Source: Thermodesulfobacteriota bacterium (GTDB lineage Bacteria; Desulfobacterota; Desulfarculia; JACQYL01). From it: a DNA stretch of 64,000 nucleotides. The stretch lies in NCBI GenBank assembly GCA_963675595.2, contig CAXXLZ010000001.1, positions 448,001 to 512,000 of the forward strand, read 5' to 3'. The translations under genes were made by a program, and so were the position numbers. Numbering within the stretch: the first letter of the stretch is position 1; each line of letters begins with the position of its first letter. Shown one piece after another: positions 1 through 64,000 of this stretch. The notes beneath the pieces were generated by a model. That model saw nothing but the letters and a program-made list of their open reading frames with translations. It did not search any database and was not told the origin of the DNA.

Positions 1-1216
1 CACGCGTGGGGACGAAAGGCTCCCGGCCCTGCACACGAAGGGCCGCGTTGATCCCGGCCATCAATCCCTGTGCCGCGGCCTCTTCGTATCCCGAAGTGCC
101 GTTGATCTGTCCGGCAAAGAACAGACCGCCCACTTCCTTGGTTTCCAGGCTGTGATGGAGGTGGGTCGGGTCTACATAATCGTATTCAATGCCGTATCCG
201 GGACGGACGATTTCCGCTTTCTCCAGTCCCGGGATGGATTTGACCATCCGAATTTGAGTCTCAATGGGCAGAGAGGTGGGAATCCCGTTGGGGTAGACTT
301 CTTCGGTTTCCATTCCCTCGGGTTCCAGGAAAATCTGATGCCTGGGTTTTTCACGGAACCGGACCACCTTGTCTTCGATGGACGGGCAATATCGTGCCCC
401 CACCCCGGTGATGACGCCGGCGTAAAGGGGAGACTGGTCCAGGGAGCCCAGAATGATTTCGTGCGTCTTATCATTGGTGTAGGTGATGTAACAAGGAACC
501 TGCTCACGTTCGATGGGGGGTGAAAAAAAGGAGAACGGGCGTGGGTTCGGGTCGCCGTGCTGGGGCTCGAGGCCCTGGAAATCAATGGTGCGGCCGTTGA
601 GGCGCGGCGTGGTACCGGTTTTCAAACGACCCACTCGGAAGCCCAACTGAGAAAGACAGTCGGAGAGCCGGTTGCTGGGCGGGTCGCCCAACCGCCCTGC
701 GGGGAAGTTCTTGAGACCGATGTGCACCAGACCGTGCAGAAACGTTCCGGTGGTGAGAATTACATTGGGTGCGAAAAAACGTTGACCGATGCCGGTTTCG
801 ATTCCCCGGACCCGATGGTCTTCCACCAGGATGAGGTCGGCGGTTCCCTGTTTGACATCCAGATGCTCCTGGTGTTCCAGGACACGGCGCATCAATCGTT
901 TGTACAGTTCCATGTCCGCTTGGGCTCTGGACGACTGTACGGCGGGCCCTTTCTTCGTGTTCAGGCGGCGGAACTGAATCCCCGCTTGGTCCGCCACCTG
1001 AGCCATACGTCCCCCAAGGGCGTCGATCTCCTTCACCAGATGTCCTTTGCCCAGACCTCCCACGGCGGGGTTGCAGCTCATGGCGGCAATGTGATCCACG
1101 TTGATCGTCAGCAGCAAGGCCCGACAGCCCATGCGGGCGGCGGCCAAGGCGGCCTCGCACCCCGCGTGCCCCGCGCCCACCACGATCACGTCATAGTCAT
1201 AAGTGTTTTCCGCCAT
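1..1216 (-). CDS. mnmG: tRNA uridine 5-carboxymethylaminomethyl modification enzyme MnmG/GidA (3' end runs off the window)
   Basis: Manual minus-strand translation from ATG at 1216 gives [30 protein letters not shown]. Internal [11 protein letters not shown] (~370-400) and [19 protein letters not shown] (~65-125) are also present. It is missing from the ORF track because no stop falls in the window. Confidence 0.96.
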
Positions 1217-1564
1217 GGGTGCTCAATTATCTCCCGAGAGTTATTTGATCGGACCGGTCAAAAACGTGGACTGTCGCGCCATGCTCCATCACTCGTCACA
1301 GTGATGTGCTCCATGCACGTCCTCTCGTGAGCGGCAGGAGTTGTATGTCGTCGTTCTTTTGTTCGCTCTTGTCGAATCCGGTTCTTTCAGCGGACTATGA
1401 TAATACGGATTCATATAACAGATTCTCTCTCAAGATGCATCCGGTCCGGAGAAAACGACGATGAAGCCGTTGGATCGAGGATGCGGTTACTCTTGAACAT
1501 GGGGAGGATTGGATAGGGAGGTTTCCGGAGCCACGGATACCCCTTCAAGCGGGAAATGAGAGAA

Positions 1565-1588
1565 GGGCGGAGCAGGGACGCTCCGCCC
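1565..1588 (-). terminator. GC-rich hairpin, probable terminator after the GalT-like gene
   Basis: GGGCGGAGC-agggac-GCTCCGCCC is a perfect 9-bp stem, followed on the minus strand by pyrimidine-rich TTCTCTCATTT, ~20 bp past the stop at 1609. Confidence 0.55.
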
Positions 1589-1608
1589 GATCAATCGACC
1601 AACGGAGA

Positions 1609-2640
1609 TCAGGACTGGAAAAACGTCCGCAGCCCCTCGGCTATTTCCTCAGGCGTGAAAAAGGTGGTGGATTCGTCGTGCATTCGTTCGAAGTAATTGA
1701 TGTCCGATACGCCGAAACCGGGCAGATTCACCCTCGGGATCAGACGGACAAGATGGAAAACCGAGTCGGCATCGGTAACGGCGGATGTGTAGAGGCTGAA
1801 GTTGAAGCTCTGAATGTTTCGGCTTCCGAAGAAGCGGATGACCCGGGACATGCCGTCCGCCAGATCACGCGTCAGAGAAGAGGATAAGGACAAGAAACCG
1901 GATGACCTTGGGAGGACCCCCCACAGGTCCATCAGGCCTTTGGGCGCGAATGCGCTGAGCCAGTGGACTTCCCCTGTTCGACCCACGTATCGTTTTCCAT
2001 CGGTGACTTCATGTTCGAGCAAAGCGTCGAAAATCGCTCCCGAATCTTGTCCGTTGAACTCACCGGCGGCCCGCAGCAATGTCGCCTGGTAGCGGGTCGG
2101 TGTGTTCGAGGCGAGAACTTGGACATGGGGATGAATGAGACCCGCACCGGACAACGGCATGTAATTGCAGTTCACCGAAGCGTGGATGCAATCGGGGTTT
2201 TGCTCCACGATCTTAATCAGGTAGGCCTTCGCCACTGCGAGACCATCGGTCACAAGCTCCGGCCGGAAATCCGCCGGTGCCACGAAATGATCCGGACCCA
2301 GCACGGCTACGGCGCTGTGCCGGGCATAAGGAAAGGCATTGGGGAACAAGGTGGCGCAACCTTCTCGAATGCGCCCGCCGGGCACTCCGAAAGAGGGCAG
2401 GAAACGGCTTGTCTTGGCTTCCAGGACCTCAGGGCAGAAGGGACAGGTCTCCTTGGATCGTTCGACGATTTGAGTGAGGTCCACCGGTTCGAAGGGCTTC
2501 AGTCTGAAGGGAACGATGCGGCAGACGTGTCCGGAAAGAGGGTCTATTCGGACTTCGCCTTTCATGGTGGCGGGTTCAAATCCTTTGAAAGGACTTTCAA
2601 AGGTAGCCTCCTGAGCCTCTGCGACAAAATCCAGTTTCAT
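1609..2640 (-). CDS. Galactose-1-phosphate uridylyltransferase-like (GalT/HIT superfamily) nucleotidyltransferase
   Basis: EVRIDPLSG, CPFCP Zn motif, FPNAFPY and HPHVQ (HxHxQ catalytic motif). Confidence 0.8.
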   Translation of the reverse strand: MKLDFVAEAQEATFESPFKGFEPATMKGEVRIDPLSGHVCRIVPFRLKPFEPVDLTQIVERSKETCPFCPEVLEAKTSRFLPSFGVPGGRIREGCATLFPNAFPYARHSAVAVLGPDHFVAPADFRPELVTDGLAVAKAYLIKIVEQNPDCIHASVNCNYMPLSGAGLIHPHVQVLASNTPTRYQATLLRAAGEFNGQDSGAIFDALLEHEVTDGKRYVGRTGEVHWLSAFAPKGLMDLWGVLPRSSGFLSLSSSLTRDLADGMSRVIRFFGSRNIQSFNFSLYTSAVTDADSVFHLVRLIPRVNLPGFGVSDINYFERMHDESTTFFTPEEIAEGLRTFFQS

Positions 2641-2673
2641 TTTCTACCTCCCCGAGCTTGCCACGACGGACGT

Positions 2674-3246
2674 TCAGACGGTTTCCGCCGTTTCTTTACG
2701 CGTGCGTCCTTCATGAGTGCGTACGTATTCCGAGACTTCCACACGAACCCTTTCCGTAACCAGGTCCGCTTTGTCGATGAGCCACAAAGGTGCCGATGTG
2801 CCGGTCATGACCAATTCCACGTTTCTGGGTTTCGCTCTGATGAGGTCCTTGGTCTCCGATTCCGTGATCCAACCTGCCGTCAGGGCGTCCAGAACGCCGT
2901 CGGCTATGACGAGAGCGTAAGAGCCGGACTTCAGCGCTTCGATGAGTCTGGTGATGCCTTGATGGGGATTGCCGGAGGGAACGTCGCGGATATCGGGTAG
3001 GCTTCCCGGCAGGCCGAAAAGTTCGATTTTAATTTTGGGCAAAAGCTCTCGAATGGCCGCGTAACCATGAATTTCGTCGTGCCGGAAGCGGGCCATGAAG
3101 GTCTCGAAGCGGTAAGTGGACATTCGGACCGCCAAGCCGAAAATGGCCAGCGATTTCCCGTAGCCGCTTCCCATGTGTATCTGCGTGTAGCCTTGCCGGA
3201 TCTTCTTGGGAGGTCTTGATGGCTTGCGGTTGGGCATACTGTCCAT
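2674..3246 (-). CDS. Cob(I)alamin adenosyltransferase (CobA/BtuR/CobO)-like protein, divergent
   Basis: GYTQIHMGSGYGKSLAIFGLAVRM resembles the GxGKGKTTAAxGxAxR P-loop. KPRNVELVMTG and ADLVTE match the family C-terminal region. Several canonical residues are changed. Confidence 0.7.
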   Translation of the reverse strand: MDSMPNRKPSRPPKKIRQGYTQIHMGSGYGKSLAIFGLAVRMSTYRFETFMARFRHDEIHGYAAIRELLPKIKIELFGLPGSLPDIRDVPSGNPHQGITRLIEALKSGSYALVIADGVLDALTAGWITESETKDLIRAKPRNVELVMTGTSAPLWLIDKADLVTERVRVEVSEYVRTHEGRTRKETAETV

Positions 3247-3865
3247 GGATTCTTCGTTTCTCGTGGGTTTTCGGCATAGCCGGCCGGTGCTCCGGCAAGG
3301 GATCGGGTTCTCCCGATGATTAATCGAAAGTCGCTTTGTTGCTTGAACGGTGGAGCGCCGACGGGTACAAAGGCCGCAGTCGGGGATCCTCGCTCGTTGG
3401 GTTCATGATCTCCCCGTATGTTCACCTTGATCGGACTCTCGACCGGAAGATTCCATCATCTCCGGCAAAGGTGCTTCCAAGAGAAGCAGCGGGACCGGGC
3501 AAGGATAACGAGTTCGCTGTTGAGCGCGAGGCAACAGAGGATTCTTGGATTACACGAGCGAAACATGCGGCAAAGATTTTTCTAACGTAAGGGTCGGAAG
3601 ACTGTCAAGAGAGTTGTATATTTTCCGGAACGGCAGGTCCCGCTTTGGCGAAAATCCTCGCGTCGGGCTTCGGCGAGGTAACGGATATTTTTCGCGACTT
3701 ATTGGTTCCGTAGCGCGGCTTCCGGGCCAAACACTTGATCGCCGAGAAGCCGGGCCTTAAACTCCCCCGAAGTACCGTCCGAGCGTATCGTCGATTGATG
3801 CGATAGAAGGGCATGAACGACGGCCCTCAATTCCTTTTGTCCTTTGGAACCCCACATGAGCCAAG

Positions 3866-5221
3866 ATGCGCTGTCTCTTTGTTAATCCACAAATCGGCGA
3901 CTTTTTCGAGGGGCTGACTCCCGGGCAGGTGCCCTTGCTCAAAAGGGTGGTGGCCGGCAGCAGAACGTTGCGGGAACGCCTCGAATTCAGCCGCAAAGCC
4001 CTGTCGTCGTTAGGACTCCTCACCGCGGCGACTGTGGGCTCCGGAGTTCGGCCCGGCGTACATTTCGACTTTATCGACGAGAATCTGGATGCGCGGGCGG
4101 TGGAAGACGAGCTCGAGCAGGGAGTGGACCTTCTTGCTCTGGGCGGTACCGTCTATCAGATGAATCGCATCCTGGCCTTGATCCGGGAAGCGGTTAAGCG
4201 GAAGATTCCCGTTGTGGTGGGCGGCGCTGCGGCGATGACCTTCCCGGACCTGTTTATGCGGAAAGGCGTCTCCGTCGTTCTTGGAGAGAGTGAGCCACTT
4301 TTCCCGGAATTCTTGACCGATTGGGAAAAGGGCGCTCCCAAAGGCAGGTACGAGTCGCATTCCAATGCCGGTATGGATCTCAAACACTCTCCCGTGCCGG
4401 ACTTCTCTCTGGCCGAGACGTACGACCACACCTTCGTCGGGATTCAGACGAGCCGGGGCTGTCCCTATCACTGTGAATTCTGTCAAGTCTCCGGGATGCT
4501 TGGAGACACCTACCGACGAAAACCCTTGGAGCGTATCGTGGAAGAAACACGGCGGGTGAAGTCTCTGTGGCCCGATGCGTTCTTTTTCTTCTATGACAAC
4601 AATTTTTTTGCCGACCGTGAGTTCGCGCGCGGTGTCCTTTTAAGTCTATCCCGCGAAGGCGTAAAGCTGGGGCGGTGGGGCACCAACGCCGACGCTTCGG
4701 TGTACGAAGACGGGGAGCTGCTGGATTTGGCGATGAGCCTCGGTCCTCTGGATTATCTGGGTATCGGGTTCGAATCTCTTTCCGGGGACAGCCTGAGCAC
4801 CATAAAGAATCGGAAGAAAGCCGGCCTTCTGAAGAAGTACGATGAGGTTGTAGCGGCCCTTAAGGCCAAAGGTGTGGGCGTTTTCGGATATTTCATGTTC
4901 GGGTTCGAAAACGGCACGGCGGGCGATCTGGAAGCGGCGGTCCAATTTATTCTTCATCACGATATTGACGCCCAAATCAGCCGCCTTGTTCCCATGCCCG
5001 GAACCCGTCTTTATGATCGACTACTGGACGAGGTCCGGGAACGATCCGGTGCGGTGAGCAGAGGGCCTTTAGGACGTTGGAATCAAGTGCGGGAATTGCT
5101 TCTGGAGAAGAGCGGCTTTACTTTGCTCGGCCTTACCGAGTTGCTGGCCGGAGCCTATGAACGGATCTACGACGATTCCAGGCGCGCTTCGGCTCTCCCG
5201 CTGCCTGCTCCCTTTCTTTGA
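3866..5221 (+). CDS. Cobalamin-binding radical SAM protein (1)
   Basis: N-terminal B12-binding Rossmann-like region (LGLLT...IDENL...VVVGG), QTSRGCPYHCEFC (CxxxCxxC), IGFES, FMFGF, PMPGT. Confidence 0.9.
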   Translation: MRCLFVNPQIGDFFEGLTPGQVPLLKRVVAGSRTLRERLEFSRKALSSLGLLTAATVGSGVRPGVHFDFIDENLDARAVEDELEQGVDLLALGGTVYQMNRILALIREAVKRKIPVVVGGAAAMTFPDLFMRKGVSVVLGESEPLFPEFLTDWEKGAPKGRYESHSNAGMDLKHSPVPDFSLAETYDHTFVGIQTSRGCPYHCEFCQVSGMLGDTYRRKPLERIVEETRRVKSLWPDAFFFFYDNNFFADREFARGVLLSLSREGVKLGRWGTNADASVYEDGELLDLAMSLGPLDYLGIGFESLSGDSLSTIKNRKKAGLLKKYDEVVAALKAKGVGVFGYFMFGFENGTAGDLEAAVQFILHHDIDAQISRLVPMPGTRLYDRLLDEVRERSGAVSRGPLGRWNQVRELLLEKSGFTLLGLTELLAGAYERIYDDSRRASALPLPAPFL

Positions 5222-5257
5222 CGGCGCCGCCGCACTATCCCGTGTTTAGGAGCTGAA

Positions 5258-8200
5258 TTGCATTCGGACGAGGAACATTATCGCCGTTGGAAAGGGGAAT
5301 TGCAAACGGCCGAGGCCGTGGCGGTCGTGGGACTGGCCGCCCGGCTCCCCGGGGCTTCCGATATCCTGCGGTTCTGGAGGAACCTGGAGTCGGCCAGGGA
5401 CTGCATCACGGAAGTGACCCGTTGGAACCACGAATCGCTGTTTTCAACCAACCGGGAAGAGCCGGGAAAGACTTACTGTAAATGGGGGGGCTTCCTCGAC
5501 AGTGTGGACCGTTTCGATTCGGGATTCTTTCAGGTATCCCCGGCCCAGGCCCTCGAAATGGACCCAAGGCAGCGGCTGTTTCTGGAAGTCGCCTGGGAAG
5601 CCATCGAGAACGCGGGCATACCGGCGAGAGACCTCGCCGGCTCAAAGACCGGTGTGTTCGTGGGGGCTTCGAACAATCAGTACCTTCATCTATGGGGAAG
5701 CTCCGGTCTCGGAAGAATGAACGGTCTGGACAATACCGGCGCCGGTATCGCCAATCGCGTGTCCTTCTTCCTGGATTTGCGGGGACCGAGCACCGCGGTG
5801 GACACCACCTGCTCTTCTTCGATGACGGCGGTTCACACAGCCTGCCGGAGCCTGCTTTCGGGCGAATCGGAAACCGCGCTGGCCGGGGGAGTTCATCTGA
5901 ATCTTCTTCCGGAATATTACCTGACCATGAGCCGGATGCGCCTCCTGGCGTCCGAGGGGAAGCACCGGGTACTGGACCGACGGGCCGACGGCTTCATACC
6001 CGGAGAAGGCGTCGCGGTTGTGGTGCTCAAGCCGTTGGACCGGGCAATCCGCGACGGAGATACGATTCATGCGGTCATTCGGGGCTCGGCCGTGAATTAC
6101 TCCGGCAGGACGGGCCATTTGACGGAGCCGTCCCCGGAGGCCGAGAAGGAGGTGGTGGCCGAAGCCTTGGCCCGGTCGGATGTGGACCCGGAAAGCGTCT
6201 CTTATATCGAGCTCAACGGGGCGGGTACGGTCCTGGGCGATTCCGCGGAGGCCAACGCGCTTGGGGAGATATTCGGCGGGAATCGGAGCGGTCCCCTGTT
6301 CCTGGGCTCGGTGAAGAGCGGCATCGGCAACCTCGAGGCCGCCTCCGGCTTGGTGGGAATGATCAAAGTGATCCTGTCCATGCGTTTCCGAACCTTGCCC
6401 GCCATGCTTCATTTCGAGCAACCCAACCGGTTCGTTCGGTGGCGGGAGCTACCTTTTCAGGTGGTTTCGGAAACCGTACCGTGGGATGAGCGTTGTCGTC
6501 CCTTTCGTGCCGGGGTGAGTTCCTTCGGAGTGGGTGGAGCCAACGTACATGTCGTGCTCGAAGAGTGCCCCCGAGACATGGGAAACAAGGGACTCCCGGG
6601 CACCGTTCACCTATCACGGCCGCGTGAGGTTGATGAACGCCCCAGGCTCTTCGTCTGTTCGGCCCGGTCTCGTGAGGCGCTGAAACAGGGGCTGAGCAGA
6701 CTGTACCAAACGGTGGCGGAACGGATAGGCCCCGACGACCTTGGGAATCTGGCCTACACTCTGGCTGCGGGCAGGGAGCATTTCTCCCATCGTTTGGCCT
6801 GGGTCGTCTCCACCGGGGATGAGCTGCTTTCCGCCATGCGCCGATGCATGGAAACGGAAACATGGGAAAGTCTTTCCGAGGAGGAAGGGTGCTTTTACGG
6901 GGTGGCACCGACAACGAATACAAGGCGAAAAAAATCCTTCCCATGGATGGCCGAGGGAAAAAAGGAGGCGGCATCCGCCCGTCGTAACCCTGAGTTCGTA
7001 TTCGCCTTTGCGGCCTTCCGACCCGAGGATACGGCTTCATGGCGGGATGTGGAGTCTTGCGGAGCACCGGCTTGGATCCGCAAGTCCCTCATGGAACGGA
7101 AAGGCAAGGTGAACGCACTCCTGGACCGCTTTTTGTCGTCTGCGCGAGAGCGAGGCTTCACGCTTTCCAGCCAAGTCGCCGATAAGATCGAATGGGTGCT
7201 TCGAGGCATGGCGTTTCAGGAAACCGCAGCGCGCTTTCTATGGGAACTCGGTGTTCGGCCCGTCCGGACCGTGGCGGTCGGGTGGGGGGAATATGCGAAA
7301 CACTGCTTCGAGAATCCCGATGAATTGGAGACGATCTGCTCGGACTTGATGAACCGGGCGTCCTTGGACGAGCCGTTCATGGGAGAGTCCGATCCGCCTT
7401 TTGGTGTTTCCGACCCTGATGTTTTTGTTTTTTCGCCCGCATCGGTGCTTCGAGGCGGCGAGCTGTTGGGTCGGGCCGCCCGAGCCCACGTGCGGGGAGT
7501 GAGCCTCCGGTGGGAGTTGTCGACGGACGACGGTCTCAAACGCAAGTTGGCGTTACCCTCCTATCCTTTCGAGGGGCGGAGGTATTGGCCCGTTCCGGAC
7601 GGTGTCGAGCCGACAGGATCCGAGGCCTTGGAAGTCGGCGTGGAGAGGGAAGCGGCCGAGAACGCCAACCGCGCTTCGACGGATGTGGGGCCGGTTCGCT
7701 CCGAGGACCTTGCAGAGCGGATTAGTTCCGTTTTCATGCACGGCATGGTGGAGAAACTGGGCTTTCGCCCTGAAGAAATCGATGTGGACCGGCCGTTGGA
7801 GGCCTATGGATTCGACTCCATTTTCCTGGTTTCCTGCCTGGAGGAGTTGGAGCGGTCTTTGGGTGTGGTCATCAGCCGTTTCGAGGTCACGGATGCATCG
7901 ACTCTTCGGGGTATCGTGGAATGTTGCGTCTCCGTGGTCCTTCGGAAAAGTCCTGCTTCGGGCACCATTCGCCACACGTTTTCGGTGGGTACCCGCCGAA
8001 CCGATCGGAACGACTCCGAGGAGAGAATCGCAGTGGTGGGGATGGCGGGACGTTTTCCGGGAGCGGACGACCTGGACGAATACTGGGAGAACCTAATTTC
8101 CGCTCGGGAGTCCATTGTGGAGGTTCCACAGGAACGCTTCGACCTGTCTGCGCTCTACGACCCGGATTCCAGAAAGCCGGGGAAGACGGTCTCGAAATGG

Positions 8201-9307
8201 GCGGGGCTCATCCGGGATATCGATTCCTTCGACGCTGCCGGCTTCCACGTGCATCCCAGAGCGCTGCGGAGCATGGACCCGCAACAACGGCTTCTCCTAC
8301 AGGAGGCGAAAAAAGCCCTCACGGACGCCGGGTACGAGCCCGGAAGCGGTCTTCCCAAGCGAGTGGGTGTCTACGTCGGCGTGAGCGCCCATGAATACGC
8401 GTGGCGGCTGCTGCGCGACGGAAAGCCGCTGGATCATTACGCGGGTCTGGGAACGGCCCGATCCATGGCGGCGAACCGGATATCTCATTTCTTCGGTTTT
8501 ACGGGGCCGAGCCTCACCGTGGATACGGCCTGTTCCTCCTCTTTGGCCGCCGTTCACCTGGCGGTGCGGGCTCTGCAAAGAGGGGAATGCGACGTCGCTC
8601 TGGCAGGCGGCGTCAACTTGATTCTGGACCCGTCGGCGTTCTTGATCTTCAGCAAGGCGGGTGTGCTTTCCCCCTCGGGGAGTTGCAGGGTATTCGACGA
8701 CGGTGGGGACGGGTACGTGCGCGGAGAAGCGGCGGGCGTGGTGGTACTTGAAACTCTGGATCGGGCCTTGCGTAATGAGGACGGAATCCGAGGAGTGGTG
8801 CTGGGCTCGGCGCTCAATCATAACGGCGAAAACTTCAGCATCACCGCGCCGAGTCTCCGCGGGCAAATTGCTCTGCTGGAGGAGGTCTACGGAGGCACGG
8901 GCGTCGATCCGGGTTCGATTTCCTACGTGGAGGCCGGAAGCACGGGGAGCAGGGAAGGCGATCCTTTGGAGACGAGGGCTCTCCTCTTCGTGCTGGATGG
9001 GTCGTCGTCTCCCGTGTCGTGCGCCTTGGGGTCCGTCAAACCCAATATCGGACACGCCGAGGCGGCATCGGGTATCGCAGGGTTGCTCAAAGTACTGCTT
9101 GCCCTGCAACGAAAAACCATTCCGCCTTTAGTGATCCATTCGGCCATGAACCGGGCGATCGATCTTTCGGCTTCGCGATTGTTCATTCCGCATGGGCCTC
9201 TCGGGTGGCCCGTGGGCGAACTCCCGAGACGTGCCGCCGTCACTTCCTTCGGGTACGGGGGAGCCAACGCGCATTTGGTAGTGGAAGAGGCGCCGTCGGC
9301 CGACTGA
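5258..9307 (+). CDS. Type I PKS-like protein: KS0 - eroded AT - ACP - KS0
   Basis: KS1 has MDPRQR, DTTCSSS, ELNGAGT and KSGIGNLE. It is followed by the KS-AT linker (LAYTLAAGREHF), LPSYPFEGRRYW and an ACP (YGFDSI). KS2 has MDPQQR, DTACSSS, EAGSTGS and KPNIGHAE. TTG start with AGGAG RBS. Confidence 0.92.
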   Translation: MHSDEEHYRRWKGELQTAEAVAVVGLAARLPGASDILRFWRNLESARDCITEVTRWNHESLFSTNREEPGKTYCKWGGFLDSVDRFDSGFFQVSPAQALEMDPRQRLFLEVAWEAIENAGIPARDLAGSKTGVFVGASNNQYLHLWGSSGLGRMNGLDNTGAGIANRVSFFLDLRGPSTAVDTTCSSSMTAVHTACRSLLSGESETALAGGVHLNLLPEYYLTMSRMRLLASEGKHRVLDRRADGFIPGEGVAVVVLKPLDRAIRDGDTIHAVIRGSAVNYSGRTGHLTEPSPEAEKEVVAEALARSDVDPESVSYIELNGAGTVLGDSAEANALGEIFGGNRSGPLFLGSVKSGIGNLEAASGLVGMIKVILSMRFRTLPAMLHFEQPNRFVRWRELPFQVVSETVPWDERCRPFRAGVSSFGVGGANVHVVLEECPRDMGNKGLPGTVHLSRPREVDERPRLFVCSARSREALKQGLSRLYQTVAERIGPDDLGNLAYTLAAGREHFSHRLAWVVSTGDELLSAMRRCMETETWESLSEEEGCFYGVAPTTNTRRKKSFPWMAEGKKEAASARRNPEFVFAFAAFRPEDTASWRDVESCGAPAWIRKSLMERKGKVNALLDRFLSSARERGFTLSSQVADKIEWVLRGMAFQETAARFLWELGVRPVRTVAVGWGEYAKHCFENPDELETICSDLMNRASLDEPFMGESDPPFGVSDPDVFVFSPASVLRGGELLGRAARAHVRGVSLRWELSTDDGLKRKLALPSYPFEGRRYWPVPDGVEPTGSEALEVGVEREAAENANRASTDVGPVRSEDLAERISSVFMHGMVEKLGFRPEEIDVDRPLEAYGFDSIFLVSCLEELERSLGVVISRFEVTDASTLRGIVECCVSVVLRKSPASGTIRHTFSVGTRRTDRNDSEERIAVVGMAGRFPGADDLDEYWENLISARESIVEVPQERFDLSALYDPDSRKPGKTVSKWAGLIRDIDSFDAAGFHVHPRALRSMDPQQRLLLQEAKKALTDAGYEPGSGLPKRVGVYVGVSAHEYAWRLLRDGKPLDHYAGLGTARSMAANRISHFFGFTGPSLTVDTACSSSLAAVHLAVRALQRGECDVALAGGVNLILDPSAFLIFSKAGVLSPSGSCRVFDDGGDGYVRGEAAGVVVLETLDRALRNEDGIRGVVLGSALNHNGENFSITAPSLRGQIALLEEVYGGTGVDPGSISYVEAGSTGSREGDPLETRALLFVLDGSSSPVSCALGSVKPNIGHAEAASGIAGLLKVLLALQRKTIPPLVIHSAMNRAIDLSASRLFIPHGPLGWPVGELPRRAAVTSFGYGGANAHLVVEEAPSAD

Positions 9308-9397
9308 ATGTGAGTCGCGCTTCCGCGGATCGAGGTGTTTCCCATGGACCGCAGCGGAAAAGCATCTCTGCGACTTTGAGGCAAAACGGAGTCCTGT

Positions 9398-10729
9398 TTG
9401 GTTGTTTTGCTGGTGAATCCCAACCGGGTTAAGCCTCTAGTCCCTCCGTTGGGACTGGAATACTTGTCCGATGCGCTGCGCCTTGCCGGGCACGAAGTGC
9501 TTTTCTTCGATCTGGGATTCCGGCCTCCCGCGTCTTTGTTCGAGCTGGTTCGGCGGAAGAAGCCTGACATCATCGGGGTTTCCATCCGAAACCTGGACGA
9601 CGTCACCCTGCTTCGGAAGCACAACTACGTGCCCGGCATCGTCCGTCTGGTGAGGGAACTCCAACGTGTCTCGGATGCCCGGATCGTTCTGGGGGGGGCC
9701 GGCTTCTCGATTCTACCCCGAGAGCTCATGGAAGTCACGGGTGCGGATTTCGGGATTGCCGGTGATGGGGAAGAAGCCATGGTGGGGCTTCTGAACGATC
9801 TCGGTCAACCGCAACATATTCCCCGGGTTTGGTTCCGGGAGGGTGGTCCTTCGGGGCCGGTCCGTTTTTCTTTCGAGGGGCTTTCCGGGTCCTGGGGAGC
9901 CGGTTGCTCGCCACGTTCACTGCTGGACTACGCAGGATATCTGCGTCGAGGGAGTTCGTGCAACGTTCAGACCAAACGAGGTTGCACTCACCGTTGTCTA
10001 TACTGTCCAGAGCCGCGTGTTATGGGACGGATGATGCGGCTGCGCCCCGCGGAAGCGGTTGCGGAGGAGTTCGAAATCCTCGCTTCCATGGGCGTCCGGG
10101 AGCGGGTCTTTTTGGTGGACTCGGAATTTAATCTTGTTGAGGAACATGCCCTGGAAGTCTGTCGGATTCTGACGGAAAGGGCCTCCGGGGTGAAATGGGT
10201 ATGTTCCATGACCCCGAAATACGTGACGGAAGAACTCATCGGCTTGATGAAACGGGCGGGTTGTGACATGGTGATTTGGAGCGTGGACTCCGTATCCGAT
10301 GCAACACTGCAATCCCTGAGAAAAGACGTAGAGGAGACGGATGTTTTTCGAGTGTGCGGCTGGTGCGAAAAGGCGGGCTTGCCTTATTGTCTGGCACTGC
10401 TGCTTGGCGGACCGGCGGAAACGCCGGACACATTGAAGGCAACCTTTCGGAACGCCGGGAAGACTCGGGCGGCGTTTATCGCCGTGGGTGTCGGCTTGAG
10501 AATCTATCCAGGTACCGGTTTGCACGAAGTGGCCTTGGCGGAGGGCCAAGTGACCCGAGAAACGGATTTCCTGCAGCCTGTGTACTATCGAGAAGCTTGG
10601 GTGCGCGACACGTTGATTCCTCTGGTTCGAACGCAGATCGCAGAGGAGAGAAGGGCGGTGATGTTCGGCTCTCGACCGGACGTGACGGTCGAGGCGGAGA
10701 TTCGGAAGGTTTATCCCGTGCCCTTTTGA
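9398..10729 (+). CDS. Cobalamin-binding radical SAM protein (2)
   Basis: LVNPN..PLVPPLGLEYL, IGVSIRNLDD, LGGAGFS, QTKRGCTHRCLYC, DSEFN, GLRIYPGT. Confidence 0.9.
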   Translation: MVVLLVNPNRVKPLVPPLGLEYLSDALRLAGHEVLFFDLGFRPPASLFELVRRKKPDIIGVSIRNLDDVTLLRKHNYVPGIVRLVRELQRVSDARIVLGGAGFSILPRELMEVTGADFGIAGDGEEAMVGLLNDLGQPQHIPRVWFREGGPSGPVRFSFEGLSGSWGAGCSPRSLLDYAGYLRRGSSCNVQTKRGCTHRCLYCPEPRVMGRMMRLRPAEAVAEEFEILASMGVRERVFLVDSEFNLVEEHALEVCRILTERASGVKWVCSMTPKYVTEELIGLMKRAGCDMVIWSVDSVSDATLQSLRKDVEETDVFRVCGWCEKAGLPYCLALLLGGPAETPDTLKATFRNAGKTRAAFIAVGVGLRIYPGTGLHEVALAEGQVTRETDFLQPVYYREAWVRDTLIPLVRTQIAEERRAVMFGSRPDVTVEAEIRKVYPVPF

Positions 10730-10821
10730 ACATGGTGTCGAACCGACCTGAAACAGTCCCCACCAGTAGATCCGAAGTATCCGACCGGACTGCCGACGGC
10801 CTCATCTGAACGGATTCAATC

Positions 10822-12351
10822 ATGATTCAATTCACTTCCTTGGTTCCCAGATGGATCGGTGGAACTTCGCTTTCTCTGGTGGTGCTGCGAAGTTTCCTGC
10901 TTCATCACATGCCTCGGTTGAACATCGGCTATGGAACCTATCTGTGCGACGACGATCCGGAGGAAATCCTCGCGGGCGTCTACTCCCCGGATACGCGGGT
11001 CTACGCCTTCTCGGCGTATATGTGGAACCTCGAACTCACCTTGGATCTATGCCGGCGTCTCAAAGACCGAAATCCTCATTGTTTCGCTTTGCTGGGTGGA
11101 CCCACCGCCTCCTTTTCAGCCGACGCAATCCTGTCCTCGAATCCGTGGGTGGACCTCATTGTCAAGGGGGAGGGAGAGCTTCCTCTGCTGGAGTTGATTT
11201 CACGCATGGACCGAGGGGAGGAGGATTTTTCCGACATTCCCAATCTCGCCTACCGCCTGGACGGCCGACGAGTGGACACCCCGGCCATACCCACCATCCT
11301 CAATCTCGAAGACCAGCATTATGCTTTGGACGTCGACATGTTCGCGGGTGTGTCCACGGTTTATTATGAGACTTCCAGAGGATGCGTGTTCAAATGCCGC
11401 TATTGTTCCTGGAACGTCAACCAGTCGGGGATCAAACGTATCCGGCCGTACCCTCTGGAAAAGGTGATGCGCGAGCTGAGGCTGCTTTTCCGGCAGGAGG
11501 GGCTGGAAATGTTGCTGCTCACGGATTCGAATATTCTCCTGGGGGGCGAGCGGACCAAAGCCGTCTTCTCCGAGATCAACGCGCTCAACCAGGGTCGTCG
11601 AAGCAACGGCCTCCCCATGGTCAAGATCAACTTTGAATTCAATCCGGAGCATCTTACGGACGATCTCCTTCCGGAGATCAAGAAACTGCATGTCGAGAAC
11701 TACCCCATAGGTCTTCAAAGCGTGAATAAGGAGGTGCTCACGGAGGCGGGCCGGCCTTTCCACAGGGATAAGTACCTCGATGGGCTGAACAGGCTGCGAG
11801 AGAAGGCTGGGGCCGCCGTTTTGGTGGAGATTATTTACGGGCTGCCCAAAGATACGTTGGAAGGTTTCAGACGAACTCTTGAGTTTGTCCTGTCGGAGTT
11901 GAAAGCGGAGCTTTTTGTTTGTTACCGGTACTCGGTGCTGCCGGGTTCCGAGTTCTGGGATCGGAAGGAGCGTTACGGAATCCGCCATCTGGACGCGCCG
12001 CCCTATACGATCCTGAGTTCGGACTCCTTCCCGGAAGAAGACTTGGAAAAGGCCCAGGAGTTGGTTTATTACCTTCAGATCATTTACCGGGTCTTTCGGA
12101 GCCTGAAAAAGACCGTGGAAAACTCCGTGGAGGGAGACAAGCTGCCGGTGTATGAAGCGATCATACGCCGGTTTTCCGACAAGTATGGCGAGATACTCCG
12201 CCCCAAACTGATCTATGACGACGGTTTTCTGGACGATGTGGCCCGTTTGCGTTCGCGGGAGTTTTCCGAAACCCGTCGCAAGATGCTCTCCGAGGCCAGG
12301 GAGATCGTCAAAGAATATGCAGCCTCCAGGGAGGCTGAACGGAAATCATGA
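10822..12351 (+). CDS. Cobalamin-binding radical SAM protein (3)
   Basis: FSAYMWN, LGGPTAS, GEGE, YETSRGCVFKCRYC, GLQS, GLPKDT, LPGS. Confidence 0.9.
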   Translation: MIQFTSLVPRWIGGTSLSLVVLRSFLLHHMPRLNIGYGTYLCDDDPEEILAGVYSPDTRVYAFSAYMWNLELTLDLCRRLKDRNPHCFALLGGPTASFSADAILSSNPWVDLIVKGEGELPLLELISRMDRGEEDFSDIPNLAYRLDGRRVDTPAIPTILNLEDQHYALDVDMFAGVSTVYYETSRGCVFKCRYCSWNVNQSGIKRIRPYPLEKVMRELRLLFRQEGLEMLLLTDSNILLGGERTKAVFSEINALNQGRRSNGLPMVKINFEFNPEHLTDDLLPEIKKLHVENYPIGLQSVNKEVLTEAGRPFHRDKYLDGLNRLREKAGAAVLVEIIYGLPKDTLEGFRRTLEFVLSELKAELFVCYRYSVLPGSEFWDRKERYGIRHLDAPPYTILSSDSFPEEDLEKAQELVYYLQIIYRVFRSLKKTVENSVEGDKLPVYEAIIRRFSDKYGEILRPKLIYDDGFLDDVARLRSREFSETRRKMLSEAREIVKEYAASREAERKS

Positions 12352-13892
12352 AACCGGTTCTGCTCAACGCGATCATTCCCAAATATTTCGGCAGTACCTC
12401 CATTTCATTGGTGATGCTGAAAAGCTATGCGTTGGACAAGTTTCACAGGGAAGGACGGTACCGGGACCTGGAATTGAGAGTTGCCCGCCATTACTGCGAG
12501 GAGGGCGAAGAAGCCATCTTGGAGCGCATTCTCGCGGACGGCTCCGATTTCCTGGCCTTCGCCGTTTACCCCTGGAATCATGCCCTGGTTCGTAGTCTGG
12601 TATCGCGGATCAAGTCGGTTCGGGAGGAGGCATGGATCGTATTGGGCGGACCCTCGGTCACCTATGACGCCTCGCGAGTGCTTGCAGCATGGGACGGAGC
12701 GGACGTCGTTGTGCGAGGCCCCGGTGAAGAGACTTTTTCCCTGCTTCTGGACCGTCGCCTTTCCGGGCAAGGGATCGAGGGCGTGCCCAACGTGGTCTAC
12801 CGGAACAACGGAGCGGTGCTCGAAGCTCCCGTTGAATTGAATTTTCGTATCGAGGACCAGGAATACGAACTGCTTACCGAGGACCTGGAAGACCTGGATA
12901 TCGTCAACTACGATACTTCCAGGGGGTGCACCTTTCAATGCGGATATTGCGCCTGGAACGTGGACGGCATCGAGCCCAAGGGATTTCGTTTCTACCCAAT
13001 GTCCAAAGTAGGGCGGGACCTGGAAAAGATATTTAAATTGGACGCTCTCGAAAAGCTGCTGCTCAACGATTCGAACATCACGATTCGGGAGGAACGATGC
13101 ATCGAAGTGTTCCGGCTCATTCGGTCCCTTAACGAGCGGCGCCGTTTGGAAGGGAAGAATCAGGTCTTCATTGTGTTGGACCTGAATCCCCAGTACTTCA
13201 CGGATCGGATCATCGACGAGTTGAAGAGGATGCACATCGGGGTTCTGGGATTCGGATTGCAGACCATCGATTCGGAAGTCCTGGATATCGCCCACCGGAA
13301 GTTGGACCTGGAACGATACGTAGGGAATCTCCGCAAGCTGGCGGAGAAAAGCGGCATTCAGATCATCATCGAATTCATCTTCGGCCTTCCCGGCGATACC
13401 ATGGAGAAGTTTCGCAAGAACCTCGAGTTCTTCTTCGAGGAGCTCGATACTTTCAGTTTCATCAGTTTTCGGTTTCTCCTGCTTCCCGGCTCCCCCTTCT
13501 GGCGAGAGAAGGAACACTACGGCATCGTACACTCACCCGAGCCGCCGTATGACGTGCTGTCCACACCCACATTCTCCGCCGAAGAAATGGACTATGCGGA
13601 TTGGCTGTCCTCCTGGTTCGAGATCTTCTTCAGTATTTTCCGAAGCGTGAAGAAGACCGTTGACGCTTCGGCCAAAGAGAATGGTCTGTCACGGGTTGCC
13701 GTTTACGAAGCGTTGTTTGAACGTTTGTCCAAGAACTACGAATGGTTTTTCGATAAAGGGTGGAAGCAGGAGCACACCTACTACTATATCGAGAAGATTC
13801 GCGAACGGGAAAACGCGGCCGTTCGACAGGGGATTTTGGCGGATTCCAGGCGGGTCCTTAAAGATGTTGTAAAGACTCTAAACGTGCGGTAA
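12348..13892 (+). CDS. Cobalamin-binding radical SAM protein (4), paralog of 10822-12351
   Basis: FAVYPWN, LGGPSVT, YDTSRGCTFQCGYC, GLQT, GLPGDT. ATGA overlap with the upstream gene. Confidence 0.9.
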   Translation: MKPVLLNAIIPKYFGSTSISLVMLKSYALDKFHREGRYRDLELRVARHYCEEGEEAILERILADGSDFLAFAVYPWNHALVRSLVSRIKSVREEAWIVLGGPSVTYDASRVLAAWDGADVVVRGPGEETFSLLLDRRLSGQGIEGVPNVVYRNNGAVLEAPVELNFRIEDQEYELLTEDLEDLDIVNYDTSRGCTFQCGYCAWNVDGIEPKGFRFYPMSKVGRDLEKIFKLDALEKLLLNDSNITIREERCIEVFRLIRSLNERRRLEGKNQVFIVLDLNPQYFTDRIIDELKRMHIGVLGFGLQTIDSEVLDIAHRKLDLERYVGNLRKLAEKSGIQIIIEFIFGLPGDTMEKFRKNLEFFFEELDTFSFISFRFLLLPGSPFWREKEHYGIVHSPEPPYDVLSTPTFSAEEMDYADWLSSWFEIFFSIFRSVKKTVDASAKENGLSRVAVYEALFERLSKNYEWFFDKGWKQEHTYYYIEKIRERENAAVRQGILADSRRVLKDVVKTLNVR

Positions 13893-13989
13893 CGACGGCT
13901 GATCGTCGACGGTCCACTGGCGCGGTTCGATCCCTGAAGGATCGAAATCCGGATCGTACGGTGCCGACACTCATTCGGGAGAGAGGAAC

Positions 13990-14397
13990 TTGGAAGTCAG
14001 GTCAAGAGAGGAAATTCTCGAAGAACTCAAGCTGATCATCGCGGAGATTACCGGTTACGATCCCGAGGAACTCCATGAAGAAGATTCTCTCAGCGAGGAC
14101 ATCGGCATTGAGTCTTTTGATATTGTGGACATCAACTTTCGGGTGGAGGAAACGTTCGGGGTCGAAATGGGGGACAAGGTATTTTGGAATTTCCGAGACT
14201 TGTTCGGAGACCCCGATCTCATAGACGAAAACAACAATCTGACCTTGGCGGGAATCCAAGAGGTGAAGCGGCGTGTGCCCAATCTGGATCCCGATGGGAC
14301 TTTAGAAAATCGGGGAACGGTCAATTTCTCGGATATGTTGGCTCAAGTGAAGGTGCGGCATTTCGTCGATTTCCTCGAACAGAGTCAACGCGGGTGA
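13990..14397 (+). CDS. Extended (135 aa) acidic acyl carrier protein
   Basis: Phosphopantetheine motif variant IGIESFDIVDINFRVEETFGV, plus a ~50-aa insertion before the last helix. TTG start with GAGAGG RBS. Confidence 0.8.
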   Translation: MEVRSREEILEELKLIIAEITGYDPEELHEEDSLSEDIGIESFDIVDINFRVEETFGVEMGDKVFWNFRDLFGDPDLIDENNNLTLAGIQEVKRRVPNLDPDGTLENRGTVNFSDMLAQVKVRHFVDFLEQSQRG

Positions 14398-14662
14398 CAA
14401 CTCGAATCCTCATGGGAAAATCACCTTGGGATGGAATTTCCGAGAGCCGGTTCCGGTAGACCTTGCCGGGCAATCAAAGGCGCTCTTATGGAGGCAAAGT
14501 CGTTCATGCGAAGTTTTGGCCAAGAGCGTTGCCCAATGGTGCCCCGACTCTTGTCCGGCTTGAGAGGCTTCACGTCCTTCCCCGCTTTCGGACTCTTATG
14601 GATGGGGCCGGCGGCCGAGCGTGCGCTTCGAGCTCTTCTTTTCGAGGACCTTTCGCGTGCCG

Positions 14663-15793
14663 ATGAAAGCTGAAGACGTTATCCAAGAGGCTCGCGATAC
14701 AGCGGCCTCGCCTTATGCTCGGTTCCGGAAGTCCCTTCCGGAAGGGCGAAAGCCCATGGGCTACGCTTGTCCGTTCATTCCCGAGGAATTGATCCATGCG
14801 GCGGGGATGCTTCCTTTGCGAGTCTATGGCCGAAGCGCCGATTTAGGGGGGGCGGACCGATACCTTCCCAGCCAGTGCTGCGAGGTCGCCCGCGCCATGG
14901 TAAGTTCCGTCGCCGGGGGAGAACTTCGGTTTTTGGAAAGCATGGTCTTCGGCTTCTGTTGCGACACCATACGGGCCGCGGCCGGGACCTTGCAGGCCCG
15001 ACCTGGATTTGAGACGTTCTTTCTCAATATTCCCACAAGACTCAACGGTCCGGGCGTTCGGGACTATCTGGTGCGTGAGATTGCGGCGTTTGGGACGAGT
15101 ATGGCGGTCCGGCTGGACTTGAAGCCGGATCCCGAAAAACTCCGATCCTCGATATGCGTCTACCGGGAAAACGACGCTCTGCTCCATCAACTCCGGCGGC
15201 TGAGGTTGGAGAAGCCCCGCGCCCTTTCCGGATCCGACTATGTCGCTCTGACGGTTATGGGACAGGTGATGCCGAAAGAGGAGCACAACGAAAGGCTGAG
15301 CGTGCTTTTGGAGGCGTTCCGTTCCGGCAAGGAGTTCAACGAAACCGGAGGCGGAAAACGCGTTTTGGTTGCGGGCCTGCTCAACGGCAATGTGGAATAC
15401 CTGAGGCGTCTCGAGTCCCTGGGCCTGGATATTGTGGACGACGATTTGTGTGAAGCGTCCAGGAGTCTCGCAGAGGAAACGCCTGCCGAAACGGATCCTT
15501 TGTATTCCGTGGCGGATCGGATCCTCTCCAGATACTGCCCCGTGAAAATCAAGGACGGCCTGGATTCGGCGACCCTATGGGCTGAAAAGTGCTCGCGCAG
15601 CGGGGCGGAGGCCGTGGTCGTGTTCCTTTTCCGCTTTTGCGATCCCCAATATATGGAATATGCCACGGGCAAACCGGGATTGAAGGAACGAGGCATTCCC
15701 TGCGCCGTCGTGGAGGTGGGGCTGGACGGAATGGGCGGCGGCCAGGCGGATACCCGTCTGGAGGCATTCATTGAAAGCCTCGGAAGCCAATGA
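14663..15793 (+). CDS. 2-hydroxyacyl-CoA dehydratase subunit (HgdB/FldC/BcrC-like)
   Basis: GYACPFIPEELIHAAGMLPLR, Cys ligand motifs (SQCC, FCCD, FCDP) and C-terminal TRLEAFIESL. Start chosen at ATG 14663. Confidence 0.88.
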   Translation: MKAEDVIQEARDTAASPYARFRKSLPEGRKPMGYACPFIPEELIHAAGMLPLRVYGRSADLGGADRYLPSQCCEVARAMVSSVAGGELRFLESMVFGFCCDTIRAAAGTLQARPGFETFFLNIPTRLNGPGVRDYLVREIAAFGTSMAVRLDLKPDPEKLRSSICVYRENDALLHQLRRLRLEKPRALSGSDYVALTVMGQVMPKEEHNERLSVLLEAFRSGKEFNETGGGKRVLVAGLLNGNVEYLRRLESLGLDIVDDDLCEASRSLAEETPAETDPLYSVADRILSRYCPVKIKDGLDSATLWAEKCSRSGAEAVVVFLFRFCDPQYMEYATGKPGLKERGIPCAVVEVGLDGMGGGQADTRLEAFIESLGSQ

Positions 15794-15955
15794 TCATTCG
15801 GATGAAAGTATTCCAAAGCCGGCGGTGGTTTTCTTGGGACGTTTGCCGGTGCGGCGGGGTTTCAGCCAGGCCGGCGCCGCGAGAGACCGGTCCGGGGGGT
15901 CGGTAGGGCATCCGCGTGGAACCATCGGCAAATTGTTGGTCACTGAAATGGGCTT

Positions 15956-17296
15956 TTGGTGACCGGAGAATTGGAAAAAGTGGCGGCAGGTAATAAGCGA
16001 CAACGAAAAGAGCCGGGCAAAAGGGTGCCGCAAGCTCCTCTATTCCTTCTCAACGACCTGTTCACCCGGTACTATCGAACTTTGAAGAAGGCGGACGCCA
16101 ACGGCCGTCTTGTGGCTTGGAGCGCCTTGGGTTTCCCCAAACACGTGCTTTTCGCCCTGGGCATGATTCCGGTGTATCCTCAATTTCATGTGGCGTTTCA
16201 GTCGTCCAGGGGGCTCACCGGCCGGATCATCCGAGACGTCGAGGGAAGGTACGAGATTCCCCACGACATCTGCGGTGAGGTCAAATCCATGATCGGCACG
16301 ATCCTCAACGGGGAAAAGCTGGCATTCAAACTTCCCGAACCCGACCTCATCGCGTCCTGCAACAGCACGTGCGGCGCGACGGCCAAGGGCTTTCAGTTTC
16401 TACGAAAGCATCTGGGAATCCCGCTCTATTTCTGTGACTATCCGTGCGTTACCGACTCGACACCGGGAGCCCACTCCCTCCGGTACGTTCGGGACCAGAT
16501 CGACGCCTTCGTCCTTTCCGCGGAGGAGGCCCACGGAGTCCGATTGGATCGGAAGAAGTATCGTCGGATTCTCTCGCAGGATTTCATGGCCCTGGAAATC
16601 TGGACGGAAATCGTGAAACTGTGCGCCCGCAAGCCCGCTCCCGTGGACGCCATGGACCTGTATTTCTTCATCCTGCCGTTTTTTATCATGGAATTCGAAA
16701 ACGACGACTTTCTCGACCTCTTGATCCGGTTGTACAACGACCTGTACCGCAGGTGCGAGGAAAGCTCCGGAGAGTCGACGGGGAAGGAAATTCGGCTTCT
16801 CTGGGACCTCCTCCCCGTTTACCACAAGACCGGTTTCTTCAAGAAAGCGTTCGCCGAGCATGACGCTTCGGTGGTCATGTCCACGTATCTCACGGGGGCC
16901 CTGGCCTACCCGGACGGTTTCGAGCCGAAATACGGTTTTCCTCTGAAGAAGGAAGCCGTGGCATCAACCCTTCAGGCAATTCCGGATGAAGAGATTGCGG
17001 ACCGACTGAACTATTCCCTGGTCCATGACGGCAAACTTCCTCTGGAATTTCGAAAGCATAAGATTCGGCGGATGATTTCCGACTTCGCCATCGACGGGGT
17101 GGTGATGCATATGGATCGAAGTTGCCGGCCGGTGTCCCTTCCCCAGTTCGAGCTGTGTCGGTATGTCGAGGAAGACCTGGGAGTTCCCGTATTGCTCTTC
17201 GACGCCGACAGTATGGACGAACGTTATTTTGCGGGAAACCAGGTGCTCACAAGGATCGAAGCCTTCATGGAGCGACTGGCGGTGAGGAAGGAGTGA
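15956..17296 (+). CDS. 2-hydroxyacyl-CoA dehydratase subunit (HgdA/FldB/BcrB-like)
   Basis: DICGEVK, LPEPDL..CNSTC, IDGVVMH..RSCRP, DSMDERYF, TRIEAFME. Start uncertain. Confidence 0.88.
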   Translation: MVTGELEKVAAGNKRQRKEPGKRVPQAPLFLLNDLFTRYYRTLKKADANGRLVAWSALGFPKHVLFALGMIPVYPQFHVAFQSSRGLTGRIIRDVEGRYEIPHDICGEVKSMIGTILNGEKLAFKLPEPDLIASCNSTCGATAKGFQFLRKHLGIPLYFCDYPCVTDSTPGAHSLRYVRDQIDAFVLSAEEAHGVRLDRKKYRRILSQDFMALEIWTEIVKLCARKPAPVDAMDLYFFILPFFIMEFENDDFLDLLIRLYNDLYRRCEESSGESTGKEIRLLWDLLPVYHKTGFFKKAFAEHDASVVMSTYLTGALAYPDGFEPKYGFPLKKEAVASTLQAIPDEEIADRLNYSLVHDGKLPLEFRKHKIRRMISDFAIDGVVMHMDRSCRPVSLPQFELCRYVEEDLGVPVLLFDADSMDERYFAGNQVLTRIEAFMERLAVRKE

Positions 17297-17357
17297 ACCC
17301 GCTTAGAGGCACACGTTCGTCGCGAACCGTTTTCCGTTGTGTCGGCAAGGGGTTGTG

Positions 17358-18725
17358 ATGAGAATGCTTTGCATCTGCCCCGGGGTTTCCCGGGCGTACA
17401 TGGCCCATGTGCGTTCCATCGCCCGAAGGGGTTGGGATCATGCGGCGTTCTTAGAGAGGGACGTAAAGCGCCACGGCCGGCATGTGAAGCGTGTGTTTTA
17501 CGGTCTGGGCCTGCTCACGCTGGTTTCTTCTCTTCCCCAAGGAACCGATGTCGTCTTCGTGGACGAGAACCTGGAAAAGGGTCCTTTGGAGACGATTTAC
17601 AGGGAGGACTACGATCTCGTGGCTCTCACGGGACAAGTGATTCAGGCGGAACGAACGCTGGAGCTGGCGGCTCGGTTTGTTGAGCGAAACATCCCCGTGG
17701 TGGTGGGAGGCGTGCACGCCTCCGTCTTCCCGGAGGATTACGAGGCGTTGGGCGTATCCGTGGTGTGCGGGGAGGGGGAAGGCCTGTTCCAGGAATATCT
17801 GGCTGATCTGGAACGGGGTGAAACACGTTCCGTCTATCGAAAGGACCCCAAGGACTGCGTCGACCTGTCCACGATTCCGGATCCCGTGTTTTCCCATGTC
17901 TCCGGGAACCGCTACAGTTTGATGGGGGTGCAGACCACGCGCGGATGTCCTTACCGGTGTCGCTACTGCAATGTCTCCGCCATGCTGGGGGATCGCTATA
18001 GGCATCGACCGGTGGAGCGGGTTCGACAAGAAGTCGTTGAAGTCAAACGGCGATGGCCGGACGCCATGTTCTACTTCTTCGACGACAACCTTTTCGCAGA
18101 TACGGAATATGCGCTCGAATTGTTCGAATCTCTGGCGGACCTGGATCTGGGAATCTGGGGGACTCACGCGGACGTTTCCATTGCGGAGAACAAGGAGTTG
18201 CTTCGTCTGCTGACACGAAACGGCAGACCTTTCCTGGCTATTGGATTCGAAACGCTTTCGGAGACCAACGCCAAGGCTCTGGGGAATCCGGTCAAGGCCG
18301 GAGCGGTAAACGACTTGGGCCGTCGTGTGGACAAGCTACGAAACGCGGGAATCGACGTGGGGGGGTCCTTCATGTTCGGGTTTCCGGGAGACACGGCGCG
18401 TGAGCTGGAACGGATCGTGAGTTTTGTTCAAGAACACGGGATTCGAGGCTATATTACCCGATACTCGGCCATACCGGGTTCCGCCATGTATGAGGATCTG
18501 GTCCGGGAAATCGAGGATGTCCGGGGACCCATTCCGGTTCACGGCACCGAGCGGGCCCGGCTGGTCAATGAGTACCTCGGAGAAACCGTGTCCGATCAGC
18601 GAACGGACTCGGAAGGCATGATCGTCGATGCCTTGAAAGCGGCCTACGCCAAAGAACTCCCTCTCTCCCAGATCGACGCCCTGGCGGTGTATCGGTGCTT
18701 CTTCGAATCTCCGGGTCATGGCTAA
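17358..18725 (+). CDS. Cobalamin-binding radical SAM protein (5), paralog of 3866-5221
   Basis: LGLLTL, VDENL, VVVGGVHAS, QTTRGCPYRCRYC, FFDDNLFAD, IGFET, SFMFGFPGD. Confidence 0.9.
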   Translation: MRMLCICPGVSRAYMAHVRSIARRGWDHAAFLERDVKRHGRHVKRVFYGLGLLTLVSSLPQGTDVVFVDENLEKGPLETIYREDYDLVALTGQVIQAERTLELAARFVERNIPVVVGGVHASVFPEDYEALGVSVVCGEGEGLFQEYLADLERGETRSVYRKDPKDCVDLSTIPDPVFSHVSGNRYSLMGVQTTRGCPYRCRYCNVSAMLGDRYRHRPVERVRQEVVEVKRRWPDAMFYFFDDNLFADTEYALELFESLADLDLGIWGTHADVSIAENKELLRLLTRNGRPFLAIGFETLSETNAKALGNPVKAGAVNDLGRRVDKLRNAGIDVGGSFMFGFPGDTARELERIVSFVQEHGIRGYITRYSAIPGSAMYEDLVREIEDVRGPIPVHGTERARLVNEYLGETVSDQRTDSEGMIVDALKAAYAKELPLSQIDALAVYRCFFESPGHG

Positions 18726-19422
18726 AAAACGAGAGTTGGACGCCGAGGTCCTTTCGGCGCTGAGACAGGAGGTCCCGGTCTTTCTGCCCCGGGGGACGGG
18801 GCTGGGGGTGATCCATTCGGCGAACCTGGGAAACTTCGTTCTCGACCCTTTGGAGGCCGACTGCCTGAGCAGGCAGGCCGGTGAGAAGCGAAGAACGGAA
18901 TTCGCCCTGGGAAGGGCTGCGGCTCACGAGGCCCTGAGCCGGATCGGACTCGACAGTGGGCCGGTTCTCAAAGGGAAACGTGGAGAGCCGCTGTGGCCGG
19001 GTAACGTGACGGGCTCCATCAGCCATAAGGGAGGGGCGGCCGTGGCCTTGGCCGGGTCTCGAAACCGGTTCCGTTGGCTGGGCATCGACCTGGAAAGCGA
19101 TTTGGATCCCATTTCTCCGGGCATCGCCCGCCGTATTTGTACTTCCGTCGAGGGATCATGGCTGTACTCCCGCCCCCAGTTGGTTTCGCGGCGTATCCGA
19201 ATGGTTTTCTCCGCCAAGGAATCCGTGTTCAAGGCGGTGAACCAGGCAGGCGGCGTGTTTCTGGGGTTTCAGGATATGGAGCTGTCATGGTCGGGAGACG
19301 AGAGCTGTTTCGAGGCCCGGCTTTCCGAGAGAAAATCGGCAAAGGGGGGGATACCTCGAACCATGGCGGGCCGTTGTTTCCGAAGGCCGGGGGTCATCAT
19401 GACTTTTTTGGCGGTGTCCTGA
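18718..19422 (+). CDS. 4'-phosphopantetheinyl transferase (EntD/Sfp type)
   Basis: KRRTEFALGRAAA, GEPLWP, GSISHK, LGIDLE, FSAKESVFKA. Confidence 0.92.
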   Translation: MAKKRELDAEVLSALRQEVPVFLPRGTGLGVIHSANLGNFVLDPLEADCLSRQAGEKRRTEFALGRAAAHEALSRIGLDSGPVLKGKRGEPLWPGNVTGSISHKGGAAVALAGSRNRFRWLGIDLESDLDPISPGIARRICTSVEGSWLYSRPQLVSRRIRMVFSAKESVFKAVNQAGGVFLGFQDMELSWSGDESCFEARLSERKSAKGGIPRTMAGRCFRRPGVIMTFLAVS

Positions 19423-19426
19423 ACTC

Positions 19427-20416
19427 GTGGAGATTCGACCCTTTCAAGGCCAATACGAAGAGTTGGCCGATCTCATCGCCCGTGCCTGGCCCTTGGAACA
19501 CAAAGGACACGCGGGGTTTTCCGCCGAATATCTGCGCTTTCTCCTAAGTGCTCCGGACGTGGATCGGGAGCTGACGCTTGCAGCATTCGTCGGAGGACGG
19601 CCGACGGCTTTCCTTTTGTCCAAATCAAAACGGCTGGTGATCGGTGGAGAGCGCCGCCGGGGGCTTTTCCAGACGCTGGCCACTGCGGACCCTCGGCACA
19701 GCCATGAGTTTCCTTATCTGAAAATCAAAGATCGATGCGTCCGCATGGCCCAAGAACGAGGGTATGAACTCAGCTATGGATTCATTGCTCAAGGTATCCG
19801 GAACAATGAAATCGAAAAGAGTTACGCCGCGAGGCGCGGATTCTCCTGTATCCTCGCGGCCGCCTTCGGCTGGTTCGCGGGGCTGCCGGACGATGCAACC
19901 GGAACGGGAAAGGACGCGGTTCTCGAAATCAGGGAGCCCGTTCCTCAAGAGCTGACGGACTGCCGTTCCTTGATGGAGGAAGGGATTCGAACCCGGGCCG
20001 TGTTCGAGGAGTGGACTCCCACCGCCTTTGCCTATCGGGCCGTGGGCAACCCCTTCAATCAGCCCCTGCTCGTTCTGAAGGACGGAATCGCCGTGGGGTG
20101 GCTGCTTTACACGAGACTGACCATGCAGTACCCCAGGGTGCGACGAAAGGTGGCCGTGGTCTACGATCTCTTTCTGCAACGGTTGACCGGAACGGAAAGA
20201 ACGTGGGTATTCCGCCGACTCAAGAATCGTTGCGCGGAGGAGGGTATCGAGGGTATCAGCATACCGAATACGGGGTCGCTGCCCAAAGAGGATTTGCGAA
20301 ACGCAGGCTTCCTGGAATCCTCGCTCGGGAGTCATCGAACGAACCTGTACTTCACTTTTTTCGGCGATGACCGTCCCGTGGAATCAGGCTTGTCTTTCTA
20401 CCTGGAAATCATCTGA
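19427..20416 (+). CDS. Putative double-GNAT-fold N-acyltransferase
   Basis: MEIRPF start, a second LEIREP half and LRNAGF. The alternating strand/helix pattern is typical of tandem GNAT folds. No specific family recognised. Confidence 0.55.
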   Translation: MEIRPFQGQYEELADLIARAWPLEHKGHAGFSAEYLRFLLSAPDVDRELTLAAFVGGRPTAFLLSKSKRLVIGGERRRGLFQTLATADPRHSHEFPYLKIKDRCVRMAQERGYELSYGFIAQGIRNNEIEKSYAARRGFSCILAAAFGWFAGLPDDATGTGKDAVLEIREPVPQELTDCRSLMEEGIRTRAVFEEWTPTAFAYRAVGNPFNQPLLVLKDGIAVGWLLYTRLTMQYPRVRRKVAVVYDLFLQRLTGTERTWVFRRLKNRCAEEGIEGISIPNTGSLPKEDLRNAGFLESSLGSHRTNLYFTFFGDDRPVESGLSFYLEII

Positions 20417-20429
20417 ACCGGGGGAATCC

Positions 20430-21383
20430 ATGACGGTTTCCGGACATGACGAGAACCTGGAAGATCGGTTCTACGAAATTATGGCGGAAGGGTATCGAGA
20501 GGACTCCGTTTACGACTACCTGGTTCTTTTTTCGGGAGGCAAGGACAGCACATATCTGGCGCACCTGTTGAAGAAGGCTCGAGGGAAACGAGTCTGCCTT
20601 TTCACGGTGGAAAACGGTTTCGAGGAATCCGGCTTTTTGCCTCATGTCTTTGAGACCGCGGAGCTGCTTGGTCATGATGTGTACGTGTATCGACCTCCCA
20701 AGGAACGATTCGTTCATCTGTACCGATACCTGATCACGGAACCCGTGCTCCGGTCCATGGACGGGAACCCTTTATGTTTCTTTTGCGGCAGGCATTTTAT
20801 GTCGCTGGGCGTGCGTTTCGCCGAACAATGGAAGATTCCTTTCGTGCTGTATGGTGCGACACCGGACCAAGTGAGTTCGGGGACTCGCCCCAAGACGGCG
20901 AGGGACCTGCGGATCCTGGAAATGGTTTCCGCCAGGGTGTTTGACAAGAATTATGAAAAGATTCGTTCCACCCGGGGGTATTGTGAAGACGCATGGGTGC
21001 GGGAATCCATGGATGCGGTTTTCCATCGTTCTTCCACCGTTCGGCTTCTGTTTCCTTTTCTCTTCGTCGGCTACGACGTGGAAGGAATCAAAGCGGCGCT
21101 GAAACAGGCGTATGGGTGGAAGAATCCATCCGGTTTGTCGGACGACCGATATTTGACGTCGGGGTGCCGGATGGTTGAGTTGTTCGGTGTTCTCGCGCGG
21201 AAAGCGGGGTTCGCTCCTCACGAAAAGGATCAGTTCGAGCGGAATTATCGGGAAGGAACGCTGGGGGAGTCGGCCTACCGTTGGAACCGTGACCTGTTCG
21301 ACGAGATATTGAAGGGAGAAGTGACTCCTCGTGTGAGGGAGCTGGCGGAGGAATTGGGAGTGGAGGACATGCTCCCGGATTGA
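20430..21383 (+). CDS. PP-loop adenine nucleotide alpha-hydrolase (AANH) family enzyme (amidotransferase/thiotransferase-like)
   Basis: YDYLVLFSGGKDSTY PP-loop, LCFFCG (CxxC) and distal TSGC. Confidence 0.8.
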   Translation: MTVSGHDENLEDRFYEIMAEGYREDSVYDYLVLFSGGKDSTYLAHLLKKARGKRVCLFTVENGFEESGFLPHVFETAELLGHDVYVYRPPKERFVHLYRYLITEPVLRSMDGNPLCFFCGRHFMSLGVRFAEQWKIPFVLYGATPDQVSSGTRPKTARDLRILEMVSARVFDKNYEKIRSTRGYCEDAWVRESMDAVFHRSSTVRLLFPFLFVGYDVEGIKAALKQAYGWKNPSGLSDDRYLTSGCRMVELFGVLARKAGFAPHEKDQFERNYREGTLGESAYRWNRDLFDEILKGEVTPRVRELAEELGVEDMLPD

Positions 21384-22447
21384 CGGCGAGGTCCATGGGA
21401 GGAGTGACGGAATTGGCGCAAAGCGACGTGCCTCCATTAGATAAGAAAGTTGTTTCCGCCCAATTGCAGGTGGTGGGAGATGTGGTCGGGGCCTGGAAGG
21501 CCCAGGTGTTGATGACCCTTTTCCGGCTGGGGGTATTCGAAGAACTGCGGGAAGGCCCCCGGAACGGCCCGTTCCTGTCGTCCCGCCTGGGCTTGCCCCT
21601 GGAATCCCTGACACGTCTATTGGAATGCGGCTCGGATTTGGGGTACTTGAAAAAGCTGGAAGATCGATACGAGAATGTGGAGGCGACGTCCTCCGTCCTG
21701 CTGGAAGGCAGTGCCGGATACCTGGGAAACTGGCTGAACCTGGCGTCGAGATGGTACCACTCCTTCGGCCGTCTGGAGGAGGCCGTTCGGCAGGGAAAAG
21801 CCGTGGAGAACGCCAACGAGCCTGAGGACTCTTCATATCGGGATGATTTTGTTCGCGGCATGATCGATTTCGCCCGATACCGGGGAAGAGAAGTCGTGGA
21901 CTATCTGGACTTGGATGGAAAGCATCATCTTCTCGACGTGGGATGCGGTCCGGGTGTTTATTCGGCGCTCTTCGCGGAACATCACCCTGAGCTTCGCTGC
22001 ACCGCCGTCGACTTGCCCGATGCCCTGGTTTCAGCGGAAGAGTACGTGAGAAGCCGCGGCCTCGAAGATCGTGTACGCCTGGAAGCGTGCGATTACCTGA
22101 CTTCCGAATTCCCCGGGAAGGAATACGACGTGGTGTTCCTCTCCCACGTTCTGCACCAGCAGAACCGGGAGGAGTGCCTGGATTTGCTTCGCAAGAGCCG
22201 GGACGTTTTGAAGAGCGGCGGACTGGTGGTGGTTCAGGCCATGTTCGGTGAAGAAGGCGGATGGGGTTCCAAGTACGCTTCTCTTCATGACCTGTTGAGC
22301 CTTCTGGTGTTCCCGGGCGGGAAAAACCATTCGGTCGCGGACACCATGCACTGGATGGAGCTAACGGGTTTTCGGAATACGGCGCACCGGAAGATGTCCG
22401 TGTTCAACTCCAATTCGCTGGTGATCGGCGAAAAGCCTCGGAATTGA
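21380..22447 (+). CDS. SAM-dependent methyltransferase (O-/C-methyltransferase family 2 with dimerisation domain)
   Basis: LGVFEEL dimerisation helix, LLDVGCGPG, VDLP, YDVVFLSHVLH, LKSGG. Confidence 0.9.
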   Translation: MTARSMGGVTELAQSDVPPLDKKVVSAQLQVVGDVVGAWKAQVLMTLFRLGVFEELREGPRNGPFLSSRLGLPLESLTRLLECGSDLGYLKKLEDRYENVEATSSVLLEGSAGYLGNWLNLASRWYHSFGRLEEAVRQGKAVENANEPEDSSYRDDFVRGMIDFARYRGREVVDYLDLDGKHHLLDVGCGPGVYSALFAEHHPELRCTAVDLPDALVSAEEYVRSRGLEDRVRLEACDYLTSEFPGKEYDVVFLSHVLHQQNREECLDLLRKSRDVLKSGGLVVVQAMFGEEGGWGSKYASLHDLLSLLVFPGGKNHSVADTMHWMELTGFRNTAHRKMSVFNSNSLVIGEKPRN

Positions 22448-22451
22448 TCGC

Positions 22452-23594
22452 ATGGACCTCGAACCGAAACAATCCGAGCAGGACCGAATCCGGGAAATCC
22501 GGCGGATCTGCGGGGAATATCTGGAACCCCTTGCATCGGCCATGGACCGCTCGGCTGATTTCCCTTTGGAAACCCTGAAGCTTCTGGGTGAATTCGGCTT
22601 CTTGGGTCTTCAGGTTCCGGAGGAATACAAAGGCTGCTTCTCAGGGGATGCGTATTATTACTCGGTCATCGAAGCCATGGCCGAAACGAGTCCGGCGCAT
22701 GCGCTCACCGTGATTTCTCATTCCTTGTGCTGTCGCTTGATCAGGGACTTCGGCACGGATTCCCAGAAAGCGGCCTATCTGTCCGGCCTGGCCACGGGCC
22801 GGATCATGGGCGCCGTATGCATGACCGAAGCGGGAGCGGGATCGGATTTGAACTCCATACGAACTCGGGCGGTAAAGCGAAAGAACCGCTACGTGATTGA
22901 TGGGCGAAAGCTCTTTATCACCAACGGCGGTTTCGCGGACGTCTTCGTGGTCCTGGCGTCTACGTCGGATCAAGACGGGCCCTTTACCAAGAGTCTGTTT
23001 ATTGTTCCTAAAACGTCCAAGGGTATCCGTTCGGGGAAAAAAGAGATGAAGCTGGGCTTCCGGGGAGCGGATACTCGAGAAGTGATTCTGGACGGAGTGG
23101 ACGTGCGGTCGGACCTTCTGCTGGGCCGGGAAGGAAACGGATTGATCCAGATGGCGCGTGCCATGGAAGGATCGCGATTGGCCGTGGCGGCCATGGCCTT
23201 GGGACTTGCGGAACGGTCTCGGCGGCTGGCGCTGAAAAGCGTTCGATTCCAGGAAAAAGACGGGACTTCCGAGGCGGTGCTGGAGGGTCATCGAATGCTG
23301 TTGGCGGAGACGGCCACGGAGATCATGTGCGTGCGTTTGCTGATCAAAAGGGCCGCGGAAGTCCAGGCGGAAGGAAAACCCGTCACGGACCTGGCGGCCA
23401 TGGCCAAATGGTTTTCCGCCGAAACGGCGATGCGGGCCGCATCGAATACGCTCCAAATCTTGGCGATGACGGAGGACCGCCACCACCGGGAAGCGGAGCG
23501 GCTCTTTCGGGACGCCAAGTTGTGCGGCATCATCGAAGGCACCACGGAAATCCAGAAAAAGATCGTGGCCCGCTTCGCATTTACGGGTGATTGA
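22452..23594 (+). CDS. Acyl-CoA/acyl-ACP dehydrogenase
   Basis: CMTEAGAGSD, GRKLFITNG, KLGFRG, AMAKWF, FRDAK, IIEGTTEIQ (catalytic Glu retained). Confidence 0.93.
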   Translation: MDLEPKQSEQDRIREIRRICGEYLEPLASAMDRSADFPLETLKLLGEFGFLGLQVPEEYKGCFSGDAYYYSVIEAMAETSPAHALTVISHSLCCRLIRDFGTDSQKAAYLSGLATGRIMGAVCMTEAGAGSDLNSIRTRAVKRKNRYVIDGRKLFITNGGFADVFVVLASTSDQDGPFTKSLFIVPKTSKGIRSGKKEMKLGFRGADTREVILDGVDVRSDLLLGREGNGLIQMARAMEGSRLAVAAMALGLAERSRRLALKSVRFQEKDGTSEAVLEGHRMLLAETATEIMCVRLLIKRAAEVQAEGKPVTDLAAMAKWFSAETAMRAASNTLQILAMTEDRHHREAERLFRDAKLCGIIEGTTEIQKKIVARFAFTGD

Positions 23595-23731
23595 TCGCGG
23601 CGCACATTGCAGTAACGAGGGACACGGCGCGAAGCATCGCATCGTGTTAACCGACGGCCCACCAATAGGTGGCCGGCCCTTGACGAACACCGGAGGCGCG
23701 TACGGCTGCGAATAAGGACGGGAACGACTCG

Positions 23732-25300
23732 TTGCATTCAACGGTCTCCTTCTTGGAGGACGCCGCCGAGGAATATTCGGGAAAGACCGCATTGATGGGA
23801 GCCGGTCGAAAGACCACCTATGCGGAGTTGCGGGCCGGCGCCCGCCGGTTTTCGGAGGCTCTTCAAAGCGGGGGGGTGAAGCCCGGGGCCAGAGTCGTGC
23901 TGAGCTTCACCCGTGAAACGGAATTCGTCCAAGCCTATTGGGGAGCCCTTCTGGCTTCGGCGATTCCCGTGTTGGTGAGCGCGGCGATGCCTCCCTCCAA
24001 GCTGGAATACGTGATCAACGACTCGGGCGCGGCAGCCTTCGTTGGTGCCGAGGCCGCGTTCAAGGCACTGCCCGAGCCTCCCTCGTCGCTGAAGACCGCT
24101 TTGCTGATTTGTGGAGGCGCGGGTGGGCCGGAGAGAGGCTTCCAAATCGAGATTCCGAACAGCGGCGTGAATGTGCATCGGCCGGACGGGGGGGCCCCGG
24201 AATCTCCCGGTGAACGGGAAGGGATTCCGGGATTCACCTGTATTTACACTTCGGGAACCACGGGCCGACCCAAGGGGGTCATGCTTTCGGCAACCAACAT
24301 CCGGTACGGAACCCGCATGATCCGGGAGTTCTTGGCCCTCGGTCCGGAAGACCGGAGCCTTCCGGCCATGCCGTTCACCCATTGTGCCGGACTGCTCCAC
24401 CTCCTCGCCCTTCTCGAGACGGGGGGGGCGGTGGTCACGGGATTTGCACCGGCATTGCCCGGTTCTTTCCTCAACGCCGTGAGGGATTTGAAGGTGACCG
24501 TCCTGCCGGTGGTTCCGGCGATGATGACCTTGCTTCTCAGCCGTTACGGAAGAGACCTGCCGGAGCGGTGTCGATCCCTCAGGGTGATGGAGTTCTCCAG
24601 CGCTCCGTTGGCGCCGTCCCTGGTGCGGGAGGTTCGCGGACTGCTTCCGCAGGTTGATCTGTTCAATACTTACGGCCTCACCGAGGCACCCAGAATCACC
24701 TACGCCCGCCTCGAAAGCGAAGAGGGCGACGAGGACCATGTGGGACGGGTGAATCCGGAGCTGACCGTGTTCATCGACCGATCCGCAAACCCTTCCGACA
24801 AGGTGGGGGAGGTTTGCGCGCAAGGGCCCAATGTGGCCGAGGGCGGCTATTGGAACGGTTCCGCGGGCGGTGACGCGCGGTTTTCTTCCAACGGGTTCCG
24901 CACCGGTGACTTAGGTTGGCTGGATGAGGAGAACCGGTTGCATCTCGCCGGGAGATCCGACGATCTGTTCAAGGTGGGAGGAGAAAACGTCTATCCGGAG
25001 GAGATCGAACGGGTCATTTCGTCAATGAAGGGGATATCGGACGCACGGATCGATGCGGTCGAAGACCCCTTGCTCGGCACGCGCATCGTTGCACGCGTGG
25101 TCGGATGTTCCCCCGAAGTGACCGCGAAAGCCGTTTCCGCGTATTGCCTGCGTCATCTCGAACGCTTCAAGGTCCCTTCCCGGATCGATTTTGTCGAAGA
25201 AATTCCACGGACGGAGTCGGGCAAGCACTCCCGGTCCCGGTCTCGTGTTGACTCGGACCCCTGCAGGTTCGGCGGATCCAACGGGAACGGGTCGGCCTAG
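23732..25300 (+). CDS. AMP-dependent acyl/aminoacyl ligase (stand-alone adenylation enzyme) 1
   Basis: YTSGTTGRPKG, YGLTE, FRTGD, GRSDD, PRTESGK. Confidence 0.93.
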   Translation: MHSTVSFLEDAAEEYSGKTALMGAGRKTTYAELRAGARRFSEALQSGGVKPGARVVLSFTRETEFVQAYWGALLASAIPVLVSAAMPPSKLEYVINDSGAAAFVGAEAAFKALPEPPSSLKTALLICGGAGGPERGFQIEIPNSGVNVHRPDGGAPESPGEREGIPGFTCIYTSGTTGRPKGVMLSATNIRYGTRMIREFLALGPEDRSLPAMPFTHCAGLLHLLALLETGGAVVTGFAPALPGSFLNAVRDLKVTVLPVVPAMMTLLLSRYGRDLPERCRSLRVMEFSSAPLAPSLVREVRGLLPQVDLFNTYGLTEAPRITYARLESEEGDEDHVGRVNPELTVFIDRSANPSDKVGEVCAQGPNVAEGGYWNGSAGGDARFSSNGFRTGDLGWLDEENRLHLAGRSDDLFKVGGENVYPEEIERVISSMKGISDARIDAVEDPLLGTRIVARVVGCSPEVTAKAVSAYCLRHLERFKVPSRIDFVEEIPRTESGKHSRSRSRVDSDPCRFGGSNGNGSA

Positions 25301-25302
25301 GC

Positions 25303-26247
25303 ATGGTCGTCGATTTCCACGTTCATTTATTCGACCACGACTGGCTCCCTCGTCGTTGGTGGAAGGCCATGGAGGACTTTCACGAGCGGAGAGGCCCGAT
25401 CAAAGGCCTGGGCAAACCTTTCGATATGGGAGAATACTGCGATCCCTCGGGCGAACGTTTAGTCCGGGAGATGGATGAGGCAGGCATCGACCACAGCGTG
25501 GTGTTTCCTTTGGACGTGGGTCTACTGCTGGGAGAGCCCCCGGTTTCCATACGGAAGCAGAACGAACTCCTCGCGGATGTGGCCCGCAGGTATCCTTCAA
25601 GGATTACGGCCTTTTTCGGAGTGGATCCACGAAGACCAGGGGCCGTTGAATGGATCGAAGCCGGCATCCGAGAGTGGGGCATGGGAGGCGTGAAATTTCA
25701 TCCGGGCTCGGGGTTTCACCTAAGTCGGGAGGAGTTCTTTCCCGTGCTGGAACGAATCGCCGATCTCGGGGTCCCTTTGGTAACGCATACCGGACCCGCT
25801 TTCGGACCTCTGGACGGCAGCGGCTGCGATCCCATGGAACTCGACAAGGCTTTGGGACGCATTCCCGGGCTCAAGATCGTGGCCGCCCATCTGGGCGGTG
25901 GACGGGTGGACGAGCTGTGCTGGTTGGGCGCCATGAAGGAAAGTCTTTATGCGGACATCTCCCTCCGGCAGCTCGAATGTCGCCGGAACCCCGAGGCGTT
26001 CGCTGAGACATTGAGAAAGGCCCTGGATTTCATGGGGCCCGACCGGATTCTATTCGGTACGGACTGGCCGTTTTCCCGAAAGGCGATGGCGGCGGGAGCG
26101 TATGTTCGAGCTCTTCGGGAGTTTTCCCGCGGCTCGTCGGCCGTTCTGCTCTCCGGTGAAATCAAACGATTGCTGGGGGGTAACGCCCTCCGGCTTCTGG
26201 GAAAAAAAGGAGAGGCTCTTCAGCGTGGATATCGAGTCGACACGTGA
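25303..26247 (+). CDS. Amidohydrolase family 2 metalloenzyme
   Basis: DFHVH, GVKFHP, HTG, AAHLG, ILFGTDWP, GGNA. Confidence 0.88.
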   Translation: MVVDFHVHLFDHDWLPRRWWKAMEDFHERRGPIKGLGKPFDMGEYCDPSGERLVREMDEAGIDHSVVFPLDVGLLLGEPPVSIRKQNELLADVARRYPSRITAFFGVDPRRPGAVEWIEAGIREWGMGGVKFHPGSGFHLSREEFFPVLERIADLGVPLVTHTGPAFGPLDGSGCDPMELDKALGRIPGLKIVAAHLGGGRVDELCWLGAMKESLYADISLRQLECRRNPEAFAETLRKALDFMGPDRILFGTDWPFSRKAMAAGAYVRALREFSRGSSAVLLSGEIKRLLGGNALRLLGKKGEALQRGYRVDT

Positions 26248-26482
26248 ATCGGTTTATAGGTTTATACGGGATGAAATGAACCATGGAGAGGAGTTTCCTC
26301 TGGAGACCGACCTGATTCAACAGGGGCTGATCGACTCCATGGGCGTGATGAAACTTATCGGCTTCCTTGAAACGACCTTCGGCATCCAGATCGAATTGGA
26401 CCGGGTAAGCGCGGAGCATTTTCAGTCCGTGGGGGCCGTGGCGGATCTGGTGGCCTCATGCGAGAAGGGCGAGACTGCGTGA
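26225..26482 (+). CDS. Stand-alone acyl/aminoacyl carrier protein
   Basis: DLIQQGLIDSMGVMKLIGFLETTFGI. GTG start at 26225 after AGGAGAGG; the ORF-track start at 26102 is likely too long. Confidence 0.88.
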   Translation: MDIESTRESVYRFIRDEMNHGEEFPLETDLIQQGLIDSMGVMKLIGFLETTFGIQIELDRVSAEHFQSVGAVADLVASCEKGETA

Positions 26483-26751
26483 TGATGGAAAGAGAAGGGG
26501 TCCTTGCCCTGATCGAAGAGTTTATCAGGGATACGTGCAACATCCCGGCAGACACTCCCGGATTCACCAGATCGTGCGATCTTTTTGAGGAAGGGTTCGT
26601 GGATTCCATGGCCCTGGTGAGGCTCGTCGCTTTCCTGGAATCCGAATTCGATGTTGAAATCGAAGAAGAGAATTTATTCGACGAGCGCTTCCTGACCATC
26701 GAAGGACAGGGAGACTTGGTCCTGGAACTGAAGAATTCAGTGGGGCGGTAA
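26482..26751 (+). CDS. Stand-alone acyl/aminoacyl carrier protein
   Basis: DLFEEGFVDSMALVRLVAFLESEFDV. TGATG coupling to the previous ACP. Confidence 0.88.
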   Translation: MMEREGVLALIEEFIRDTCNIPADTPGFTRSCDLFEEGFVDSMALVRLVAFLESEFDVEIEEENLFDERFLTIEGQGDLVLELKNSVGR

Positions 26752-27073
26752 GGCGAGGACGGAAGAACGTCCGAGCCTGTCATGAGTTCGCTGCACCCCC
26801 GATAGGATGCGCGTTTGGGTCGTCCTTGGACGCTTCCATGAGCCTCGTCCTCGATTTGGAGCCTCGGTCCCGTGAGGGCGGGCCATAGTCCCCGTCCTGC
26901 GCGCAAGAACACACAGATACCGAGAGTCCCCTTAGGATACGGCGGAGTTGGGAGAACAGTCACGATTCCGGCGTCCGATTCTTTCCTGATGGATGTTTCA
27001 AATGTATTATTCCCCGACCACTCCGTGGACGCGCACCTGAAAGGGTTCATGGCAAGCTGTGGTGAGGTCATCC

Positions 27074-30067
27074 ATGTCGGCTGACATGAGTCACCGGGAC
27101 ATTGCCGTCATCGGCATGGCGTTTCGTTTGCCCGGAGGAGACGATCCGGAGGTTTTCCGGGATCGGCTTCTTGCGTCGGAAGACTGCCTGGGAACGTGGC
27201 CGGATTCCATCCGCAGCGGTGCGCGGGGTCCCGTGAGGCCTGCCGGAATCATCCAAGGAGTCGACCTGTTCGACGCTGCGTATTTTGGAATCGCTCCTCG
27301 CGAAGCCGCCTTGACGGATCCAAGGCGGCGTTTGGTTCTCGAGATGTCCGCCACCGCGCTGGAGACCTGCGGCTATGGAGGAGATCGTCTTCGAGGTTCC
27401 GACACCGGGGTGTTCCTCGGCGTGAGCAACAATGGAGACTACGGCACCGGGGGCGCCGCCGGGGGCTTGGGAGCACTCAACGTATCGGACGCCATGATCG
27501 CTCACGAGGTGTCCCGATTCTTTGATTTCACGGGACCCAGCCAGGTGGTGGACACCCTCTGTTCTTCGGCCTTGGCGGCGGTGCACCAAGCCTGTTGCGC
27601 CTTGCGGGAAGGTCGTTGCTCAACGGCTCTGGCCGGAGGCGTCAGCCTGCTTCTTTCGGTGAGTCATTTCGAAGCCCTGGAAGGCATGGGACTGCTGTCG
27701 CGATCCGGAAAATGTCGAACCTTCGACGTGGATGCCGACGGATTCGTCCTGGGAGAAGGCGTGGGCGTGTTTCTCCTGAAGTCTTTGAAAGCCGCACTTC
27801 GAGACGGGGACCCGCTTTGGGGCGTGATCAAAGGCGGTGCCGTGGCTTTCAACGGGCGTGGAGAACACCCCTTGGCCCTGCGTGCCGAAGCGGTGGAGCG
27901 AGTGGTGACGCGGGCCATGAGGGACGCGGGGACCGCTCCGGCCGCCATCTCCTTTATCGAAACCGCCGGAACCGGGACCCCCATGGGAGACGCCGCCGAG
28001 GTTCGAGGGCTGCGTTCGGCCTTTGGTTCCGCGGTCGGTAAGGCACCTTTCTGTGGATTGGGAGCCGTGAAGACCCGTGTGGGCAACCTCGAAGCGGCCT
28101 CGGGGATTGCCGCACTGGTAAAGACTTTGTTGATGATGCGGGGGAAATTCATTGCGGCGAACCTGAACTTCCATCGTGTGAATCCGCTTATCCGGCTCAA
28201 AGGATCGCCCTTCCGTCTCTGCAACGAGCTCGACGAATGGACGACGGCCAACCGGGCGCCCAGGAGGGCGGGAGTTTCCGCTTTGGGCATAGGAGGAGCT
28301 CATTACCACCTGATCCTGGAGGAGCCGCCTTCGGAAGGGTTTACCCTGGGACCGAGTCGACCGCGAACATCCGAGCCGCTCTTGCTGTGCCTTTCGGCCG
28401 GGAGCCTTTTCCAACTCAGAGAGCTTTGCCGCAGGTACCGGCGCAGGCTCGAGGATCTTTCGGAATGCACGCCCGAGGAGCTTTGTCACACCCACAACAC
28501 CGGAAGCGGAGATCTGCCGGTTCGGCTGGCCTTGACCGCCCGAGACGGGGAGGAACTTATTGGCCTTCTGAAGCGGGGCGAGTTCGACGACCCCGTGCCC
28601 CGACACGGTTTGGAGGGCATGTTCTTCCACGACGGTTACGCTGGGGATATCCGAAGGAAACGGAACCCCCTCAAAGATCTTCGTTCTCCGAGCGGTGAGG
28701 GCGGGCGGGCCGATCCCGAACGCCTTGCCGGACGAACCGGACTGATTCAGGGTGATTTGGTGTCGTGCGAACATCCCGAGACTGCACTCCAATCCATCGG
28801 CGTTTCGCTCGGTGAATGGGGGGTCAGGGTGGGCCCTTCGATAAGCGCTGCGGCCGGCGACACGCAGCCCGACGCCGAGGCGATGGTGCCGGACCGCCTG
28901 CGCGAATGCGTCTCCCGAGGTATTCGCACTTTTGTAACCATGGGGCTGTCGGACGATTTTCGCAACCGGATTTCGGAAGAGGTGCCGGAAGCGTTTCTGA
29001 TTCCGTGGCCCGGCTCGGGCGCCGATCTTATGGAGCGCAGGCGTCTCGCGGCCGCACTTTACGCACATGGCGCCCGTCTCGATTTCGAAATGCTTCAGGG
29101 GAGCGGCAACCTTCGCAAAGCGATGTTGCCGCCGTACCCTTTTGCCCGGAAATCTTTTTGGAGAACGGCTCCCGATGATGGGCTGCATAAGGCTTCGCCG
29201 GCCGGGACTTGTGCTGCGGAGAGGATTTCACCTGAAGACCTCGCCGGGATGCCCCCATCGGAGTTGAAGGAACGGGTGGAGGGCTTTCTGAGGGAGGCGG
29301 CCTGCGAAAGCGCGGGCTTGGATTGCGGGAAAGAAGAGATCGTGCTCTTCTCGGATTGGTGCTTGGACTCACTGGCGCGCGTTCAACTCGCCCGTCGGGT
29401 CGAGTCTCGGTTCGGAGTCCGCATTGACCTTCAGGCGTTTCTGCGGCATGACCACGTGGCTCTGCTGGCCGAATACGTGGTGGGCCGGATTCGGTATGGG
29501 AGCGTGGAAAAGCCCGTGGAGCCCCGAGAGGATGATCATCGGGCTCGGGTCATCCTGGAGACGGCTTCCGCCGCTCATTGGGAGGCGGTGCGTGCCTGGC
29601 TGAACGACGAGGGAGTCAACCAGTGGCTGGATCCGTTTTTCCAGGAAGGATTCGGCGCTCGAGAATACGCCTACTTCCTGAAACAACGGGATCGGAATAC
29701 CTGGGTCATCGTGGAGGACGGAATTCCGGTGGGAATCTGCGGGCTGGTCCAGGTGGACCTGCGCAACCTCGGCGCGGAAACCTGGATCGTGGTGGGCGAC
29801 CTCTCGGCGCGTCTCAGGGGTGCGGCCGTTGCCGCGGGCGAAGCTTTGTGTGGAAAGGCGTTTCTTGAATTGGGCCTAAGAACCTTGAACGCCAAGGTGA
29901 GATGGGACAATGTTCCCGCCTTGGAAATGACGGAGTACTCGGGTTGGAGGCGGGTGGGCACCCTTAGAAACTCCCTGAAGGTGGGAGATGCCTTCCACGA
30001 CAGGGAGCTTTTCGAACTGACCCGTGAGGATTTCGAGGACCGGCGGAATCGAGGCGAAACTCCATGA
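27074..30067 (+). CDS. Type I PKS-like protein: KS0 - eroded AT - ACP - C-terminal GNAT (RimJ/RimL-like)
   Basis: KS has TDPRRR, DTLCSSA, ETAGTGT and KTRVGNLE. Then LPPYPFARKSFW and an ACP (WCLDSL). The C-terminus (AFLELGLRTLNAKV..DN..ALEMTEYSGWRRVGTLR) is typical of RimL-type GNATs. Confidence 0.88.
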   Translation: MSADMSHRDIAVIGMAFRLPGGDDPEVFRDRLLASEDCLGTWPDSIRSGARGPVRPAGIIQGVDLFDAAYFGIAPREAALTDPRRRLVLEMSATALETCGYGGDRLRGSDTGVFLGVSNNGDYGTGGAAGGLGALNVSDAMIAHEVSRFFDFTGPSQVVDTLCSSALAAVHQACCALREGRCSTALAGGVSLLLSVSHFEALEGMGLLSRSGKCRTFDVDADGFVLGEGVGVFLLKSLKAALRDGDPLWGVIKGGAVAFNGRGEHPLALRAEAVERVVTRAMRDAGTAPAAISFIETAGTGTPMGDAAEVRGLRSAFGSAVGKAPFCGLGAVKTRVGNLEAASGIAALVKTLLMMRGKFIAANLNFHRVNPLIRLKGSPFRLCNELDEWTTANRAPRRAGVSALGIGGAHYHLILEEPPSEGFTLGPSRPRTSEPLLLCLSAGSLFQLRELCRRYRRRLEDLSECTPEELCHTHNTGSGDLPVRLALTARDGEELIGLLKRGEFDDPVPRHGLEGMFFHDGYAGDIRRKRNPLKDLRSPSGEGGRADPERLAGRTGLIQGDLVSCEHPETALQSIGVSLGEWGVRVGPSISAAAGDTQPDAEAMVPDRLRECVSRGIRTFVTMGLSDDFRNRISEEVPEAFLIPWPGSGADLMERRRLAAALYAHGARLDFEMLQGSGNLRKAMLPPYPFARKSFWRTAPDDGLHKASPAGTCAAERISPEDLAGMPPSELKERVEGFLREAACESAGLDCGKEEIVLFSDWCLDSLARVQLARRVESRFGVRIDLQAFLRHDHVALLAEYVVGRIRYGSVEKPVEPREDDHRARVILETASAAHWEAVRAWLNDEGVNQWLDPFFQEGFGAREYAYFLKQRDRNTWVIVEDGIPVGICGLVQVDLRNLGAETWIVVGDLSARLRGAAVAAGEALCGKAFLELGLRTLNAKVRWDNVPALEMTEYSGWRRVGTLRNSLKVGDAFHDRELFELTREDFEDRRNRGETP

Positions 30068-31623
30068 ATACCTTGCCGGAGTGCATTCGAGCGGCCGCAG
30101 CAGCGGGCGACAAAGAAGCCCTCGTGTTCGGAAAGGAACGGCTTACTTACGGCGATCTCGATAGGCGTTCGAGCCGTTTGGCCGGACTGCTCCGGCGGGC
30201 CGGGGTGCGCAAAGGAGACCGGGTCGGCCTCGTAATGCCCAATTGCGTGGAGAGTGTCGTTGCATTCACGGCGATCCTCAAGATGGGGGCCGTGGAAGTG
30301 GGATTCCATCTCGAGACATCGGTGGAAACCCTGGCGCGGGCGTTCCGCGAGGTGGACGCATCTCTGGTGATTTGCGCGCGCACGCCGGTCTCCAAGATGA
30401 AAGACCTGATCAGAGCCTTACCCTCCCTCAACTGGGTCATCGACGGCATCCCTCCCGATGTGGGAACAAGCGAGGGAGCATTCATCGACCTGGCGGAGGC
30501 CGAGAGGGAGCACGATGATTTTGATTTCGGCCTGGACGATCCTTCCACTCCCCTTGTCCAGTTTACGTCGGGATCCACGGGAGAGCCCAGGGGCGTCGTG
30601 TTGACCCAGGCCGGGTTTCTCGCCGCGTCGCGGGCCAGGAATGAATTCCTGCATCTGGACCGGGACGACCGGATTCTCGATATTCTCAAACTCTCCCATT
30701 CCTGCGGCAAGTCCCTGCTTTTCGACGCCTTTTACCTGGGGGCCTGTCTCGTGCTGGGTAAAGGACTCGTCCCTCCCTCCGCGTTCATCAAAACGGTGGT
30801 GGGTGAGAAGGTGAGTCTGATTACCGGCCCGCCCTACCTGTTCGAAGTGCTCCTGAAGATTCGCAACGATGTTCGGGTCATGGAAGCGCTGAAGAATTCG
30901 CTGAGATTCCTGGAGGTGGGCATGGCGCATCCATCCGTGAGGCTGCTCAAGGATTTGAGGAGCGTGTTTCCCTGGACGTCTCTGGTGAATCGTTATGGGC
31001 TCACGGAAAATGCCGGTGCGGCTTCTCTCCAGGTTCACGCGTCCGAAGACGGAGACAGGTTTGGGACCATGGGACGCGGCTGTTCCGTCATGCAATTGGA
31101 TCTGGTGGACGAATCCACCGGTCTGCCCTCGGATTCCAACGCGGGCACGATCCGATTGCGAGGCGAGGCTCTCATGCTGGGCTACTGGGACGAATGGAGC
31201 GCGGGACGCAGGACGGATTACGCTGTTTCCGGTTTCGTTACCGGAGACCGGGCCGAAAGGGACTCGGAAGGGTTTTTCTATTTCAAAGGACGCGGCGACC
31301 ATCTGTTGAAAGTGTGCGGGGAACGGATCGCTCCCGAAGAAATCGAGGAAGCGGTCTGCGCACTCCCCGGAATTGCCGAGGTCACGGTTTTCGGTGTGGA
31401 AGACGACTTGACGGGTGACCGAATTGTCTGCCTTTACCGTGCGGCCGGGGAGGTAGCGCCTGAATCGGTCAAGGCTCACTGCGCCCGATCGTTGCCTTCC
31501 TACAAAGTCCCCGCCGTGGTTCTTGTTTCCAGCGAACCCATCCCCCGCACCGCCACCGGAAAGATATCCAGGCGGCTGGCCCGGGAAGCCTACCTGTCCG
31601 GCGGGTATACCGGAGAGGAATGA
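30064..31623 (+). CDS. AMP-dependent acyl/aminoacyl ligase 2
   Basis: FTSGSTGEPRG, RYGLTE, VTGD, GRGD, PRTATGK. Confidence 0.92.
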   Translation: MNTLPECIRAAAAAGDKEALVFGKERLTYGDLDRRSSRLAGLLRRAGVRKGDRVGLVMPNCVESVVAFTAILKMGAVEVGFHLETSVETLARAFREVDASLVICARTPVSKMKDLIRALPSLNWVIDGIPPDVGTSEGAFIDLAEAEREHDDFDFGLDDPSTPLVQFTSGSTGEPRGVVLTQAGFLAASRARNEFLHLDRDDRILDILKLSHSCGKSLLFDAFYLGACLVLGKGLVPPSAFIKTVVGEKVSLITGPPYLFEVLLKIRNDVRVMEALKNSLRFLEVGMAHPSVRLLKDLRSVFPWTSLVNRYGLTENAGAASLQVHASEDGDRFGTMGRGCSVMQLDLVDESTGLPSDSNAGTIRLRGEALMLGYWDEWSAGRRTDYAVSGFVTGDRAERDSEGFFYFKGRGDHLLKVCGERIAPEEIEEAVCALPGIAEVTVFGVEDDLTGDRIVCLYRAAGEVAPESVKAHCARSLPSYKVPAVVLVSSEPIPRTATGKISRRLAREAYLSGGYTGEE

Positions 31624-31675
31624 AATACTTCCCGCGGCGTATGGGCAAAAAGGGAGTGGTCGATTGAAACGAGGT

Positions 31676-32980
31676 ATGGAAACGGCCCGTCGTTTCTTCC
31701 GTAGCTTCGGCGAGGAACTGGTCATCGGAGGCGTTCCGGCTTCCGAAATCGCGGACATGGCCGGCACCCCGTGTTATGTCTATGATTTGGATCTGATGCG
31801 GCGGAATCTGGAAGGATTGCGGGAAGGATTGGACCCCGCCGTCGAGATTTTCTATTCCGTCAAAGCCAATCCGGCTTTGGCTTTGTGCCGGGAATTCGCG
31901 AAACTCGGCCTGGGGGCCGAAGTGGCCTCGCTTGGAGAACTGGAAACGGCGCTGGAGGCGGGATTCTCTCCGGATCGTATCGTGTTCGCAGGTCCGGGAA
32001 AGACTTTCGAGGAGCTGAAGGAGAGCGTTGAACGGGGCATTCTCGCATTAAACGTCGAGTCCGTTGATGAAGCCGTCGACATTGATGACACGGCGGGGCG
32101 GCTAGGTAAGAGGGCGGGAATATGTGTACGAGTGAACCCTGAAAGCAGCCCGGTGCGGACACACCAGCGTATGGGGGGAGTGCCTTCGCCTTTCGGGATC
32201 GATGAGGAACAACTTCCCGAAGTTCTGGATCGGATTCGTGAGCTTTCCAGAGTTGAACTGCGGGGAATCCACGTCTACGTGGGAAATCAGATATTCGATG
32301 CGGATTTGGCGGTGGAGAACGCCAAGCATACTTTGGACATTGCACGCAAGGCCTCGCAGCATTTAGGCGGCAGGGCCTTGGAATTGATTGATCTCGGTGG
32401 AGGTCTGGGGGTTCCCTATTATAAAAACGAGTCGTATTTGGATGTCGCGCGTTTTAAGGAAGGGCTCAACCGACTGGTTGCAGACGCGCGGTCGGAATTA
32501 TTGTTTGGACACTCTCGTTTCATTTTGGAGCTTGGCAGATACCTCGTCGGGATTTCGGGAATATTAATTACGCGCGTGCTCAGAGTGAAGACATCCCGGG
32601 GAAAGCGCTTCGCCGTGGTGGATGGCGGAATGCATTGCTGCAGCATCGCCACGGGGAATTTGGGACAGAAGATTCAGAGGAAATTTCTGCTTTGTCCCGC
32701 GACGCGCATGGATTCCACGGTTTTTTCGCCGATCGATGTGGTGGGCCCGTTGTGCACTCCCATGGATTCCTTCGGACACGATTATGACGCGCCGGAACTG
32801 GAAGAGGGAGACCTGTTGGGCGTGCTTTTCGTGGGAGCTTACGGGCTGACCGCGAGTCCGACCCGGTTCCTCAGCAGATTTTCTCCCGCTGAGGCGAGCG
32901 TTTCCCAAGGCAGGGCGGTGGTAACCCGACAAAGGGAAGACCTCGCCGATGTGCTGAAATATCAACGGTTATTTGGATGA
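31676..32980 (+). CDS. Fold-type III PLP-dependent decarboxylase (LysA/BtrK/VinO-like)
   Basis: GTPCYVYD, YSVKANP (PLP Lys), EVASLGE, FAGPGK, HVYVG, DLGGG, ELGRYLV, VGPLC, GAYG. ATG at 31676 follows GAGGT. Confidence 0.9.
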   Translation: METARRFFRSFGEELVIGGVPASEIADMAGTPCYVYDLDLMRRNLEGLREGLDPAVEIFYSVKANPALALCREFAKLGLGAEVASLGELETALEAGFSPDRIVFAGPGKTFEELKESVERGILALNVESVDEAVDIDDTAGRLGKRAGICVRVNPESSPVRTHQRMGGVPSPFGIDEEQLPEVLDRIRELSRVELRGIHVYVGNQIFDADLAVENAKHTLDIARKASQHLGGRALELIDLGGGLGVPYYKNESYLDVARFKEGLNRLVADARSELLFGHSRFILELGRYLVGISGILITRVLRVKTSRGKRFAVVDGGMHCCSIATGNLGQKIQRKFLLCPATRMDSTVFSPIDVVGPLCTPMDSFGHDYDAPELEEGDLLGVLFVGAYGLTASPTRFLSRFSPAEASVSQGRAVVTRQREDLADVLKYQRLFG

Positions 32981-33276
32981 GACCTGCACCGGAGAATGAT
33001 GGGATGAGTTGGAGCAAGAAAGAGATCGTGAAAGTCTTGATGGGCTTTGTGTGCAATGAGCTGGGAGTGGACGACCCGGATTTCGGGCCCTCCAGCGACC
33101 TGTTTGAAGACGGCTACGTGGACTCCATTCATCTGGAACGGTTTTTCAGCTTCATTGAAGAAACCTTCGGTATTGTCCTTGAAGAAGACAACTTTTTTGA
33201 TCCCCGAATTGCCACCCTTGAGGGTCTGTCCGACCTGGTGCTGGAGGCCGGACCTAAGACCGCTCCGTCCGCCTGA
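32977..33276 (+). CDS. Stand-alone acyl/aminoacyl carrier protein
   Basis: DLFEDGYVDSIHLERFFSFIEETFGI. Similar to the 26482 ACP. Confidence 0.88.
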   Translation: MRPAPENDGMSWSKKEIVKVLMGFVCNELGVDDPDFGPSSDLFEDGYVDSIHLERFFSFIEETFGIVLEEDNFFDPRIATLEGLSDLVLEAGPKTAPSA

Positions 33277-33904
33277 ATACGGCCCGGTGGCGGGCTTCCC
33301 CCACGCCGTATCCGGGTAGGTGTTTCGGAAAGAACATGCCTGTTCGCGCCTTGTAGTGCCGGTAACGATCGCCGTAGCGAACCTCCAGGTCGTTTTCTTC
33401 CATCCTGCACATGAGATACACCCCGGGCGCCCACATCGCCAGAGAGAACAGGAACAGGTGGAGGGAATCGAGGATGACGGCAACGGCGAAAATCAAGGCC
33501 AGTTCTCCCGCAGCCTGAGGGTGTCTCATACGACGGTAGATTCCCGAGAACATCCGCTTCCGCTTTCTGGGGACCAGACTCTCGCTTCCGGCGTGTCGAG
33601 CCCCTCGCAGCAGCAGCATGGAGGACGGCACGGCCAGGAGAACGCCGAGGATTATGCTTATCCACCATGGCCAGGGAAAGCGTGGGGGAATGGGTGCGGA
33701 TATCGGATGGAAAACGTAGACGGGATACAATACCAGGTGAACGCACATGAAGAAGGCCGAAACCAGGCGGTACCTGGTGCAAAGCGCATAGGCGTGCTCC
33801 CCGAACTTTCTCTCCATCGTGGCGGGGCGCGTGCTCAGACAGTAGAAGCCGATACAGGCCGTACCGGTAATGACTAAAAGAACGGGAATGATCCAGGACG
33901 ACAC
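33254..33904 (-). CDS. Isoprenylcysteine carboxyl methyltransferase / PEMT-family membrane methyltransferase
   Basis: Hydrophobic helices, GIYRRMRHPQ, EENDL..RYGDRYRHYKARTGMFFP. Confidence 0.85.
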   Translation of the reverse strand: MSSWIIPVLLVITGTACIGFYCLSTRPATMERKFGEHAYALCTRYRLVSAFFMCVHLVLYPVYVFHPISAPIPPRFPWPWWISIILGVLLAVPSSMLLLRGARHAGSESLVPRKRKRMFSGIYRRMRHPQAAGELALIFAVAVILDSLHLFLFSLAMWAPGVYLMCRMEENDLEVRYGDRYRHYKARTGMFFPKHLPGYGVGEARHRAVFRRTERS

Positions 33905-34095
33905 GGTTGTGTTTTATCCTCCTTGGTAAAATCAGCATCGGCCGGATGTTGATCCGGTTGAGTAGAAATCAGGGTACACAGTCTCGGCATGCCCCTGCAA
34001 CCACTTGAAGCGTTTTACCGACGAGAAGAGAATCGAAGAAGGCCCCCTTTTTGCGAGGGACCCTCTCCGGTCCGGATATGACTTTTTGGCTCGGC

Positions 34096-34806
34096 CTACT
34101 GCCGCCTTGCCCATCTTCTCCGGAATCCGACAAGACCCAGCAAACCGGAGCCCAGAAGCCAGACTGCGCCGGGAACGGGCACCGGGTTGACGTACACCAA
34201 AGGCTCGTTGAAGTCTTTGTCGCTCGAAAAACCGCCTTCATTGTAGCCCAGCAGAAAGCCGTCACCGGAGGAGCCCCGGACGAGGACCGAGTTCTCCGAG
34301 AAAAAGGTGATCCCGTTTTTCAGCCCGAACTTGAAGGAGACTCCCTCGCCGACGGCCTGGACGAGGTCGACAACCTGCCATGCGGATTGGTCGGACGGGT
34401 CATTGACCCATCCTCGGCTGGGAGAAGTCCATGTTCCCGGATCATAGAGCTGATAGAAATTCGAGAAGGTGTTGGAGCCGTCGTCGTACCAGATTCCCAA
34501 CGGGGAGGTGCCGGCTGAATCGTACGCCAGCACGAGGACCGATTCCTGTTCCGCGGTGTTGAACACCCCGGTCCAGGATTTCTGCCCGTAATCGCCCAAC
34601 AGGTAACCGGAGTCGGAGGACGACCAGTTCAGACCCGCCCCCAGAAGTCCCTCCATATCGTCGGAATAGTTGGTTCCGTAAAGGGCGTTATAGGCGTCCG
34701 TGAGGTGTGTTTCGTCGGGATATTGCCAAGTAGTGGCCCCTGCTCCGCTAAGAGGAATCATAACCAAGAGCCCCAAAATCGCCATAACCGTCTTTGCTCG
34801 CATCAT
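34096..34806 (-). CDS. Secreted protein with PEP-CTERM/VPLPA-CTERM-type exosortase sorting signal
   Basis: Signal peptide MMRAKTVMAILGLLVMIPLSGAGA. C-terminus VNPVPVPGAVWLLGSGLLGLVGFRRRWARRQ (motif, TM helix, basic tail). Confidence 0.88.
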   Translation of the reverse strand: MMRAKTVMAILGLLVMIPLSGAGATTWQYPDETHLTDAYNALYGTNYSDDMEGLLGAGLNWSSSDSGYLLGDYGQKSWTGVFNTAEQESVLVLAYDSAGTSPLGIWYDDGSNTFSNFYQLYDPGTWTSPSRGWVNDPSDQSAWQVVDLVQAVGEGVSFKFGLKNGITFFSENSVLVRGSSGDGFLLGYNEGGFSSDKDFNEPLVYVNPVPVPGAVWLLGSGLLGLVGFRRRWARRQ

Positions 34807-34949
34807 GTACCCCGCTTTCCGTTTCCGCATTTGTCGATTGATCGATTCGTGTCCGCTCCGCCCGGGCTTGTCGAGCTTGGGCCGAGCTCCTATGAGCGTG
34901 AATGGTGCAGTGTTGTTTGTGGCGCAATCAGCTTTGTATTGCAGAATAG

Positions 34950-34965
34950 AGCAAATCTCGTGCCG
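34950..34965 (-). promoter_or_regulatory. Sigma-54 (-24/-12) promoter for the PEP-CTERM-type gene
   Basis: The minus strand reads CGGCACGAGATTTGCT, matching YGGCACG-N4-TTGC with exact GG-N10-GC spacing, ~145 bp upstream of the ATG. Confidence 0.75.
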
Positions 34966-35309
34966 TTTGCGGCTGCGAACAGATGCGCCGGAGGTGAACT
35001 CCGATGAAGGGCCTTGGAGAAAGCCTTTGATCATGCCTCCCGAAACAAAAAGTGCTCATCGTGCCCCGTCCCGGAGTGCGGTGTTGTATTTTCGGTTACC
35101 GGTTTGAACGGAAGTGGGGTGACTGTTTTGTAATTCAAAACTCGGTGCCGTAAGCGCGAGGCTCCGTGAGGACAGGCGACCGCTCTTTTTGATTCGGATG
35201 ATTGACCCCGGCGGCGTTCTATTATAACCACTGATAATTATTAGGTTGTTGTAGCAACGGGGCGGCGCCGGAAATCCCCCGGAGCCGGGAAACTCTTGGG
35301 CATGGAGGA

Positions 35310-36341
35310 ATGATGAAGGTACGGGATTGGGTATGCGCTTCGATTTTTGTCATAATTCAACTGGCCGGAGTCGGCGGGGCCGAGGCGGACTCGGTTCGTT
35401 TGAACAATGGAGATATGATTTCAGGGCATGTCGTGCGAATGGAAGACGGCCGGCTGTTGTTGGCCACTTCGTACGCCGGGGAAGTGACCATAGCGTGGGA
35501 GGCGATTGCCGCTCTGGAAACCGATGCCCCGGTGTTGCTCGTGCTCGAAGATGGAGAGTCGGCGCGGGGTCTGTTGATCCCGGCGGACCAAGGGTGGTTG
35601 CGTGTGAAAAGCGAAGACGGAGAGGAGCAAGGCGAATACGCCCTTCTCCGGGTCGCGGCCGTGAACCCGAAAGAAGTGCAACCTCCGGGGTGGGATTTGA
35701 AAGGAGCGGTCAACGCGGGCGTCAACGTACGCCGCGGCAACACCGAGACCGGAGATTTCCACTTGGACGGCAACGTGGTCGCCGGAAAAGAGAAAAACAG
35801 GTACGGCGCGAGAGCGGAATATAACAGGTCTGAAGACGACGGAAAAAAGACGGTGGACAATATGCTGTTGGCGCTTAAATATGATCGTTTCGTCTCTCCA
35901 AAATGGTACATATCCGGCTATTCGTCTTTTGAACGCGATGAATTCAAAGACTTGAACTTGAGAACTCTTATCGGCGTCGGTCCCGGCTACCAGGTGTGGA
36001 ACAGTGAAGAACGGAATCTCTCTCTCGAAGTCGGTTTGAATTACGTCATGGAGGACTACGAAGAGACGGCGGACGAAGACTATGCTTCGGGTCGATGGGC
36101 GATTAATTTCGACCGGATGGTCTATCGTGATACAATCCAATTTTTTCATAACCATGAGGGTATTCCGGGTTTCGAGGCTATTGAGGATTTTCTTCTGAAA
36201 ACTAGAACGGGGCTTCGTTTCTTCCTGACCGAAAAGTTTCAGAGTACGTTTTTGGTGAAATTCGACTGGGAGAACAACCCGGCGCCCGATCGGAAGAACG
36301 AAGACATCGAATACATCTTCACCCTGGGCTATCGGTGGTGA
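35310..36341 (+). CDS. DUF481/YdiY-like outer-membrane beta-barrel protein
   Basis: Signal peptide, ADSVRLNNGD..SG, GNT, D.F.DLNLR..GVGPGY, terminal LGYRW. Confidence 0.82.
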   Translation: MMKVRDWVCASIFVIIQLAGVGGAEADSVRLNNGDMISGHVVRMEDGRLLLATSYAGEVTIAWEAIAALETDAPVLLVLEDGESARGLLIPADQGWLRVKSEDGEEQGEYALLRVAAVNPKEVQPPGWDLKGAVNAGVNVRRGNTETGDFHLDGNVVAGKEKNRYGARAEYNRSEDDGKKTVDNMLLALKYDRFVSPKWYISGYSSFERDEFKDLNLRTLIGVGPGYQVWNSEERNLSLEVGLNYVMEDYEETADEDYASGRWAINFDRMVYRDTIQFFHNHEGIPGFEAIEDFLLKTRTGLRFFLTEKFQSTFLVKFDWENNPAPDRKNEDIEYIFTLGYRW

Positions 36342-36473
36342 GGGGACGGCTTTGGTGAGTTGCCAAGGGTGAGTTCAAAAAGACGGGCCGGGGTTTGCGA
36401 GGGTTACCCACTACATCGTCGCGGATGACTCATGTCGCCGTGTCGCCTCGTTGAAGACGGGAGCGTAGAAGCC

Positions 36474-37691
36474 ATGTCCGAAACGGACCTTTCCAAACTG
36501 AAGATAGACAAGACCGAGGGCCGGAGCCGCAAAGCAACGAAAAAGAAGTTTCTGATCCCGGCGATTTTGCTATCGGTCTTGGGGGTAGCGGCTTGGCTCT
36601 ACCAGACGGGTGTATTGAAACCGTCCGTAGACGTTCGTGCGGCCGCGGTGGGGAACCTGTATCCTTATCAGGCGGTCACTTTGCTTAACGCCAGTGGATA
36701 CGTGGTGGCGCAACGTAAGGCTTCGGTGGCCACCAAAGTGACGGGGCGGCTCGAGTACCTCGGGGTGGAAGAAGGAACCAGGGTGAAGAAAGGCGAGGTG
36801 TTGGCTCGCCTTGAGGACGACGATGCCGTTGCCGCGCGGAACCGGGCCCGCGCCAATCTCGAGGCGGCCCGGGCCGTCTTGCGCCGGGTGGAGGCGGAAT
36901 TAGAGAACGCCCGGTTGGATTTCGAGCGGAAGAGCGCGCTGAAAGACAGGCTGGTAATCTCCAAGGCGGAATTTGACGTGGCCCGGGCGGGCTACCTTGC
37001 GGCGAAGGCTGCGGTTTCGGCGCAGGAGGCCTCGGTGAGGGCGGCCGTTGCGGCGCTCAAAGAGTCGGAGGTGCTGATCGACTATACAAAGATTAGAGCC
37101 CCATTTGACGGCGTGGTCCTGACCAAGAACGCGGATATCGGAGACATCATCGCTCCCCTGGGGGCCGCGGCGAATGCGCAGGCCGCCGTGGTGACCATGG
37201 CGGATATGAATTCTCTCCAAGTGGAGGTGGACGTTTCGGAATCCGGTATTCGAGAGATAAAAGTGGGGCAGCCCGCGGTCATACAGTTGGATGCCTTCCC
37301 GAATGAGAGATACAAGGGAAGGGTGCATATGGTGGTCCCCACGGCGGACCGCACCAAAGCGTCCATCCTGGTAAAAGTGGCTTTCAGTGAAAAGGACCCA
37401 CGTATTCTACCTGAGATGAGCGCCAAGGCGGCGTTTCTATCCCGGGAAATCGGCGTGGCGGAGGATCGCCCGGTGAAGGTGGTGCCGTTGTCGGCCGTTA
37501 TCCGGGAAAACGGCGCAACTTATGTCTTCGTAATTGAAAAAAGCAAGGCTTTCAGGCGGCGATTCGAGCCGGGTGAAATATTGGGGGATCGGGTCGAGGT
37601 GAAAGAGGGCCTGGAGCTGGGGCAAGACATCATTCTTTCTCCCCCCGAGAGCCTCAAGGACGGAATGAGCGTCGACGTTTCCGAGGAGTAA
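36474..37691 (+). CDS. Efflux periplasmic adaptor (MFP, MacA-like)
   Basis: N-terminal TM, ASGYVVAQRKA, V.EG..VKKGEVLARL, coiled coil, IRAPFDG, VDVSE. Confidence 0.9.
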   Translation: MSETDLSKLKIDKTEGRSRKATKKKFLIPAILLSVLGVAAWLYQTGVLKPSVDVRAAAVGNLYPYQAVTLLNASGYVVAQRKASVATKVTGRLEYLGVEEGTRVKKGEVLARLEDDDAVAARNRARANLEAARAVLRRVEAELENARLDFERKSALKDRLVISKAEFDVARAGYLAAKAAVSAQEASVRAAVAALKESEVLIDYTKIRAPFDGVVLTKNADIGDIIAPLGAAANAQAAVVTMADMNSLQVEVDVSESGIREIKVGQPAVIQLDAFPNERYKGRVHMVVPTADRTKASILVKVAFSEKDPRILPEMSAKAAFLSREIGVAEDRPVKVVPLSAVIRENGATYVFVIEKSKAFRRRFEPGEILGDRVEVKEGLELGQDIILSPPESLKDGMSVDVSEE

Positions 37692-38404
37692 TGGAAGACC
37701 GAACCTTCATCGTAGATATCCAAGAGGTTTCCAAGTCCTACCGCAGAGGCGCGCAGGTGCTTCCCGTGCTGGATAGGATCAGCCTTGGAATTCCGGAGGG
37801 CGACTTCCTCGTGCTGATGGGGCCTTCGGGGTCGGGCAAGAGCACCCTTCTCAACCTGATCGCCGGCCTGGACCATGTCGACGAAGGCAGAATCCGTGTA
37901 GGGGACCTGGAAATCTCTTCTCTGTCGGAATCCGCATTGGCCTCATGGCGTGCCTTCCACGTAGGGTTCATCTTTCAGTTCTACAATTTAATTCCGGTGT
38001 TGACCGCATTTGAAAACGTGGAACTACCCCTGACTCTCTCGGGGCTTTCGTCAAAGGAGCGCCGAGAGCACGTGGAAACGGCGCTCCGTCTCGTGAGACT
38101 TGAGGACCGAATGGATCATCGGCCGAAGCAGCTTTCCGGCGGACAGCAACAGCGGGTGGCCATCGCAAGGGCTTTTGTGACCGATCCCACGATCTTGGTG
38201 GCCGACGAACCTACCGGGGACCTGGATCGAGGCTCCGCGGAAGAGGTCCTGAACTTGTTGGAGGGGCTGTCCTCGGACCTGGGCAAGACGATCATTATGG
38301 TTACGCATGACCCGAGGGCGGCCAAGCGGGCCCGCACATTAAAGTATCTGGATAAAGGTGTACTGGCGGATGCTCCTGAAACTGCTTTGGCGGAATGCCT
38401 TTAG
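37691..38404 (+). CDS. ABC transporter ATP-binding protein (LolD/MacB type)
   Basis: GPSGSGKS, LSGGQQQRVAIARA, ADEPTG, VTHD. Confidence 0.95.
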   Translation: MEDRTFIVDIQEVSKSYRRGAQVLPVLDRISLGIPEGDFLVLMGPSGSGKSTLLNLIAGLDHVDEGRIRVGDLEISSLSESALASWRAFHVGFIFQFYNLIPVLTAFENVELPLTLSGLSSKERREHVETALRLVRLEDRMDHRPKQLSGGQQQRVAIARAFVTDPTILVADEPTGDLDRGSAEEVLNLLEGLSSDLGKTIIMVTHDPRAAKRARTLKYLDKGVLADAPETALAECL

Positions 38405-39524
38405 ACACAAGCTCAGGACCGCCCTGACCATCTTGGGCATGTGCGTGGCGATTCTGGCGTTCGGACTCCTCCGCACGGTGATCGACGCCTGGCATTCCGG
38501 CGTGGAGGCGGCCGCGGCGGATCGACTGGTGACTCGGAACGCCATCTCTTTGATCTTCAACCTTCCTCTCTCTTATCACGAAAAAATTCGTGCGGTGGAC
38601 GGTGTGAAAAGAGTGAGTTACGGAAATTGGTTCGGCGGTATCTACATCGACGAGAAGAACTTCTTCGCCAACCTTGTGGTGGAACCTCGGTCGTATTTCG
38701 AAATGTACCCCGAATATACGATGGATGATTTCCAGAGAGAATCCTTCCTCAGGGACCGGAAGGGATGCGTGGTCGGCAGGAAGCTGGTCCGACGGTTCGG
38801 ATGGAAGTTGGGAGACCCGATCACCTTGAAGGGAACCATCTTCCCCGGAAATTGGGAAATGGTGATTCGTGCGATTTATAAGGGCAAATATGACAGCACG
38901 GACGAGGGCGTGCTTTTTTTCCATTGGGAATACCTCAATGAAACGCTTAAAAAAACGTCGCCGCGTCGTGCCGACAACGTGGGGTTTTATGTCATAGAAG
39001 TGACTCATCCGGATCGCGCCGCCCAGGTCGCCGGGGAAGTGGATCAAATGTTCAGAAACAGCAGGGCGGAGACGCTCACCGAAACGGAGCGGGCTTTTCA
39101 GATGGGTTTCCTGTCCATGAGCGAGGCTCTTATTACGGCAATTCGCCTGATTTCTCTGGTGGTGATTTTCATCATTATGGCCGTGGTGGCCAACACCATG
39201 ATCATGTCGGTGCGTGAACGCATGGGCGAGTACGCCGTACTGAAGACCTTGGGATTCGGCGCTTTGTTCCTCTCGATACTCATTTTTGGGGAGTCGTTGG
39301 TGATCTGCGGGCTGGGAGGCGGCTTGGGAATCCTGATGACCTTTCCCGTGGCGGATCTGTTTCGGCAACAAGTGGGGGACTATTTCCCGACGTTCATCGT
39401 GAAGGATGTCACCCTGCTGCTGGATGCGGCCGCCGCGATCCTGGTGGGCACCGCCGCGGGGATCCTTCCGGCTTGGCGCGCCTCGCGTGTGCGGATTTCC
39501 GAAGGATTGCGCAGATTGGGTTAG
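38370..39524 (+). CDS. ABC transporter permease (MacB/FtsX family)
   Basis: RNAFRHKLRTALT, a periplasmic domain, SVRER..EYAVLKTLGF, PAWRASR. Confidence 0.9.
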   Translation: MLLKLLWRNAFRHKLRTALTILGMCVAILAFGLLRTVIDAWHSGVEAAAADRLVTRNAISLIFNLPLSYHEKIRAVDGVKRVSYGNWFGGIYIDEKNFFANLVVEPRSYFEMYPEYTMDDFQRESFLRDRKGCVVGRKLVRRFGWKLGDPITLKGTIFPGNWEMVIRAIYKGKYDSTDEGVLFFHWEYLNETLKKTSPRRADNVGFYVIEVTHPDRAAQVAGEVDQMFRNSRAETLTETERAFQMGFLSMSEALITAIRLISLVVIFIIMAVVANTMIMSVRERMGEYAVLKTLGFGALFLSILIFGESLVICGLGGGLGILMTFPVADLFRQQVGDYFPTFIVKDVTLLLDAAAAILVGTAAGILPAWRASRVRISEGLRRLG

Positions 39525-39540
39525 CCGAGGAAATTCTCCA

Positions 39541-40707
39541 ATGAGTCTGCTTGTATCCTATAGTTCGCGTAGTCTCCTGACACGCCGCCTGACCACCATT
39601 CTCACCGCATCGGGCATGGCGCTGGTCGTGTTTGTCTTTGCCGCCATGGTCATGCTTGCTGAGGGACTTGAGAAGACCTTGGTGGATACGGGCTCACCCG
39701 ACAACGTGGTGGTGATTCGTCGATCGGCCAAGTCCGAAGTGGAGAGCGGCATCGAACGCATACAGGCCTCCCTCGTGGAAACGCTTCCTCAGATCGCCTT
39801 GGATTCGGCTGGACGGACGTTGTCGGCCAAAGAGCTGGTGGTGCTGATTACGTTGCCCAAAAAGGGCGCGGGGAGCAAGGCCAACGTCGTTATCCGCGGG
39901 GTGGAGGAGGCATCTTACGCGCTGCGATCTCAGGTTGACCTCGCAGTCGGGAGATGGCCTCGCCCTGGATCCCTGGAAATCGCGGTAGGTGGGAGCGTGG
40001 TCCGAAATTCCCGCGGTGTGCGATTGGGAGCATCCATACCGTTCGCCAACCGATCCTGGGAAGTTGTGGGAGTATTCAATGCGGCGGGTACGGGATTCAG
40101 CTCCGAGATTTGGGGAGATGCGGATCAGTTGATGCAGGCCTTTCGAAGACCGGTATACTCCTCGGTGATTTTCCGCTTGCGCGACCCCGCCGACTTTGAC
40201 GACGTGAAAGCGCTCATTGATGGGGACCCTCGATTGACCTTGGAAGCCAAGAGGGAAACCGATTATTACAGAGAGCAGTCGGAAATGATGGCAAAGTTTC
40301 TCCGGGTTCTCGGCACTTCTTTGACTCTGGTATTCTCCATCGGGGCGGTGGTTGGGGCCATGATCACCATGTATGCTTCGGTGGCCAACCGGGTGGCGGA
40401 GATCGGCACTCTGCGGGCTTTGGGGTTTCAACGGCGCAGCATCCTGCTCGCATTTCTGCTCGAATCGATGATTTTGGGCTTTGCGGGGGGATGCGGGGGC
40501 CTCCTTGCCGCTTCGGCGTTGCAATTGATCACGGTATCGACGACCAACTTCCAGACGTTTTCGGAAATTGCGTTCAACTTCTCTCTTTCTTTGAAAATCA
40601 CGGGGCAGGCCCTGGGCTTTTCAGTATTGATGGGATTGGCCGGAGGGCTGTTGCCCGCAATCCGAGCGGCACGGTTGAACATTGTGGAAGCGTTGCGGGA
40701 GAGCTGA
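39541..40707 (+). CDS. ABC transporter permease (MacB/FtsX family)
   Basis: RRLTTILT, SVANRVAEIGTLRALGF, PAIRAARLNIVEALR. Confidence 0.9.
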   Translation: MSLLVSYSSRSLLTRRLTTILTASGMALVVFVFAAMVMLAEGLEKTLVDTGSPDNVVVIRRSAKSEVESGIERIQASLVETLPQIALDSAGRTLSAKELVVLITLPKKGAGSKANVVIRGVEEASYALRSQVDLAVGRWPRPGSLEIAVGGSVVRNSRGVRLGASIPFANRSWEVVGVFNAAGTGFSSEIWGDADQLMQAFRRPVYSSVIFRLRDPADFDDVKALIDGDPRLTLEAKRETDYYREQSEMMAKFLRVLGTSLTLVFSIGAVVGAMITMYASVANRVAEIGTLRALGFQRRSILLAFLLESMILGFAGGCGGLLAASALQLITVSTTNFQTFSEIAFNFSLSLKITGQALGFSVLMGLAGGLLPAIRAARLNIVEALRES

Positions 40708-41254
40708 CGAGGACCTTTGGCAAGTTGGGGGTCACCGGCGACGGGACACGGATCTTTTTGACACCGAATGGACAATCCATGCCGAAGGACATGCCCCGTC
40801 ATAACGAAGGTGCGATTCACGGGCGGAAACGGGAGAGGACGATGTAGGCTTTTGTAATTCTTCGAAGTACACTCCGGATCCTTCGGCGCGTTCCCTTCTT
40901 TGGACTTGAAGCTTATTCAAGTTGGGCTATAATGGAACATTGAGCGGGCAATGGTTCCACCAGAGTCCGTCTTTGTTTCCCATTGGGCGGGTCTAAAGTG
41001 AACCGGCCGACGAAGATACCATAGCGAGGCGCAAGCCGTGACGGTTTCACTACTGCCGTCCTCCGGTTGGAAAAACACAAGCGCGTCCCGCTGAACAATA
41101 TCATGCGTATATTTCTCAATTATGAAGTAGCGTTCTTCGAAGCTGTCCGGCTGTGAAGCTCAATGAACGATTTGATTGCCCCTTGATGACTCTTAACACA
41201 AAGACATGTTTATTAGGCCTGCAATTCGACACACGGTCATTACGTGACCGATAC

Positions 41255-41404
41255 CGGCGCGTCGAAAAAGGCCGGTTGCTACAGGTCGGCGAAAAACGAT
41301 GACATGCAAGGCGTGCAAGTCCCGGCGAATGAGACGTACATGGAGTACGTCGCAGTGACGAGAGATGAAGCGCAACGCCGCACATCGCGTTTCTCAACAG
41401 CCTG
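41255..41404 (-). repeat. ~150-bp MITE-like repeat family A, copy 1 (inverted)
   Basis: The reverse complement matches 45531-45688 (CAGGCTGTTGA.AAACGCGAT.TGCGGCGTTGCGCTTCATC.CTCGTCACTGCGACGTAC). Confidence 0.85.
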
Positions 41405-41450
41405 CCACCGATGTTGAAACCGACGAGATTTATCCTAAAGGGCACAAGAG

Positions 41451-41786
41451 ATGGCCGTTGAAGTTGAATCCATAAAAGAACTCAAGAAAGCGGTTAGGGA
41501 CCGGGAAGAGGATATCTTGATCATTAACAGGGATCTTGCCAAGAAAGTGAGTGAGTTCAAGGAGATTGAGAACCTCACCAAAGATAAGATTGTGGATGCC
41601 ATAACAGGTTATCTCTCTGGGCAGGAACGAGACCGTATCGTCGCTATTGTATCCCTCGGAGTCAGTGAAGCATTCGGCCTGCACCATGAGTATCAAGCCC
41701 CCCCTCGTGAGAAGAAAGGGGCTTCCATCGATATGAAGGCCGGATATCATTTGGAGAGGGTTTCAAGAGAACCGGAGGTTTCTTAG
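41451..41786 (+). CDS. Hypothetical protein
   Basis: 111-aa ORF with protein-like composition and lower GC. No motif recognised. Confidence 0.6.
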   Translation: MAVEVESIKELKKAVRDREEDILIINRDLAKKVSEFKEIENLTKDKIVDAITGYLSGQERDRIVAIVSLGVSEAFGLHHEYQAPPREKKGASIDMKAGYHLERVSREPEVS

Positions 41787-42199
41787 CCCGCCGGGCTGAG
41801 TGAGAATAACAGTCCCACCCACCCCGGAAGAGCTCGGGCCCATCCGACAATGCTGGACCTAGAACGGGGCGACCCCGGCGACGAGTGTTCATTCGGTCGA
41901 TTCTCAGCTTGTTCTTCATTCTGCGCGACGCGTTGCATACGCGGTCGCCGGTGCGGGTGCCGCTCTTGTTCACCGACACCTTTCCAGCCGCCGAAAACCC
42001 ATTCTCGATTATACCAAAACTCCGTATTCGTTCAGAGGCCCGTCGACGCATGGGACCATCGGAGACTTTCTTCAGGAATTCAGTTTGATTTCAAGACCTT
42101 TCGGCATGCAGGGATGCCGAACTGCGAGACCGTGTGCTTGACACATGGGATTCCATGACTATTAGAGGACAAGAAACCTATGGATATAAGGAGACCGCC

Positions 42200-42514
42200 A
42201 TGTTGACCATTACCGAATTGGCTCAAGACAAGTTCAAAGAGTACTTCCAGAATCAGGAGAGTACTCGTCCAATACGAGTCTTCATGTTTGAGGGAGGCTG
42301 CGGTGGACCTTCTCTGCAACTGGCCTTGGACGATCAAAAAGGCGAAGACGAAGTATTTGAGGTGGAAGGACTCACCTACCTGGTTGACAAGGATTTGTTG
42401 AACCGGATGGGTGATATCCGTGTGGACTTCGTGGATGACGGAAGCCGATCCGGCTTTTCCGTCAGCGCCGCCAACCACACGCCGGCCCAATGTGGTTCGG
42501 GGTGTTGCTGCTGA
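42200..42514 (+). CDS. IscA/HesB-like protein (Cys form)
   Basis: MLTITELAQ..IRVF...GGCGGPSLQLALD, C-terminal CGSGCCC. AAGGAG RBS before ATG 42200. Confidence 0.88.
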   Translation: MLTITELAQDKFKEYFQNQESTRPIRVFMFEGGCGGPSLQLALDDQKGEDEVFEVEGLTYLVDKDLLNRMGDIRVDFVDDGSRSGFSVSAANHTPAQCGSGCCC

Positions 42515-43010
42515 GGTAATGGCGCAGTACGGCGTCGCTTCACTTCGCGTGAGTGCGACCCGTGTCCGTGCTCTACGGACGAGGTGAGGTTAGTACGAAG
42601 TGTATGCGGGTAGGGGACATAAGCGGTCGCGCGATACGATCGAATCCGTTGCCCGGGGAGTGAGATGTACCGTCTTTCGGTTTGTGGGTGAGGGCGGGAA
42701 ATCGAAAAACGGCGGTTGAATCGTTACTTCGAGTGCAAAAGGGGGAAGCCGTAATCGGGTCGGCTTGGCCGCGATTTATCCTTCAGCGGTTCTAAGAGCC
42801 GATGTTCTCGGTGGATCAGAGAGCAAGGTTGAAGGTTTCCCCCGGAGTAACGTGTAGTATCCTCAAGGTTTTTCCACTATCGAAGTTGGTCTTTTGCGTC
42901 CTTTCGATCAGCAGGGTCGATGAGCGGCCGATGTGCGGATGAGAGACGCAGAAGGGTCCGACCGTCCACACCGTAAAGCAAGGCCTGTCTGTTCGGGAGG
43001 GTAGAGGCAC

Positions 43011-44135
43011 ATGGCGGGACGTCGAGATTTCTATGAAATTCTTGGCGTAGGGCGAGAAGCCTCGGTGGAAGAAATCAAAAAAAGCTATCGAAAGGTGGCT
43101 TTTCAATATCATCCCGACCGAAATCCTGAAAATCGAGAGGCGGAGAATCGCTTCAAAGAGGCGACGGAAGCCTATGAGATTCTGAGTAACCCGGAAAAGC
43201 GTCTCATTTATGACCGATTCGGACACGAGGGGCTCTCAAGTTCCGGGCTTCAGGGATTTTCAGGCTTCGAAGATGTTTTCTCCTCCTTTGGGGACCTTTT
43301 CGAGAGTTTTTTTGGACGTTCCGATTGGACCCGTTCCAGGAAGCGCCCCGAGCGGGGGGAGGACCTGAAGTATAGGCTTACGGTCGGCCTGGAAGATGCG
43401 GCCTTTGGTATGGAAGCTCAAATCGAAGTGCCGCGACGGACGGAATGTCCTCGATGCAGCGGTTCCGGCCTGGAGCCGGGATACGAATTCGAAGTATGCG
43501 GGGAATGTGACGGCCGAGGTCGCATTGTCAAGGAACACGGACTTATGCGGTTTACGGTCCAGTGTCCGGCTTGTGAGGGCCAGGGAAGGATTGTCTCGCA
43601 TCCTTGTGAAAAGTGCGGAGGAAAAGGGAGAGGCGTCGAACACAAAAGGTTCGAGTTTCGGGTGCCTCCAGGGGTGGATTCCGGCACCCGCCTTCGAATT
43701 CGCGGTGGAGGAAACGCCGGGAAGAACGGCGGGGAAGCGGGAGACCTGGTGGTTGAAATCGAGGTCAAGTCCCATGCGTGTTTCGAGCGCAAAGGGGACG
43801 ACCTGATCTTTCGGTTGGGGCTTTGTTTTTCACAGGCGGCCGTGGGCACTACCGTGGAAGTGCCGACACTGGAAGGTCATGAAAAGATCAGAATCGTTCC
43901 GGGCGTGCGGCACGGAGACATTCTCAGGCTTCACGGAAAAGGGATTCCCCGGCTGAGGGGCTCCGGCCGAGGAGACCAGTTGATTGTGTTGGATCTCAAA
44001 ATTCCAACGGAACTCACGTCGAGGCAGGAAGAGATTCTTCGTGAACTGGAGTCCTTGGAGCAAGTTCAAACGTGCCCCGAGGTCGGCATGCCCGGTATGG
44101 AAGCCGCAGCGGAATGGAACTCCGGCGAGCTTTGA
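43011..44135 (+). CDS. dnaJ: Chaperone DnaJ
   Basis: J domain with HPD, G/F-rich region, four CxxCxGxG repeats, C-terminal VPPGVD/EVPTL. Confidence 0.92.
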   Translation: MAGRRDFYEILGVGREASVEEIKKSYRKVAFQYHPDRNPENREAENRFKEATEAYEILSNPEKRLIYDRFGHEGLSSSGLQGFSGFEDVFSSFGDLFESFFGRSDWTRSRKRPERGEDLKYRLTVGLEDAAFGMEAQIEVPRRTECPRCSGSGLEPGYEFEVCGECDGRGRIVKEHGLMRFTVQCPACEGQGRIVSHPCEKCGGKGRGVEHKRFEFRVPPGVDSGTRLRIRGGGNAGKNGGEAGDLVVEIEVKSHACFERKGDDLIFRLGLCFSQAAVGTTVEVPTLEGHEKIRIVPGVRHGDILRLHGKGIPRLRGSGRGDQLIVLDLKIPTELTSRQEEILRELESLEQVQTCPEVGMPGMEAAAEWNSGEL

Positions 44136-44167
44136 TCAAGCAAATTCCTTGAGGGGACCGCATCAGG

Positions 44168-45370
44168 TCACACCGAGGACATCCGAAGCAGTTCAGGCCA
44201 CGCCTCGGCCAATCTGTCGAGCGCTTCGATGAGAAGCGATCTGGGGCAGGCGATATTCATCCTTTCAAATCCAACCCCTTCGGGATTGCCGAAAATGATC
44301 CCTTCGTCCAGCGCGAGTCCGGCTTTTCCGCGCACCCAATCATCCAGTTTCGGTTCATCCAACCCGAATTTTCTGAAATCGAGCCATACCAGATAAGTGG
44401 CCTCAGGTTCGATGATCTCGAGACCCGGCAGGTACTCTTTGCTGAAGTCTCGCAGGTACTTGAGATTGCCTTGGAGGTATTCCATCAGGGCGTCGAGCCA
44501 GGGTTCGCCGTGGGTGTAGGCCGCTTCCACCGCGGCCGCGCCGAAAGCGTTGGGTCCCGAGATGCCGTTGTTTTCCAGTTGATTCAAGTATCGTCGCCTC
44601 AGACCGGGTTGGGCGATCACGAGATTTGAAGTCTGTAGACCCGCCAGGTTGAAAGTCTTGCTCGGGGCGGTGCAGGTGATGGAGTTTTCCAGGAAGTCAT
44701 CTCGGATGGAACCGAATGGAATATGTTGATTCCCCTCGAAAATCAGGTCGGCGTGAATCTCATCGGAAATCACGAGGATGTTGTTTTGCAGGCAGATTTC
44801 TCCCAGACGCTCCTGCTCCTCACGGCTCCAGACCCTTCCCACCGGGTTATGCGGATTGCAGAGAATGAGCATTCTCGCTCTTGGATCCCGAGCCTTGGCT
44901 TCCAAGTCCTTGAAATCCATGTGGTATCGTCCGTGCTCCAAAGACAGCGGATTGTTCAGCACGGTCCGACCGTTGTTTTTCACGGCGGCCATGAAAGGGT
45001 AGTACACGGGCCGCTGCACAATGACTTTGTCTCCGGGGCTCGAGAAAGCCTGGACGATCATACAGATTGCGGGCACAATACCGGGACTGAATGCAATCCA
45101 GTCTTCCCGGATTTCCCATTGGTGTCGTCGTTTCATCCAGTCTACGATGACTCGATAGTAGGAAGGCGGGAAAATCGAATACCCGAAAAAACCATGTCCG
45201 GCTCGGCGGACCAGGGCATCGATCACCGAAGGGGGAGAGGGGAAGTCCATGTCGGCCACCCACATGGGCAGGAGGTCTTCGCTCCCGAAGCGGTTTTTGA
45301 GGAAGTCCCATTTGAGGGACCCGGTATCCTGTCTTTCAGGGAGCATATCGAAACTGCTCGTTGCGGTCAT
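44168..45370 (-). CDS. patB: MalY/PatB family PLP-dependent C-S lyase
   Basis: SLKWD, LPMWVADMDF, LCNPHNPVGRVW, SDEIH, APSKTFNLAGL, RMNIACP. Confidence 0.9.
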   Translation of the reverse strand: MTATSSFDMLPERQDTGSLKWDFLKNRFGSEDLLPMWVADMDFPSPPSVIDALVRRAGHGFFGYSIFPPSYYRVIVDWMKRRHQWEIREDWIAFSPGIVPAICMIVQAFSSPGDKVIVQRPVYYPFMAAVKNNGRTVLNNPLSLEHGRYHMDFKDLEAKARDPRARMLILCNPHNPVGRVWSREEQERLGEICLQNNILVISDEIHADLIFEGNQHIPFGSIRDDFLENSITCTAPSKTFNLAGLQTSNLVIAQPGLRRRYLNQLENNGISGPNAFGAAAVEAAYTHGEPWLDALMEYLQGNLKYLRDFSKEYLPGLEIIEPEATYLVWLDFRKFGLDEPKLDDWVRGKAGLALDEGIIFGNPEGVGFERMNIACPRSLLIEALDRLAEAWPELLRMSSV

Positions 45371-45530
45371 AAGAGTGCTTTCACGATGTTGCGAGGTCGA
45401 CGAGGCGGAGGCTCGGCCCCACCATTCCGGGATCGCCGGTGTGCCGGCGACACAAAAAGTCCCCCCGAACCCCATCCAAACTTATTGAGCGGGTTGCTCG
45501 CTTCCGCGTCGCAACCGGGGTGAGGGGCCG

Positions 45531-45688
45531 TTAACAGGCTGTTGAAAAACGCGATCTGCGGCGTTGCGCTTCATCCCTCGTCACTGCGACGTACTCTATG
45601 TACGTCTCATTCCTCAGGATTTGCGCGCCTTGCATCTCATCGTTTTTCAGCAGTCTGCCGCAACCGGTTTTTCTCAACGGGCCGTTAA
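45531..45688 (+). repeat. MITE-like repeat family A, copy 2 (best preserved)
   Basis: Imperfect terminal inverted repeats TTAACAGGCTGTTGAAAAA ... TTTCTCAACGGGCCGTTAA. Confidence 0.85.
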
Positions 45689-45983
45689 GAGACCCATTGC
45701 CGGACGCATCAGGAACGGAGCCCTCGACAAGGGCGCCCCGGTCCGCAAATCACAGTCGTTCACGGAAGGAACTTGTCTATTGTCGGAACGGGCCACAGTG
45801 CCTGCTCAAAAAACGGCCGAAGGCCCACCTTCTTTGCTTTTTCAGAAGTTCCCCCCGTGAATGCAGACACAAGATTAGCACCCGGTCCGGTCCGGGATCA
45901 AACGGGGACCTGATTCATACACATGCGGGAAGAGAGGCGGGGGGGGAAGCGGGCGCTTGGAGACCCGGAATTCCGGCCCCTGC

Positions 45984-46132
45984 CGGGCCGTCGAAGAGCC
46001 CGATGAGCAGGGTTGCGCATCATCTCTCGTCACTGGGACCTAGTCCATGTCCGGCTCATCCTCGGGATTTGCGCGCCCTGCAAGTCATCGTTTTCACGGC
46101 CCCGGGGTAACCGGCCTATTTCAACGGGCTGA
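45984..46132 (+). repeat. MITE-like repeat family A, copy 3 (diverged)
   Basis: GTTGCGCATCATCTCTCGTCACTG ... CCTCGGGATTTGCGCGCCCTGCA ... TTTCAACGGGC. Confidence 0.75.
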
Positions 46133-46164
46133 TCAGGAAGTACGACCGAGAGTGCACGGCGTTT

Positions 46165-46467
46165 TCAGGAGGCCAAATTGAGTCTTTTCAGCACGGTGGA
46201 GGTCCGGTCGGCAATGGCGATGCGATATTCGAAGCCGGGGATGGAAGAGAACATTTTCACCGCAGCCTCGATTCGTTTGAGAGCGGTCTCCTTCATACCG
46301 CGCCGAACCTCGTAGATTCCCACTCCTTCCACGGTATTCTCATTGGAGGGAAAGCTGTAATGCCCTTTTAGAGCGATGTAGTCCGGCAGGCAAGGCAGAC
46401 CGGCGAGAAGTCCTGCAGCTTCTTTGACCGATTTCACGGGTGTGCTGGAAAAGACGACAATGATCAT
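46165..46467 (-). CDS. Hypothetical protein
   Basis: 100-aa ORF with AAGGA RBS and a compact alpha/beta-like pattern. No function recognised. Confidence 0.65.
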   Translation of the reverse strand: MIIVVFSSTPVKSVKEAAGLLAGLPCLPDYIALKGHYSFPSNENTVEGVGIYEVRRGMKETALKRIEAAVKMFSSIPGFEYRIAIADRTSTVLKRLNLAS

Positions 46468-46839
46468 TCCGATTCAAATTCCTTTGTTATTCCGATGGAA
46501 ACAACTCGCGGGATCCTCGGACGGCTGCGGGCGGGCCATGAATTCTCTTCCCGGATGAGGAATCGGTTGTTACCATGAAAGGGAACAACAGGGAAATACC
46601 ATCTGAACTGATTTTGAGGAGATTGGGGCGAGGAGCGAGGGACACGGTCGCGAGATATTTCCGGGAATTCGGCCGGCTTAGGGGATGGTCATGGGGCTAT
46701 GAACACCCGGTCGCGATGGAAATTTCGCTTGTTTGTCCGTTAATTCTCGCCAATTCGATTCATTGGGCGTAAGCCGAAGCAATGTAATGTAATATATGCA
46801 TATTCGACGGAAAATCGCTTAGTTTTTGGGAGCGCACCA

Positions 46840-47058
46840 TTGGGAAGGGAACTCGGGGAAGGGGGGACGACACCGCCGGCATGGATCCGTGAGCTTGAAA
46901 GCGCCACTTTGCAAGGCTGTCTAAGCGCCGTCGGGAGGCTTGGACCGGACAAGCGAAGGGAGCTCTTCGAGGCCCTTGAAAGCGGTCGCCTTTCCGGTGA
47001 TATTGAGAAAGCCGCCCTGATGCTTCGGGAACATGGGCTTTCCTGTGGTTTCCTGTGA
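46840..47058 (+). CDS. Possible small hypothetical protein
   Basis: 72-aa helical-looking ORF with TTG start. Weak support. Confidence 0.3.
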   Translation: MGRELGEGGTTPPAWIRELESATLQGCLSAVGRLGPDKRRELFEALESGRLSGDIEKAALMLREHGLSCGFL

Positions 47059-47124
47059 TTCCGGCCGGGCCGGAGATAAGGTAGGCTCTCGCGGCCGGCC
47101 GGCTCCGCTTTGAGTGCAAGGAAA

Positions 47125-47232
47125 TCAACCAAAGAGTGTTTTCACATACCCGTATTCCTGCTCAGGGGCCAGCCATGCGATCAGAAACAGCAATAGAATC
47201 AGCAGAATGAGAATGGCGAACCGAATATTCAA
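47125..47232 (-). CDS. Putative small single-pass membrane protein (35 aa)
   Basis: Manual translation MNIRFAILILLILLLFLIAWLAPEQEYGYVKTLFG. GAGGTG RBS precedes the TTG start. Below the ORF-track cutoff. Confidence 0.55.
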   Translation of the reverse strand: MNIRFAILILLILLLFLIAWLAPEQEYGYVKTLFG

Positions 47233-47747
47233 GTGTGCACCTCATCGAAGGCTATGGAACCCGTCCGGCGGGGATGTCTCTCCGATCACGAAGGACGGGA
47301 ATTGGAGACGAAAAGCGAATTCGGGAACCACACATGAGTGGAAGCACATCTGAACGGAGGCGAAACACAACGACCGAACCTGCTATCTAGTATATACTCT
47401 TTGTAGAACAAATCGTGCAAACGTTTTCATTTCTTAAGGTGAAAATGAGAGGGTTTCACTGCGGAATCAAAGAGCATGGGGTGAATCGGTTGGGGGCGTT
47501 TCGTGTGAAATATCCGGTCTGCGCCCGATACCCAACCGTCCCCTCGAAAGGACATAATAGCGGATCGGAGTGATTTTTCCACCGCAGGTCGTCGGTGCGA
47601 CGCGTTGATGGGAAAGGGGACTCGTTTGGGGTTTGGGCTCAAAATGAGAACCGACGCACGCACTCTTCATTTTGGGTTAAGCCGCTGGAGCCGCAAGCGA
47701 CGGCTTCGCAGCTCCGGCACGGGACACTTTTACGATTAGGAGGTATT

Positions 47748-49604
47748 ATGAGACGGAATGGTGTGGCGTGGTTGATTGTGTTGGCGTTGAGCGTGATGTT
47801 GGTGAGTTGTATACCCCAGAAACCCAGACCGGCCTATGAGCCCGTGGATCTCACCCCGAAACTCACAAGCGGCAACATGGTCCAGAAGGCCAAAGTCTTT
47901 GAGGTCATCCTGGACAATTCCCAATCCATGACGAGAGAGTACAACGGGCGGTCCAAGTTCGAGCTGGCCCGCGACCTTGCGTACGAGTTTAACGAAACGA
48001 TCCCGGAGATGCCTTTGACGAGCGCACTGAGAACCTTCGGGAGAGGTCCGAACACCATGGCTACGGGAACCTTCCTCCTCCAGTCGCCGTCGGAATATTC
48101 CAAAGGGGAATTCGCCGGGACCTTGGACACGGTGGAATGGGCCGGAGGCGGGAGTCCGTTGGCTTCCGCGATCAATGGAGCGAATCGGGACCTTGAAGCC
48201 ACGGAAGGGGAAATCGCCCTGGTGATTTTCAGTGACGGCATTGAGATGGACGACTCCCCGGTCCGCGCCGCGGAGGCCTTGAAGGAAAAGTACGGAGACC
48301 GGCTCTGCATCTACACCGTGGTCGTGGGGAATGCCATCACGGGGATCGATCTCCTCAAAAAAGTGGCCGAAGCGGGCAAGTGCGGAAGCACCATCACGGA
48401 CCCGGAGCTCATGACCACTGCCGCCATGGGGGATTTTGTCGAGAGCATTTTTCTGACGATTCCGCCGGATACGGACGGCGACGGGGTGTACGACTACAAG
48501 GACGAATGTCCCGATACCCCGAAAGGCGTGAAGGTGGATGAAAAGGGTTGTCCCATCGACACGGACGGCGATGGAGTGGCCGATTATCTGGACAAGTGTC
48601 CGGATACGCCCAAGGGCGTGAAGGTGGATGAGAAGGGCTGTCCCTTCGATACGGACGGCGACGGCGTGTATGATTATATGGACGAATGTCCCGATACCCC
48701 GAAAGGCGTGGCCGTAAATGAAAAGGGCTGCCCCTTCGATACGGACGGCGACGGCGTGTACGATTACCTGGATGCCTGCCCGGATACCCCCAAGGGCGTG
48801 GCCGTAGATGAGAAGGGCTGTCCCTTCGATACGGACGGCGACGGGGTCTACGATTACCTGGATGCCTGCCCGGATACCCCCAAGGGCGTGGCCGTGGATG
48901 AAAAGGGCTGCCCCTTCGATACGGACGGCGACGGCGTGTACGATTACCTGGACGACTGCCCGGATACGCCGGCCGGTGTGAGAGTGGATGAAAAAGGCTG
49001 TCCCTTCGATACGGATGGTGACGGCGTTTATGATTACCTGGACAAGTGTCCGGACACTCCTTCCGGCGTGAAAGTGGATGAAAAAGGCTGCCCGCTGGAT
49101 ACGGACGGTGACGGCGTTTATGATTACCTGGACAAATGCCCGGGGACTCCCAAGGGAGTGAAGGTGGACGATAACGGTTGTCCGCTGGATACGGACGGCG
49201 ACGGGGTGTACGATTACCTGGATGAATGCCCCGACACGCCCAAGGGCGCGCGAGTAACGTCCAAAGGTTGCTGGACCCTCAGCCATGTGCTGTTCGGTTT
49301 CAACAAAGCGGAAATCAAGCCGGGGGCTTACCCCTTCCTGGACGAGGTGGTGGACATTCTCGAAAAGAATCCGTCCATGAAGGTGGAGATTCAAGGGCAT
49401 ACCGACAACGTGGGCTCCAAGAAGTTCAATGAGGAACTGTCGAAGAAAAGGGCCGACGCCGTGGCGGACTACCTCCGAGAAAAGGGCATTTCCGGGAGTC
49501 GCATGTACACGGAAGCCTACTGGTTCTCCAAACCCGTGGCCACCAATGGGACGGATGAAGGCCGCGCTTTGAATCGCCGAGTGGAATTGCACCCGGTGAA
49601 GTAG
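47748..49604 (+). CDS. OmpA-family lipoprotein with vWA-like domain and thrombospondin type-3 (Ca-binding) repeats
   Basis: AGGAGG RBS, lipobox LVSC, vWA MIDAS-like LDNSQSM and FSDG, 9 DTDGDGV repeats, OmpA C-terminus GHTD..G....N..LS.KRA..V and NRRVE. Confidence 0.9.
   Translation: MRRNGVAWLIVLALSVMLVSCIPQKPRPAYEPVDLTPKLTSGNMVQKAKVFEVILDNSQSMTREYNGRSKFELARDLAYEFNETIPEMPLTSALRTFGRGPNTMATGTFLLQSPSEYSKGEFAGTLDTVEWAGGGSPLASAINGANRDLEATEGEIALVIFSDGIEMDDSPVRAAEALKEKYGDRLCIYTVVVGNAITGIDLLKKVAEAGKCGSTITDPELMTTAAMGDFVESIFLTIPPDTDGDGVYDYKDECPDTPKGVKVDEKGCPIDTDGDGVADYLDKCPDTPKGVKVDEKGCPFDTDGDGVYDYMDECPDTPKGVAVNEKGCPFDTDGDGVYDYLDACPDTPKGVAVDEKGCPFDTDGDGVYDYLDACPDTPKGVAVDEKGCPFDTDGDGVYDYLDDCPDTPAGVRVDEKGCPFDTDGDGVYDYLDKCPDTPSGVKVDEKGCPLDTDGDGVYDYLDKCPGTPKGVKVDDNGCPLDTDGDGVYDYLDECPDTPKGARVTSKGCWTLSHVLFGFNKAEIKPGAYPFLDEVVDILEKNPSMKVEIQGHTDNVGSKKFNEELSKKRADAVADYLREKGISGSRMYTEAYWFSKPVATNGTDEGRALNRRVELHPVK
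48468..49277 (+). repeat. Coding tandem repeat, 9 x 90 bp (30 aa)
   Basis: Units start at 48468, 48558 and every 90 bp up to 49188, encoding DTDGDGVYDYLDxCPDTPKGVxVDEKGCP(F/L). Confidence 0.93.
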
Positions 49605-49751
49605 GCGGGGTGACCCCAACCGGAACATCCATGAAGTTGTTCACACAATTTCCGGGGGAACGCCGTTCCCCCGGATCCCCTGCTGCGCGCTCCGTCCCTT
49701 AAGGGACGAAGCCGATCCGGGCACACCACCCCATACCCCTTACTTGGCGCA

Positions 49752-49896
49752 CCTTGGAAGAATGCGATCTGCGGCCCTGCGCTTCATCCCCCCGTCACTG
49801 TGATGTACTTCAGTGTACAAATCCCGTCGGGATTTGCGCGCGTTGCATCTTATCGTTTCTCCGCATCCTGTAACGGTCCGCTTTTTTCAACGGGCT
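49752..49896 (+). repeat. MITE-like repeat family A, copy 4 (diverged)
   Basis: GCGATCTGCGGC.CTGCGCTTCATCCC..CGTCACTG ... GGGATTTGCGCGC.TTGCATCT.ATCG ... TTTTTCAACGGGC. Confidence 0.75.
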
Positions 49897-50179
49897 TCGG
49901 GGTGATGTCACGAAAGCCATGAGGAAAAATCATGACTTCCATGGCAGGAAGCCATGTATCCGCTTATTGTCCGGGACGAAAAGTTATTCTATGATGATTT
50001 TTGTGGAAAAACGACAGGGAGCGGCCGAATCAGGTCTTTTTCCGGCGTCATGGTCGAGGTGTGATTCCGTCGACTTCGCGGTCCGTCGATGCCGCGCCGA
50101 TCGACGGAACCGTTCGCGAGGAACCTCGTCAAAACGGAATCATGCGCCAAGCGAAGACACCGTCCCGCGCTGCTTGCGG

Positions 50180-50312
50180 CGGGCAAGCCGAACCCTGCGT
50201 GTCGCGCCGAGCCCTACCGGCGCTTGTAGGGGCGTCCGTTTCTGAAAGATCGGCCACATAAACCCTCCGGTTGCCGGTTTCGACGCCGACCGATCCGTTT
50301 CGTCCTGTTCCT
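50180..50312 (+). repeat. Intergenic repeat family D (other copies ~60202-60240 and ~61812-61945)
   Basis: Shared GAACC(C/T)TGCGTGTCG..CCGAGCCCTACCGG core. The 50180 and 61812 copies also share CGGCCACATAA...GGTTTCGA...CCGA...TTTCGTC. Confidence 0.65.
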
Positions 50313-50607
50313 GAACTGTTGATCCTCCGGCGGTGATTCAAGGATTCATCAGGCCTGTTCGGTCGGAGTGTGTCTCAAACGTAATGCAATCGTGATTAAG
50401 CCAAAGAGTGCATATGGACCCTTTGTCGGCATTCAAGGATGAGCGTGCTATCCCCGGGGAACCATAGAGAGGTTTCTCCCGTGAACGCGCCCATTTTTGG
50501 CCGGAATAAAAGAGTCGAACAGCAGGACCCGAGCCCGCGGTCCGTTGCGCGGCGACGGCAAAAAGGAAGAAAAGTCGATCACAACCCCAAAACAAGGAGA
50601 TGCGATC

Positions 50608-52059
50608 ATGACAGACGATTCCAAATTCACAACCACTGATGCCGGGATTCCCGTTTCCAGCGACGAGTACTCTCTCACGGTGGGTCCCGATGGCCCCATT
50701 CTTCTGCAGGATCACTACCTGATGGAGCAGATGGCCAACTTCAACCGGGAGATGATTCCGGATCGCCAGCCCCATGCAAAGGGTTCCGGGGCCTTCGGTC
50801 ACTTTGAGGTAATGCAGGACGTGAGCGCCTACACCAAGGCGGCGGTGTTCCAACCCGGCGCGAAGACCGAGGTGCTGGCCCGGTTCTCCACGGTGGCCGG
50901 CGAAAGCGGCAGCCCCGACACCTGGCGGGACGTGCGCGGTTTTGCGCTCAAATTCTACACCACCGAGGGCAACTACGACATGGTGGGAAACAACACCCCC
51001 GTGTTTTTCGTGCGCGACCCCATGAAGTTTCAGCACTTCATCCACTCACAGAAACGCCGTGCGGAAAGCGGTCTGCGCGATAACGACATGCAGTGGGACT
51101 TCTGGACCCTGTCCCCCGAGACCGCCCATCAGGTCACCATCCTGATGAGCGATCGCGGAGTCCCCAGGAGCTATCGCCACATGAACGGCTACACGAGCCA
51201 CACCTACATGTGGGTCAACGCCCAAGGCGAGCGCTTCTGGGTGAAGTACCATTTCAAGACCGATCAGGGCATCGAATTCCTCACTCAGCAAGAGGCCGAC
51301 CGGATCGCCGGCGAGGATGCCGACTATCATCGCCGCGATCTGTACGAGGCGATCAAACGAGGGGATTACCCGAGCTGGACCCTGAAAGTTCAAATCATGC
51401 CCTTCAAGGAGGCCGAAACCTACCGGTTCAACCCCTTTGATCTGACCAAGGTTTGGCCCCACGAAGACTATCCCATGCACGAAGTCGGCCGCCTCACCCT
51501 GAACCGCAACCCAAGCGATTTTCACAGTGAGATCGAGCAGGCGGCGTTCGAACCGAACAACCTGGTTCCGGGGATCGGTCCCAGCCCGGACAAGATGCTC
51601 CTCGCCCGCCTGGTGTCCTATGCGGACGCCCACCGGGCGCGCCTGGGCGTCAACTACAAGCAGATCCCGGTCAATCGGCCGAAGAGCCCGGTGCACAGCT
51701 ACAGCAAGGGCGGTGCGATGCGGATCCAGAACGTCTCCGATCCGGTCTACGCGCCCAACTCCAAGGGCGGCTTCAAGCCCGACGCCGAGCGGTACCCCGA
51801 GACGGCCGTGTGGAGCGCCGACGGCGAATTCGTTCGCGCCGCCTACACGAAGCGCAAGGACGACGACGATTTCGGGCAACCCGGTACCTTGGTGCGCAAG
51901 GTGATGGACGATGCACAACGCGACCGCTTGGTATCCAATGTGGTCGGCCATCTCAAAGACGGCGTGAGCGAGCCCGTGCTGAAACGTGCATTCGAATACT
52001 GGCGCAACATCGACAAAGAGATCGGCGACCGCATCGCCAAAGGCGTCCAGGGCGACTGA
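50608..52059 (+). CDS. katA: Monofunctional heme catalase (small-subunit type)
   Basis: [15 protein letters not shown] (distal His), [26 protein letters not shown] (proximal Tyr). AAGGAG RBS. Confidence 0.93.
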
Positions 52060-52193
52060 TCTTCCCCAACACCTTATACGTTGCGACCCCGCCGGTGATG
52101 TCGCCGGCGAGGTCGTGCCGAACTTCCATCATTTCACCTGTTCAACGCCGCCCCTCGGCGGAGCGGACGGCTACATCCCGTATTGGTATTCAC

Positions 52194-52223
52194 GGGGGAG
52201 GACTTTCGAGAGAGTCCTCCCCC
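52194..52223. repeat. Perfect hairpin (REP-like or terminator) downstream of catalase
   Basis: GGGGGAGGACT-ttcgagag-AGTCCTCCCCC. The following CCCCCGAGCCCCCTCTCAAA resembles CCCCCGAACCCCATCCAAAA at ~45461-45481. Confidence 0.55.
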
Positions 52224-52450
52224 GAGCCCCCTCTCAAAGCAGGTTGGACAGGCCTCACCGCCTTCGGCGGAGAGGCGGCGGAAGAATGCAGGTTGCCTCA
52301 CTCATTCCCAACGATCCCCCCATCTCCTGAATGGAAAAGATGTTCTCAAGTTCGACTTCGTCCCGGAAGGGACGGATACCCCTCCGAATGATCACCTTGC
52401 TCTTTGATATCTCTCTTCCACGCAATGCTCGATTGGGGAGAGCAAAGCGA

Positions 52451-52632
52451 AACTCAACCATCATTACATTATCCCATCCTTGCACATCGATCGGTTCTCC
52501 ACAGGGCTGCACCTTCGAAGGAAAATCCGTTCCTCGACTCGGGGTCCTGGGTTCGTGGAATTCCGCTTTCCTGGAGGCGGGCCGGAGTGCCTGCCCCGAT
52601 TTCAGCTGGAGCATTGTCTCCGCCACGGCCCC
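52451..52632 (+). repeat. ~180-bp repeat family B, copy 1 (copy 2 at 59748-59926)
   Basis: AACTCAACCATCA...ATCCTTG.ACATCGA.CGG.TCTCCACAGGG...CGACTCGG...TTCGTGGAATTC.GCTTTCCT.G.GGCGGGCC...GCCTGCCCCGATTTC is shared by both copies. Confidence 0.85.
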
Positions 52633-52837
52633 GCCGTCTTAAAATAGCCTTTATTTTTAGTGCCTTATAATGCTTTTCAAAAACGACGGATTGAAGTTGT
52701 ACTTGCTGGGCGAATGCCCTCAAGTTCGATTGGTGCCAAGCCGCCTGATTATTCATTAATGAATTTTTGTAAAGCGGAACGGCAGACAATCATGTATGAT
52801 CGGTCGAAACTGAATCCTCGAAGAATGGGAGCGCGGC

Positions 52838-55800
52838 ATGCTGAAGCCGATCAAGGTGGTGGTGGCGATTTGTTGTTTCTGGGTAGTCCTCCTATCCTCT
52901 CCGGCAGCCCGGGCTGTGGACTGCCTTCTTTTCTACGAAGATTTTTCCGGCCTTTCCGTCAATTCCTGGGACTATTCCATCGGCAACTGGGTTGAACTGA
53001 ACGGCGCACTTTCCATATCGGGCATCGGCCCCAACTCACTGGCCATAGCCGACACAACCTTTTACGTCGACCAACTCTACCAAATCGACGTTGATGTGGA
53101 AGTCGTCGCCTCGGGCACCGACACGGTTTTCGGCATATACACCCTGACCCTTGGCAACACCTTCCTAAACATAGAGGGGCGCTCGTCGGACGGTGTGGCG
53201 GCCATGGTGTATCCGGGACAAGGTGTCGCCCATCTCAGCGGTTGGGACGTAGACCAATTTGAGTGGTTCGATTCCAACACCGTAACGTTTACCGGCCCTC
53301 TGACGTCCATCGGGTTTTCCCTGTCTGATACGCAGGCCGTGCTCCGTTTGAACAAGCAGGCTACCGCAGCGGTTCTTTCCGGCGACTTCGACCGTGTTCC
53401 TTGGCTGTGGGATGCCCTGTGGCTGCTGGCCGAAGGCGCGGACACCCAGTTGCGGTTCGACAATATATGCGCGGACACTCCGGGCTGGGGTTCCACGTCC
53501 TATTTGACGGTGACCGGAACAGGGTCGGGGAGCGGAACGGTCACCAGTTCCGACGGAGGCATCTCCTGCGGTTCCGATTGCTCCGAATCCTACAGCGGCG
53601 CCGCCACTGTGACTTTGACCGCCACACCTGACCCGGGATCAACATTCGCCGGTTGGACCGGAGGCGGCTGCTCGGGCATCGGGACCTGCACCTTAGCCGT
53701 GAGCGGGAGCGTTTCGGTCACCGCCGCCTTTGACACGGCAGGCACGGGTGAGATCGTTTACGACGGCATCTGGAAAGACACCGCCCAGACCATGAATTTC
53801 TACGTACAGACCTACGCCGCCGGATCAGCCCTCGTGGTTGCCAGTTCGGACCTTCAGACCTTCTACACCTTCTTGGATCCGGACTTCTCAGACGGGGTAG
53901 ACACGGACGACATGGCAGGAGGGAACCACCATCTGAGTCTCTCATTCGCCTCGTCCGGTCAGGCTTCGGCCGTGCTGACGCCTTCAGGTTCCTCGCCCCG
54001 GATATACACCATCTCCAAATCCTTCGGACCGGCGACGGTGGCCACCCACGACGGGATATGGAAGTCCCCTTCCTGCCAGGCCGGAACCATGAACTACTAT
54101 GTGCAGTCCTACGACACGGGCGCCGGCATTGTGATCGCCACGGCGGACTTGGCCAAGTTGTACGTGTTTCTGGATTCGGATATTTCCGACGGCATGGACA
54201 CGGCGGACCTGGCCGGTACCGGGGCGCATCTGACACTGGCGTTGAGCGCCGCTCAGACCGACACCATGGTCCGGTGTTTTGCCGCACCCCACGATGCGAC
54301 AACAGGGATCCCCACGGCCTCTTGCAGCCTCACGGGCATGGGACCGAGCCCCGGTCCAGGGGTCATTTACGGTCCCGGGGGCAGTTCCATTGTACTGCCC
54401 GATGAAACCATCCCCGGAGCCTCGGTGACCATTTCCGCCGCGGACGCTTCGGAGGTGGTGGAAACGGGAGAAACGTCCGTGTCCCAAGCGGTCAAGGTCT
54501 CCGTCGGCGGCACACAGGAGCCCCTCAGCGGCGATGGTTTCATCAAGGTGAGCCTGCCCGTGGACGGCGACGTGACCGATCCCGCGAAATTGACCATGAA
54601 AACCAGGCTGACCACCGGCTTGGTGCTGCCCGTTTATGGGACCTACGATGCGACTTCCAAAACCTACTCGGTGGACGTGGCGGCCCTGCACGACGGCTGG
54701 GTATTCGGCGTGGTGGTCCAGCCCCACCAAACGCTCTACCTCGACACGGGCAGTGTCGGTCCCGCGGCCTGGCAAACGGAATACGATTGGGAAACCTTTT
54801 CGTGGCATGTTTTGGATCACACGGCTGATCCGACCAAGGCTCTCACCGACGCACAGGTAAGGGAAATACAGTCCGCCGCCCGGTCGGCGGCCCAGACCCT
54901 GTCCAATGCCCAGTATCGAGCGCCCAAACTCTGGTTATCCACCAAAACCAACCCCCCTGCCCGCGTCATTCACGTCACGGAAGGATTGCTCAGATTTCGT
55001 CAGCCTGGAGACGAAGAAAGCGCCGACTTCTCCCTGGTGAGCAAGACGGAAGAAGAGATGCTGGCCCTGGGCCAAATGCACCTGGATTATGTCAAAATCA
55101 AAAGCTACGTTCCCATGGGAATCCACCTGAACCACGTCGTCATTCATGAAATGTTCCATGCCGTTCAGGCCGGATACGACATTCGCTGTGCCTGGGGGCA
55201 GGGTACCCATTCCCTCAAGCCCTATTACGAGGGTACAGCCGCCCCGCTGGGCCAATCGTACCAGGAGAACAACGGCTCCATTACCGGCCCCGCCGCCGTG
55301 GTAAGGAATATCGTGGGCGGCAGCGCCGAATATGCCATGCTCAATCGGGCGGTGGACGACTACACCGTTCGTGGCGAGAACAACGACTTCTATTCCAAGC
55401 AGGATTTCTTCACGTACGTCACCCGTAGGTACAACAACCACGACTGGTCCTTCCTAACGTCGCTCTTCGAGGAAATGTCCACTGAAACGCAGAACAAATT
55501 CGGACTGTCCATGGCCCAATACAAAGGCTTGTACCGGAAAGCCCTAAATCGCTGGGTGTCGTTTTGGACGGGTAAAAGCCTCCCGGAAGTCTACTTCACT
55601 TACGCCCTGGATCGGGCGTACAAACATGGTCCGGACGCGATCCTAAGGTCCGGCGATTCCGCGTTCACGCCCAACAATCTGGCCGGCTCACTGTTTTCCG
55701 TTTCAGGTGGCGACTGGCTCCACGTAGACAAAAATAAGTCCGAGCTGGACCCCATCGAGCCGTTGTCCACCAAATACGTGGGCGTTCTGGTTCCCGACGA

Positions 55801-56500
55801 CCTTCTGACGGAATCGGACGGCACGCTGCCGCTGTCTTTCACCATCGAGGGCGCCCAACTCTCGTCCGATCAGATACGCATTGTCATCTTCAGGGAAAAC
55901 GAAGATGAGGTCATGGTGACTCCGGATGGGCAGATCGAAGTTACGGATATAGCCGAACCCATTGCGGTGGCGGTAAACAAAGACGTGCCGGTTCTGAAGG
56001 TTCTCATTATGAACGGAAGCGTTGAGGACAAGACCGCCGATGTGCAGGTCGAAATTTCCGGCGCACAAAGCATGATCGACTATCGCCTCAACTTCGCAGC
56101 TTCGCAATCCGCACCCTGCCTTATGAGCGCAACGAGCGATCCCACCCCTTACACTGTAAATTGGCAGGGGAGCGCCTTCACAGGGTCACGACCTGCCGAT
56201 GGGCTGCATGGTTTCGACTCCATACAGGGGCAAGCCGAAGCCGACCTCTCATCCATCGGCGAGATTACCATTCAGCGGCATTTGGACGGAGAATCCAGTC
56301 AGGTCGTTTTGGAGGTGACTCTTACCGATTTGCCGAGAACAACCTCGGAATCAGGGGCTTCGGTCTTTTACGTGGACGGTCAATCGTTGCTCAGCCACGT
56401 ATCATCGGCTCGGGCAATCTGCGGGGGCGGCGAATACCAAGCTCTCGAAGCCGATGGAATTCTTGGGGAATCCTATGTGCGCATTCAACTCGCGAAGTAA
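52838..56500 (+). CDS. Large secreted multidomain protein with InlB-B-repeat-like module and HExxH metallopeptidase-like domain
   Basis: Signal peptide ending AARA, LTVTGTGSGSGTVTS..GISCGSDCSESY...VTLTATP..GSTFAGWTG, a duplicated DGIWK..MNxYVQ module and VIHEMFHAVQ. Confidence 0.75.
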   Translation: MLKPIKVVVAICCFWVVLLSSPAARAVDCLLFYEDFSGLSVNSWDYSIGNWVELNGALSISGIGPNSLAIADTTFYVDQLYQIDVDVEVVASGTDTVFGIYTLTLGNTFLNIEGRSSDGVAAMVYPGQGVAHLSGWDVDQFEWFDSNTVTFTGPLTSIGFSLSDTQAVLRLNKQATAAVLSGDFDRVPWLWDALWLLAEGADTQLRFDNICADTPGWGSTSYLTVTGTGSGSGTVTSSDGGISCGSDCSESYSGAATVTLTATPDPGSTFAGWTGGGCSGIGTCTLAVSGSVSVTAAFDTAGTGEIVYDGIWKDTAQTMNFYVQTYAAGSALVVASSDLQTFYTFLDPDFSDGVDTDDMAGGNHHLSLSFASSGQASAVLTPSGSSPRIYTISKSFGPATVATHDGIWKSPSCQAGTMNYYVQSYDTGAGIVIATADLAKLYVFLDSDISDGMDTADLAGTGAHLTLALSAAQTDTMVRCFAAPHDATTGIPTASCSLTGMGPSPGPGVIYGPGGSSIVLPDETIPGASVTISAADASEVVETGETSVSQAVKVSVGGTQEPLSGDGFIKVSLPVDGDVTDPAKLTMKTRLTTGLVLPVYGTYDATSKTYSVDVAALHDGWVFGVVVQPHQTLYLDTGSVGPAAWQTEYDWETFSWHVLDHTADPTKALTDAQVREIQSAARSAAQTLSNAQYRAPKLWLSTKTNPPARVIHVTEGLLRFRQPGDEESADFSLVSKTEEEMLALGQMHLDYVKIKSYVPMGIHLNHVVIHEMFHAVQAGYDIRCAWGQGTHSLKPYYEGTAAPLGQSYQENNGSITGPAAVVRNIVGGSAEYAMLNRAVDDYTVRGENNDFYSKQDFFTYVTRRYNNHDWSFLTSLFEEMSTETQNKFGLSMAQYKGLYRKALNRWVSFWTGKSLPEVYFTYALDRAYKHGPDAILRSGDSAFTPNNLAGSLFSVSGGDWLHVDKNKSELDPIEPLSTKYVGVLVPDDLLTESDGTLPLSFTIEGAQLSSDQIRIVIFRENEDEVMVTPDGQIEVTDIAEPIAVAVNKDVPVLKVLIMNGSVEDKTADVQVEISGAQSMIDYRLNFAASQSAPCLMSATSDPTPYTVNWQGSAFTGSRPADGLHGFDSIQGQAEADLSSIGEITIQRHLDGESSQVVLEVTLTDLPRTTSESGASVFYVDGQSLLSHVSSARAICGGGEYQALEADGILGESYVRIQLAK

Positions 56501-56560
56501 ACCGAAGCATGGGACAAAACGAGTTGCCGTCGGTTTGCGGCCAATTAAGCTCGGGAGCAA

Positions 56561-57112
56561 ATGGGTCTTCTTGAGTACAATCTGCTCCATTTGATCGCCG
56601 TTCCGGAATCCAATAAGGCCTTCTGCAGGGCCATAGGTGAGGCTCACAGGCGCTACACCCGAATGATCAATTTTCGAGAGGGCCGGCGGAGCCAATTACG
56701 GCAGGGTCGATTTGCCTCGTTTCACATGGACGAGCCGCATCTTCTCCTCGCTACGCACTACATCGAACTGAATCCCGTCAAAACGGGTATGGTGATGGCT
56801 CCGGCATCGTACACGCGGAGCAGTGCGGCGGCTCGCCTGTGCGGAAAGGACGATCCCCTGCTTATGGATTCGCCGCTACCGGAAATGGTCCCGGATTGGG
56901 GACGATTTCTCTCTGAGGGTGTGGACAAAGAAGAAATCCGGCTGCCGCAACGGCATGAGCCCACCGGTCGGCCTTTGGGGAGCGTGTATTTCATCGATCG
57001 TTTGGAAAGTATGCTCGGCCGTGCGCCGTGGGCCTCGCAAGGCGGGAAGAAAAGCCAAAACACCGGGGAAATAAGGAGGATAACCTCTTATTGTACCGGA
57101 TCGATGCTTTGA
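56561..57112 (+). pseudogene. Degenerate REP-associated tyrosine transposase (RAYT / Y1 HUH family), N-terminus missing
   Basis: NLLHLIAVP (degraded NHxH), HRRYTRMINFREG, QLRQGRFAS (vs HLWQGRF), YIELNPV, TGRPLGS..FI. Confidence 0.75.
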
Positions 57113-57171
57113 TTTGGTATGGATGTCCCACAATTACGAATTCGACAAACCAAAGGACCCGGTCTGCGCCA

Positions 57172-57467
57172 TGACATGGCTGGGAATCGGTTTCTTCTTT
57201 CTAGGCGGGGTTTCTTACTCTGTTCCCTTTTTCCCGGCGGGGATTTTTTTGGGCGTGGGCAGGGGCGTGGTCATGCCGCTGCCCACGGCCACCGTCTTTA
57301 GCCTTTCCCAGCCAAGGTTCAGAGCGCGCAACACCAACCTCGCCATAACGGCGTTTCAGGGCGGCTTTTTCATGGGCCCGATCCTTGGAGGCGCGGCCCT
57401 GCTCCATTGGGATGATAGGGTCTTATGCCGCGTCGGGGATCGTCTTGTTCATGGCAGCGGCCCTTAG
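57172..57467 (+). pseudogene. C-terminal fragment of an MFS transporter
   Basis: AGIFLGVGRGVVMP..TA.VF..SQPRFRARNTNL....FQGGFFMGPILGG resembles the last helices of an MFS permease. The rest of the gene is absent. Confidence 0.55.
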
Positions 57468-58522
57468 GTTCGTGGTAGAAGTTCGGAACGGGCCCAGTCT
57501 TCGTGAACCATACGGAAAATCTCCCGGGAGCGGTCCAGAAGTATCTGAATGCCGTCCCAGTCGGGGGTGTGACACAGGCGCTGCATCAGGAGGCCATCCG
57601 TGTCGAACCAGCGAGGCAGAAGGCCCCCCAGAAAGTAGCCTCGGCGCCGCAGGCATTCCACGGCCCAACCCACCGAAGGCGACCCCAAAGGCAGCCACAC
57701 CTGATATACGGTGACATCCCCGGCTGCGGCTTCAGACTCCCTGACCGCCATAACGGTCTCAAAATCTTCGCCTATCTCCAACACGCTGATACGAGAGACT
57801 CGGGCCGCCTCGTATGTATCGGACGCGATCCGCGAACGATGTTCCTCCGGGGGAAGTTGAGGCGAAGGCGTGAATTTCCTTTCTTCTTTCAGACCTTCGT
57901 ATAGAAAGCGCAATGCATGATCGTAGATTTTCGGCGGATATACCGTGTGAGGATAGGGTTTCAGCGTATGGTATCCATGAAAAGAAGAGACCCGCTTCTG
58001 CGTGCCGCCTTCCTGAAACGTGAGGTCGACTTCCAGTCCCATGACCACGTTGCCGACACGCTGTGCGAGCCTTTGGGTGAACAGATGGCTGCAGATATGC
58101 TCTCCGTATATTCCTTCCCCACCGAATTCGGGGACCATCCGCATACCCCGCGTCGCCATTCGCGGAAGCAGCCAGGCCCTCTTCCGATAGGCAGGCAACA
58201 CCAGACCGGCCCCGCCTTCGAACACCTTTTTGCTGGGAGCAATCGGGTAAAAGGCGTTATGTCCCACAATATCGCCCCGCGGTGTGCGGCTGACGCAGGA
58301 GAGTATCTCCCCTTTCCGATTGGCCGCAATCAACGCCTGAGGATCGTAGTAGGTTTTGATCGGATAATCGTCGTGATAAACCGCCCGGAACAGGTGCGCC
58401 ACGCCGGGGGCATCTTCCGGCCGCATCACATCCACTTCCACATCCTGATCGGGAGGGATGACCGGTACATCCGTTGTTTCAAGGACTTCACCGTTTTGAG
58501 CCATTTTTCCCTTATATTCCAA
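57464..58522 (-). CDS. GNAT-fold protein
   Basis: MRPEDAPGVAHLFRAVY...YP, GDIVGH, GLVLPAYRK, GYFLGGLLPRWF. Confidence 0.7.
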   Translation of the reverse strand: MEYKGKMAQNGEVLETTDVPVIPPDQDVEVDVMRPEDAPGVAHLFRAVYHDDYPIKTYYDPQALIAANRKGEILSCVSRTPRGDIVGHNAFYPIAPSKKVFEGGAGLVLPAYRKRAWLLPRMATRGMRMVPEFGGEGIYGEHICSHLFTQRLAQRVGNVVMGLEVDLTFQEGGTQKRVSSFHGYHTLKPYPHTVYPPKIYDHALRFLYEGLKEERKFTPSPQLPPEEHRSRIASDTYEAARVSRISVLEIGEDFETVMAVRESEAAAGDVTVYQVWLPLGSPSVGWAVECLRRRGYFLGGLLPRWFDTDGLLMQRLCHTPDWDGIQILLDRSREIFRMVHEDWARSELLPRT

Positions 58523-59082
58523 ATAGTAAACAGCTTTTCATTTTCCGACCCGAGGCACGTCATTACAAGCACTGCCATGCACGAAGATTTCAGCACCATT
58601 TGCCATACGCAAGGGAGACTCTCAAGAAAAATCTCTTGGCAGAAGCGGGGGACGTTGTTGATTAACGTGACAAAACGCGGTAGCGGCTCGAGTAGTAAAG
58701 ACGCGGACGGATTGTCTCGGATCATGGATTGTCCGCTGAAGAATAGAAATGCACGAAATCCACCCCGTGCCCTTTTCGCGAGATATTTTAGATGAAAGCC
58801 AAGATTTCCTCAGTTGTGATGGATGATAGGTGCATGTTGCCGAAATGGTTCTGAAATTTATCAAGGATGAACGCCCAATTCCGCGAGGTATTTATTTTGA
58901 CATTTGTCCGCCGGTAATTCGAAAATGGGTAACGCACTGGGAAATCTTCATGACGATCCTTCCTTGCTTGTGGATCATGGAAATTTTTGACGCCGCTCGG
59001 TCAAATTGATTATTGTTAAAGATGCCAAGGATCTTACAGCCGGGATGTTTCATTGTATCGCTTATAGCAGGACGAGCCGATT

Positions 59083-59319
59083 ATGCCTACGGTGAAGGAC
59101 ATTGGTGGACCGTACCGATTCTACTTCTACAGTTTCGACTGTAATGAACCGAGACATGTCCATGTTCAGCGCGAGAAACTTGTCTGCAAATTTTGGCTCG
59201 AACCCGTAGCTTTGAGCAAGAACTTCGGTTTTTCACCAAGGGAGCTCAATGCAATTCGACAGATCATCAGCTCCAATCGGAATACTATTTGGGAGGCATG
59301 GAATGAGCATTGCGGTTAA
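59083..59319 (+). CDS. DUF4160 family protein (putative TA component)
   Basis: MPTV...GPYRFYFYSFD.NEP.HVHV.....CKFWL.PV.L..N.GF...EL, ending EAWNEH. Confidence 0.85.
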   Translation: MPTVKDIGGPYRFYFYSFDCNEPRHVHVQREKLVCKFWLEPVALSKNFGFSPRELNAIRQIISSNRNTIWEAWNEHCG

Positions 59320-59602
59320 TGTGATCGAACCCAGGCTATTGAACATTCAACTCACTGAAGATGAGATTATAGTCCACCTTGTGGACGGCCGTACGATCAG
59401 CGTTCCGCTTGCATGGTCTTGGCGGCTTTCGGAGGCTACTCCCGACCAGCGTAGGAACTTCGAGATTATCGGAGACGGGCTGGGCATTCGCTGGCCGGAC
59501 ATAGATGAAGACATCAGCGTGGAGGGGATGCTTTGTGGTTCCCCGGCGCATCGTCCAAAAAGTAAGTCCAAGCCGCACGGCGCGCCTGCGACAGCGAAAT
59601 AA
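59303..59602 (+). CDS. DUF2442 family protein (putative TA component)
   Basis: L.DGRTISVPLAW..RL..AT..QR.NFEIIG.G.GI.WPDIDEDISVEG. Overlaps the DUF4160 gene. Confidence 0.85.
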   Translation: MSIAVNVIEPRLLNIQLTEDEIIVHLVDGRTISVPLAWSWRLSEATPDQRRNFEIIGDGLGIRWPDIDEDISVEGMLCGSPAHRPKSKSKPHGAPATAK

Positions 59603-59747
59603 CGGTCCGCCGAAAAGTGTTTTTTTCGGTCATCTTGATAAGATGCGCTGACTCGCGTGCATCGGACCCCGATTACGCCGGGCTGCTTTGATGGTCTTCT
59701 CCCTGAGTCCTTTGACGGCGCCCTCGGCGCTGGGCATGCCGCAGTTC

Positions 59748-59926
59748 AACTCAACCATCACACTATCCTATCCTTGAACATCGACCGGCTCTCCACAGGG
59801 ATCCTCCTTCGAACGAGAACTCATCCCCCGACTCGGAGTGCGGATTTCGTGGAATTCTGCTTTCCTAGGGGCGGGCCACAGCGCCTGCCCCGATTTCGGC
59901 CAGGGCATTGTCTTCGCCACGCCCCC
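59748..59926 (+). repeat. ~180-bp repeat family B, copy 2
   Basis: Homologous to 52451-52632. Confidence 0.85.
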
Positions 59927-59989
59927 TCCTGGGAGCGCCGAGCCCCGGCTCGGCAAACATCGCCTCATCCAAGCGAACAATACTCAGCC

Positions 59990-60068
59990 TGGCCGCGCGG
60001 AAATCCGCTCTCTGAATTTGGGGTATGGTTTCGTAGGTTCAGGCCACAGTGCCTGCCCTGGTTTCGGC
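59990..60068 (+). repeat. REP-like repeat family C, copy 1
   Basis: The 40 bp TTTCGTAGGTTCAGGCCACAGTGCCTGCCCTGGTTTCGGC is identical at 60029-60068 and 61349-61388. It contains GTAG followed by a CAGGC/GCCTG hairpin. Confidence 0.85.
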
Positions 60069-60304
60069 TCCCAAGGCGAACCCTCGTGTACAAGTCTTTT
60101 TCGATGGTCACAGCCGGGGTGGAATTCCGTTCGGTGGGAACATCGGCAAGACGGAATCGTCCACCAAGTTTAGACCTCGTTCCGGGCTGTTTGGGGCCGG
60201 CGGGTTGAACCTTGCGTGTCGTACCGAGCCCTACCGGACACACTACCGGACACACTGGTGATTTCGAGTGTTATGTGCAATGATGAGATCGAGGAGGGAA
60301 AATT

Positions 60305-60418
60305 ATGAAAACGGCAAAAGAGGAAGCAAGGTCCCTGATCGATAAATTGCCGGACGATTGTACGCTCGAAGATATTCAATACCACCTCTTTCAAAAGGTT
60401 CCCCCGCCTACCCTGTGA
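60305..60418 (+). pseudogene. Truncated antitoxin-like gene
   Basis: MKTAKEEARSLIDKLPDDCTLEDIQYHL resembles the N-terminus of small antitoxins paired with RelE/ParE toxins, then diverges and stops at 37 aa. GAGGAGG RBS. Confidence 0.6.
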
Positions 60419-60494
60419 ATAGACAAAACTAATGAAATCAAAGAGCGAAATTTCGCCCCAAATCTCGAAAACAGAAATGAAGGAAAATCACGCC

Positions 60495-60701
60495 ATGAAG
60501 GCCCCGTCAAATCGACAAAAGAGAAAAGGGATCGAATTTGTGGTGGATGAAGCCGGAGAAGAGAAGGCCGTTCTTATCGATCTCAAAAGGCATCGCGATT
60601 TATGGGAGGATTTTTACGACACTCTCCTGGCCCAAGAACGGCAAAATGAACCTCGTGAAACCTTGGATGACGTTCGAAAGCGAGTATTGGACAAACGATA
60701 A
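60495..60701 (+). CDS. Putative antitoxin upstream of RelE
   Basis: GIEFVVDEAGEEKAVLIDL.....LWEDFYD...A.ER.NEP..TLDDV. Abuts the toxin start. Confidence 0.7.
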   Translation: MKAPSNRQKRKGIEFVVDEAGEEKAVLIDLKRHRDLWEDFYDTLLAQERQNEPRETLDDVRKRVLDKR

Positions 60702-60962
60702 GTGCCGGAATATGTGATCACATTCGCGCGTTCGGTTCGAAAAGAGTTGGAGCTTCTCCCCCGAGACTTGGCCGAGCGTATACTCAACAGAATCGAATCC
60801 CTCAAAAAGAATCCTCGGCCGCGCGGCTGCCGGAAGCTTCAGGGGCCGAGTCAACTTTGGCGTATAAGAATAGGGGAATACAGAGTCGTTTATGCGATAG
60901 ACGACAAAAAGCAAATCGTTGATGTCTGCGTTGTGAGGCATCGAAGCGAAGCTTACGGATAA
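60702..60962 (+). CDS. relE: RelE/ParE family type II toxin
   Basis: Y.ITF..S..KEL..LP, NPRPRGCRKLQG, WRIRIGEYRVVY.IDD, VRHRSEAY. Confidence 0.88.
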   Translation: MPEYVITFARSVRKELELLPRDLAERILNRIESLKKNPRPRGCRKLQGPSQLWRIRIGEYRVVYAIDDKKQIVDVCVVRHRSEAYG

Positions 60963-61308
60963 GCTGAAGATCAATTTTATGCATCGCTAATCTGCGAAAA
61001 TAGCAGACGTCTTCACACTACCCATCATTTGAATGGAAACAGCCTACCGCGAAAAGCGCGCATTGAGGCGCTGTCAAGACCTGCTGAGTTTGTCCCCCCC
61101 GTGAACAATCACCATCCCGCCATCCCCATTTCTCGGCGGAACCTTGAAAGACGCGATTTGCGGCCAACGCGACGCAAGCCCCCATTTCACGAGATTTTCG
61201 CGCCTTTTACAACGAGCCTAAAAAGTCCCTGCACCCGATCAGGGAGGGCCGAAACCGCTTCGGAGTGCCTCCGGATTTCCGGATACCCTCTCCCTCCACA
61301 TGCATGCT

Positions 61309-61388
61309 TGGCCGAGCGGAAATCACCTCTCTGAATTAGGAGTCCGGTTTTCGTAGGTTCAGGCCACAGTGCCTGCCCTGGTTTCGGC
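61309..61388 (+). repeat. REP-like repeat family C, copy 2
   Basis: Direct repeat of 59990-60068; the identical core lies 1320 bp downstream. Confidence 0.85.
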
Positions 61389-62117
61389 GGAACCCAGGAA
61401 TCCGTCGGGCTGAAACAACGAGCTATAGACCGCCGGTCTTCAACACCCCTTGAACACGATGGATGTATCAAAACCGGTTCCCGGCCCTTCCCCTGAAATC
61501 GCCCTCAAAAATGACGGGAATTACCCATTGACGGCACCCTTCTTTTGGAACATATAATCAAAAAGGAGGAAATGCCCTCTTTCGTCACAAAATCGTCCGT
61601 ACATCATCAACTCGCCGCAAGACGGAGTCGCCGCCTCCCGGTGACCTAAAGCGCCGACGATACATGGGCTCAAGCCGCCGACCTGCCTACACCTTCTGGC
61701 GGAGGAAGAGGGCATGATCGGTTTACCTAGACCGTAGGAGTCGAGAGGAGTCCGACCGGGCCTGTTTTGGTGCAGAAGAAGGGCCGGACAGGGAAGGGAC
61801 CGGCTGGGGGAGGCAAGTTGAGCCTTGCGTGTCGTATGGAACTCTACCGGATATGGTGTTTTCGGCCGCTTGCGAAATAACGGCCACATAAGGCAACCTG
61901 TTTTGTCGGTTTCGAGTGCAACCGAAGTCTTTCGTCTCGTTTCTGTGCAATCAATGTGGCATACGGTTGGCTATGAATTCATTTCGTATAGTCGAGCAAA
62001 GTGTGTATCAGCCATAATGCAAGTATTATTAAGCGTTAAGGTTCATAAAGACCATTGTTGTTTGGAATGAAATAGTCAAAAGGCAATATCTGACCCAAAC
62101 TTGTCGTTAGGCATCAA

Positions 62118-62561
62118 ATGACGTGGACAACAGATCCAATCAAAGATGAACTTGTCTATATTGAAGCGGTAGAGATAAACGAGGATGAAGTGCGTGGCTT
62201 CGGATCTGAGGGGGACTTCGTTGCAAAGTCTGTTGATCTTTTGATCGAGGTGGGATCATATGTCTCCGTAGCTGCAAGTCTTTACCGGTCTGTCGACATG
62301 ACCTGGAACCGGGACGAGGCGGTCCTTGGTGGACATATGATTCGTCTCTATAAGCTTATTGACGCTCTTCTCGATCAGACCTGTAAAAACCGCCGCGAGA
62401 CTTCCTTTGCGATAGCGAGGCTTGTTTTTGAATGCATTGTTAATCTTCGATATCTGGTGACCAATTCTTCAGAGGAACTATTCCGAATCTATCGTTTGTA
62501 TTCATTGCAGCACGAGCTTCGGCTACTGAAGCGAATTGAAACGAATGTCAAGGCCACCTGA
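62118..62561 (+). pseudogene. AT-richer hypothetical gene (DUF5677-like) truncated by IS insertion
   Basis: AIARLVFECIVNLRYL motif. Its TGA (62559-62561) is formed by the terminal TG of the adjacent IS end. Confidence 0.55.
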
Positions 62562-62875
62562 TTTTGTCCACAAAACGCCGGGATAAAATGTCCACTAAAC
62601 AACGGTTTCATTGGGTTGATATGGGTCCGACGACTCGGGATGGCGGTTGCTTCGCCGGGCATTGAGAGCGGGGAACCGCCCGGCGCTTCCGCCGGCAATG
62701 TCTCTGCGCGAGCGGCGCGGCACTTATGGGGTGCCGCTTCTCCCGCTCGCCCGACATTGCGGCTTCGCGCCTTCCGCGAGTCGGTTACTCGCCATGCGGC
62801 TAAGCCGCGTCGGAGGTTTGAGCTTCCGTGATGTCGGCGCCGTGTGTGGAACCCACGAGGCCCGCTTTGCGCTTC
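62559..62875 (-). mobile_element. Right end of a probable IS21-family element (istB 3' end plus terminal repeat)
   Basis: Terminal TG with repeated TGTCCAC motifs (TGATTTTGTCCACAAAACGCCGGGATAAAATGTCCAC). Minus-strand 62874-62800 encodes KRKAGLVG...*, which resembles IstB C-termini. Confidence 0.6.
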
Positions 62876-62949
62876 TGGAATGCCCCCCGATAATTGGTCC
62901 ATGTATAATGAGAGTCTGAATGCCCAAAGAACGGAAGGAGACTTTTTGC

Positions 62950-63231
62950 ATGGCCAAGAGAAAGAGACACAGCGCGGAGCAAATCATCCGGAAACTTGAA
63001 GACGCGGACCGTCGTCTGACGGCAGGGCAGACGATAGCGCAGGTTTGCCAATCGCTGGAGGTGAGCGAGGCGACGTACCACCGGTGGCGAAACCAGTATG
63101 GGGGGATGAAGGCTGAGGAGGCCAAACGGCTAAAAGAACTGGAAAAGGAAAATGCACGCTTAAAAAAGCTGGTCGCCGATCTGATGTTGGACAAGGCAAT
63201 GCTGAAGGATCTTGCGGAGGGAAACTTCTAA
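62950..63231 (+). CDS. IS3-family transposase OrfA
   Basis: KRHSAEQIIRKL, VSEATYHRWRNQYGGM, RLKELEKENARLKKLVADL. Confidence 0.92.
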   Translation: MAKRKRHSAEQIIRKLEDADRRLTAGQTIAQVCQSLEVSEATYHRWRNQYGGMKAEEAKRLKELEKENARLKKLVADLMLDKAMLKDLAEGNF

Positions 63232-64000
63232 GCCCGGCGCGTCGTAGGAAAGCGGTTGATTATGTTCGAAGTGAACATGCCGCTTCAGAGCGTCGGGCCT
63301 GCCGCGTAGCCGGTCAACACCGATCCACCCAACGTTATGAGCCGAAGGAACGGGACGATGAGGTGGAACTGATCAAGGCTCTTCACCGGTTGGTTGGAGA
63401 ACATCCCCGTTTTGGATGCCGTAGGATCACTCGGCTGCTGCGTGATGCGGGGTGGGCGGTAAACTACAAGCGAATTCATAGACTTTGGAAAGAGGAGGGA
63501 TTCAAGGTACCTCGAAAAGCCAAGAAGAAACGCTTCCTGGGAGTTGATGCCAATGCGTGCAACAAGCGTAAGGCGGCTTTTGCAAATGATGTCTGGACGT
63601 TGGATTTCATTCATGACCGCTTGGTCGACGGCCGTCAGTTCAAGTGCTTGGCCATTGTCGACGAGTTTACTCGGGAAAACCTGGCCCTGAGGATCAACCG
63701 CTCCATTACGGGTGAAGACGTTTTGAACGAGCTGAGCCGATTGATGGGCGAGCGGGGAGTTCCAACGGGCATTCGATCGGATAACGGTCCCGAATTTATA
63801 GCCCAAAAGGTGAGAAATTGGCTGAAAGACCTGGGAGTGGGAACCTTTTTCGTCGAGCCGGGAGCCCCTTGGCAGAACGGGTACGTGGAAAGTTTCAACA
63901 GCCGTTTTCGGGATGAATTCTTGAACATGGAAATTTTCAACAACATCAAGGAAGCGCAGACTCTGGCCGCCAAATGGCGGAAAGTCTATAACGAGGAAAG
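63219..64000 (+). CDS. IS3-family transposase OrfB (DDE), -1 frame, truncated by window end
   Basis: Slippery GGGAAAC at 63219-63225. The -1 frame reads KLLSPARRRKAV...SERRACR...WTLDFIHD...IRSDNGPEF...PWQNGYVESFNSRFRDE. Confidence 0.9.

Follow-up and report, generated by a model that had tools for sequence, protein, structure and literature searches.

We tentatively read the genes at 3866-33276 of the 64,000-nucleotide stretch of DNA analysed (the window) as a functional, evolutionarily maintained, non-canonical thiotemplated operon that is not a chain-extending PKS and would make a small C-methylated amide-type product, a reading whose chances we put just short of even. It builds on these observations: which genes are present, the state of their active sites, conservation across the protein families, the rarity of the cluster and its collinearity with a related strain.

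Operon architecture and gene content

The operon comprises 22 closely packed genes, all on the forward strand (ORF listing, Pfam and NCBIfam; Table 1). All are free of internal stops, with GC3 values of 0.60-0.73. Starts and stops overlap by 4-8 bases at five junctions (12348/12351, 18718/18725, 21380/21383, 30064/30067 and 32977/32980), while intergenic gaps of 137-307 bases lie ahead of 23732 and 27059. The products include five B12-binding radical SAM proteins (B12-rSAMs), three ketosynthase (KS) domains (two in 5258-9307, one in 27059-30067) and six carrier domains, four free and two embedded, all six with the attachment serine in a DS[LMI] motif. Two ANL ligases and one HGD-D pair are accompanied by one each of an Sfp-type PPTase, a fold-type-III PLP decarboxylase, a PP-loop protein, an acyl-CoA dehydrogenase, a class-I methyltransferase and an Amidohydro_2 protein. 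This confirms the co-oriented inventory given in an earlier reading of the sequence alone (the sequence-only reading), which had also found no intact AT, KR, DH, ER, TE or NRPS C domain; that absence held in a Pfam scan of 26 ORFs at E≤0.001. The operon also has no ATP-grasp protein. Genome-wide, the one AT match is FabD-like and lies on a different contig, and of 24 PF00109 matches only three fall in open frames of more than 501 aa, these being the KS domains of the operon. None of the operon's specific NCBIfam matches reaches its curated cut-off, and a substrate can therefore be assigned to no enzyme.

Table 1. Genes of the operon and a possible downstream export set
Feature	Coordinates	Strand	Supporting matches and motifs
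B12-rSAM 1, divergent, 451 aa	3866..5221	+	Radical_SAM 57 bits; CPYHCEFC at residue 199
KS(C-N-N) - linker with ~140-aa insert - ACP - KS(C-G-H), 1349 aa	5258..9307	+	Pfam; ACP serine in FDSIF
B12-rSAM 2, 443 aa	9398..10729	+	nearest TIGR04072 'lipid biosynthesis/ladderane-type', 297.9 bits, cut-off 360
B12-rSAM 3, 509 aa, KedN5/CysS-like C-methyltransferase type	10822..12351	+	NF033712 KedN5 103.5 bits, cut-off 700; CxxxCxxC
B12-rSAM 4, 514 aa, KedN5/CysS/TokK-like	12348..13892	+	NF033712 106.8 bits
Free ACP 1, 135 aa, FAS/PKS-type	13990..14397	+	PP-binding 36.9 bits; DSL at residue 32
HGD-D subunit, beta-like, Fe-S radical dehydratase/reductase component	14621..15793	+	PF06050 189 bits
HGD-D subunit, alpha-like	15956..17296	+	PF06050 172 bits; HadB 144 bits
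B12-rSAM 5, 462 aa	17337..18725	+	Radical_SAM 69.5, B12-binding 47.7 bits
Sfp-type phosphopantetheinyl transferase	18718..19422	+	4PPT_N 77 bits, ACPS 44 bits
Near-orphan protein, 329 aa	19427..20416	+	ESM features lead to ~350-aa GNAT clusters, score 0.97
PP-loop ATP pyrophosphatase, N-acetyl-sugar-amidotransferase-like	20367..21383	+	SGGKDS; Cys137/140/267
SAM-dependent (O-)methyltransferase	21380..22447	+	Methyltransf_2 81.9 bits
Acyl-CoA/acyl-carrier dehydrogenase, three ACAD domains	22452..23594	+	Pfam
ANL adenylating ligase 1	23732..25300	+	AMP-binding 216.9 bits; best PDB oxalate-CoA ligase, 171 bits
Amidohydro_2 metal hydrolase/decarboxylase	25303..26247	+	PF04909 117 bits
ACP2 + ACP3, tandem free carriers, DltC/PCP-like	26102..26751	+	PP-binding 25.1, 26.8 bits; DSM serines
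KS(C-A-N) - vestigial linker - ACP - GNAT (Acetyltransf_3), 1002 aa	27059..30067	+	Pfam
ANL adenylating ligase 2	30064..31623	+	AMP-binding 219.4 bits; best PDB linear gramicidin synthase NRPS adenylation domain, 165.6 bits
BtrK-like PLP decarboxylase	31523..32980	+	best solved relative BtrK (L-glutamyl-[BtrI ACP] decarboxylase), 285.2 bits
ACP4, free carrier	32977..33276	+	PP-binding 28.7 bits; DSI serine
Possible export set: DUF481 outer-membrane protein, HlyD adaptor, MacB-type ABC ATPase, two FtsX permeases	35310..40707	+	Pfam

Ketosynthases that have lost histidines

The acyl-binding Cys is retained in each of the three KS domains, the full C-H-H triad in none. The nearest KS structures are of the trans-AT PKS type, and alignment to two of them (7zma and 4qyr) places His-to-Asn changes at two sites in KS1 and a His-to-Gly change at one in KS2. 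Identical substitutions occur in all six KS-ACP-KS homologues (44-50% identity). Across ten representatives of the KS-ACP-GNAT family (27-43% identity) the Cys is invariant and the first-site His is never present, the second site being Asn in nine and His in one. Since the substitutions recur in relatives of both proteins, comparison of the sequences indicates that the altered active sites are a selected state and not decay. The earlier view that this is not an ordinary PKS is thus strengthened by histidine loss in every KS, conserved family-wide, and by the lack of any AT in the window. Between KS and ACP lie vestigial AT-like stretches in which the serine of GHSxG is substituted. The literature searched contained no characterised precedent for C-N-N or C-A-N ketosynthases, which may serve as amide synthases, as ester synthases or in a merely structural role. 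KS0 domains of trans-AT systems have been shown to accept acyl chains and hand them on around on-line tailoring steps (PMC10952193).

B12-radical SAM enzymes

The CxxxCxxC motif is present in all five B12-rSAM proteins. In B12-rSAM 1 the B12-binding domain scores 27.6 bits against a Pfam cut-off of 32.1 (E 2.8e-6), and the top NCBIfam scores reach only ~68 bits. The best solved structure for B12-rSAM 2 is TsrM (140.6 bits), and those for B12-rSAM 4 are the iterative C-methylases CysS (65.6 bits) and TokK (57.8 bits). B12-rSAM 5 matches TIGR04072 at 86.8 bits and the hopanoid family HpnJ at 80.4 bits, two families that B12-rSAM 1 matches also. By these similarities, at least two of the five appear to be of the CysS/TokK/KedN5 type.

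Carriers, ligases and decarboxylase

ACP2 ends at 26482 and probably starts downstream of 26102; ACP3 spans 26458-26751 and is 40% identical to ACP4. All three match DltC-type NCBIfam models below cut-off, and ACP2 also weakly matches the ornithine-lipid carrier OlsHI-ACP (43 bits, below cut-off). An identity of only 29% between the two ligases points to different substrates; fatty-acyl, oxalyl and aryl CoA ligases and amino-acid adenylation domains match both about equally well. The PLP decarboxylase, whose true start is probably near 31670, scores 203.8 bits against the best DAP decarboxylase and 375.9 bits against TIGR03099 (cut-off 478). On-carrier decarboxylation is experimentally established for Glu in butirosin and for Asp in closthioamide (CtaD/CtaF), according to the pertinent part of PMC7183216. 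The thiotemplate idea of the sequence-only reading gains support from the BtrK-like decarboxylase together with the DltC-like carriers.

Tailoring and transfer enzymes

The beta-like HGD-D subunit matches BcrC (116 bits), double-cubane (113 bits) and HadC (111 bits) families, each below cut-off. The window contains no activator ATPase, and ten BcrAD/BadFG activator genes lie elsewhere in the genome. By its sequence the pair may be a reductase instead of a dehydratase. The acyl-CoA dehydrogenase (ACAD) likewise has sub-cut-off matches to acryloyl-CoA reductase AcrC (267.6 bits), cyclohexane-1-carbonyl-CoA dehydrogenase (230 bits) and prolyl-PCP dehydrogenase RedW (184.7 bits). For the PP-loop protein, 17 of the 30 nearest atlas clusters are named 'N-acetyl sugar amidotransferase' and the score against TIGR03573 WbuX is 52.7 bits (cut-off 203); it resembles amidotransferases that work on an amide carbonyl, and its three cysteines do no more than hint at an Fe-S site. 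PDB matches of the Amidohydro_2 protein, to the decarboxylases LigW and ACMSD, are weak (≤42.5 bits).

Of two GNAT-type units claimed earlier, that of 27059-30067 is firm (Acetyltransf_3, 35.7 bits against a cut-off of 25.4). The other, 19427-20416, has no NCBIfam match and no Pfam match even at E≤1, and is GNAT-like by language-model features and a low-confidence AF2 fold (pLDDT 43.9). On this modelled basis the protein, which has only two other relatives in 5.8e9 proteins, is probably a double-GNAT acyltransferase.

Host, rarity and conservation

The host carries sulfite reductase genes (dsrAB), with dsrA scoring 585.6 bits (cut-off 392.85); with the ten BcrAD/BadFG activators, this makes the anaerobic setting assumed earlier a plausible one. 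The fused KS-ACP-GNAT form is rare, with about ten 50%-identity clusters among 1.84 billion representatives. The gene cluster was found in none of 400 other same-phylum genomes; its occurrence is 1 in 61 relatives and 1 in 401 phylum genomes. A KS-ACP-GNAT homologue (P0008) and a KS-ACP-KS homologue (P0145) each lie on a contig given as 36,350 bases; on the basis of that shared figure, they probably share a second locus, with conserved synteny in a distant relative. In a related strain from another study, 13300-26499 is ~97% and 26654-33276 ~99% identical, and both are collinear, with about 500 substitutions and no frame-breaking indel. The only indels are +1 and +3 in the hypervariable spacer 14398-14620, which is therefore non-coding, and a compensated -1/+1 pair at 25242/25244. 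The sequence-only reading recognised no characterised cluster here, and the literature searched likewise yielded no characterised counterpart.

Proposed mechanism

The B12-rSAMs, the carriers and KS domains without chain-extending residues together make a methylated amide-type metabolite from a non-standard assembly line probable. Our best reading, by analogy, is that in its logic the cluster would come nearest to the assembly of closthioamide and of the butirosin side chain, trans-AT KS0-ACP units serving as stations where acyl groups are held and transferred; substrates, order of steps and product are what we infer from it. The PPTase would prime all six carrier domains, and ligase 2 would attach a Glu- or Asp-type amino acid to the DltC-like ACP4 through its side-chain carboxylate, from which the BtrK-like enzyme would strip the alpha-carboxylate on the carrier to leave an omega-aminoacyl-S-carrier. 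Ligase 1 would activate another acid, which may be a 2-hydroxy acid; the HGD-type Fe-S pair, with its activator in trans, would dehydrate this acid and the ACAD would adjust its saturation. The Cys-only KS domains would take acyl groups as thioesters and, with the embedded ACPs, would transfer, gate and hold them in the manner of the KS0-ACP units of trans-AT PKS tailoring bimodules; it is there that the five B12-rSAMs would methylate unactivated carbons. The C-terminal GNAT and the free double-GNAT-like protein would move carrier-bound acyl groups to amines, forming amide bonds, a transfer that would double as product off-loading with no TE present. The PP-loop enzyme may then adenylate an amide carbonyl to give an amidine or thioamide, and the methyltransferase and Amidohydro_2 enzyme would carry out the final steps, to yield a small C-methylated N-acyl (oligo)amide or lipoamide as the predicted product.

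Comparison with known systems

In the butirosin AHBA side-chain pathway (BtrI ACP, BtrJ ATP-grasp, BtrK), as in the operon, a BtrK-type decarboxylase (here 285 bits) is paired with a small carrier, its gene here adjoining the carrier gene. The loader in the operon is an ANL ligase, whereas that of butirosin is an ATP-grasp enzyme, and the operon has neither aminoglycoside genes nor BtrH/BtrG, the transfer/deprotection enzymes of that pathway. The vicenistatin beta-amino-acid starter pathway VinN/VinL/VinO/VinM, which serves a macrolactam, shares an ANL ligase, a free ACP and an on-carrier PLP decarboxylase; the mycobactin acyl-transfer set MbtK/L/M/N shares a ligase, an ACP, an acyl-ACP dehydrogenase and GNAT N-acyl transfer. 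The operon, however, has no downstream elongating PKS or NRPS. Its ligases match VinN (3wvn) at a modest 106-118 bits, behind other structures, and similarity to the MbtN family is weak (45 bits).

The closthioamide pathway (CtaC/D/E/F/G/H/I) of the anaerobe Ruminiclostridium cellulolyticum is a thiotemplated assembly that does without an NRPS, and as described in the relevant parts of PMC7183216 and PMC6772006 it resembles the operon in several respects: free-standing enzymes load free-standing carriers, one of which is served by a ligase of the acetyl-CoA-synthetase type; a PLP decarboxylase of the Orn/DAP/Arg family works on a carrier-bound acidic amino acid; a Cys-dependent transacylase joins the units; backbone amides are the target of an adenine-nucleotide-alpha-hydrolase (PP-loop) enzyme; and the host is anaerobic. 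In place of the ATP-grasp CtaD and papain-like CtaG/CtaJ of those accounts, the operon has Cys-only KS domains and GNATs; its PP-loop protein is nearer to amidotransferases, CtaC-like only as a suggestion, and these parts of the accounts give no counterpart to the five B12-rSAMs, the HGD pair or the ACAD.

The mupirocin MmpD/MmpA alpha-hydroxylation bimodule is a KS0-ACP tailoring bimodule of a trans-AT PKS in which, as far as the section consulted goes (PMC10952193), a non-elongating KS hands the acyl chain to an ACP and trans-acting enzymes modify the tethered intermediate. There the KS0 stands among elongating modules, whereas the operon's KS domains are all non-elongating, two of the three (C-N-N and C-A-N) having lost both histidines; the operon has no nearby trans-AT, and its tailoring enzymes are B12-rSAMs.

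Alternative explanations

It is unlikely, in our view, that the operon instead turns a housekeeping-FAS acyl chain (FabD and FabF in trans) into an envelope lipid or aminolipid of unusual structure, whether branched, cyclised or of ether type. On that view acyl-ACP would be the substrate of the B12-rSAMs and the HGD-type enzyme, GNATs would join the acyl group to an amino-acid head group, and the MacB/HlyD/DUF481 neighbours would carry the lipid to the outer membrane. The top radical SAM similarity, that of B12-rSAM 2, is to a family tied to lipid (ladderane-type) clusters (TIGR04072, 'lipid biosynthesis B12-binding/radical SAM protein') and so fits a lipid product, as do the TIGR04072/HpnJ matches of B12-rSAM 1 and 5, although the TIGR04072 score (298 against 360) is under cut-off. 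The putative ladderane lipid cluster of anammox bacteria (amxACP, FabZ and FabF homologues, B12-rSAM) is itself defined, in the part of the source used (PMC13459092), by B12-rSAMs beside ACPs and KS homologues in an anaerobe. The ornithine-lipid likeness of ACP2, long-chain fatty-acid-CoA ligase as the top NCBIfam match of the ligases, and a MacB-type exporter with an outer-membrane DUF481 protein 2 kb downstream point the same way. Pfam, however, found no FabZ, no FabF-type KS or type II FabF pair, and no desaturase or glycerol/phosphate acyltransferase in the window; the operon has non-elongating KS domains of type I, an opposite-strand gene parts the exporter from the operon, and a membrane-lipid pathway would be expected in more genomes than carry this cluster. 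The BtrK-like enzyme, the amidotransferase of PP-loop type and the DltC-like carriers, all typical of small-molecule pathways, also speak against a lipid product, and the amino-acid-handling enzymes set the operon apart from the ladderane cluster.

We think it improbable that these 30 kb combine, as a mosaic, at least two unrelated operons that do not cooperate in one pathway, for example an exosortase/PEP-CTERM-associated ligase-decarboxylase-ACP cassette beside an rSAM/PKS-like set. Ligase 2, the decarboxylase and ACP4 do resemble exosortase-A-associated TIGR03098 and TIGR03099 (224 and 376 bits), the next downstream gene has a weak PEP-CTERM motif, and gaps precede 23732 and 27059. Yet both family scores are sub-cut-off, the start of ligase 2 overlaps the KS-ACP-GNAT stop codon, the decarboxylase overlaps ACP4, a single PPTase stands amid six carrier domains, and 13300-33276 is collinear in the related strain.

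Very improbable is a working, still-extending trans-AT PKS with housekeeping FabD as trans-AT and a compensating KS catalytic arrangement: the KS domains are of trans-AT type, one FabD-like AT exists in the genome and KS2 keeps one of its two histidines, but no KS has a full triad, KR, DH, ER and TE are all absent (Pfam), only two ACPs are embedded, and the histidine losses are conserved in the relatives examined, as in non-elongating KS0 domains. The view that a canonical PKS cluster has decayed here to a non-functional remnant, which the vestigial AT-like stretches and missing catalytic histidines would fit, is largely refuted by intact genes and motifs, by KS substitutions common to homologues down to 27% identity, and by the unbroken frames of the related strain.

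Downstream neighbourhood

The gene that separates the operon from the putative export set occupies 34096-35034 on the reverse strand; the set, co-oriented with the operon, could possibly serve the cluster. The PEP-CTERM motif in the first gene downstream of the operon has an E of 0.0015.

Gene content and integrity of the cluster

ORF listing together with Pfam and NCBIfam reproduced the 22 co-oriented genes and the domain counts that had been read from the sequence alone, so that inventory is accurate (see table for positions). All five B12-dependent radical SAM proteins (rSAM1–rSAM5) combine a B12-binding domain with a radical SAM core and a CxxxCxxC motif, as in class B radical SAM enzymes, with the B12-binding domain of rSAM1 scoring under the Pfam cut-off. 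The attachment serine is kept in 6/6 carrier domains, four of them free and two embedded in ketosynthase (KS) proteins. Other members are an Sfp-type PPTase, a PLP decarboxylase, a PP-loop protein, an acyl-CoA dehydrogenase (ACAD), a pair of HGD-D subunits, a methyltransferase, an Amidohydro_2 protein, and two ANL ligases that share 29% identity. None of the cluster genes has an internal stop, and five gene junctions are overlaps of 4-8 bases. The absence of AT, KR, DH, ER, TE, and C domains, also claimed in the sequence-only reading, holds for the 26 ORFs scanned with Pfam at E<=0.001.

Features of the cluster and its surroundings, in window positions
Feature	Position	Strand	Remarks
343-aa ORF between mnmG and the adenosyltransferase gene	1609-2640	-	no Pfam match at E<=1
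CobA/CobO/BtuR ATP:corrinoid adenosyltransferase	2674-3246	-	divergent, immediately upstream of operon
Cluster	3866-33276	+	22 genes
B12-radical SAM proteins (rSAM1–rSAM5)	starts 3866, 9398, 10822, 12348, 17337	+	
KS-linker-ACP-KS (KS1, KS2)	5258-9307	+	1349 aa
4 free carrier proteins	starts 13990, 26102, 26458, 32977	+	the last (ACP4) spans 32977-33276
329-aa protein	start 19427	+	
KS-linker-ACP-GNAT (KS3)	27059-30067	+	1002 aa
312-aa protein	34096-35034	-	weak C-terminal PEP-CTERM motif (E 0.0015), otherwise no family
DUF481 outer-membrane protein, HlyD adaptor, MacB-type ABC ATPase, two FtsX/MacB_PCD permeases	35310-40707	+	downstream
669-aa protein	47595-49604	+	VWA, thrombospondin type 3 repeats, OmpA domain
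Catalase	50497-52059	+	full-length; 621 bits
1220-aa protein	52838-56500	+	sole match a divergent InlB B-repeat

Searches of the Amidohydro_2 protein, the PP-loop protein, and the GNAT domain against PDB sequences gave weak, uninformative matches. The small ORFs in 3247-3865 include no convincing RiPP-type precursor, and those at 14184-14459, 14431-14673, 26872-27084, and 33320-33877 have no family match, the first two falling in a strain-hypervariable spacer. Rfam returned 0 matches at gathering score over the whole window, and thus no cobalamin riboswitch was detected; promoter and terminator consensus scans of 3200-3900 and 33200-35400 yielded nothing beyond shuffle expectation.

Ketosynthase domains without decarboxylation histidines

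When aligned with the trans-AT KS crystal-structure sequences 7zma and 4qyr, all three KS domains show the active-site Cys, with substitutions at the decarboxylation histidines. KS1 reads C-N-N at the Cys-His-His triad sites, with Asn at both His sites; KS2 reads C-G-H, with Gly at the first site and the second His retained; and KS3 reads C-A-N. The closest solved relatives come from AT-less or trans-AT PKSs (7zma, 4qyr, PksL, and PksJ), which places these sequences in the trans-AT KS group. The KS-ACP-KS protein and its five homologues (44-50% identity) have identical residues at all six positions. Among ten KS-ACP-GNAT representatives (27-43% identity to the window protein), the Cys is present in 10/10 and the first-site His in 0/10, with Asn at the second site in nine and His in one. 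The signature of a non-elongating KS (KS0), with the Cys kept and the HGTGT histidine lost, is accordingly found in 3/3 domains here and in 6/6 and 10/10 sequences of the two families.

The single AT match in the whole genome is located on another contig, and the open frames >501 aa hold three of the 24 PF00109 matches, all of them these KS domains. The KS-ACP linker stretches carry the YPFxxxxYW post-linker motif, and we interpret them as containing a putative AT-like remnant that lacks the GHSxG serine. The KS-ACP-KS relatives continue ∼200-300 aa past KS2 in an AT-like C-terminal extension, labelled an AT by Pfam in the homologue P0140, which is missing from the window protein; the latter has a unique insert of ∼140 aa (residues ∼580-740) not found in the five relatives.

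Rarity and conservation

Among 5.8 billion proteins, where the 8000 candidates with most shared words were scored, the KS-ACP-GNAT protein retrieved a fragment at 94% and, over the full length, three relatives at 41-43% identity; the remaining matches listed were ordinary PKSs aligned over the KS half only. An exhaustive HMMER search with the ACP-GNAT part against 1.84 billion representatives gave 671 matches at E<=0.001, the fused form being confined to the top ten: nine proteins of 864-1045 aa, matched C-terminally, and one fragment. Two of the fused proteins carry a source label, one from a Desulfobacterales and one from a Spirochaetales MAG, and the family with a Cys-only KS followed by ACP and GNAT amounts to about ten 50%-identity clusters. 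The cluster was found in 1/61 related genomes, that of the window itself. The ACP-GNAT query matched 15/401 phylum genomes; in the 14 others the match is a GNAT on its own, in a frame of 172-245 aa. A scan of metagenome contigs with the KS-ACP-GNAT alignment, which drew on generic KS motifs only, listed 80 loci of 584 relatives; these matches end at or before query residue 506, so that none reaches the ACP-GNAT part, and they gave no syntenic locus.

Close relatives with 93-94% protein identity lie on short ENA contigs, which in addition bear homologues of the ACAD, the PPTase, and the 329-aa protein. The KS-ACP-GNAT homologue P0008 and the KS-ACP-KS homologue P0145 each come from a contig reported as 36,350 bases long; this one shared length, on which synteny in distant relatives rests, makes it probable that both PKS-like proteins belong to a single distant locus. 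Contigs from a run of another study are collinear with 13300-26499 (425 differences) and with 26654-33276 (82 differences). Strain-to-strain indels are found only in the 14398-14620 spacer and as a compensated -1/+1 pair at 25242/25244; judged by these alignments, the reading frames of the cluster are therefore under constraint. The spacer, which runs from ACP1 to the first HGD-D gene, has dense substitutions in 14436-14603 and insertions of +1 and +3, while the flanking genes are far less diverged, and it may be a regulatory or a decaying stretch.

The genome-contig scan with rSAM5 matched a sole locus (L003), which we rejected as a cluster homologue: it is a different cluster, of multiple rSAMs with a GH3 enzyme and no KS or carriers. 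The operon, at 6307-16398 of a contig from a Dehalococcoidales-labelled MAG, encodes three B12-rSAMs, of which one ends in a weakly GNAT-like tail, as well as two other rSAMs and an adenylating enzyme of the GH3 family.

Enzymes that hint at the chemistry

The decarboxylase, of the fold-type III Orn/DAP/Arg group, scores 285.2 bits to BtrK (2j66/7ru7) versus 203.8 to the best DAP decarboxylase. BtrK, its closest solved relative, is the L-glutamyl-[BtrI ACP] decarboxylase, and the stop codon of the decarboxylase gene is overlapped by the gene for ACP4, a small DltC-like carrier. The cluster thus shares a decarboxylase and adjoining carrier with the BtrK and CtaF systems, but no ATP-grasp family, the type of their loader (BtrJ/CtaD), was found among 26 + 29 ORFs, and the gene upstream of the decarboxylase encodes an ANL ligase instead. 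Carrier-bound decarboxylation has been established biochemically for Glu in butirosin and for Asp in closthioamide (CtaD/CtaF) biosynthesis (PMC7183216).

The nearest family of both rSAM3 and rSAM4 is that of KedN5, and among solved structures rSAM4 has modest scores to the iterative C-methyltransferases CysS (65.6 bits) and TokK (57.8 bits). The PP-loop protein has SGGKDS at residues 56-61, a PP-loop ATP motif shared with CtaC of the closthioamide pathway. Among named families, amidotransferases come closest: the N-acetyl-sugar type, whose target is an amide carbonyl, matches it at 52.7 bits and accounts for 17 of the 30 nearest atlas clusters. Cys137/140/267 of the PP-loop protein recall, by analogy, the Fe-S site (TtcA/TtuA-type three-Cys [4Fe-4S] motif) of CtaC, the closthioamide thioamide synthetase (PMC6772006). 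The HGD-D subunits (PF06050, 189 and 172 bits) score comparably to subunits of 2-hydroxyisocaproyl-CoA dehydratase and of benzoyl-CoA reductase; two such subunits are shared with 2-hydroxyacyl-CoA dehydratase, but the adjoining activator ATPase is missing from the window, and 10 BcrAD_BadFG genes are located in other parts of the genome. For the ACAD, acryloyl-CoA reductase is the best match, with a resemblance to prolyl-carrier dehydrogenases as well.

The 329-aa protein has no family match even at E<=1. Its resemblance to a double GNAT comes from language-model features only (score 0.97), and the AF2 prediction for it is of low quality (pLDDT 43.9). Among 5.8 billion proteins it has two relatives, a fragment at 84% and, from a Spirochaetales-labelled MAG, a protein at 37%.

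Proposed pathway and alternatives

What we observe is anatomy, residue states, and conservation only; from these we tentatively propose, with slightly less than even confidence, that the locus encodes a non-canonical thiotemplated pathway, and infer substrates, step order, and product. The two ligases would charge DltC-like or ACP carriers with two different acids. For one unit, an acidic amino acid would be decarboxylated while carrier-bound; the second might be a 2-hydroxy acid, which the HGD pair would dehydrate before the ACAD adjusts its saturation. The Cys-only KS domains and ACPs would hold and relay the thioesters, by analogy to the KS0-ACP units of trans-AT PKSs, which hold and pass thioesters around on-line tailoring (PMC10952193). 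Likeness to CysS/TokK/KedN5 and TsrM suggests that the B12-rSAMs may methylate unactivated carbons. The GNAT units would form amide bonds and release the product, and the PP-loop enzyme could turn an amide into a thioamide or amidine.

More doubtful is a stronger version, an undescribed assembly line in which histidine-less KS domains (C-N-N, C-[A/N]-N) act as bond-forming or transfer catalysts, with amide release by ACP-GNAT and tethered C-methylation. KS and ACP-GNAT would then jointly stand in for NRPS condensation and thioesterase domains, acting on tethered intermediates that derive from carrier-decarboxylated amino acids and are multiply C-methylated by the B12-rSAMs, and PKS/NRPS logic would have a strictly anaerobic counterpart in a few Desulfobacterales- and Spirochaetales-labelled MAG loci.

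The main rival, which we consider unlikely, is that the cluster makes an unusual envelope lipid on FAS-derived acyl chains. The nearest family to rSAM2, which also resembles TsrM, is TIGR04072, the B12-rSAM of lipid/ladderane-type clusters, but its 297.9 bits do not reach the cut-off of 360, and Pfam found none of the FabZ, FabF-type, and desaturase families of the ladderane set in the window. An ornithine-lipid OlsH/OlsI route, raised by a weak ACP match, was rejected because the window has no GH3-like enzyme, the type that makes ornithine lipids in planctomycetes (PMC12493201).

That the locus is a mosaic of operons unrelated to one another is improbable.

A PKS that still elongates is very improbable: the cluster shares the trans-AT KS sequence type with elongating type I/trans-AT PKSs, but the C-H-H triad, the AT, and the processing and release domains (KR/DH/ER/TE) are all missing, which bears out the earlier statement that this is not an ordinary PKS. 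A decayed remnant is scarcely credible, since the KS substitutions recur in 6/6 KS-ACP-KS sequences and across the KS-ACP-GNAT representatives, and on this comparison the histidine loss is not local decay.

Relation to known systems and significance

For the thiotemplated pathway, the nearest known logic joins trans-AT KS0-ACP modules to the assembly of closthioamide and of the butirosin side chain. The literature searched, whose coverage is incomplete and does not include supplements, held no published description of the gene set. We class the locus as an orphan non-canonical thiotemplated cluster, of which the family with Cys-only KS, ACP, and GNAT is the most testable novelty; this conserved family is a defined set for testing. 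Little is known about natural-product chemistry in strict anaerobes, and the few solved pathways, such as that of closthioamide, have violated textbook NRPS/PKS rules. Should the KS domains carry out transfer or amide formation, the catalytic range of the ketosynthase fold would be wider, and genome-mining rules could be improved for loci now called broken PKSs or “ladderane”. To our knowledge, few members of the B12-rSAM class have been characterized, and five in one operon would give the class new substrates. If the product is an ordinary lipid decoration, the interest is local only.

Host and neighborhood

The host genome (6.8 Mb in 3 contigs) has a dsrA above cut-off with a dsrB-like neighbor; together with the large number of activator ATPases, this is consistent with an anaerobic sulfite- or sulfate-reducing lifestyle. 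The catalase sits in this dsrA-bearing genome with its many oxygen-sensitive radical enzymes. The position of the corrinoid adenosyltransferase gene is suggestive of a link to the five B12-dependent enzymes of the operon. Downstream, the genes at 35310-40707 are a possible exporter of the cluster product, or an unrelated Lol/Mac-like system. The 312-aa protein bears the weak PEP-CTERM motif, and an exosortase system may be present in the host; a ligase and the decarboxylase of the cluster resemble exosortase-A-associated families, below cut-off. The 669-aa and 1220-aa proteins are probably surface proteins.

Follow-up and report, generated by a model that had tools for sequence, protein, structure and literature searches.

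Gene content of the cluster

The window analysed here is a stretch of 64,000 nucleotides from a genome assigned to the Thermodesulfobacteriota. It carries a gene cluster that extends from position 3866 to 32980 and encodes three ketosynthase (KS) domains. Translation places KS1 and KS2 in the protein encoded at 5258-9307 and KS3 in that encoded at 27059-30067. The cluster further encodes five B12-radical SAM enzymes, five carrier proteins, a phosphopantetheinyl transferase (PPTase), two adenylating ligases, a homolog of the aminoacyl-ACP decarboxylase BtrK, GNAT domains and a PP-loop enzyme. The features of the locus are given below in window coordinates.

2674..3246, - strand: BtuR/CobO-family cob(I)alamin adenosyltransferase, oriented divergently from the cluster (Pfam PF02572, 3e-24)
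3866..5221, + strand: rSAM1, B12-binding radical SAM enzyme (Pfam Radical_SAM and B12-binding)
5258..9307, + strand: KS1-linker-ACP1-KS2 protein, 1349 aa (C185/N320/N358; C1092/G1227/H1266), with KS1 at ~5312-6577, ACP1 at ~7751-7924 and KS2 at ~8021-9301
9398-10729, 10822-12351 and 12348-13892, + strand: rSAM2, rSAM3 and rSAM4, B12-binding radical SAM enzymes (Pfam)
13990..14397, + strand: ACPa, free carrier protein of 135 aa with a C-terminal extension (PP-binding, 4.3e-9)
14621-15793 and 15956-17296, + strand: HGD-D family pair, 2-hydroxyacyl-CoA dehydratase/benzoyl-CoA reductase-like (PF06050, 2e-55 and 3e-50)
17337..18725, + strand: rSAM5, B12-binding radical SAM enzyme (Pfam)
18718..19422, + strand: Sfp-type PPTase (Pfam 4PPT_N and ACPS)
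19427-20416, + strand: hyp1, no firm family match (no Pfam match)
20367-21383, + strand: hyp2, PP-loop ATPase similar to the WbuX amidotransferase, no firm family match
21380-22447, + strand: SAM-dependent methyltransferase (Pfam)
22452-23594, + strand: acyl-CoA/ACP dehydrogenase (Pfam)
23732-25300, + strand: AMP1, adenylate-forming ligase (Pfam; best solved relative oxalate-CoA ligase, 4e-49)
25303-26247, + strand: Amidohydro_2 protein (Pfam; best solved relatives LigW/ACMSD-type decarboxylases, 5e-10)
26102-26482, + strand: ACPb, free carrier, ACP part of the ORF (PP-binding, 2e-5)
26458-26751, + strand: ACPc, free carrier (PP-binding, 6e-6)
27059..30067, + strand: KS3-linker-ACP2-GNAT protein, 1002 aa (C168/A303/N343), with KS3 at ~27095-28336, ACP2 at ~29288-29479 and GNAT at ~29546-29944
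30064..31623, + strand: AMP2, adenylate-forming ligase closest to NRPS adenylation domains (LgrA A domain, 1.3e-47)
31523..32980, + strand: PLP-dependent decarboxylase, most similar to the L-glutamyl-[ACP] decarboxylase BtrK (2j66/7ru7, 9e-84)
36432..40707, + strand: HlyD, ABC ATPase and two FtsX permeases, a MacB-type exporter (Pfam)

Several of these proteins stay below the cut-offs of the NCBIfam models that they match. rSAM2 scored 297.9 bits against TIGR04072 ('lipid biosynthesis B12-binding/radical SAM protein'), which is below the 360 bits required for membership, and the other four radical SAM proteins scored 56-87 bits. The HGD-D pair matched HadB/HadC and BCR subunit models, all under cut-off, and no activator ATPase for this pair was detected by Pfam in the larger cluster ORFs and most of the remaining window. 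For hyp2, a score of 52.7 bits against TIGR03573 (cut-off 203) was accompanied by weak PP-loop matches, while AMP2 reached 185.8 bits against TIGR01733, below cut-off, and the decarboxylase 375.9 bits against TIGR03099 (cut-off 478). Among solved structures, the decarboxylase matched BtrK with 285 bits versus 204 bits for the best diaminopimelate decarboxylase. Its gene lies beside AMP2, and the free carriers ACPb and ACPc are found within the same gene block. hyp1 looks like a GNAT-fold acyltransferase, a lead given by its nearest clusters in the ESM Atlas, which are GNAT (0.96, 193 shared features). The GNAT domain of the KS3 protein has amine N-acetyltransferases as its nearest solved relatives (weak matches, E ~1e-4), and its identification as a CurA-type malonyl-ACP decarboxylase was rejected on these grounds. 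A link of ACPb to the ornithine-lipid proteins OlsH/I, whose pathway is described in planctomycetes and as dependent on a GH3-like enzyme, was likewise rejected (43 bits, cut-off 130).

The gene order is conserved elsewhere. Eighteen genes are collinear between the cluster and a contig of a Desulfobacula metagenome-assembled genome (MAG; G041:C286), where ACPb and ACPc are also adjacent and in unchanged order. The metagenome contigs L092 and L093, which cover the upstream half of the cluster, share a block of rSAM1, KS1-ACP-KS2, a radical SAM gene, ACPa and HGD genes. The gene immediately preceding KS1-ACP-KS2 is rSAM1 in L092, L093, L094 and L001 as well, and counterparts of ACPa with 54-65% identity occur in L092, L093 and L129. 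From its position, the BtuR/CobO protein is a possible member of the cluster that may supply cofactor. The MacB-type exporter is possibly linked to the cluster as well; an ABC ATPase of 42% identity is encoded upstream of rSAM1 in L092 and L093. Rfam and tRNA scans of the window gave no matches, and no cobalamin riboswitch reached the gathering score. The idea that the genome contains a further copy of the cluster was rejected, as the paralog of rSAM3 on contig 2 is isolated.

Active sites of the three ketosynthase domains

Ketoacyl-synt N and C domains were identified by Pfam in the KS domains, and the nearest solved relatives are KSs of AT-less PKSs (7zma with 2e-227, followed by 4qyr and PksL). 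The register of the motifs was set by alignment to the solved PKS ketosynthases 7zma and 4qyr. KS1 carries DTTCSSS with Cys185 (codon 5810), ELNGAGT from 6209 with Asn320 (codon 6215) and IGN with Asn358 (codon 6329). In KS2, the corresponding motifs are DTACSSS with Cys1092 (codon 8531), EAGSTGS from 8930 with Gly1227 (codon 8936) and IGH with His1266 (codon 9053), and in KS3 they are DTLCSSA with Cys168 (codon 27560), ETAGTGT from 27959 with Ala303 (codon 27965) and VGN with Asn343 (codon 28085). Each Cys is thus part of a DTxCSS motif, and the triads read Cys/Asn/Asn, Cys/Gly/His and Cys/Ala/Asn, respectively, where a canonical KS has Cys/His/His. Compared to 7zma, 'syielNgagt' lies opposite 'syleaHgtgt' and 'ksgigNlea' opposite 'ksnigHces'; compared to 4qyr, 'yveaGstgs' lies opposite 'yveaHgtgt' and 'nigHaea' opposite 'nigHaes'. 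Translation of 5258-9307 and 27059-30067 confirmed every motif position given in the original prediction.

All three domains are of the non-elongating type (KS0), as had been proposed, when judged by the criterion commonly applied to sequences: the HGTGT His is lost and the Cys kept. The accompanying description of a system with KS0 domains only is true for the cluster, because Pfam scans of the larger cluster ORFs and most of the remaining window gave no other KS; AT, KR, DH, ER or TE domains and a KS with a Cys/His/His (C/H/H) triad were likewise not detected by these scans. KS1 and KS3 deviate further than the C/x/H of classic trans-AT KS0 domains, since the second His is replaced by Asn in both. 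Changes also affect other sites with a conservation of 90% or more in canonical KSs, namely G234, C236, F239 and T322 in KS1 and Y127, Q279 and P312 in KS3, and the Phe of the GFGG motif is Leu in the KS3 of the window. These additional deviations of KS1 and KS3 could reflect either a new activity or weakened catalysis.

Conservation and phylogeny of the KS domains

To the KS1-ACP-KS2 protein, eight orthologous protein clusters were found among 5.8 billion, with the altered sites common to all, and a profile search returned the same eight and added none. The cluster is very rare, with one occurrence in 401 and one in 301 sampled genomes. In a search of representatives with residues 1-1200 of KS1-ACP-KS2, P0003 was the sole ortholog among the 150 matches listed; this search gave no usable family count because giant multimodular PKSs with additive scores swamped the listing. 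A scan of genome contigs by whole-protein alignment, with generic KS motifs as patterns, yielded one ortholog (L001) among 80 kept loci. Near-duplicate rows in the alignment (L093 and P0012, L001 and P0013, L092 and P0007/P0008, and both P0003 and P0123 with the window, at 94% identity) reduce the counts given below to few independent lineages, about 7-9 in the case of KS1/KS2 and about 4-5 in that of KS3.

Despite identities of 40-53% within the family, the deviations recur in every ortholog found, and none of these orthologs carries an intact C/H/H triad. In KS1, the Cys is present in 11/11 sequences, the first His is replaced by Ser (seven) or Asn (four) and the second His by Asn in 11/11. 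KS2 combines the Cys with a change of His to Gly and of the following Gly to Ser and keeps the second His, each in 11/11 sequences. KS3 has the Cys in 6/6, Asn (four) or Ala (two) at the first His and Asn at the second His in 6/6. Overall, the Cys is retained in all 28 family KS domains, and the Lys of the SVK motif is retained in all three types. The gate Phe of GFGG is kept in all KS1 and KS2 sequences (11/11 each) and replaced in five of the six KS3 sequences; three of these six have Cys at this position ('ACGIGG'), and the Desulfobacula ortholog has Phe. Six of the eight aligned KS1-ACP-KS2 proteins have a C-terminal extension that corresponds to a KS-AT linker, and in four or five of these six (P0012 being without it) a GS..G sequence, GSRWG in two cases, occupies the position expected for the AT nucleophile motif.

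This pattern argues for selection rather than decay, as had originally been suggested: ORFs of more than 1,000 codons are intact at 40-53% identity, and the Cys, the Asn of KS1 and KS3 and the Gly-Ser of KS2 are invariant. The synonymous divergence is saturated, with dS undefined in five of six pairs and a dS of 2.55 at a dN of 0.53 in the sixth pair (window versus L092). The residue at the first His drifts among orthologs, so that no specific replacement appears to be selected at this position. Such variability (Asn or Ser in KS1, Asn or Ala in KS3) would be expected if the domains were decaying remnants of a once-elongating PKS with functionless altered sites. Against this, the long ORFs are uninterrupted throughout the lineages, the same deviations persist at the divergence given above, the three types form exclusive and well-supported clades, and synteny is kept across the Desulfobacula MAG, the unrelated genome of the window and metagenome contigs. 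We therefore consider decay very improbable and close to refuted.

For comparison, 411 KS domains were aligned by HMM, 383 of which are outside the KS1/KS2/KS3 family. The C/H/H triad is present in 322 of the 411. The first His is absent in 29 of the 383 non-family domains, part of which had been picked by a pattern demanding an odd motif, but it is absent in all KS1, KS2 and KS3 domains and their orthologs. Loss of the first His in all three domains exceeds what chance would produce. Of the 29 non-family domains, 22 retain the second His and six are C/x/N, all of these six from the scan that required this motif. KS1, KS2 and KS3 types form exclusive clades (support 0.998, 1.0 and 1.0), none of which is nested within the sampled C/A/H, C/Q/H or C/M/H domains. 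KS1 and KS3 are sister clades in the trees from both hmmalign and MAFFT alignments (support 0.90 and 0.995, respectively); where KS2 falls relative to them varies with the alignment, with support of 0.84 in one tree and no resolution in the other. The three different substitutions of the original claim are not three independent events of one kind: KS1 and KS3 are sister paralogs, and the change of the second His to Asn is common to both.

It is conceivable, but in our view unlikely, that KS1 and/or KS3 still form C-C bonds in a non-canonical manner, either by decarboxylative condensation with Asn as an oxyanion-hole donor or by a thiolase-like Claisen/Dieckmann reaction, which is non-decarboxylative and uses carrier-bound substrates. 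The invariance of Asn at the second His of both types suggests that this residue is wanted beyond mere tolerance, and Asn is also found at the first-His position in 4/11 KS1 and 4/6 KS3 sequences. Our comparison set contains ten C/H/N domains in which the change of the second His to Asn arose independently in otherwise ordinary PKS modules; Asn at this position is therefore compatible with working modules. In C/H/N condensing enzymes the Asn stabilises the enolate, and the second-His Asn of KS1 and KS3 could do likewise. The 'ACGIGG' of the three KS3 orthologs resembles the CxGGG base motif of thiolases. However, this extra Cys cannot be essential, because it is absent from the KS3 of the window (Leu) and of the Desulfobacula ortholog (Phe). 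Malonyl-ACP could come in trans from FabD of primary metabolism, but the cluster is devoid of AT, malonyl-loading and beta-carbon processing domains detectable by Pfam. Moreover, the first His is missing in every family member, and condensation is assigned to the two His residues (PMC9006962).

The KS domains might also be mainly architectural, serving dimerisation or docking, or forming a KS/CLF-like pseudo-heterodimer of KS1 and KS2. Their task would then be to offer ACP-bound intermediates to the radical SAM enzymes, and the Cys would be of little or no catalytic use. Two KSs are joined in one polypeptide whose gene is flanked by four B12-radical SAM genes. Furthermore, an anammox FabF homolog with a mutated triad is described to form a functional heterodimer with an intact FabF, with radical SAM enzymes in the cluster (bioRxiv 10.64898/2026.05.19.726425), and one trans-AT PKS oxygenase is reported to be active only with its KS0 (PMC10952193). 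On the other hand, the anammox FabFmut is described as lacking the Cys and chain length factors as lacking the Cys-His-His triad (bioRxiv 10.64898/2026.05.19.726425), whereas the Cys is invariant in all family domains here and the cluster holds no partner with an intact triad. This makes a mainly architectural role quite unlikely in our judgement.

Proposed function and relation to known systems

It seems probable that the three KS domains are Cys-dependent, non-decarboxylating transacylases in an undescribed thiotemplated pathway. KS transacylation is attributed to the Cys and a backbone oxyanion hole (PMC9006962), and KS0 domains are described as lacking the HGTGT motif (PMC5772238) and as located in bimodules that are served by trans-acting tailoring enzymes (PMC10952193). 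Each KS of the cluster would have kept this half-reaction, in which an acyl group moves from a carrier thioester onto the Cys and is then handed to another thiol or an amine. The intact His pair that would be needed for malonyl decarboxylation and C-C bond formation appears to be gone from each of them, with KS2 keeping the second His. The acyl shuttling or C-N/C-O bond formation put forward in the original prediction would fit the context of a BtrK-like decarboxylase, GNAT domains and five carriers in the absence of AT and TE domains.

The pathway would be rare, horizontally scattered and thiotemplated, operating without acyltransferase, reductive or thioesterase domains. The ligases AMP1 and AMP2 would charge free carrier proteins with an acid and an amino acid, and the BtrK-like decarboxylase would convert the tethered amino acid to an omega-aminoacyl thioester; BtrK, CtaF and FlvO are described to use aminoacyl-ACPs as substrates (PMC11350588), as is VinO (PMC11284099). 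The KS domains would then shift intermediates among the five carriers, where the B12-radical SAM enzymes, the HGD-like pair, the dehydrogenase and the methyltransferase could tailor them in trans. An amide might be formed by the GNAT domains, or by KS1 and KS3 themselves, to release or join the pieces. Taken further, KS1 and KS3 (Cys/x/Asn) may represent a new catalytic class of the type I KS fold that uses acyl-S-Cys to form C-N bonds between carrier-tethered partners, an idea that we put forward as speculative and rather unlikely. As an example, they would acylate the amine of the omega-aminoacyl-ACP made by the BtrK-like decarboxylase.

Non-elongating KSs are known as occasional passengers in large trans-AT PKSs. 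Here they are the sole KSs of a conserved cluster, within a small and unnamed family of KS1-ACP-KS2 proteins, and two of the three also have an invariant Asn in place of the second His. This points to a pathway that reuses the KS fold purely as a Cys transacylase, or possibly as an amide-forming catalyst. Literature searches for an account of a cluster or an active site like this returned none. If confirmed, our reading would extend what the KS fold is known to be used for. Genome mining would gain a rule for clusters of this type, which KS-based detectors may well label as ordinary PKSs, and an undescribed metabolite, probably exported, would be expected from anaerobic sediment bacteria. Should C-N bond formation hold true as well, the cluster would be a new kind of thiotemplated assembly line that depends neither on NRPS condensation domains nor on PKS elongation. 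Joining and gating would be catalysed by its KS-fold domains, and the B12-radical SAM enzymes would provide the chemistry-bearing steps.

With trans-AT KS0 domains, the cluster shares the type I KS fold, the retained Cys, the lost His of HGTGT, the ACP that follows and the trans-acting tailoring enzymes around them, and KS2 (C/G/H) matches their usual C/x/H pattern. It differs in that Pfam detected no elongating module, trans-AT gene or processing domain in the cluster, and in that the second His, retained in KS2 (His1266), is also lost in KS1 (Asn358) and KS3 (Asn343). Condensing enzymes of the KAS III and chalcone synthase type have a Cys-His-Asn triad, and KS1 and KS3 resemble them in the Asn at the second-His position. 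Some orthologs also have Asn at the first-His position. The first His of the KAS III and chalcone synthase type is absent here, and the subfamily is a type I KS and neither KAS III nor thiolase; unlike in thiolases, a second Cys is confined to three of the six KS3 orthologs and absent from the KS3 of the window.

The anammox 'ladderane' cluster (FabF2/FabFmut, amxACP) is similar in that triad-altered KS homologs are described beside B12-type radical SAM enzymes and a dedicated ACP; rSAM2 comes closest to TIGR04072 among the proteins of our cluster, yet it stays under the family cut-off. The anammox proteins are described as type II FabF enzymes, one of which keeps C/H/H, while the mutated one has no Cys, and the pair decarboxylates malonyl-ACP. 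The KSs of our cluster, in contrast, are type I, with the Cys in all and the first His in none. A KS-CLF heterodimer differs in the same sense, as every KS of the cluster keeps the Cys and none has a C/H/H partner.

The closest parallels to the proposed loading steps are the aminoacyl-carrier starter pathways of butirosin (BtrI/J/K), vicenistatin (VinL/M/N/O/K/J), fluvirucin and closthioamide (CtaD/E/F/G), which are described to combine adenylating enzymes, stand-alone carriers and a BtrK-like PLP decarboxylase (PMC11350588, PMC11284099). As in these pathways, a second ligase and a hydrolase-fold protein adjoin in our cluster. This hydrolase is an Amidohydro_2 protein and thus unlike VinJ of vicenistatin, whose fold is different. 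The ATP-grasp protein and the downstream elongating PKS of such pathways have no counterpart in the cluster. The carrier-to-carrier transfer by a Cys transacylase that we propose is described for closthioamide, whose pathway also includes an aminoacyl-carrier decarboxylase (PMC7183216). The transfer catalyst, which is an AT in vicenistatin (VinK) and a papain-like enzyme in closthioamide (CtaG), would here be a KS fold.

Active sites of the ketosynthase domains and their conservation

The cluster is a long run of genes on the + strand (window positions 3866-32980), and ketosynthase (KS) domains were found by Pfam in just two of them.

Ketosynthase genes (Pfam domains) and active-site motifs (translations)
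5258-9307, + strand: KS (KS1), KS-AT-type linker, ACP (ACP1), KS (KS2); 1349 aa
27059-30067, + strand: KS (KS3), linker, ACP (ACP2), GNAT; 1002 aa
KS1, + strand: DTTCSSS with Cys185 (codon 5810); ELNGAGT from 6209 with Asn320; IGN with Asn358 (codon 6329)
KS2, + strand: DTACSSS with Cys1092 (codon 8531); EAGSTGS from 8930 with Gly1227; IGH with His1266
KS3, + strand: DTLCSSA with Cys168 (codon 27560); ETAGTGT from 27959 with Ala303; VGN with Asn343 (codon 28085)

The original prediction had named these three motif sets, and all are present in the translations at these codons. The top solved relatives are ketosynthases of AT-less (trans-AT) polyketide synthases (PKS), with 7zma first (2.2e-227). 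In alignments to solved ketosynthases, the two catalytic His of 7zma pair with Asn320 and Asn358 of KS1, and the first and second His of 4qyr pair with Gly1227 and His1266 of KS2. Active sites are written below as the residues at the Cys, first His (HGTGT) and second His (GH) positions, C/H/H being canonical.

To find relatives of the KS1-ACP-KS2 protein, a collection of 5.8 billion proteins was searched and 7999 candidates were scored. Eight of the best 120 showed the same architecture and altered sites: P0003, which is N-terminally truncated and 94% identical to the window protein, and P0004, P0007, P0008, P0010, P0011, P0012 and P0013 (40-53% identical). All eight come from metagenomes or metagenome-assembled genomes (MAGs), none of them named, and a profile search built on their alignment recovered these eight and added none. 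For the KS3-ACP-GNAT protein, 8000 candidates were scored and the best 120 included four relatives, P0123 (94%, partial) and P0124, P0125 and P0126 (41-43% identical). From all proteins and loci collected, we took 411 KS domains covering >380 KS HMM positions, a set that leaves out shorter pieces, including the KS1 of P0003 and fragments from loci L091 and L094.

Site classes among the 411 KS domains
C/H/H 322; Q/H/H 18; C/G/H 11; C/N/N 10; C/H/N 10; C/S/N 9; C/Q/H 9; C/A/H 5; C/M/H 4; C/N/H 2; C/S/H 2; C/A/N 2; C/Q/N 2; singletons 5

The Cys is retained throughout the KS1 (11/11), KS2 (11/11) and KS3 (6/6) families. In KS1, Ser (7) or Asn (4) stands at the first-His position and Asn (11/11) at the second; in KS3, the first position holds Asn (4) or, in the window and its relative of 94% identity, Ala (2), and the second holds Asn (6/6). 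In KS2, His-Gly is changed to Gly-Ser and the second His is kept, both in 11/11. Several rows are near-duplicates (locus L093 of P0012, L001 of P0013, L092 of P0007/P0008, and P0003 and P0123 of the window), so these counts correspond to about 7-9 independent lineages for KS1/KS2 and about 4-5 for KS3. Synonymous sites were saturated between the lineages compared at the DNA level for dN/dS. The recurrence of the altered sites across KS1-ACP-KS2 orthologs of 40-53% identity and KS3 orthologs of 41-43% identity supports the earlier claim of selection rather than decay. Simple loss of function does not explain why Asn invariably takes the place of the second His in KS1 and KS3. In C/H/N condensing enzymes, Asn donates the same hydrogen bond. 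Because the Asn is invariant and able to donate this bond, non-canonical C-C or C-N bond formation by KS1 and KS3 is possible.

Phylogeny and further residue changes

Trees of the 411 domains were built from two independent alignments, one HMM-guided and one made with MAFFT. KS1, KS2 and KS3 form exclusive clades in both (support 0.998, 1.0 and 1.0), and KS1 and KS3 are sisters in both (0.90 HMM-guided, 0.995 MAFFT). KS2 groups with KS1 and KS3 in the HMM-guided tree (0.84) and is deep and unresolved in the MAFFT tree; because its placement differs, we do not claim a single origin of the three. No clade falls inside the KS0-like domains sampled from ordinary trans-AT PKSs (C/A/H, C/Q/H, C/M/H).

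Measured against positions with a conservation of 90% or more among the 322 C/H/H domains, KS2 departs at His-Gly only. KS1 carries additional changes at G234, C236, F239 and T322, and KS3 at Y127, Q279 and P312. In the GFGG loop of KS3 (window ~28274-28282), the gating Phe is kept by the Desulfobacula ortholog and replaced by Leu in the window; three KS3 orthologs (P0124, P0125, P0126) read ACGIGG, with Cys in its place. This Cys is reminiscent of the thiolase CxGGG base motif; as it is not conserved among KS3 orthologs, the likeness was given no weight.

Asn at the second-His position was also seen, as an independent change, outside the family, in type I KS domains of otherwise ordinary multimodular PKSs on unrelated metagenome contigs. 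These domains surfaced because the scan pattern demanded 'GN', and they are scattered across the KS tree. Recurrent His-to-Asn change may mark a separate functional KS subtype.

Loci outside the family with Asn at the second-His position
C/H/N (10 domains): L095, L099, L102, L103, L106, L107, L111, L113, L116, L117
C/Q/N: L097, L098
C/N/N: L101, L104
C/S/N: L096, L109
S/H/N: L119

Gene content, synteny and distribution of the cluster

The cluster encodes five B12-binding radical SAM proteins (rSAM1-5), three free and two embedded carriers, an HGD-D family pair (2-hydroxyacyl-CoA dehydratase/benzoyl-CoA reductase type), an Sfp-type PPTase, a methyltransferase, an acyl-CoA/ACP dehydrogenase, two adenylate-forming ligases, an Amidohydro_2 protein and a PLP-dependent decarboxylase. 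Two proteins have no Pfam family: language-model features offer no more than a lead that one is GNAT-like, and the other, a PP-loop ATPase, shows weak similarity to the WbuX amidotransferase. No AT, KR, DH, ER, TE, NRPS condensation or ATP-grasp domain was detected by Pfam in the cluster. The C-terminal extension of six of the eight aligned KS1-ACP-KS2 proteins is a KS-AT linker; four or five of these six carry a GS..G motif (GSRWG in two), presumably at the place of the AT nucleophile motif. Ligase AMP2 is nearest to NRPS adenylation domains; for AMP1 the nearest are oxalate-CoA and malonyl-CoA ligases. The GNAT fused to KS3-ACP2 has its nearest solved relatives among amine N-acetyltransferases, with weak similarity (E ~1e-4). 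The top solved relative of the decarboxylase is BtrK, an L-glutamyl-[BtrI carrier protein] decarboxylase (9e-84, 285 bits), compared with 204 bits for the best diaminopimelate decarboxylase.

In NCBIfam, the ligases (23732-25300, 30064-31623) and the decarboxylase (31523-32980) come nearest to two 'exosortase A system-associated' families, the ligase TIGR03098 and the decarboxylase TIGR03099, with every score under the cut-off. The ORF just downstream of the cluster (34096-35034, - strand) has a weak match to a PEP-CTERM-like motif at its end (19 bits against a cut-off of 20.7). BtrK-type logic may also apply to the exosortase-associated orphan ligase/ACP/decarboxylase cassette. Upstream of the first B12-radical SAM gene, at a distance of 620 bp, lies a divergently oriented cob(I)alamin adenosyltransferase gene (2674-3246, - strand); no match to a cobalamin riboswitch in the window reached the Rfam gathering score.

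In a Desulfobacula MAG (reached via L001), 18 of the 21 window cluster genes are collinear on contig 286, from rSAM2 through the decarboxylase, with 33-54% identity; the rSAM3/rSAM4 pair of the window has a single counterpart there. The KS1-ACP-KS2 gene and the remainder of rSAM1 are found on a 3-kb contig of their own (contig 116, L001); at the end of contig 286 (L128, 1-2114), the decarboxylase gene is followed by a further ACP and a truncated gene resembling rSAM1. This is consistent with a circularly permuted gene order in which contigs 286 and 116 are neighbours. As far as contig DNA was examined, the metagenome contigs L092 and L093 carry a block of ABC ATPase, rSAM1, KS1-ACP-KS2, rSAM genes, ACPa (a free carrier) and HGD. 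In L093 (12178-14664), the two HGD-D genes of the window form one open frame of ~828 codons, which may be a two-subunit fusion. A MacB-type exporter (HlyD, ABC ATPase, two FtsX permeases; 36432-40707) is encoded 3.5 kb downstream of the cluster, and an ABC ATPase with 42% identity is encoded upstream of rSAM1 in L092 (4554-5243) and L093 (3-341). These genes hint at export of the cluster product.

The cluster is rare. Altered-site KSs were found in 0 of 40 relatives of the window's genome. With an rSAM3 probe (E <= 1e-80), the sole match among 401 genomes sampled from its phylum was the window's own, and among 301 sampled from the order of the Desulfobacula MAG it was the MAG itself; 3-5 first-look candidates per genome were scored in both, so orthologs among the many radical SAM paralogs could be missed. 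The distribution is patchy across unrelated lineages yet gene order is conserved, which suggests horizontal spread. An rSAM3 paralog elsewhere in the window's genome (contig 2, 3225942-3227225, - strand; L132, L134) is 36% identical (E 1e-86), and no other cluster genes were found within 20 kb on either side of it.

Proposed function and comparison with known systems

The acyl-transfer half-reaction of a KS is described as relying on the Cys and a backbone oxyanion hole, and decarboxylative condensation on the two His (PMC9006962). KS domains without the HGTGT motif are regarded as non-elongating (PMC5772238), and those of trans-AT PKSs are described in modules whose tethered chain is modified by trans-acting enzymes (PMC10952193). 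The most likely role of KS1, KS2 and KS3, and a plausible one, is that of Cys-dependent transacylases, which would gate intermediates between carriers, because the cluster holds five carriers, two loading ligases and many trans-acting tailoring enzymes with no malonyl-loading or beta-processing functions. KS1 and KS2 might serve ACP1 as its 'in' and 'out' gates, as suggested by the placement of their gene among four radical SAM genes. With ligases, free ACPs and the BtrK-like decarboxylase encoded beside it, the KS3-ACP2-GNAT protein might handle an omega-aminoacyl thioester and form an amide. We infer both step placements from gene position. In the enacyloxin system, a KS0 reportedly moves the chain off an ACP and onto a separate PCP, and C-O bond-forming KS homologs are said to act in nonactin formation.

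The decarboxylase is the most informative neighbour in the cluster. BtrK, CtaF and FlvO are described as decarboxylating an amino acid only once it is carrier-tethered (PMC11350588). VinO of the vicenistatin starter pathway acts likewise, and a second adenylating enzyme, a hydrolase and a transferase acting between carriers are described for that pathway as well (PMC11284099). Closthioamide assembly is reported as thiotemplated and NRPS-independent, with an aminoacyl-carrier decarboxylase; its cysteine transacylase, whose fold is not that of a KS, shifts an acyl group from carrier to carrier and is a functional precedent (PMC7183216). No description of such a cluster or active site was found in the literature searched, supplementary tables being outside its scope. 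Non-elongating KSs are already known; here, as judged from sequence, they are the sole KSs of a conserved, AT-less, radical-SAM-rich thiotemplated cluster, and two of its three KSs (KS1 and KS3) have a Cys/x/Asn site.
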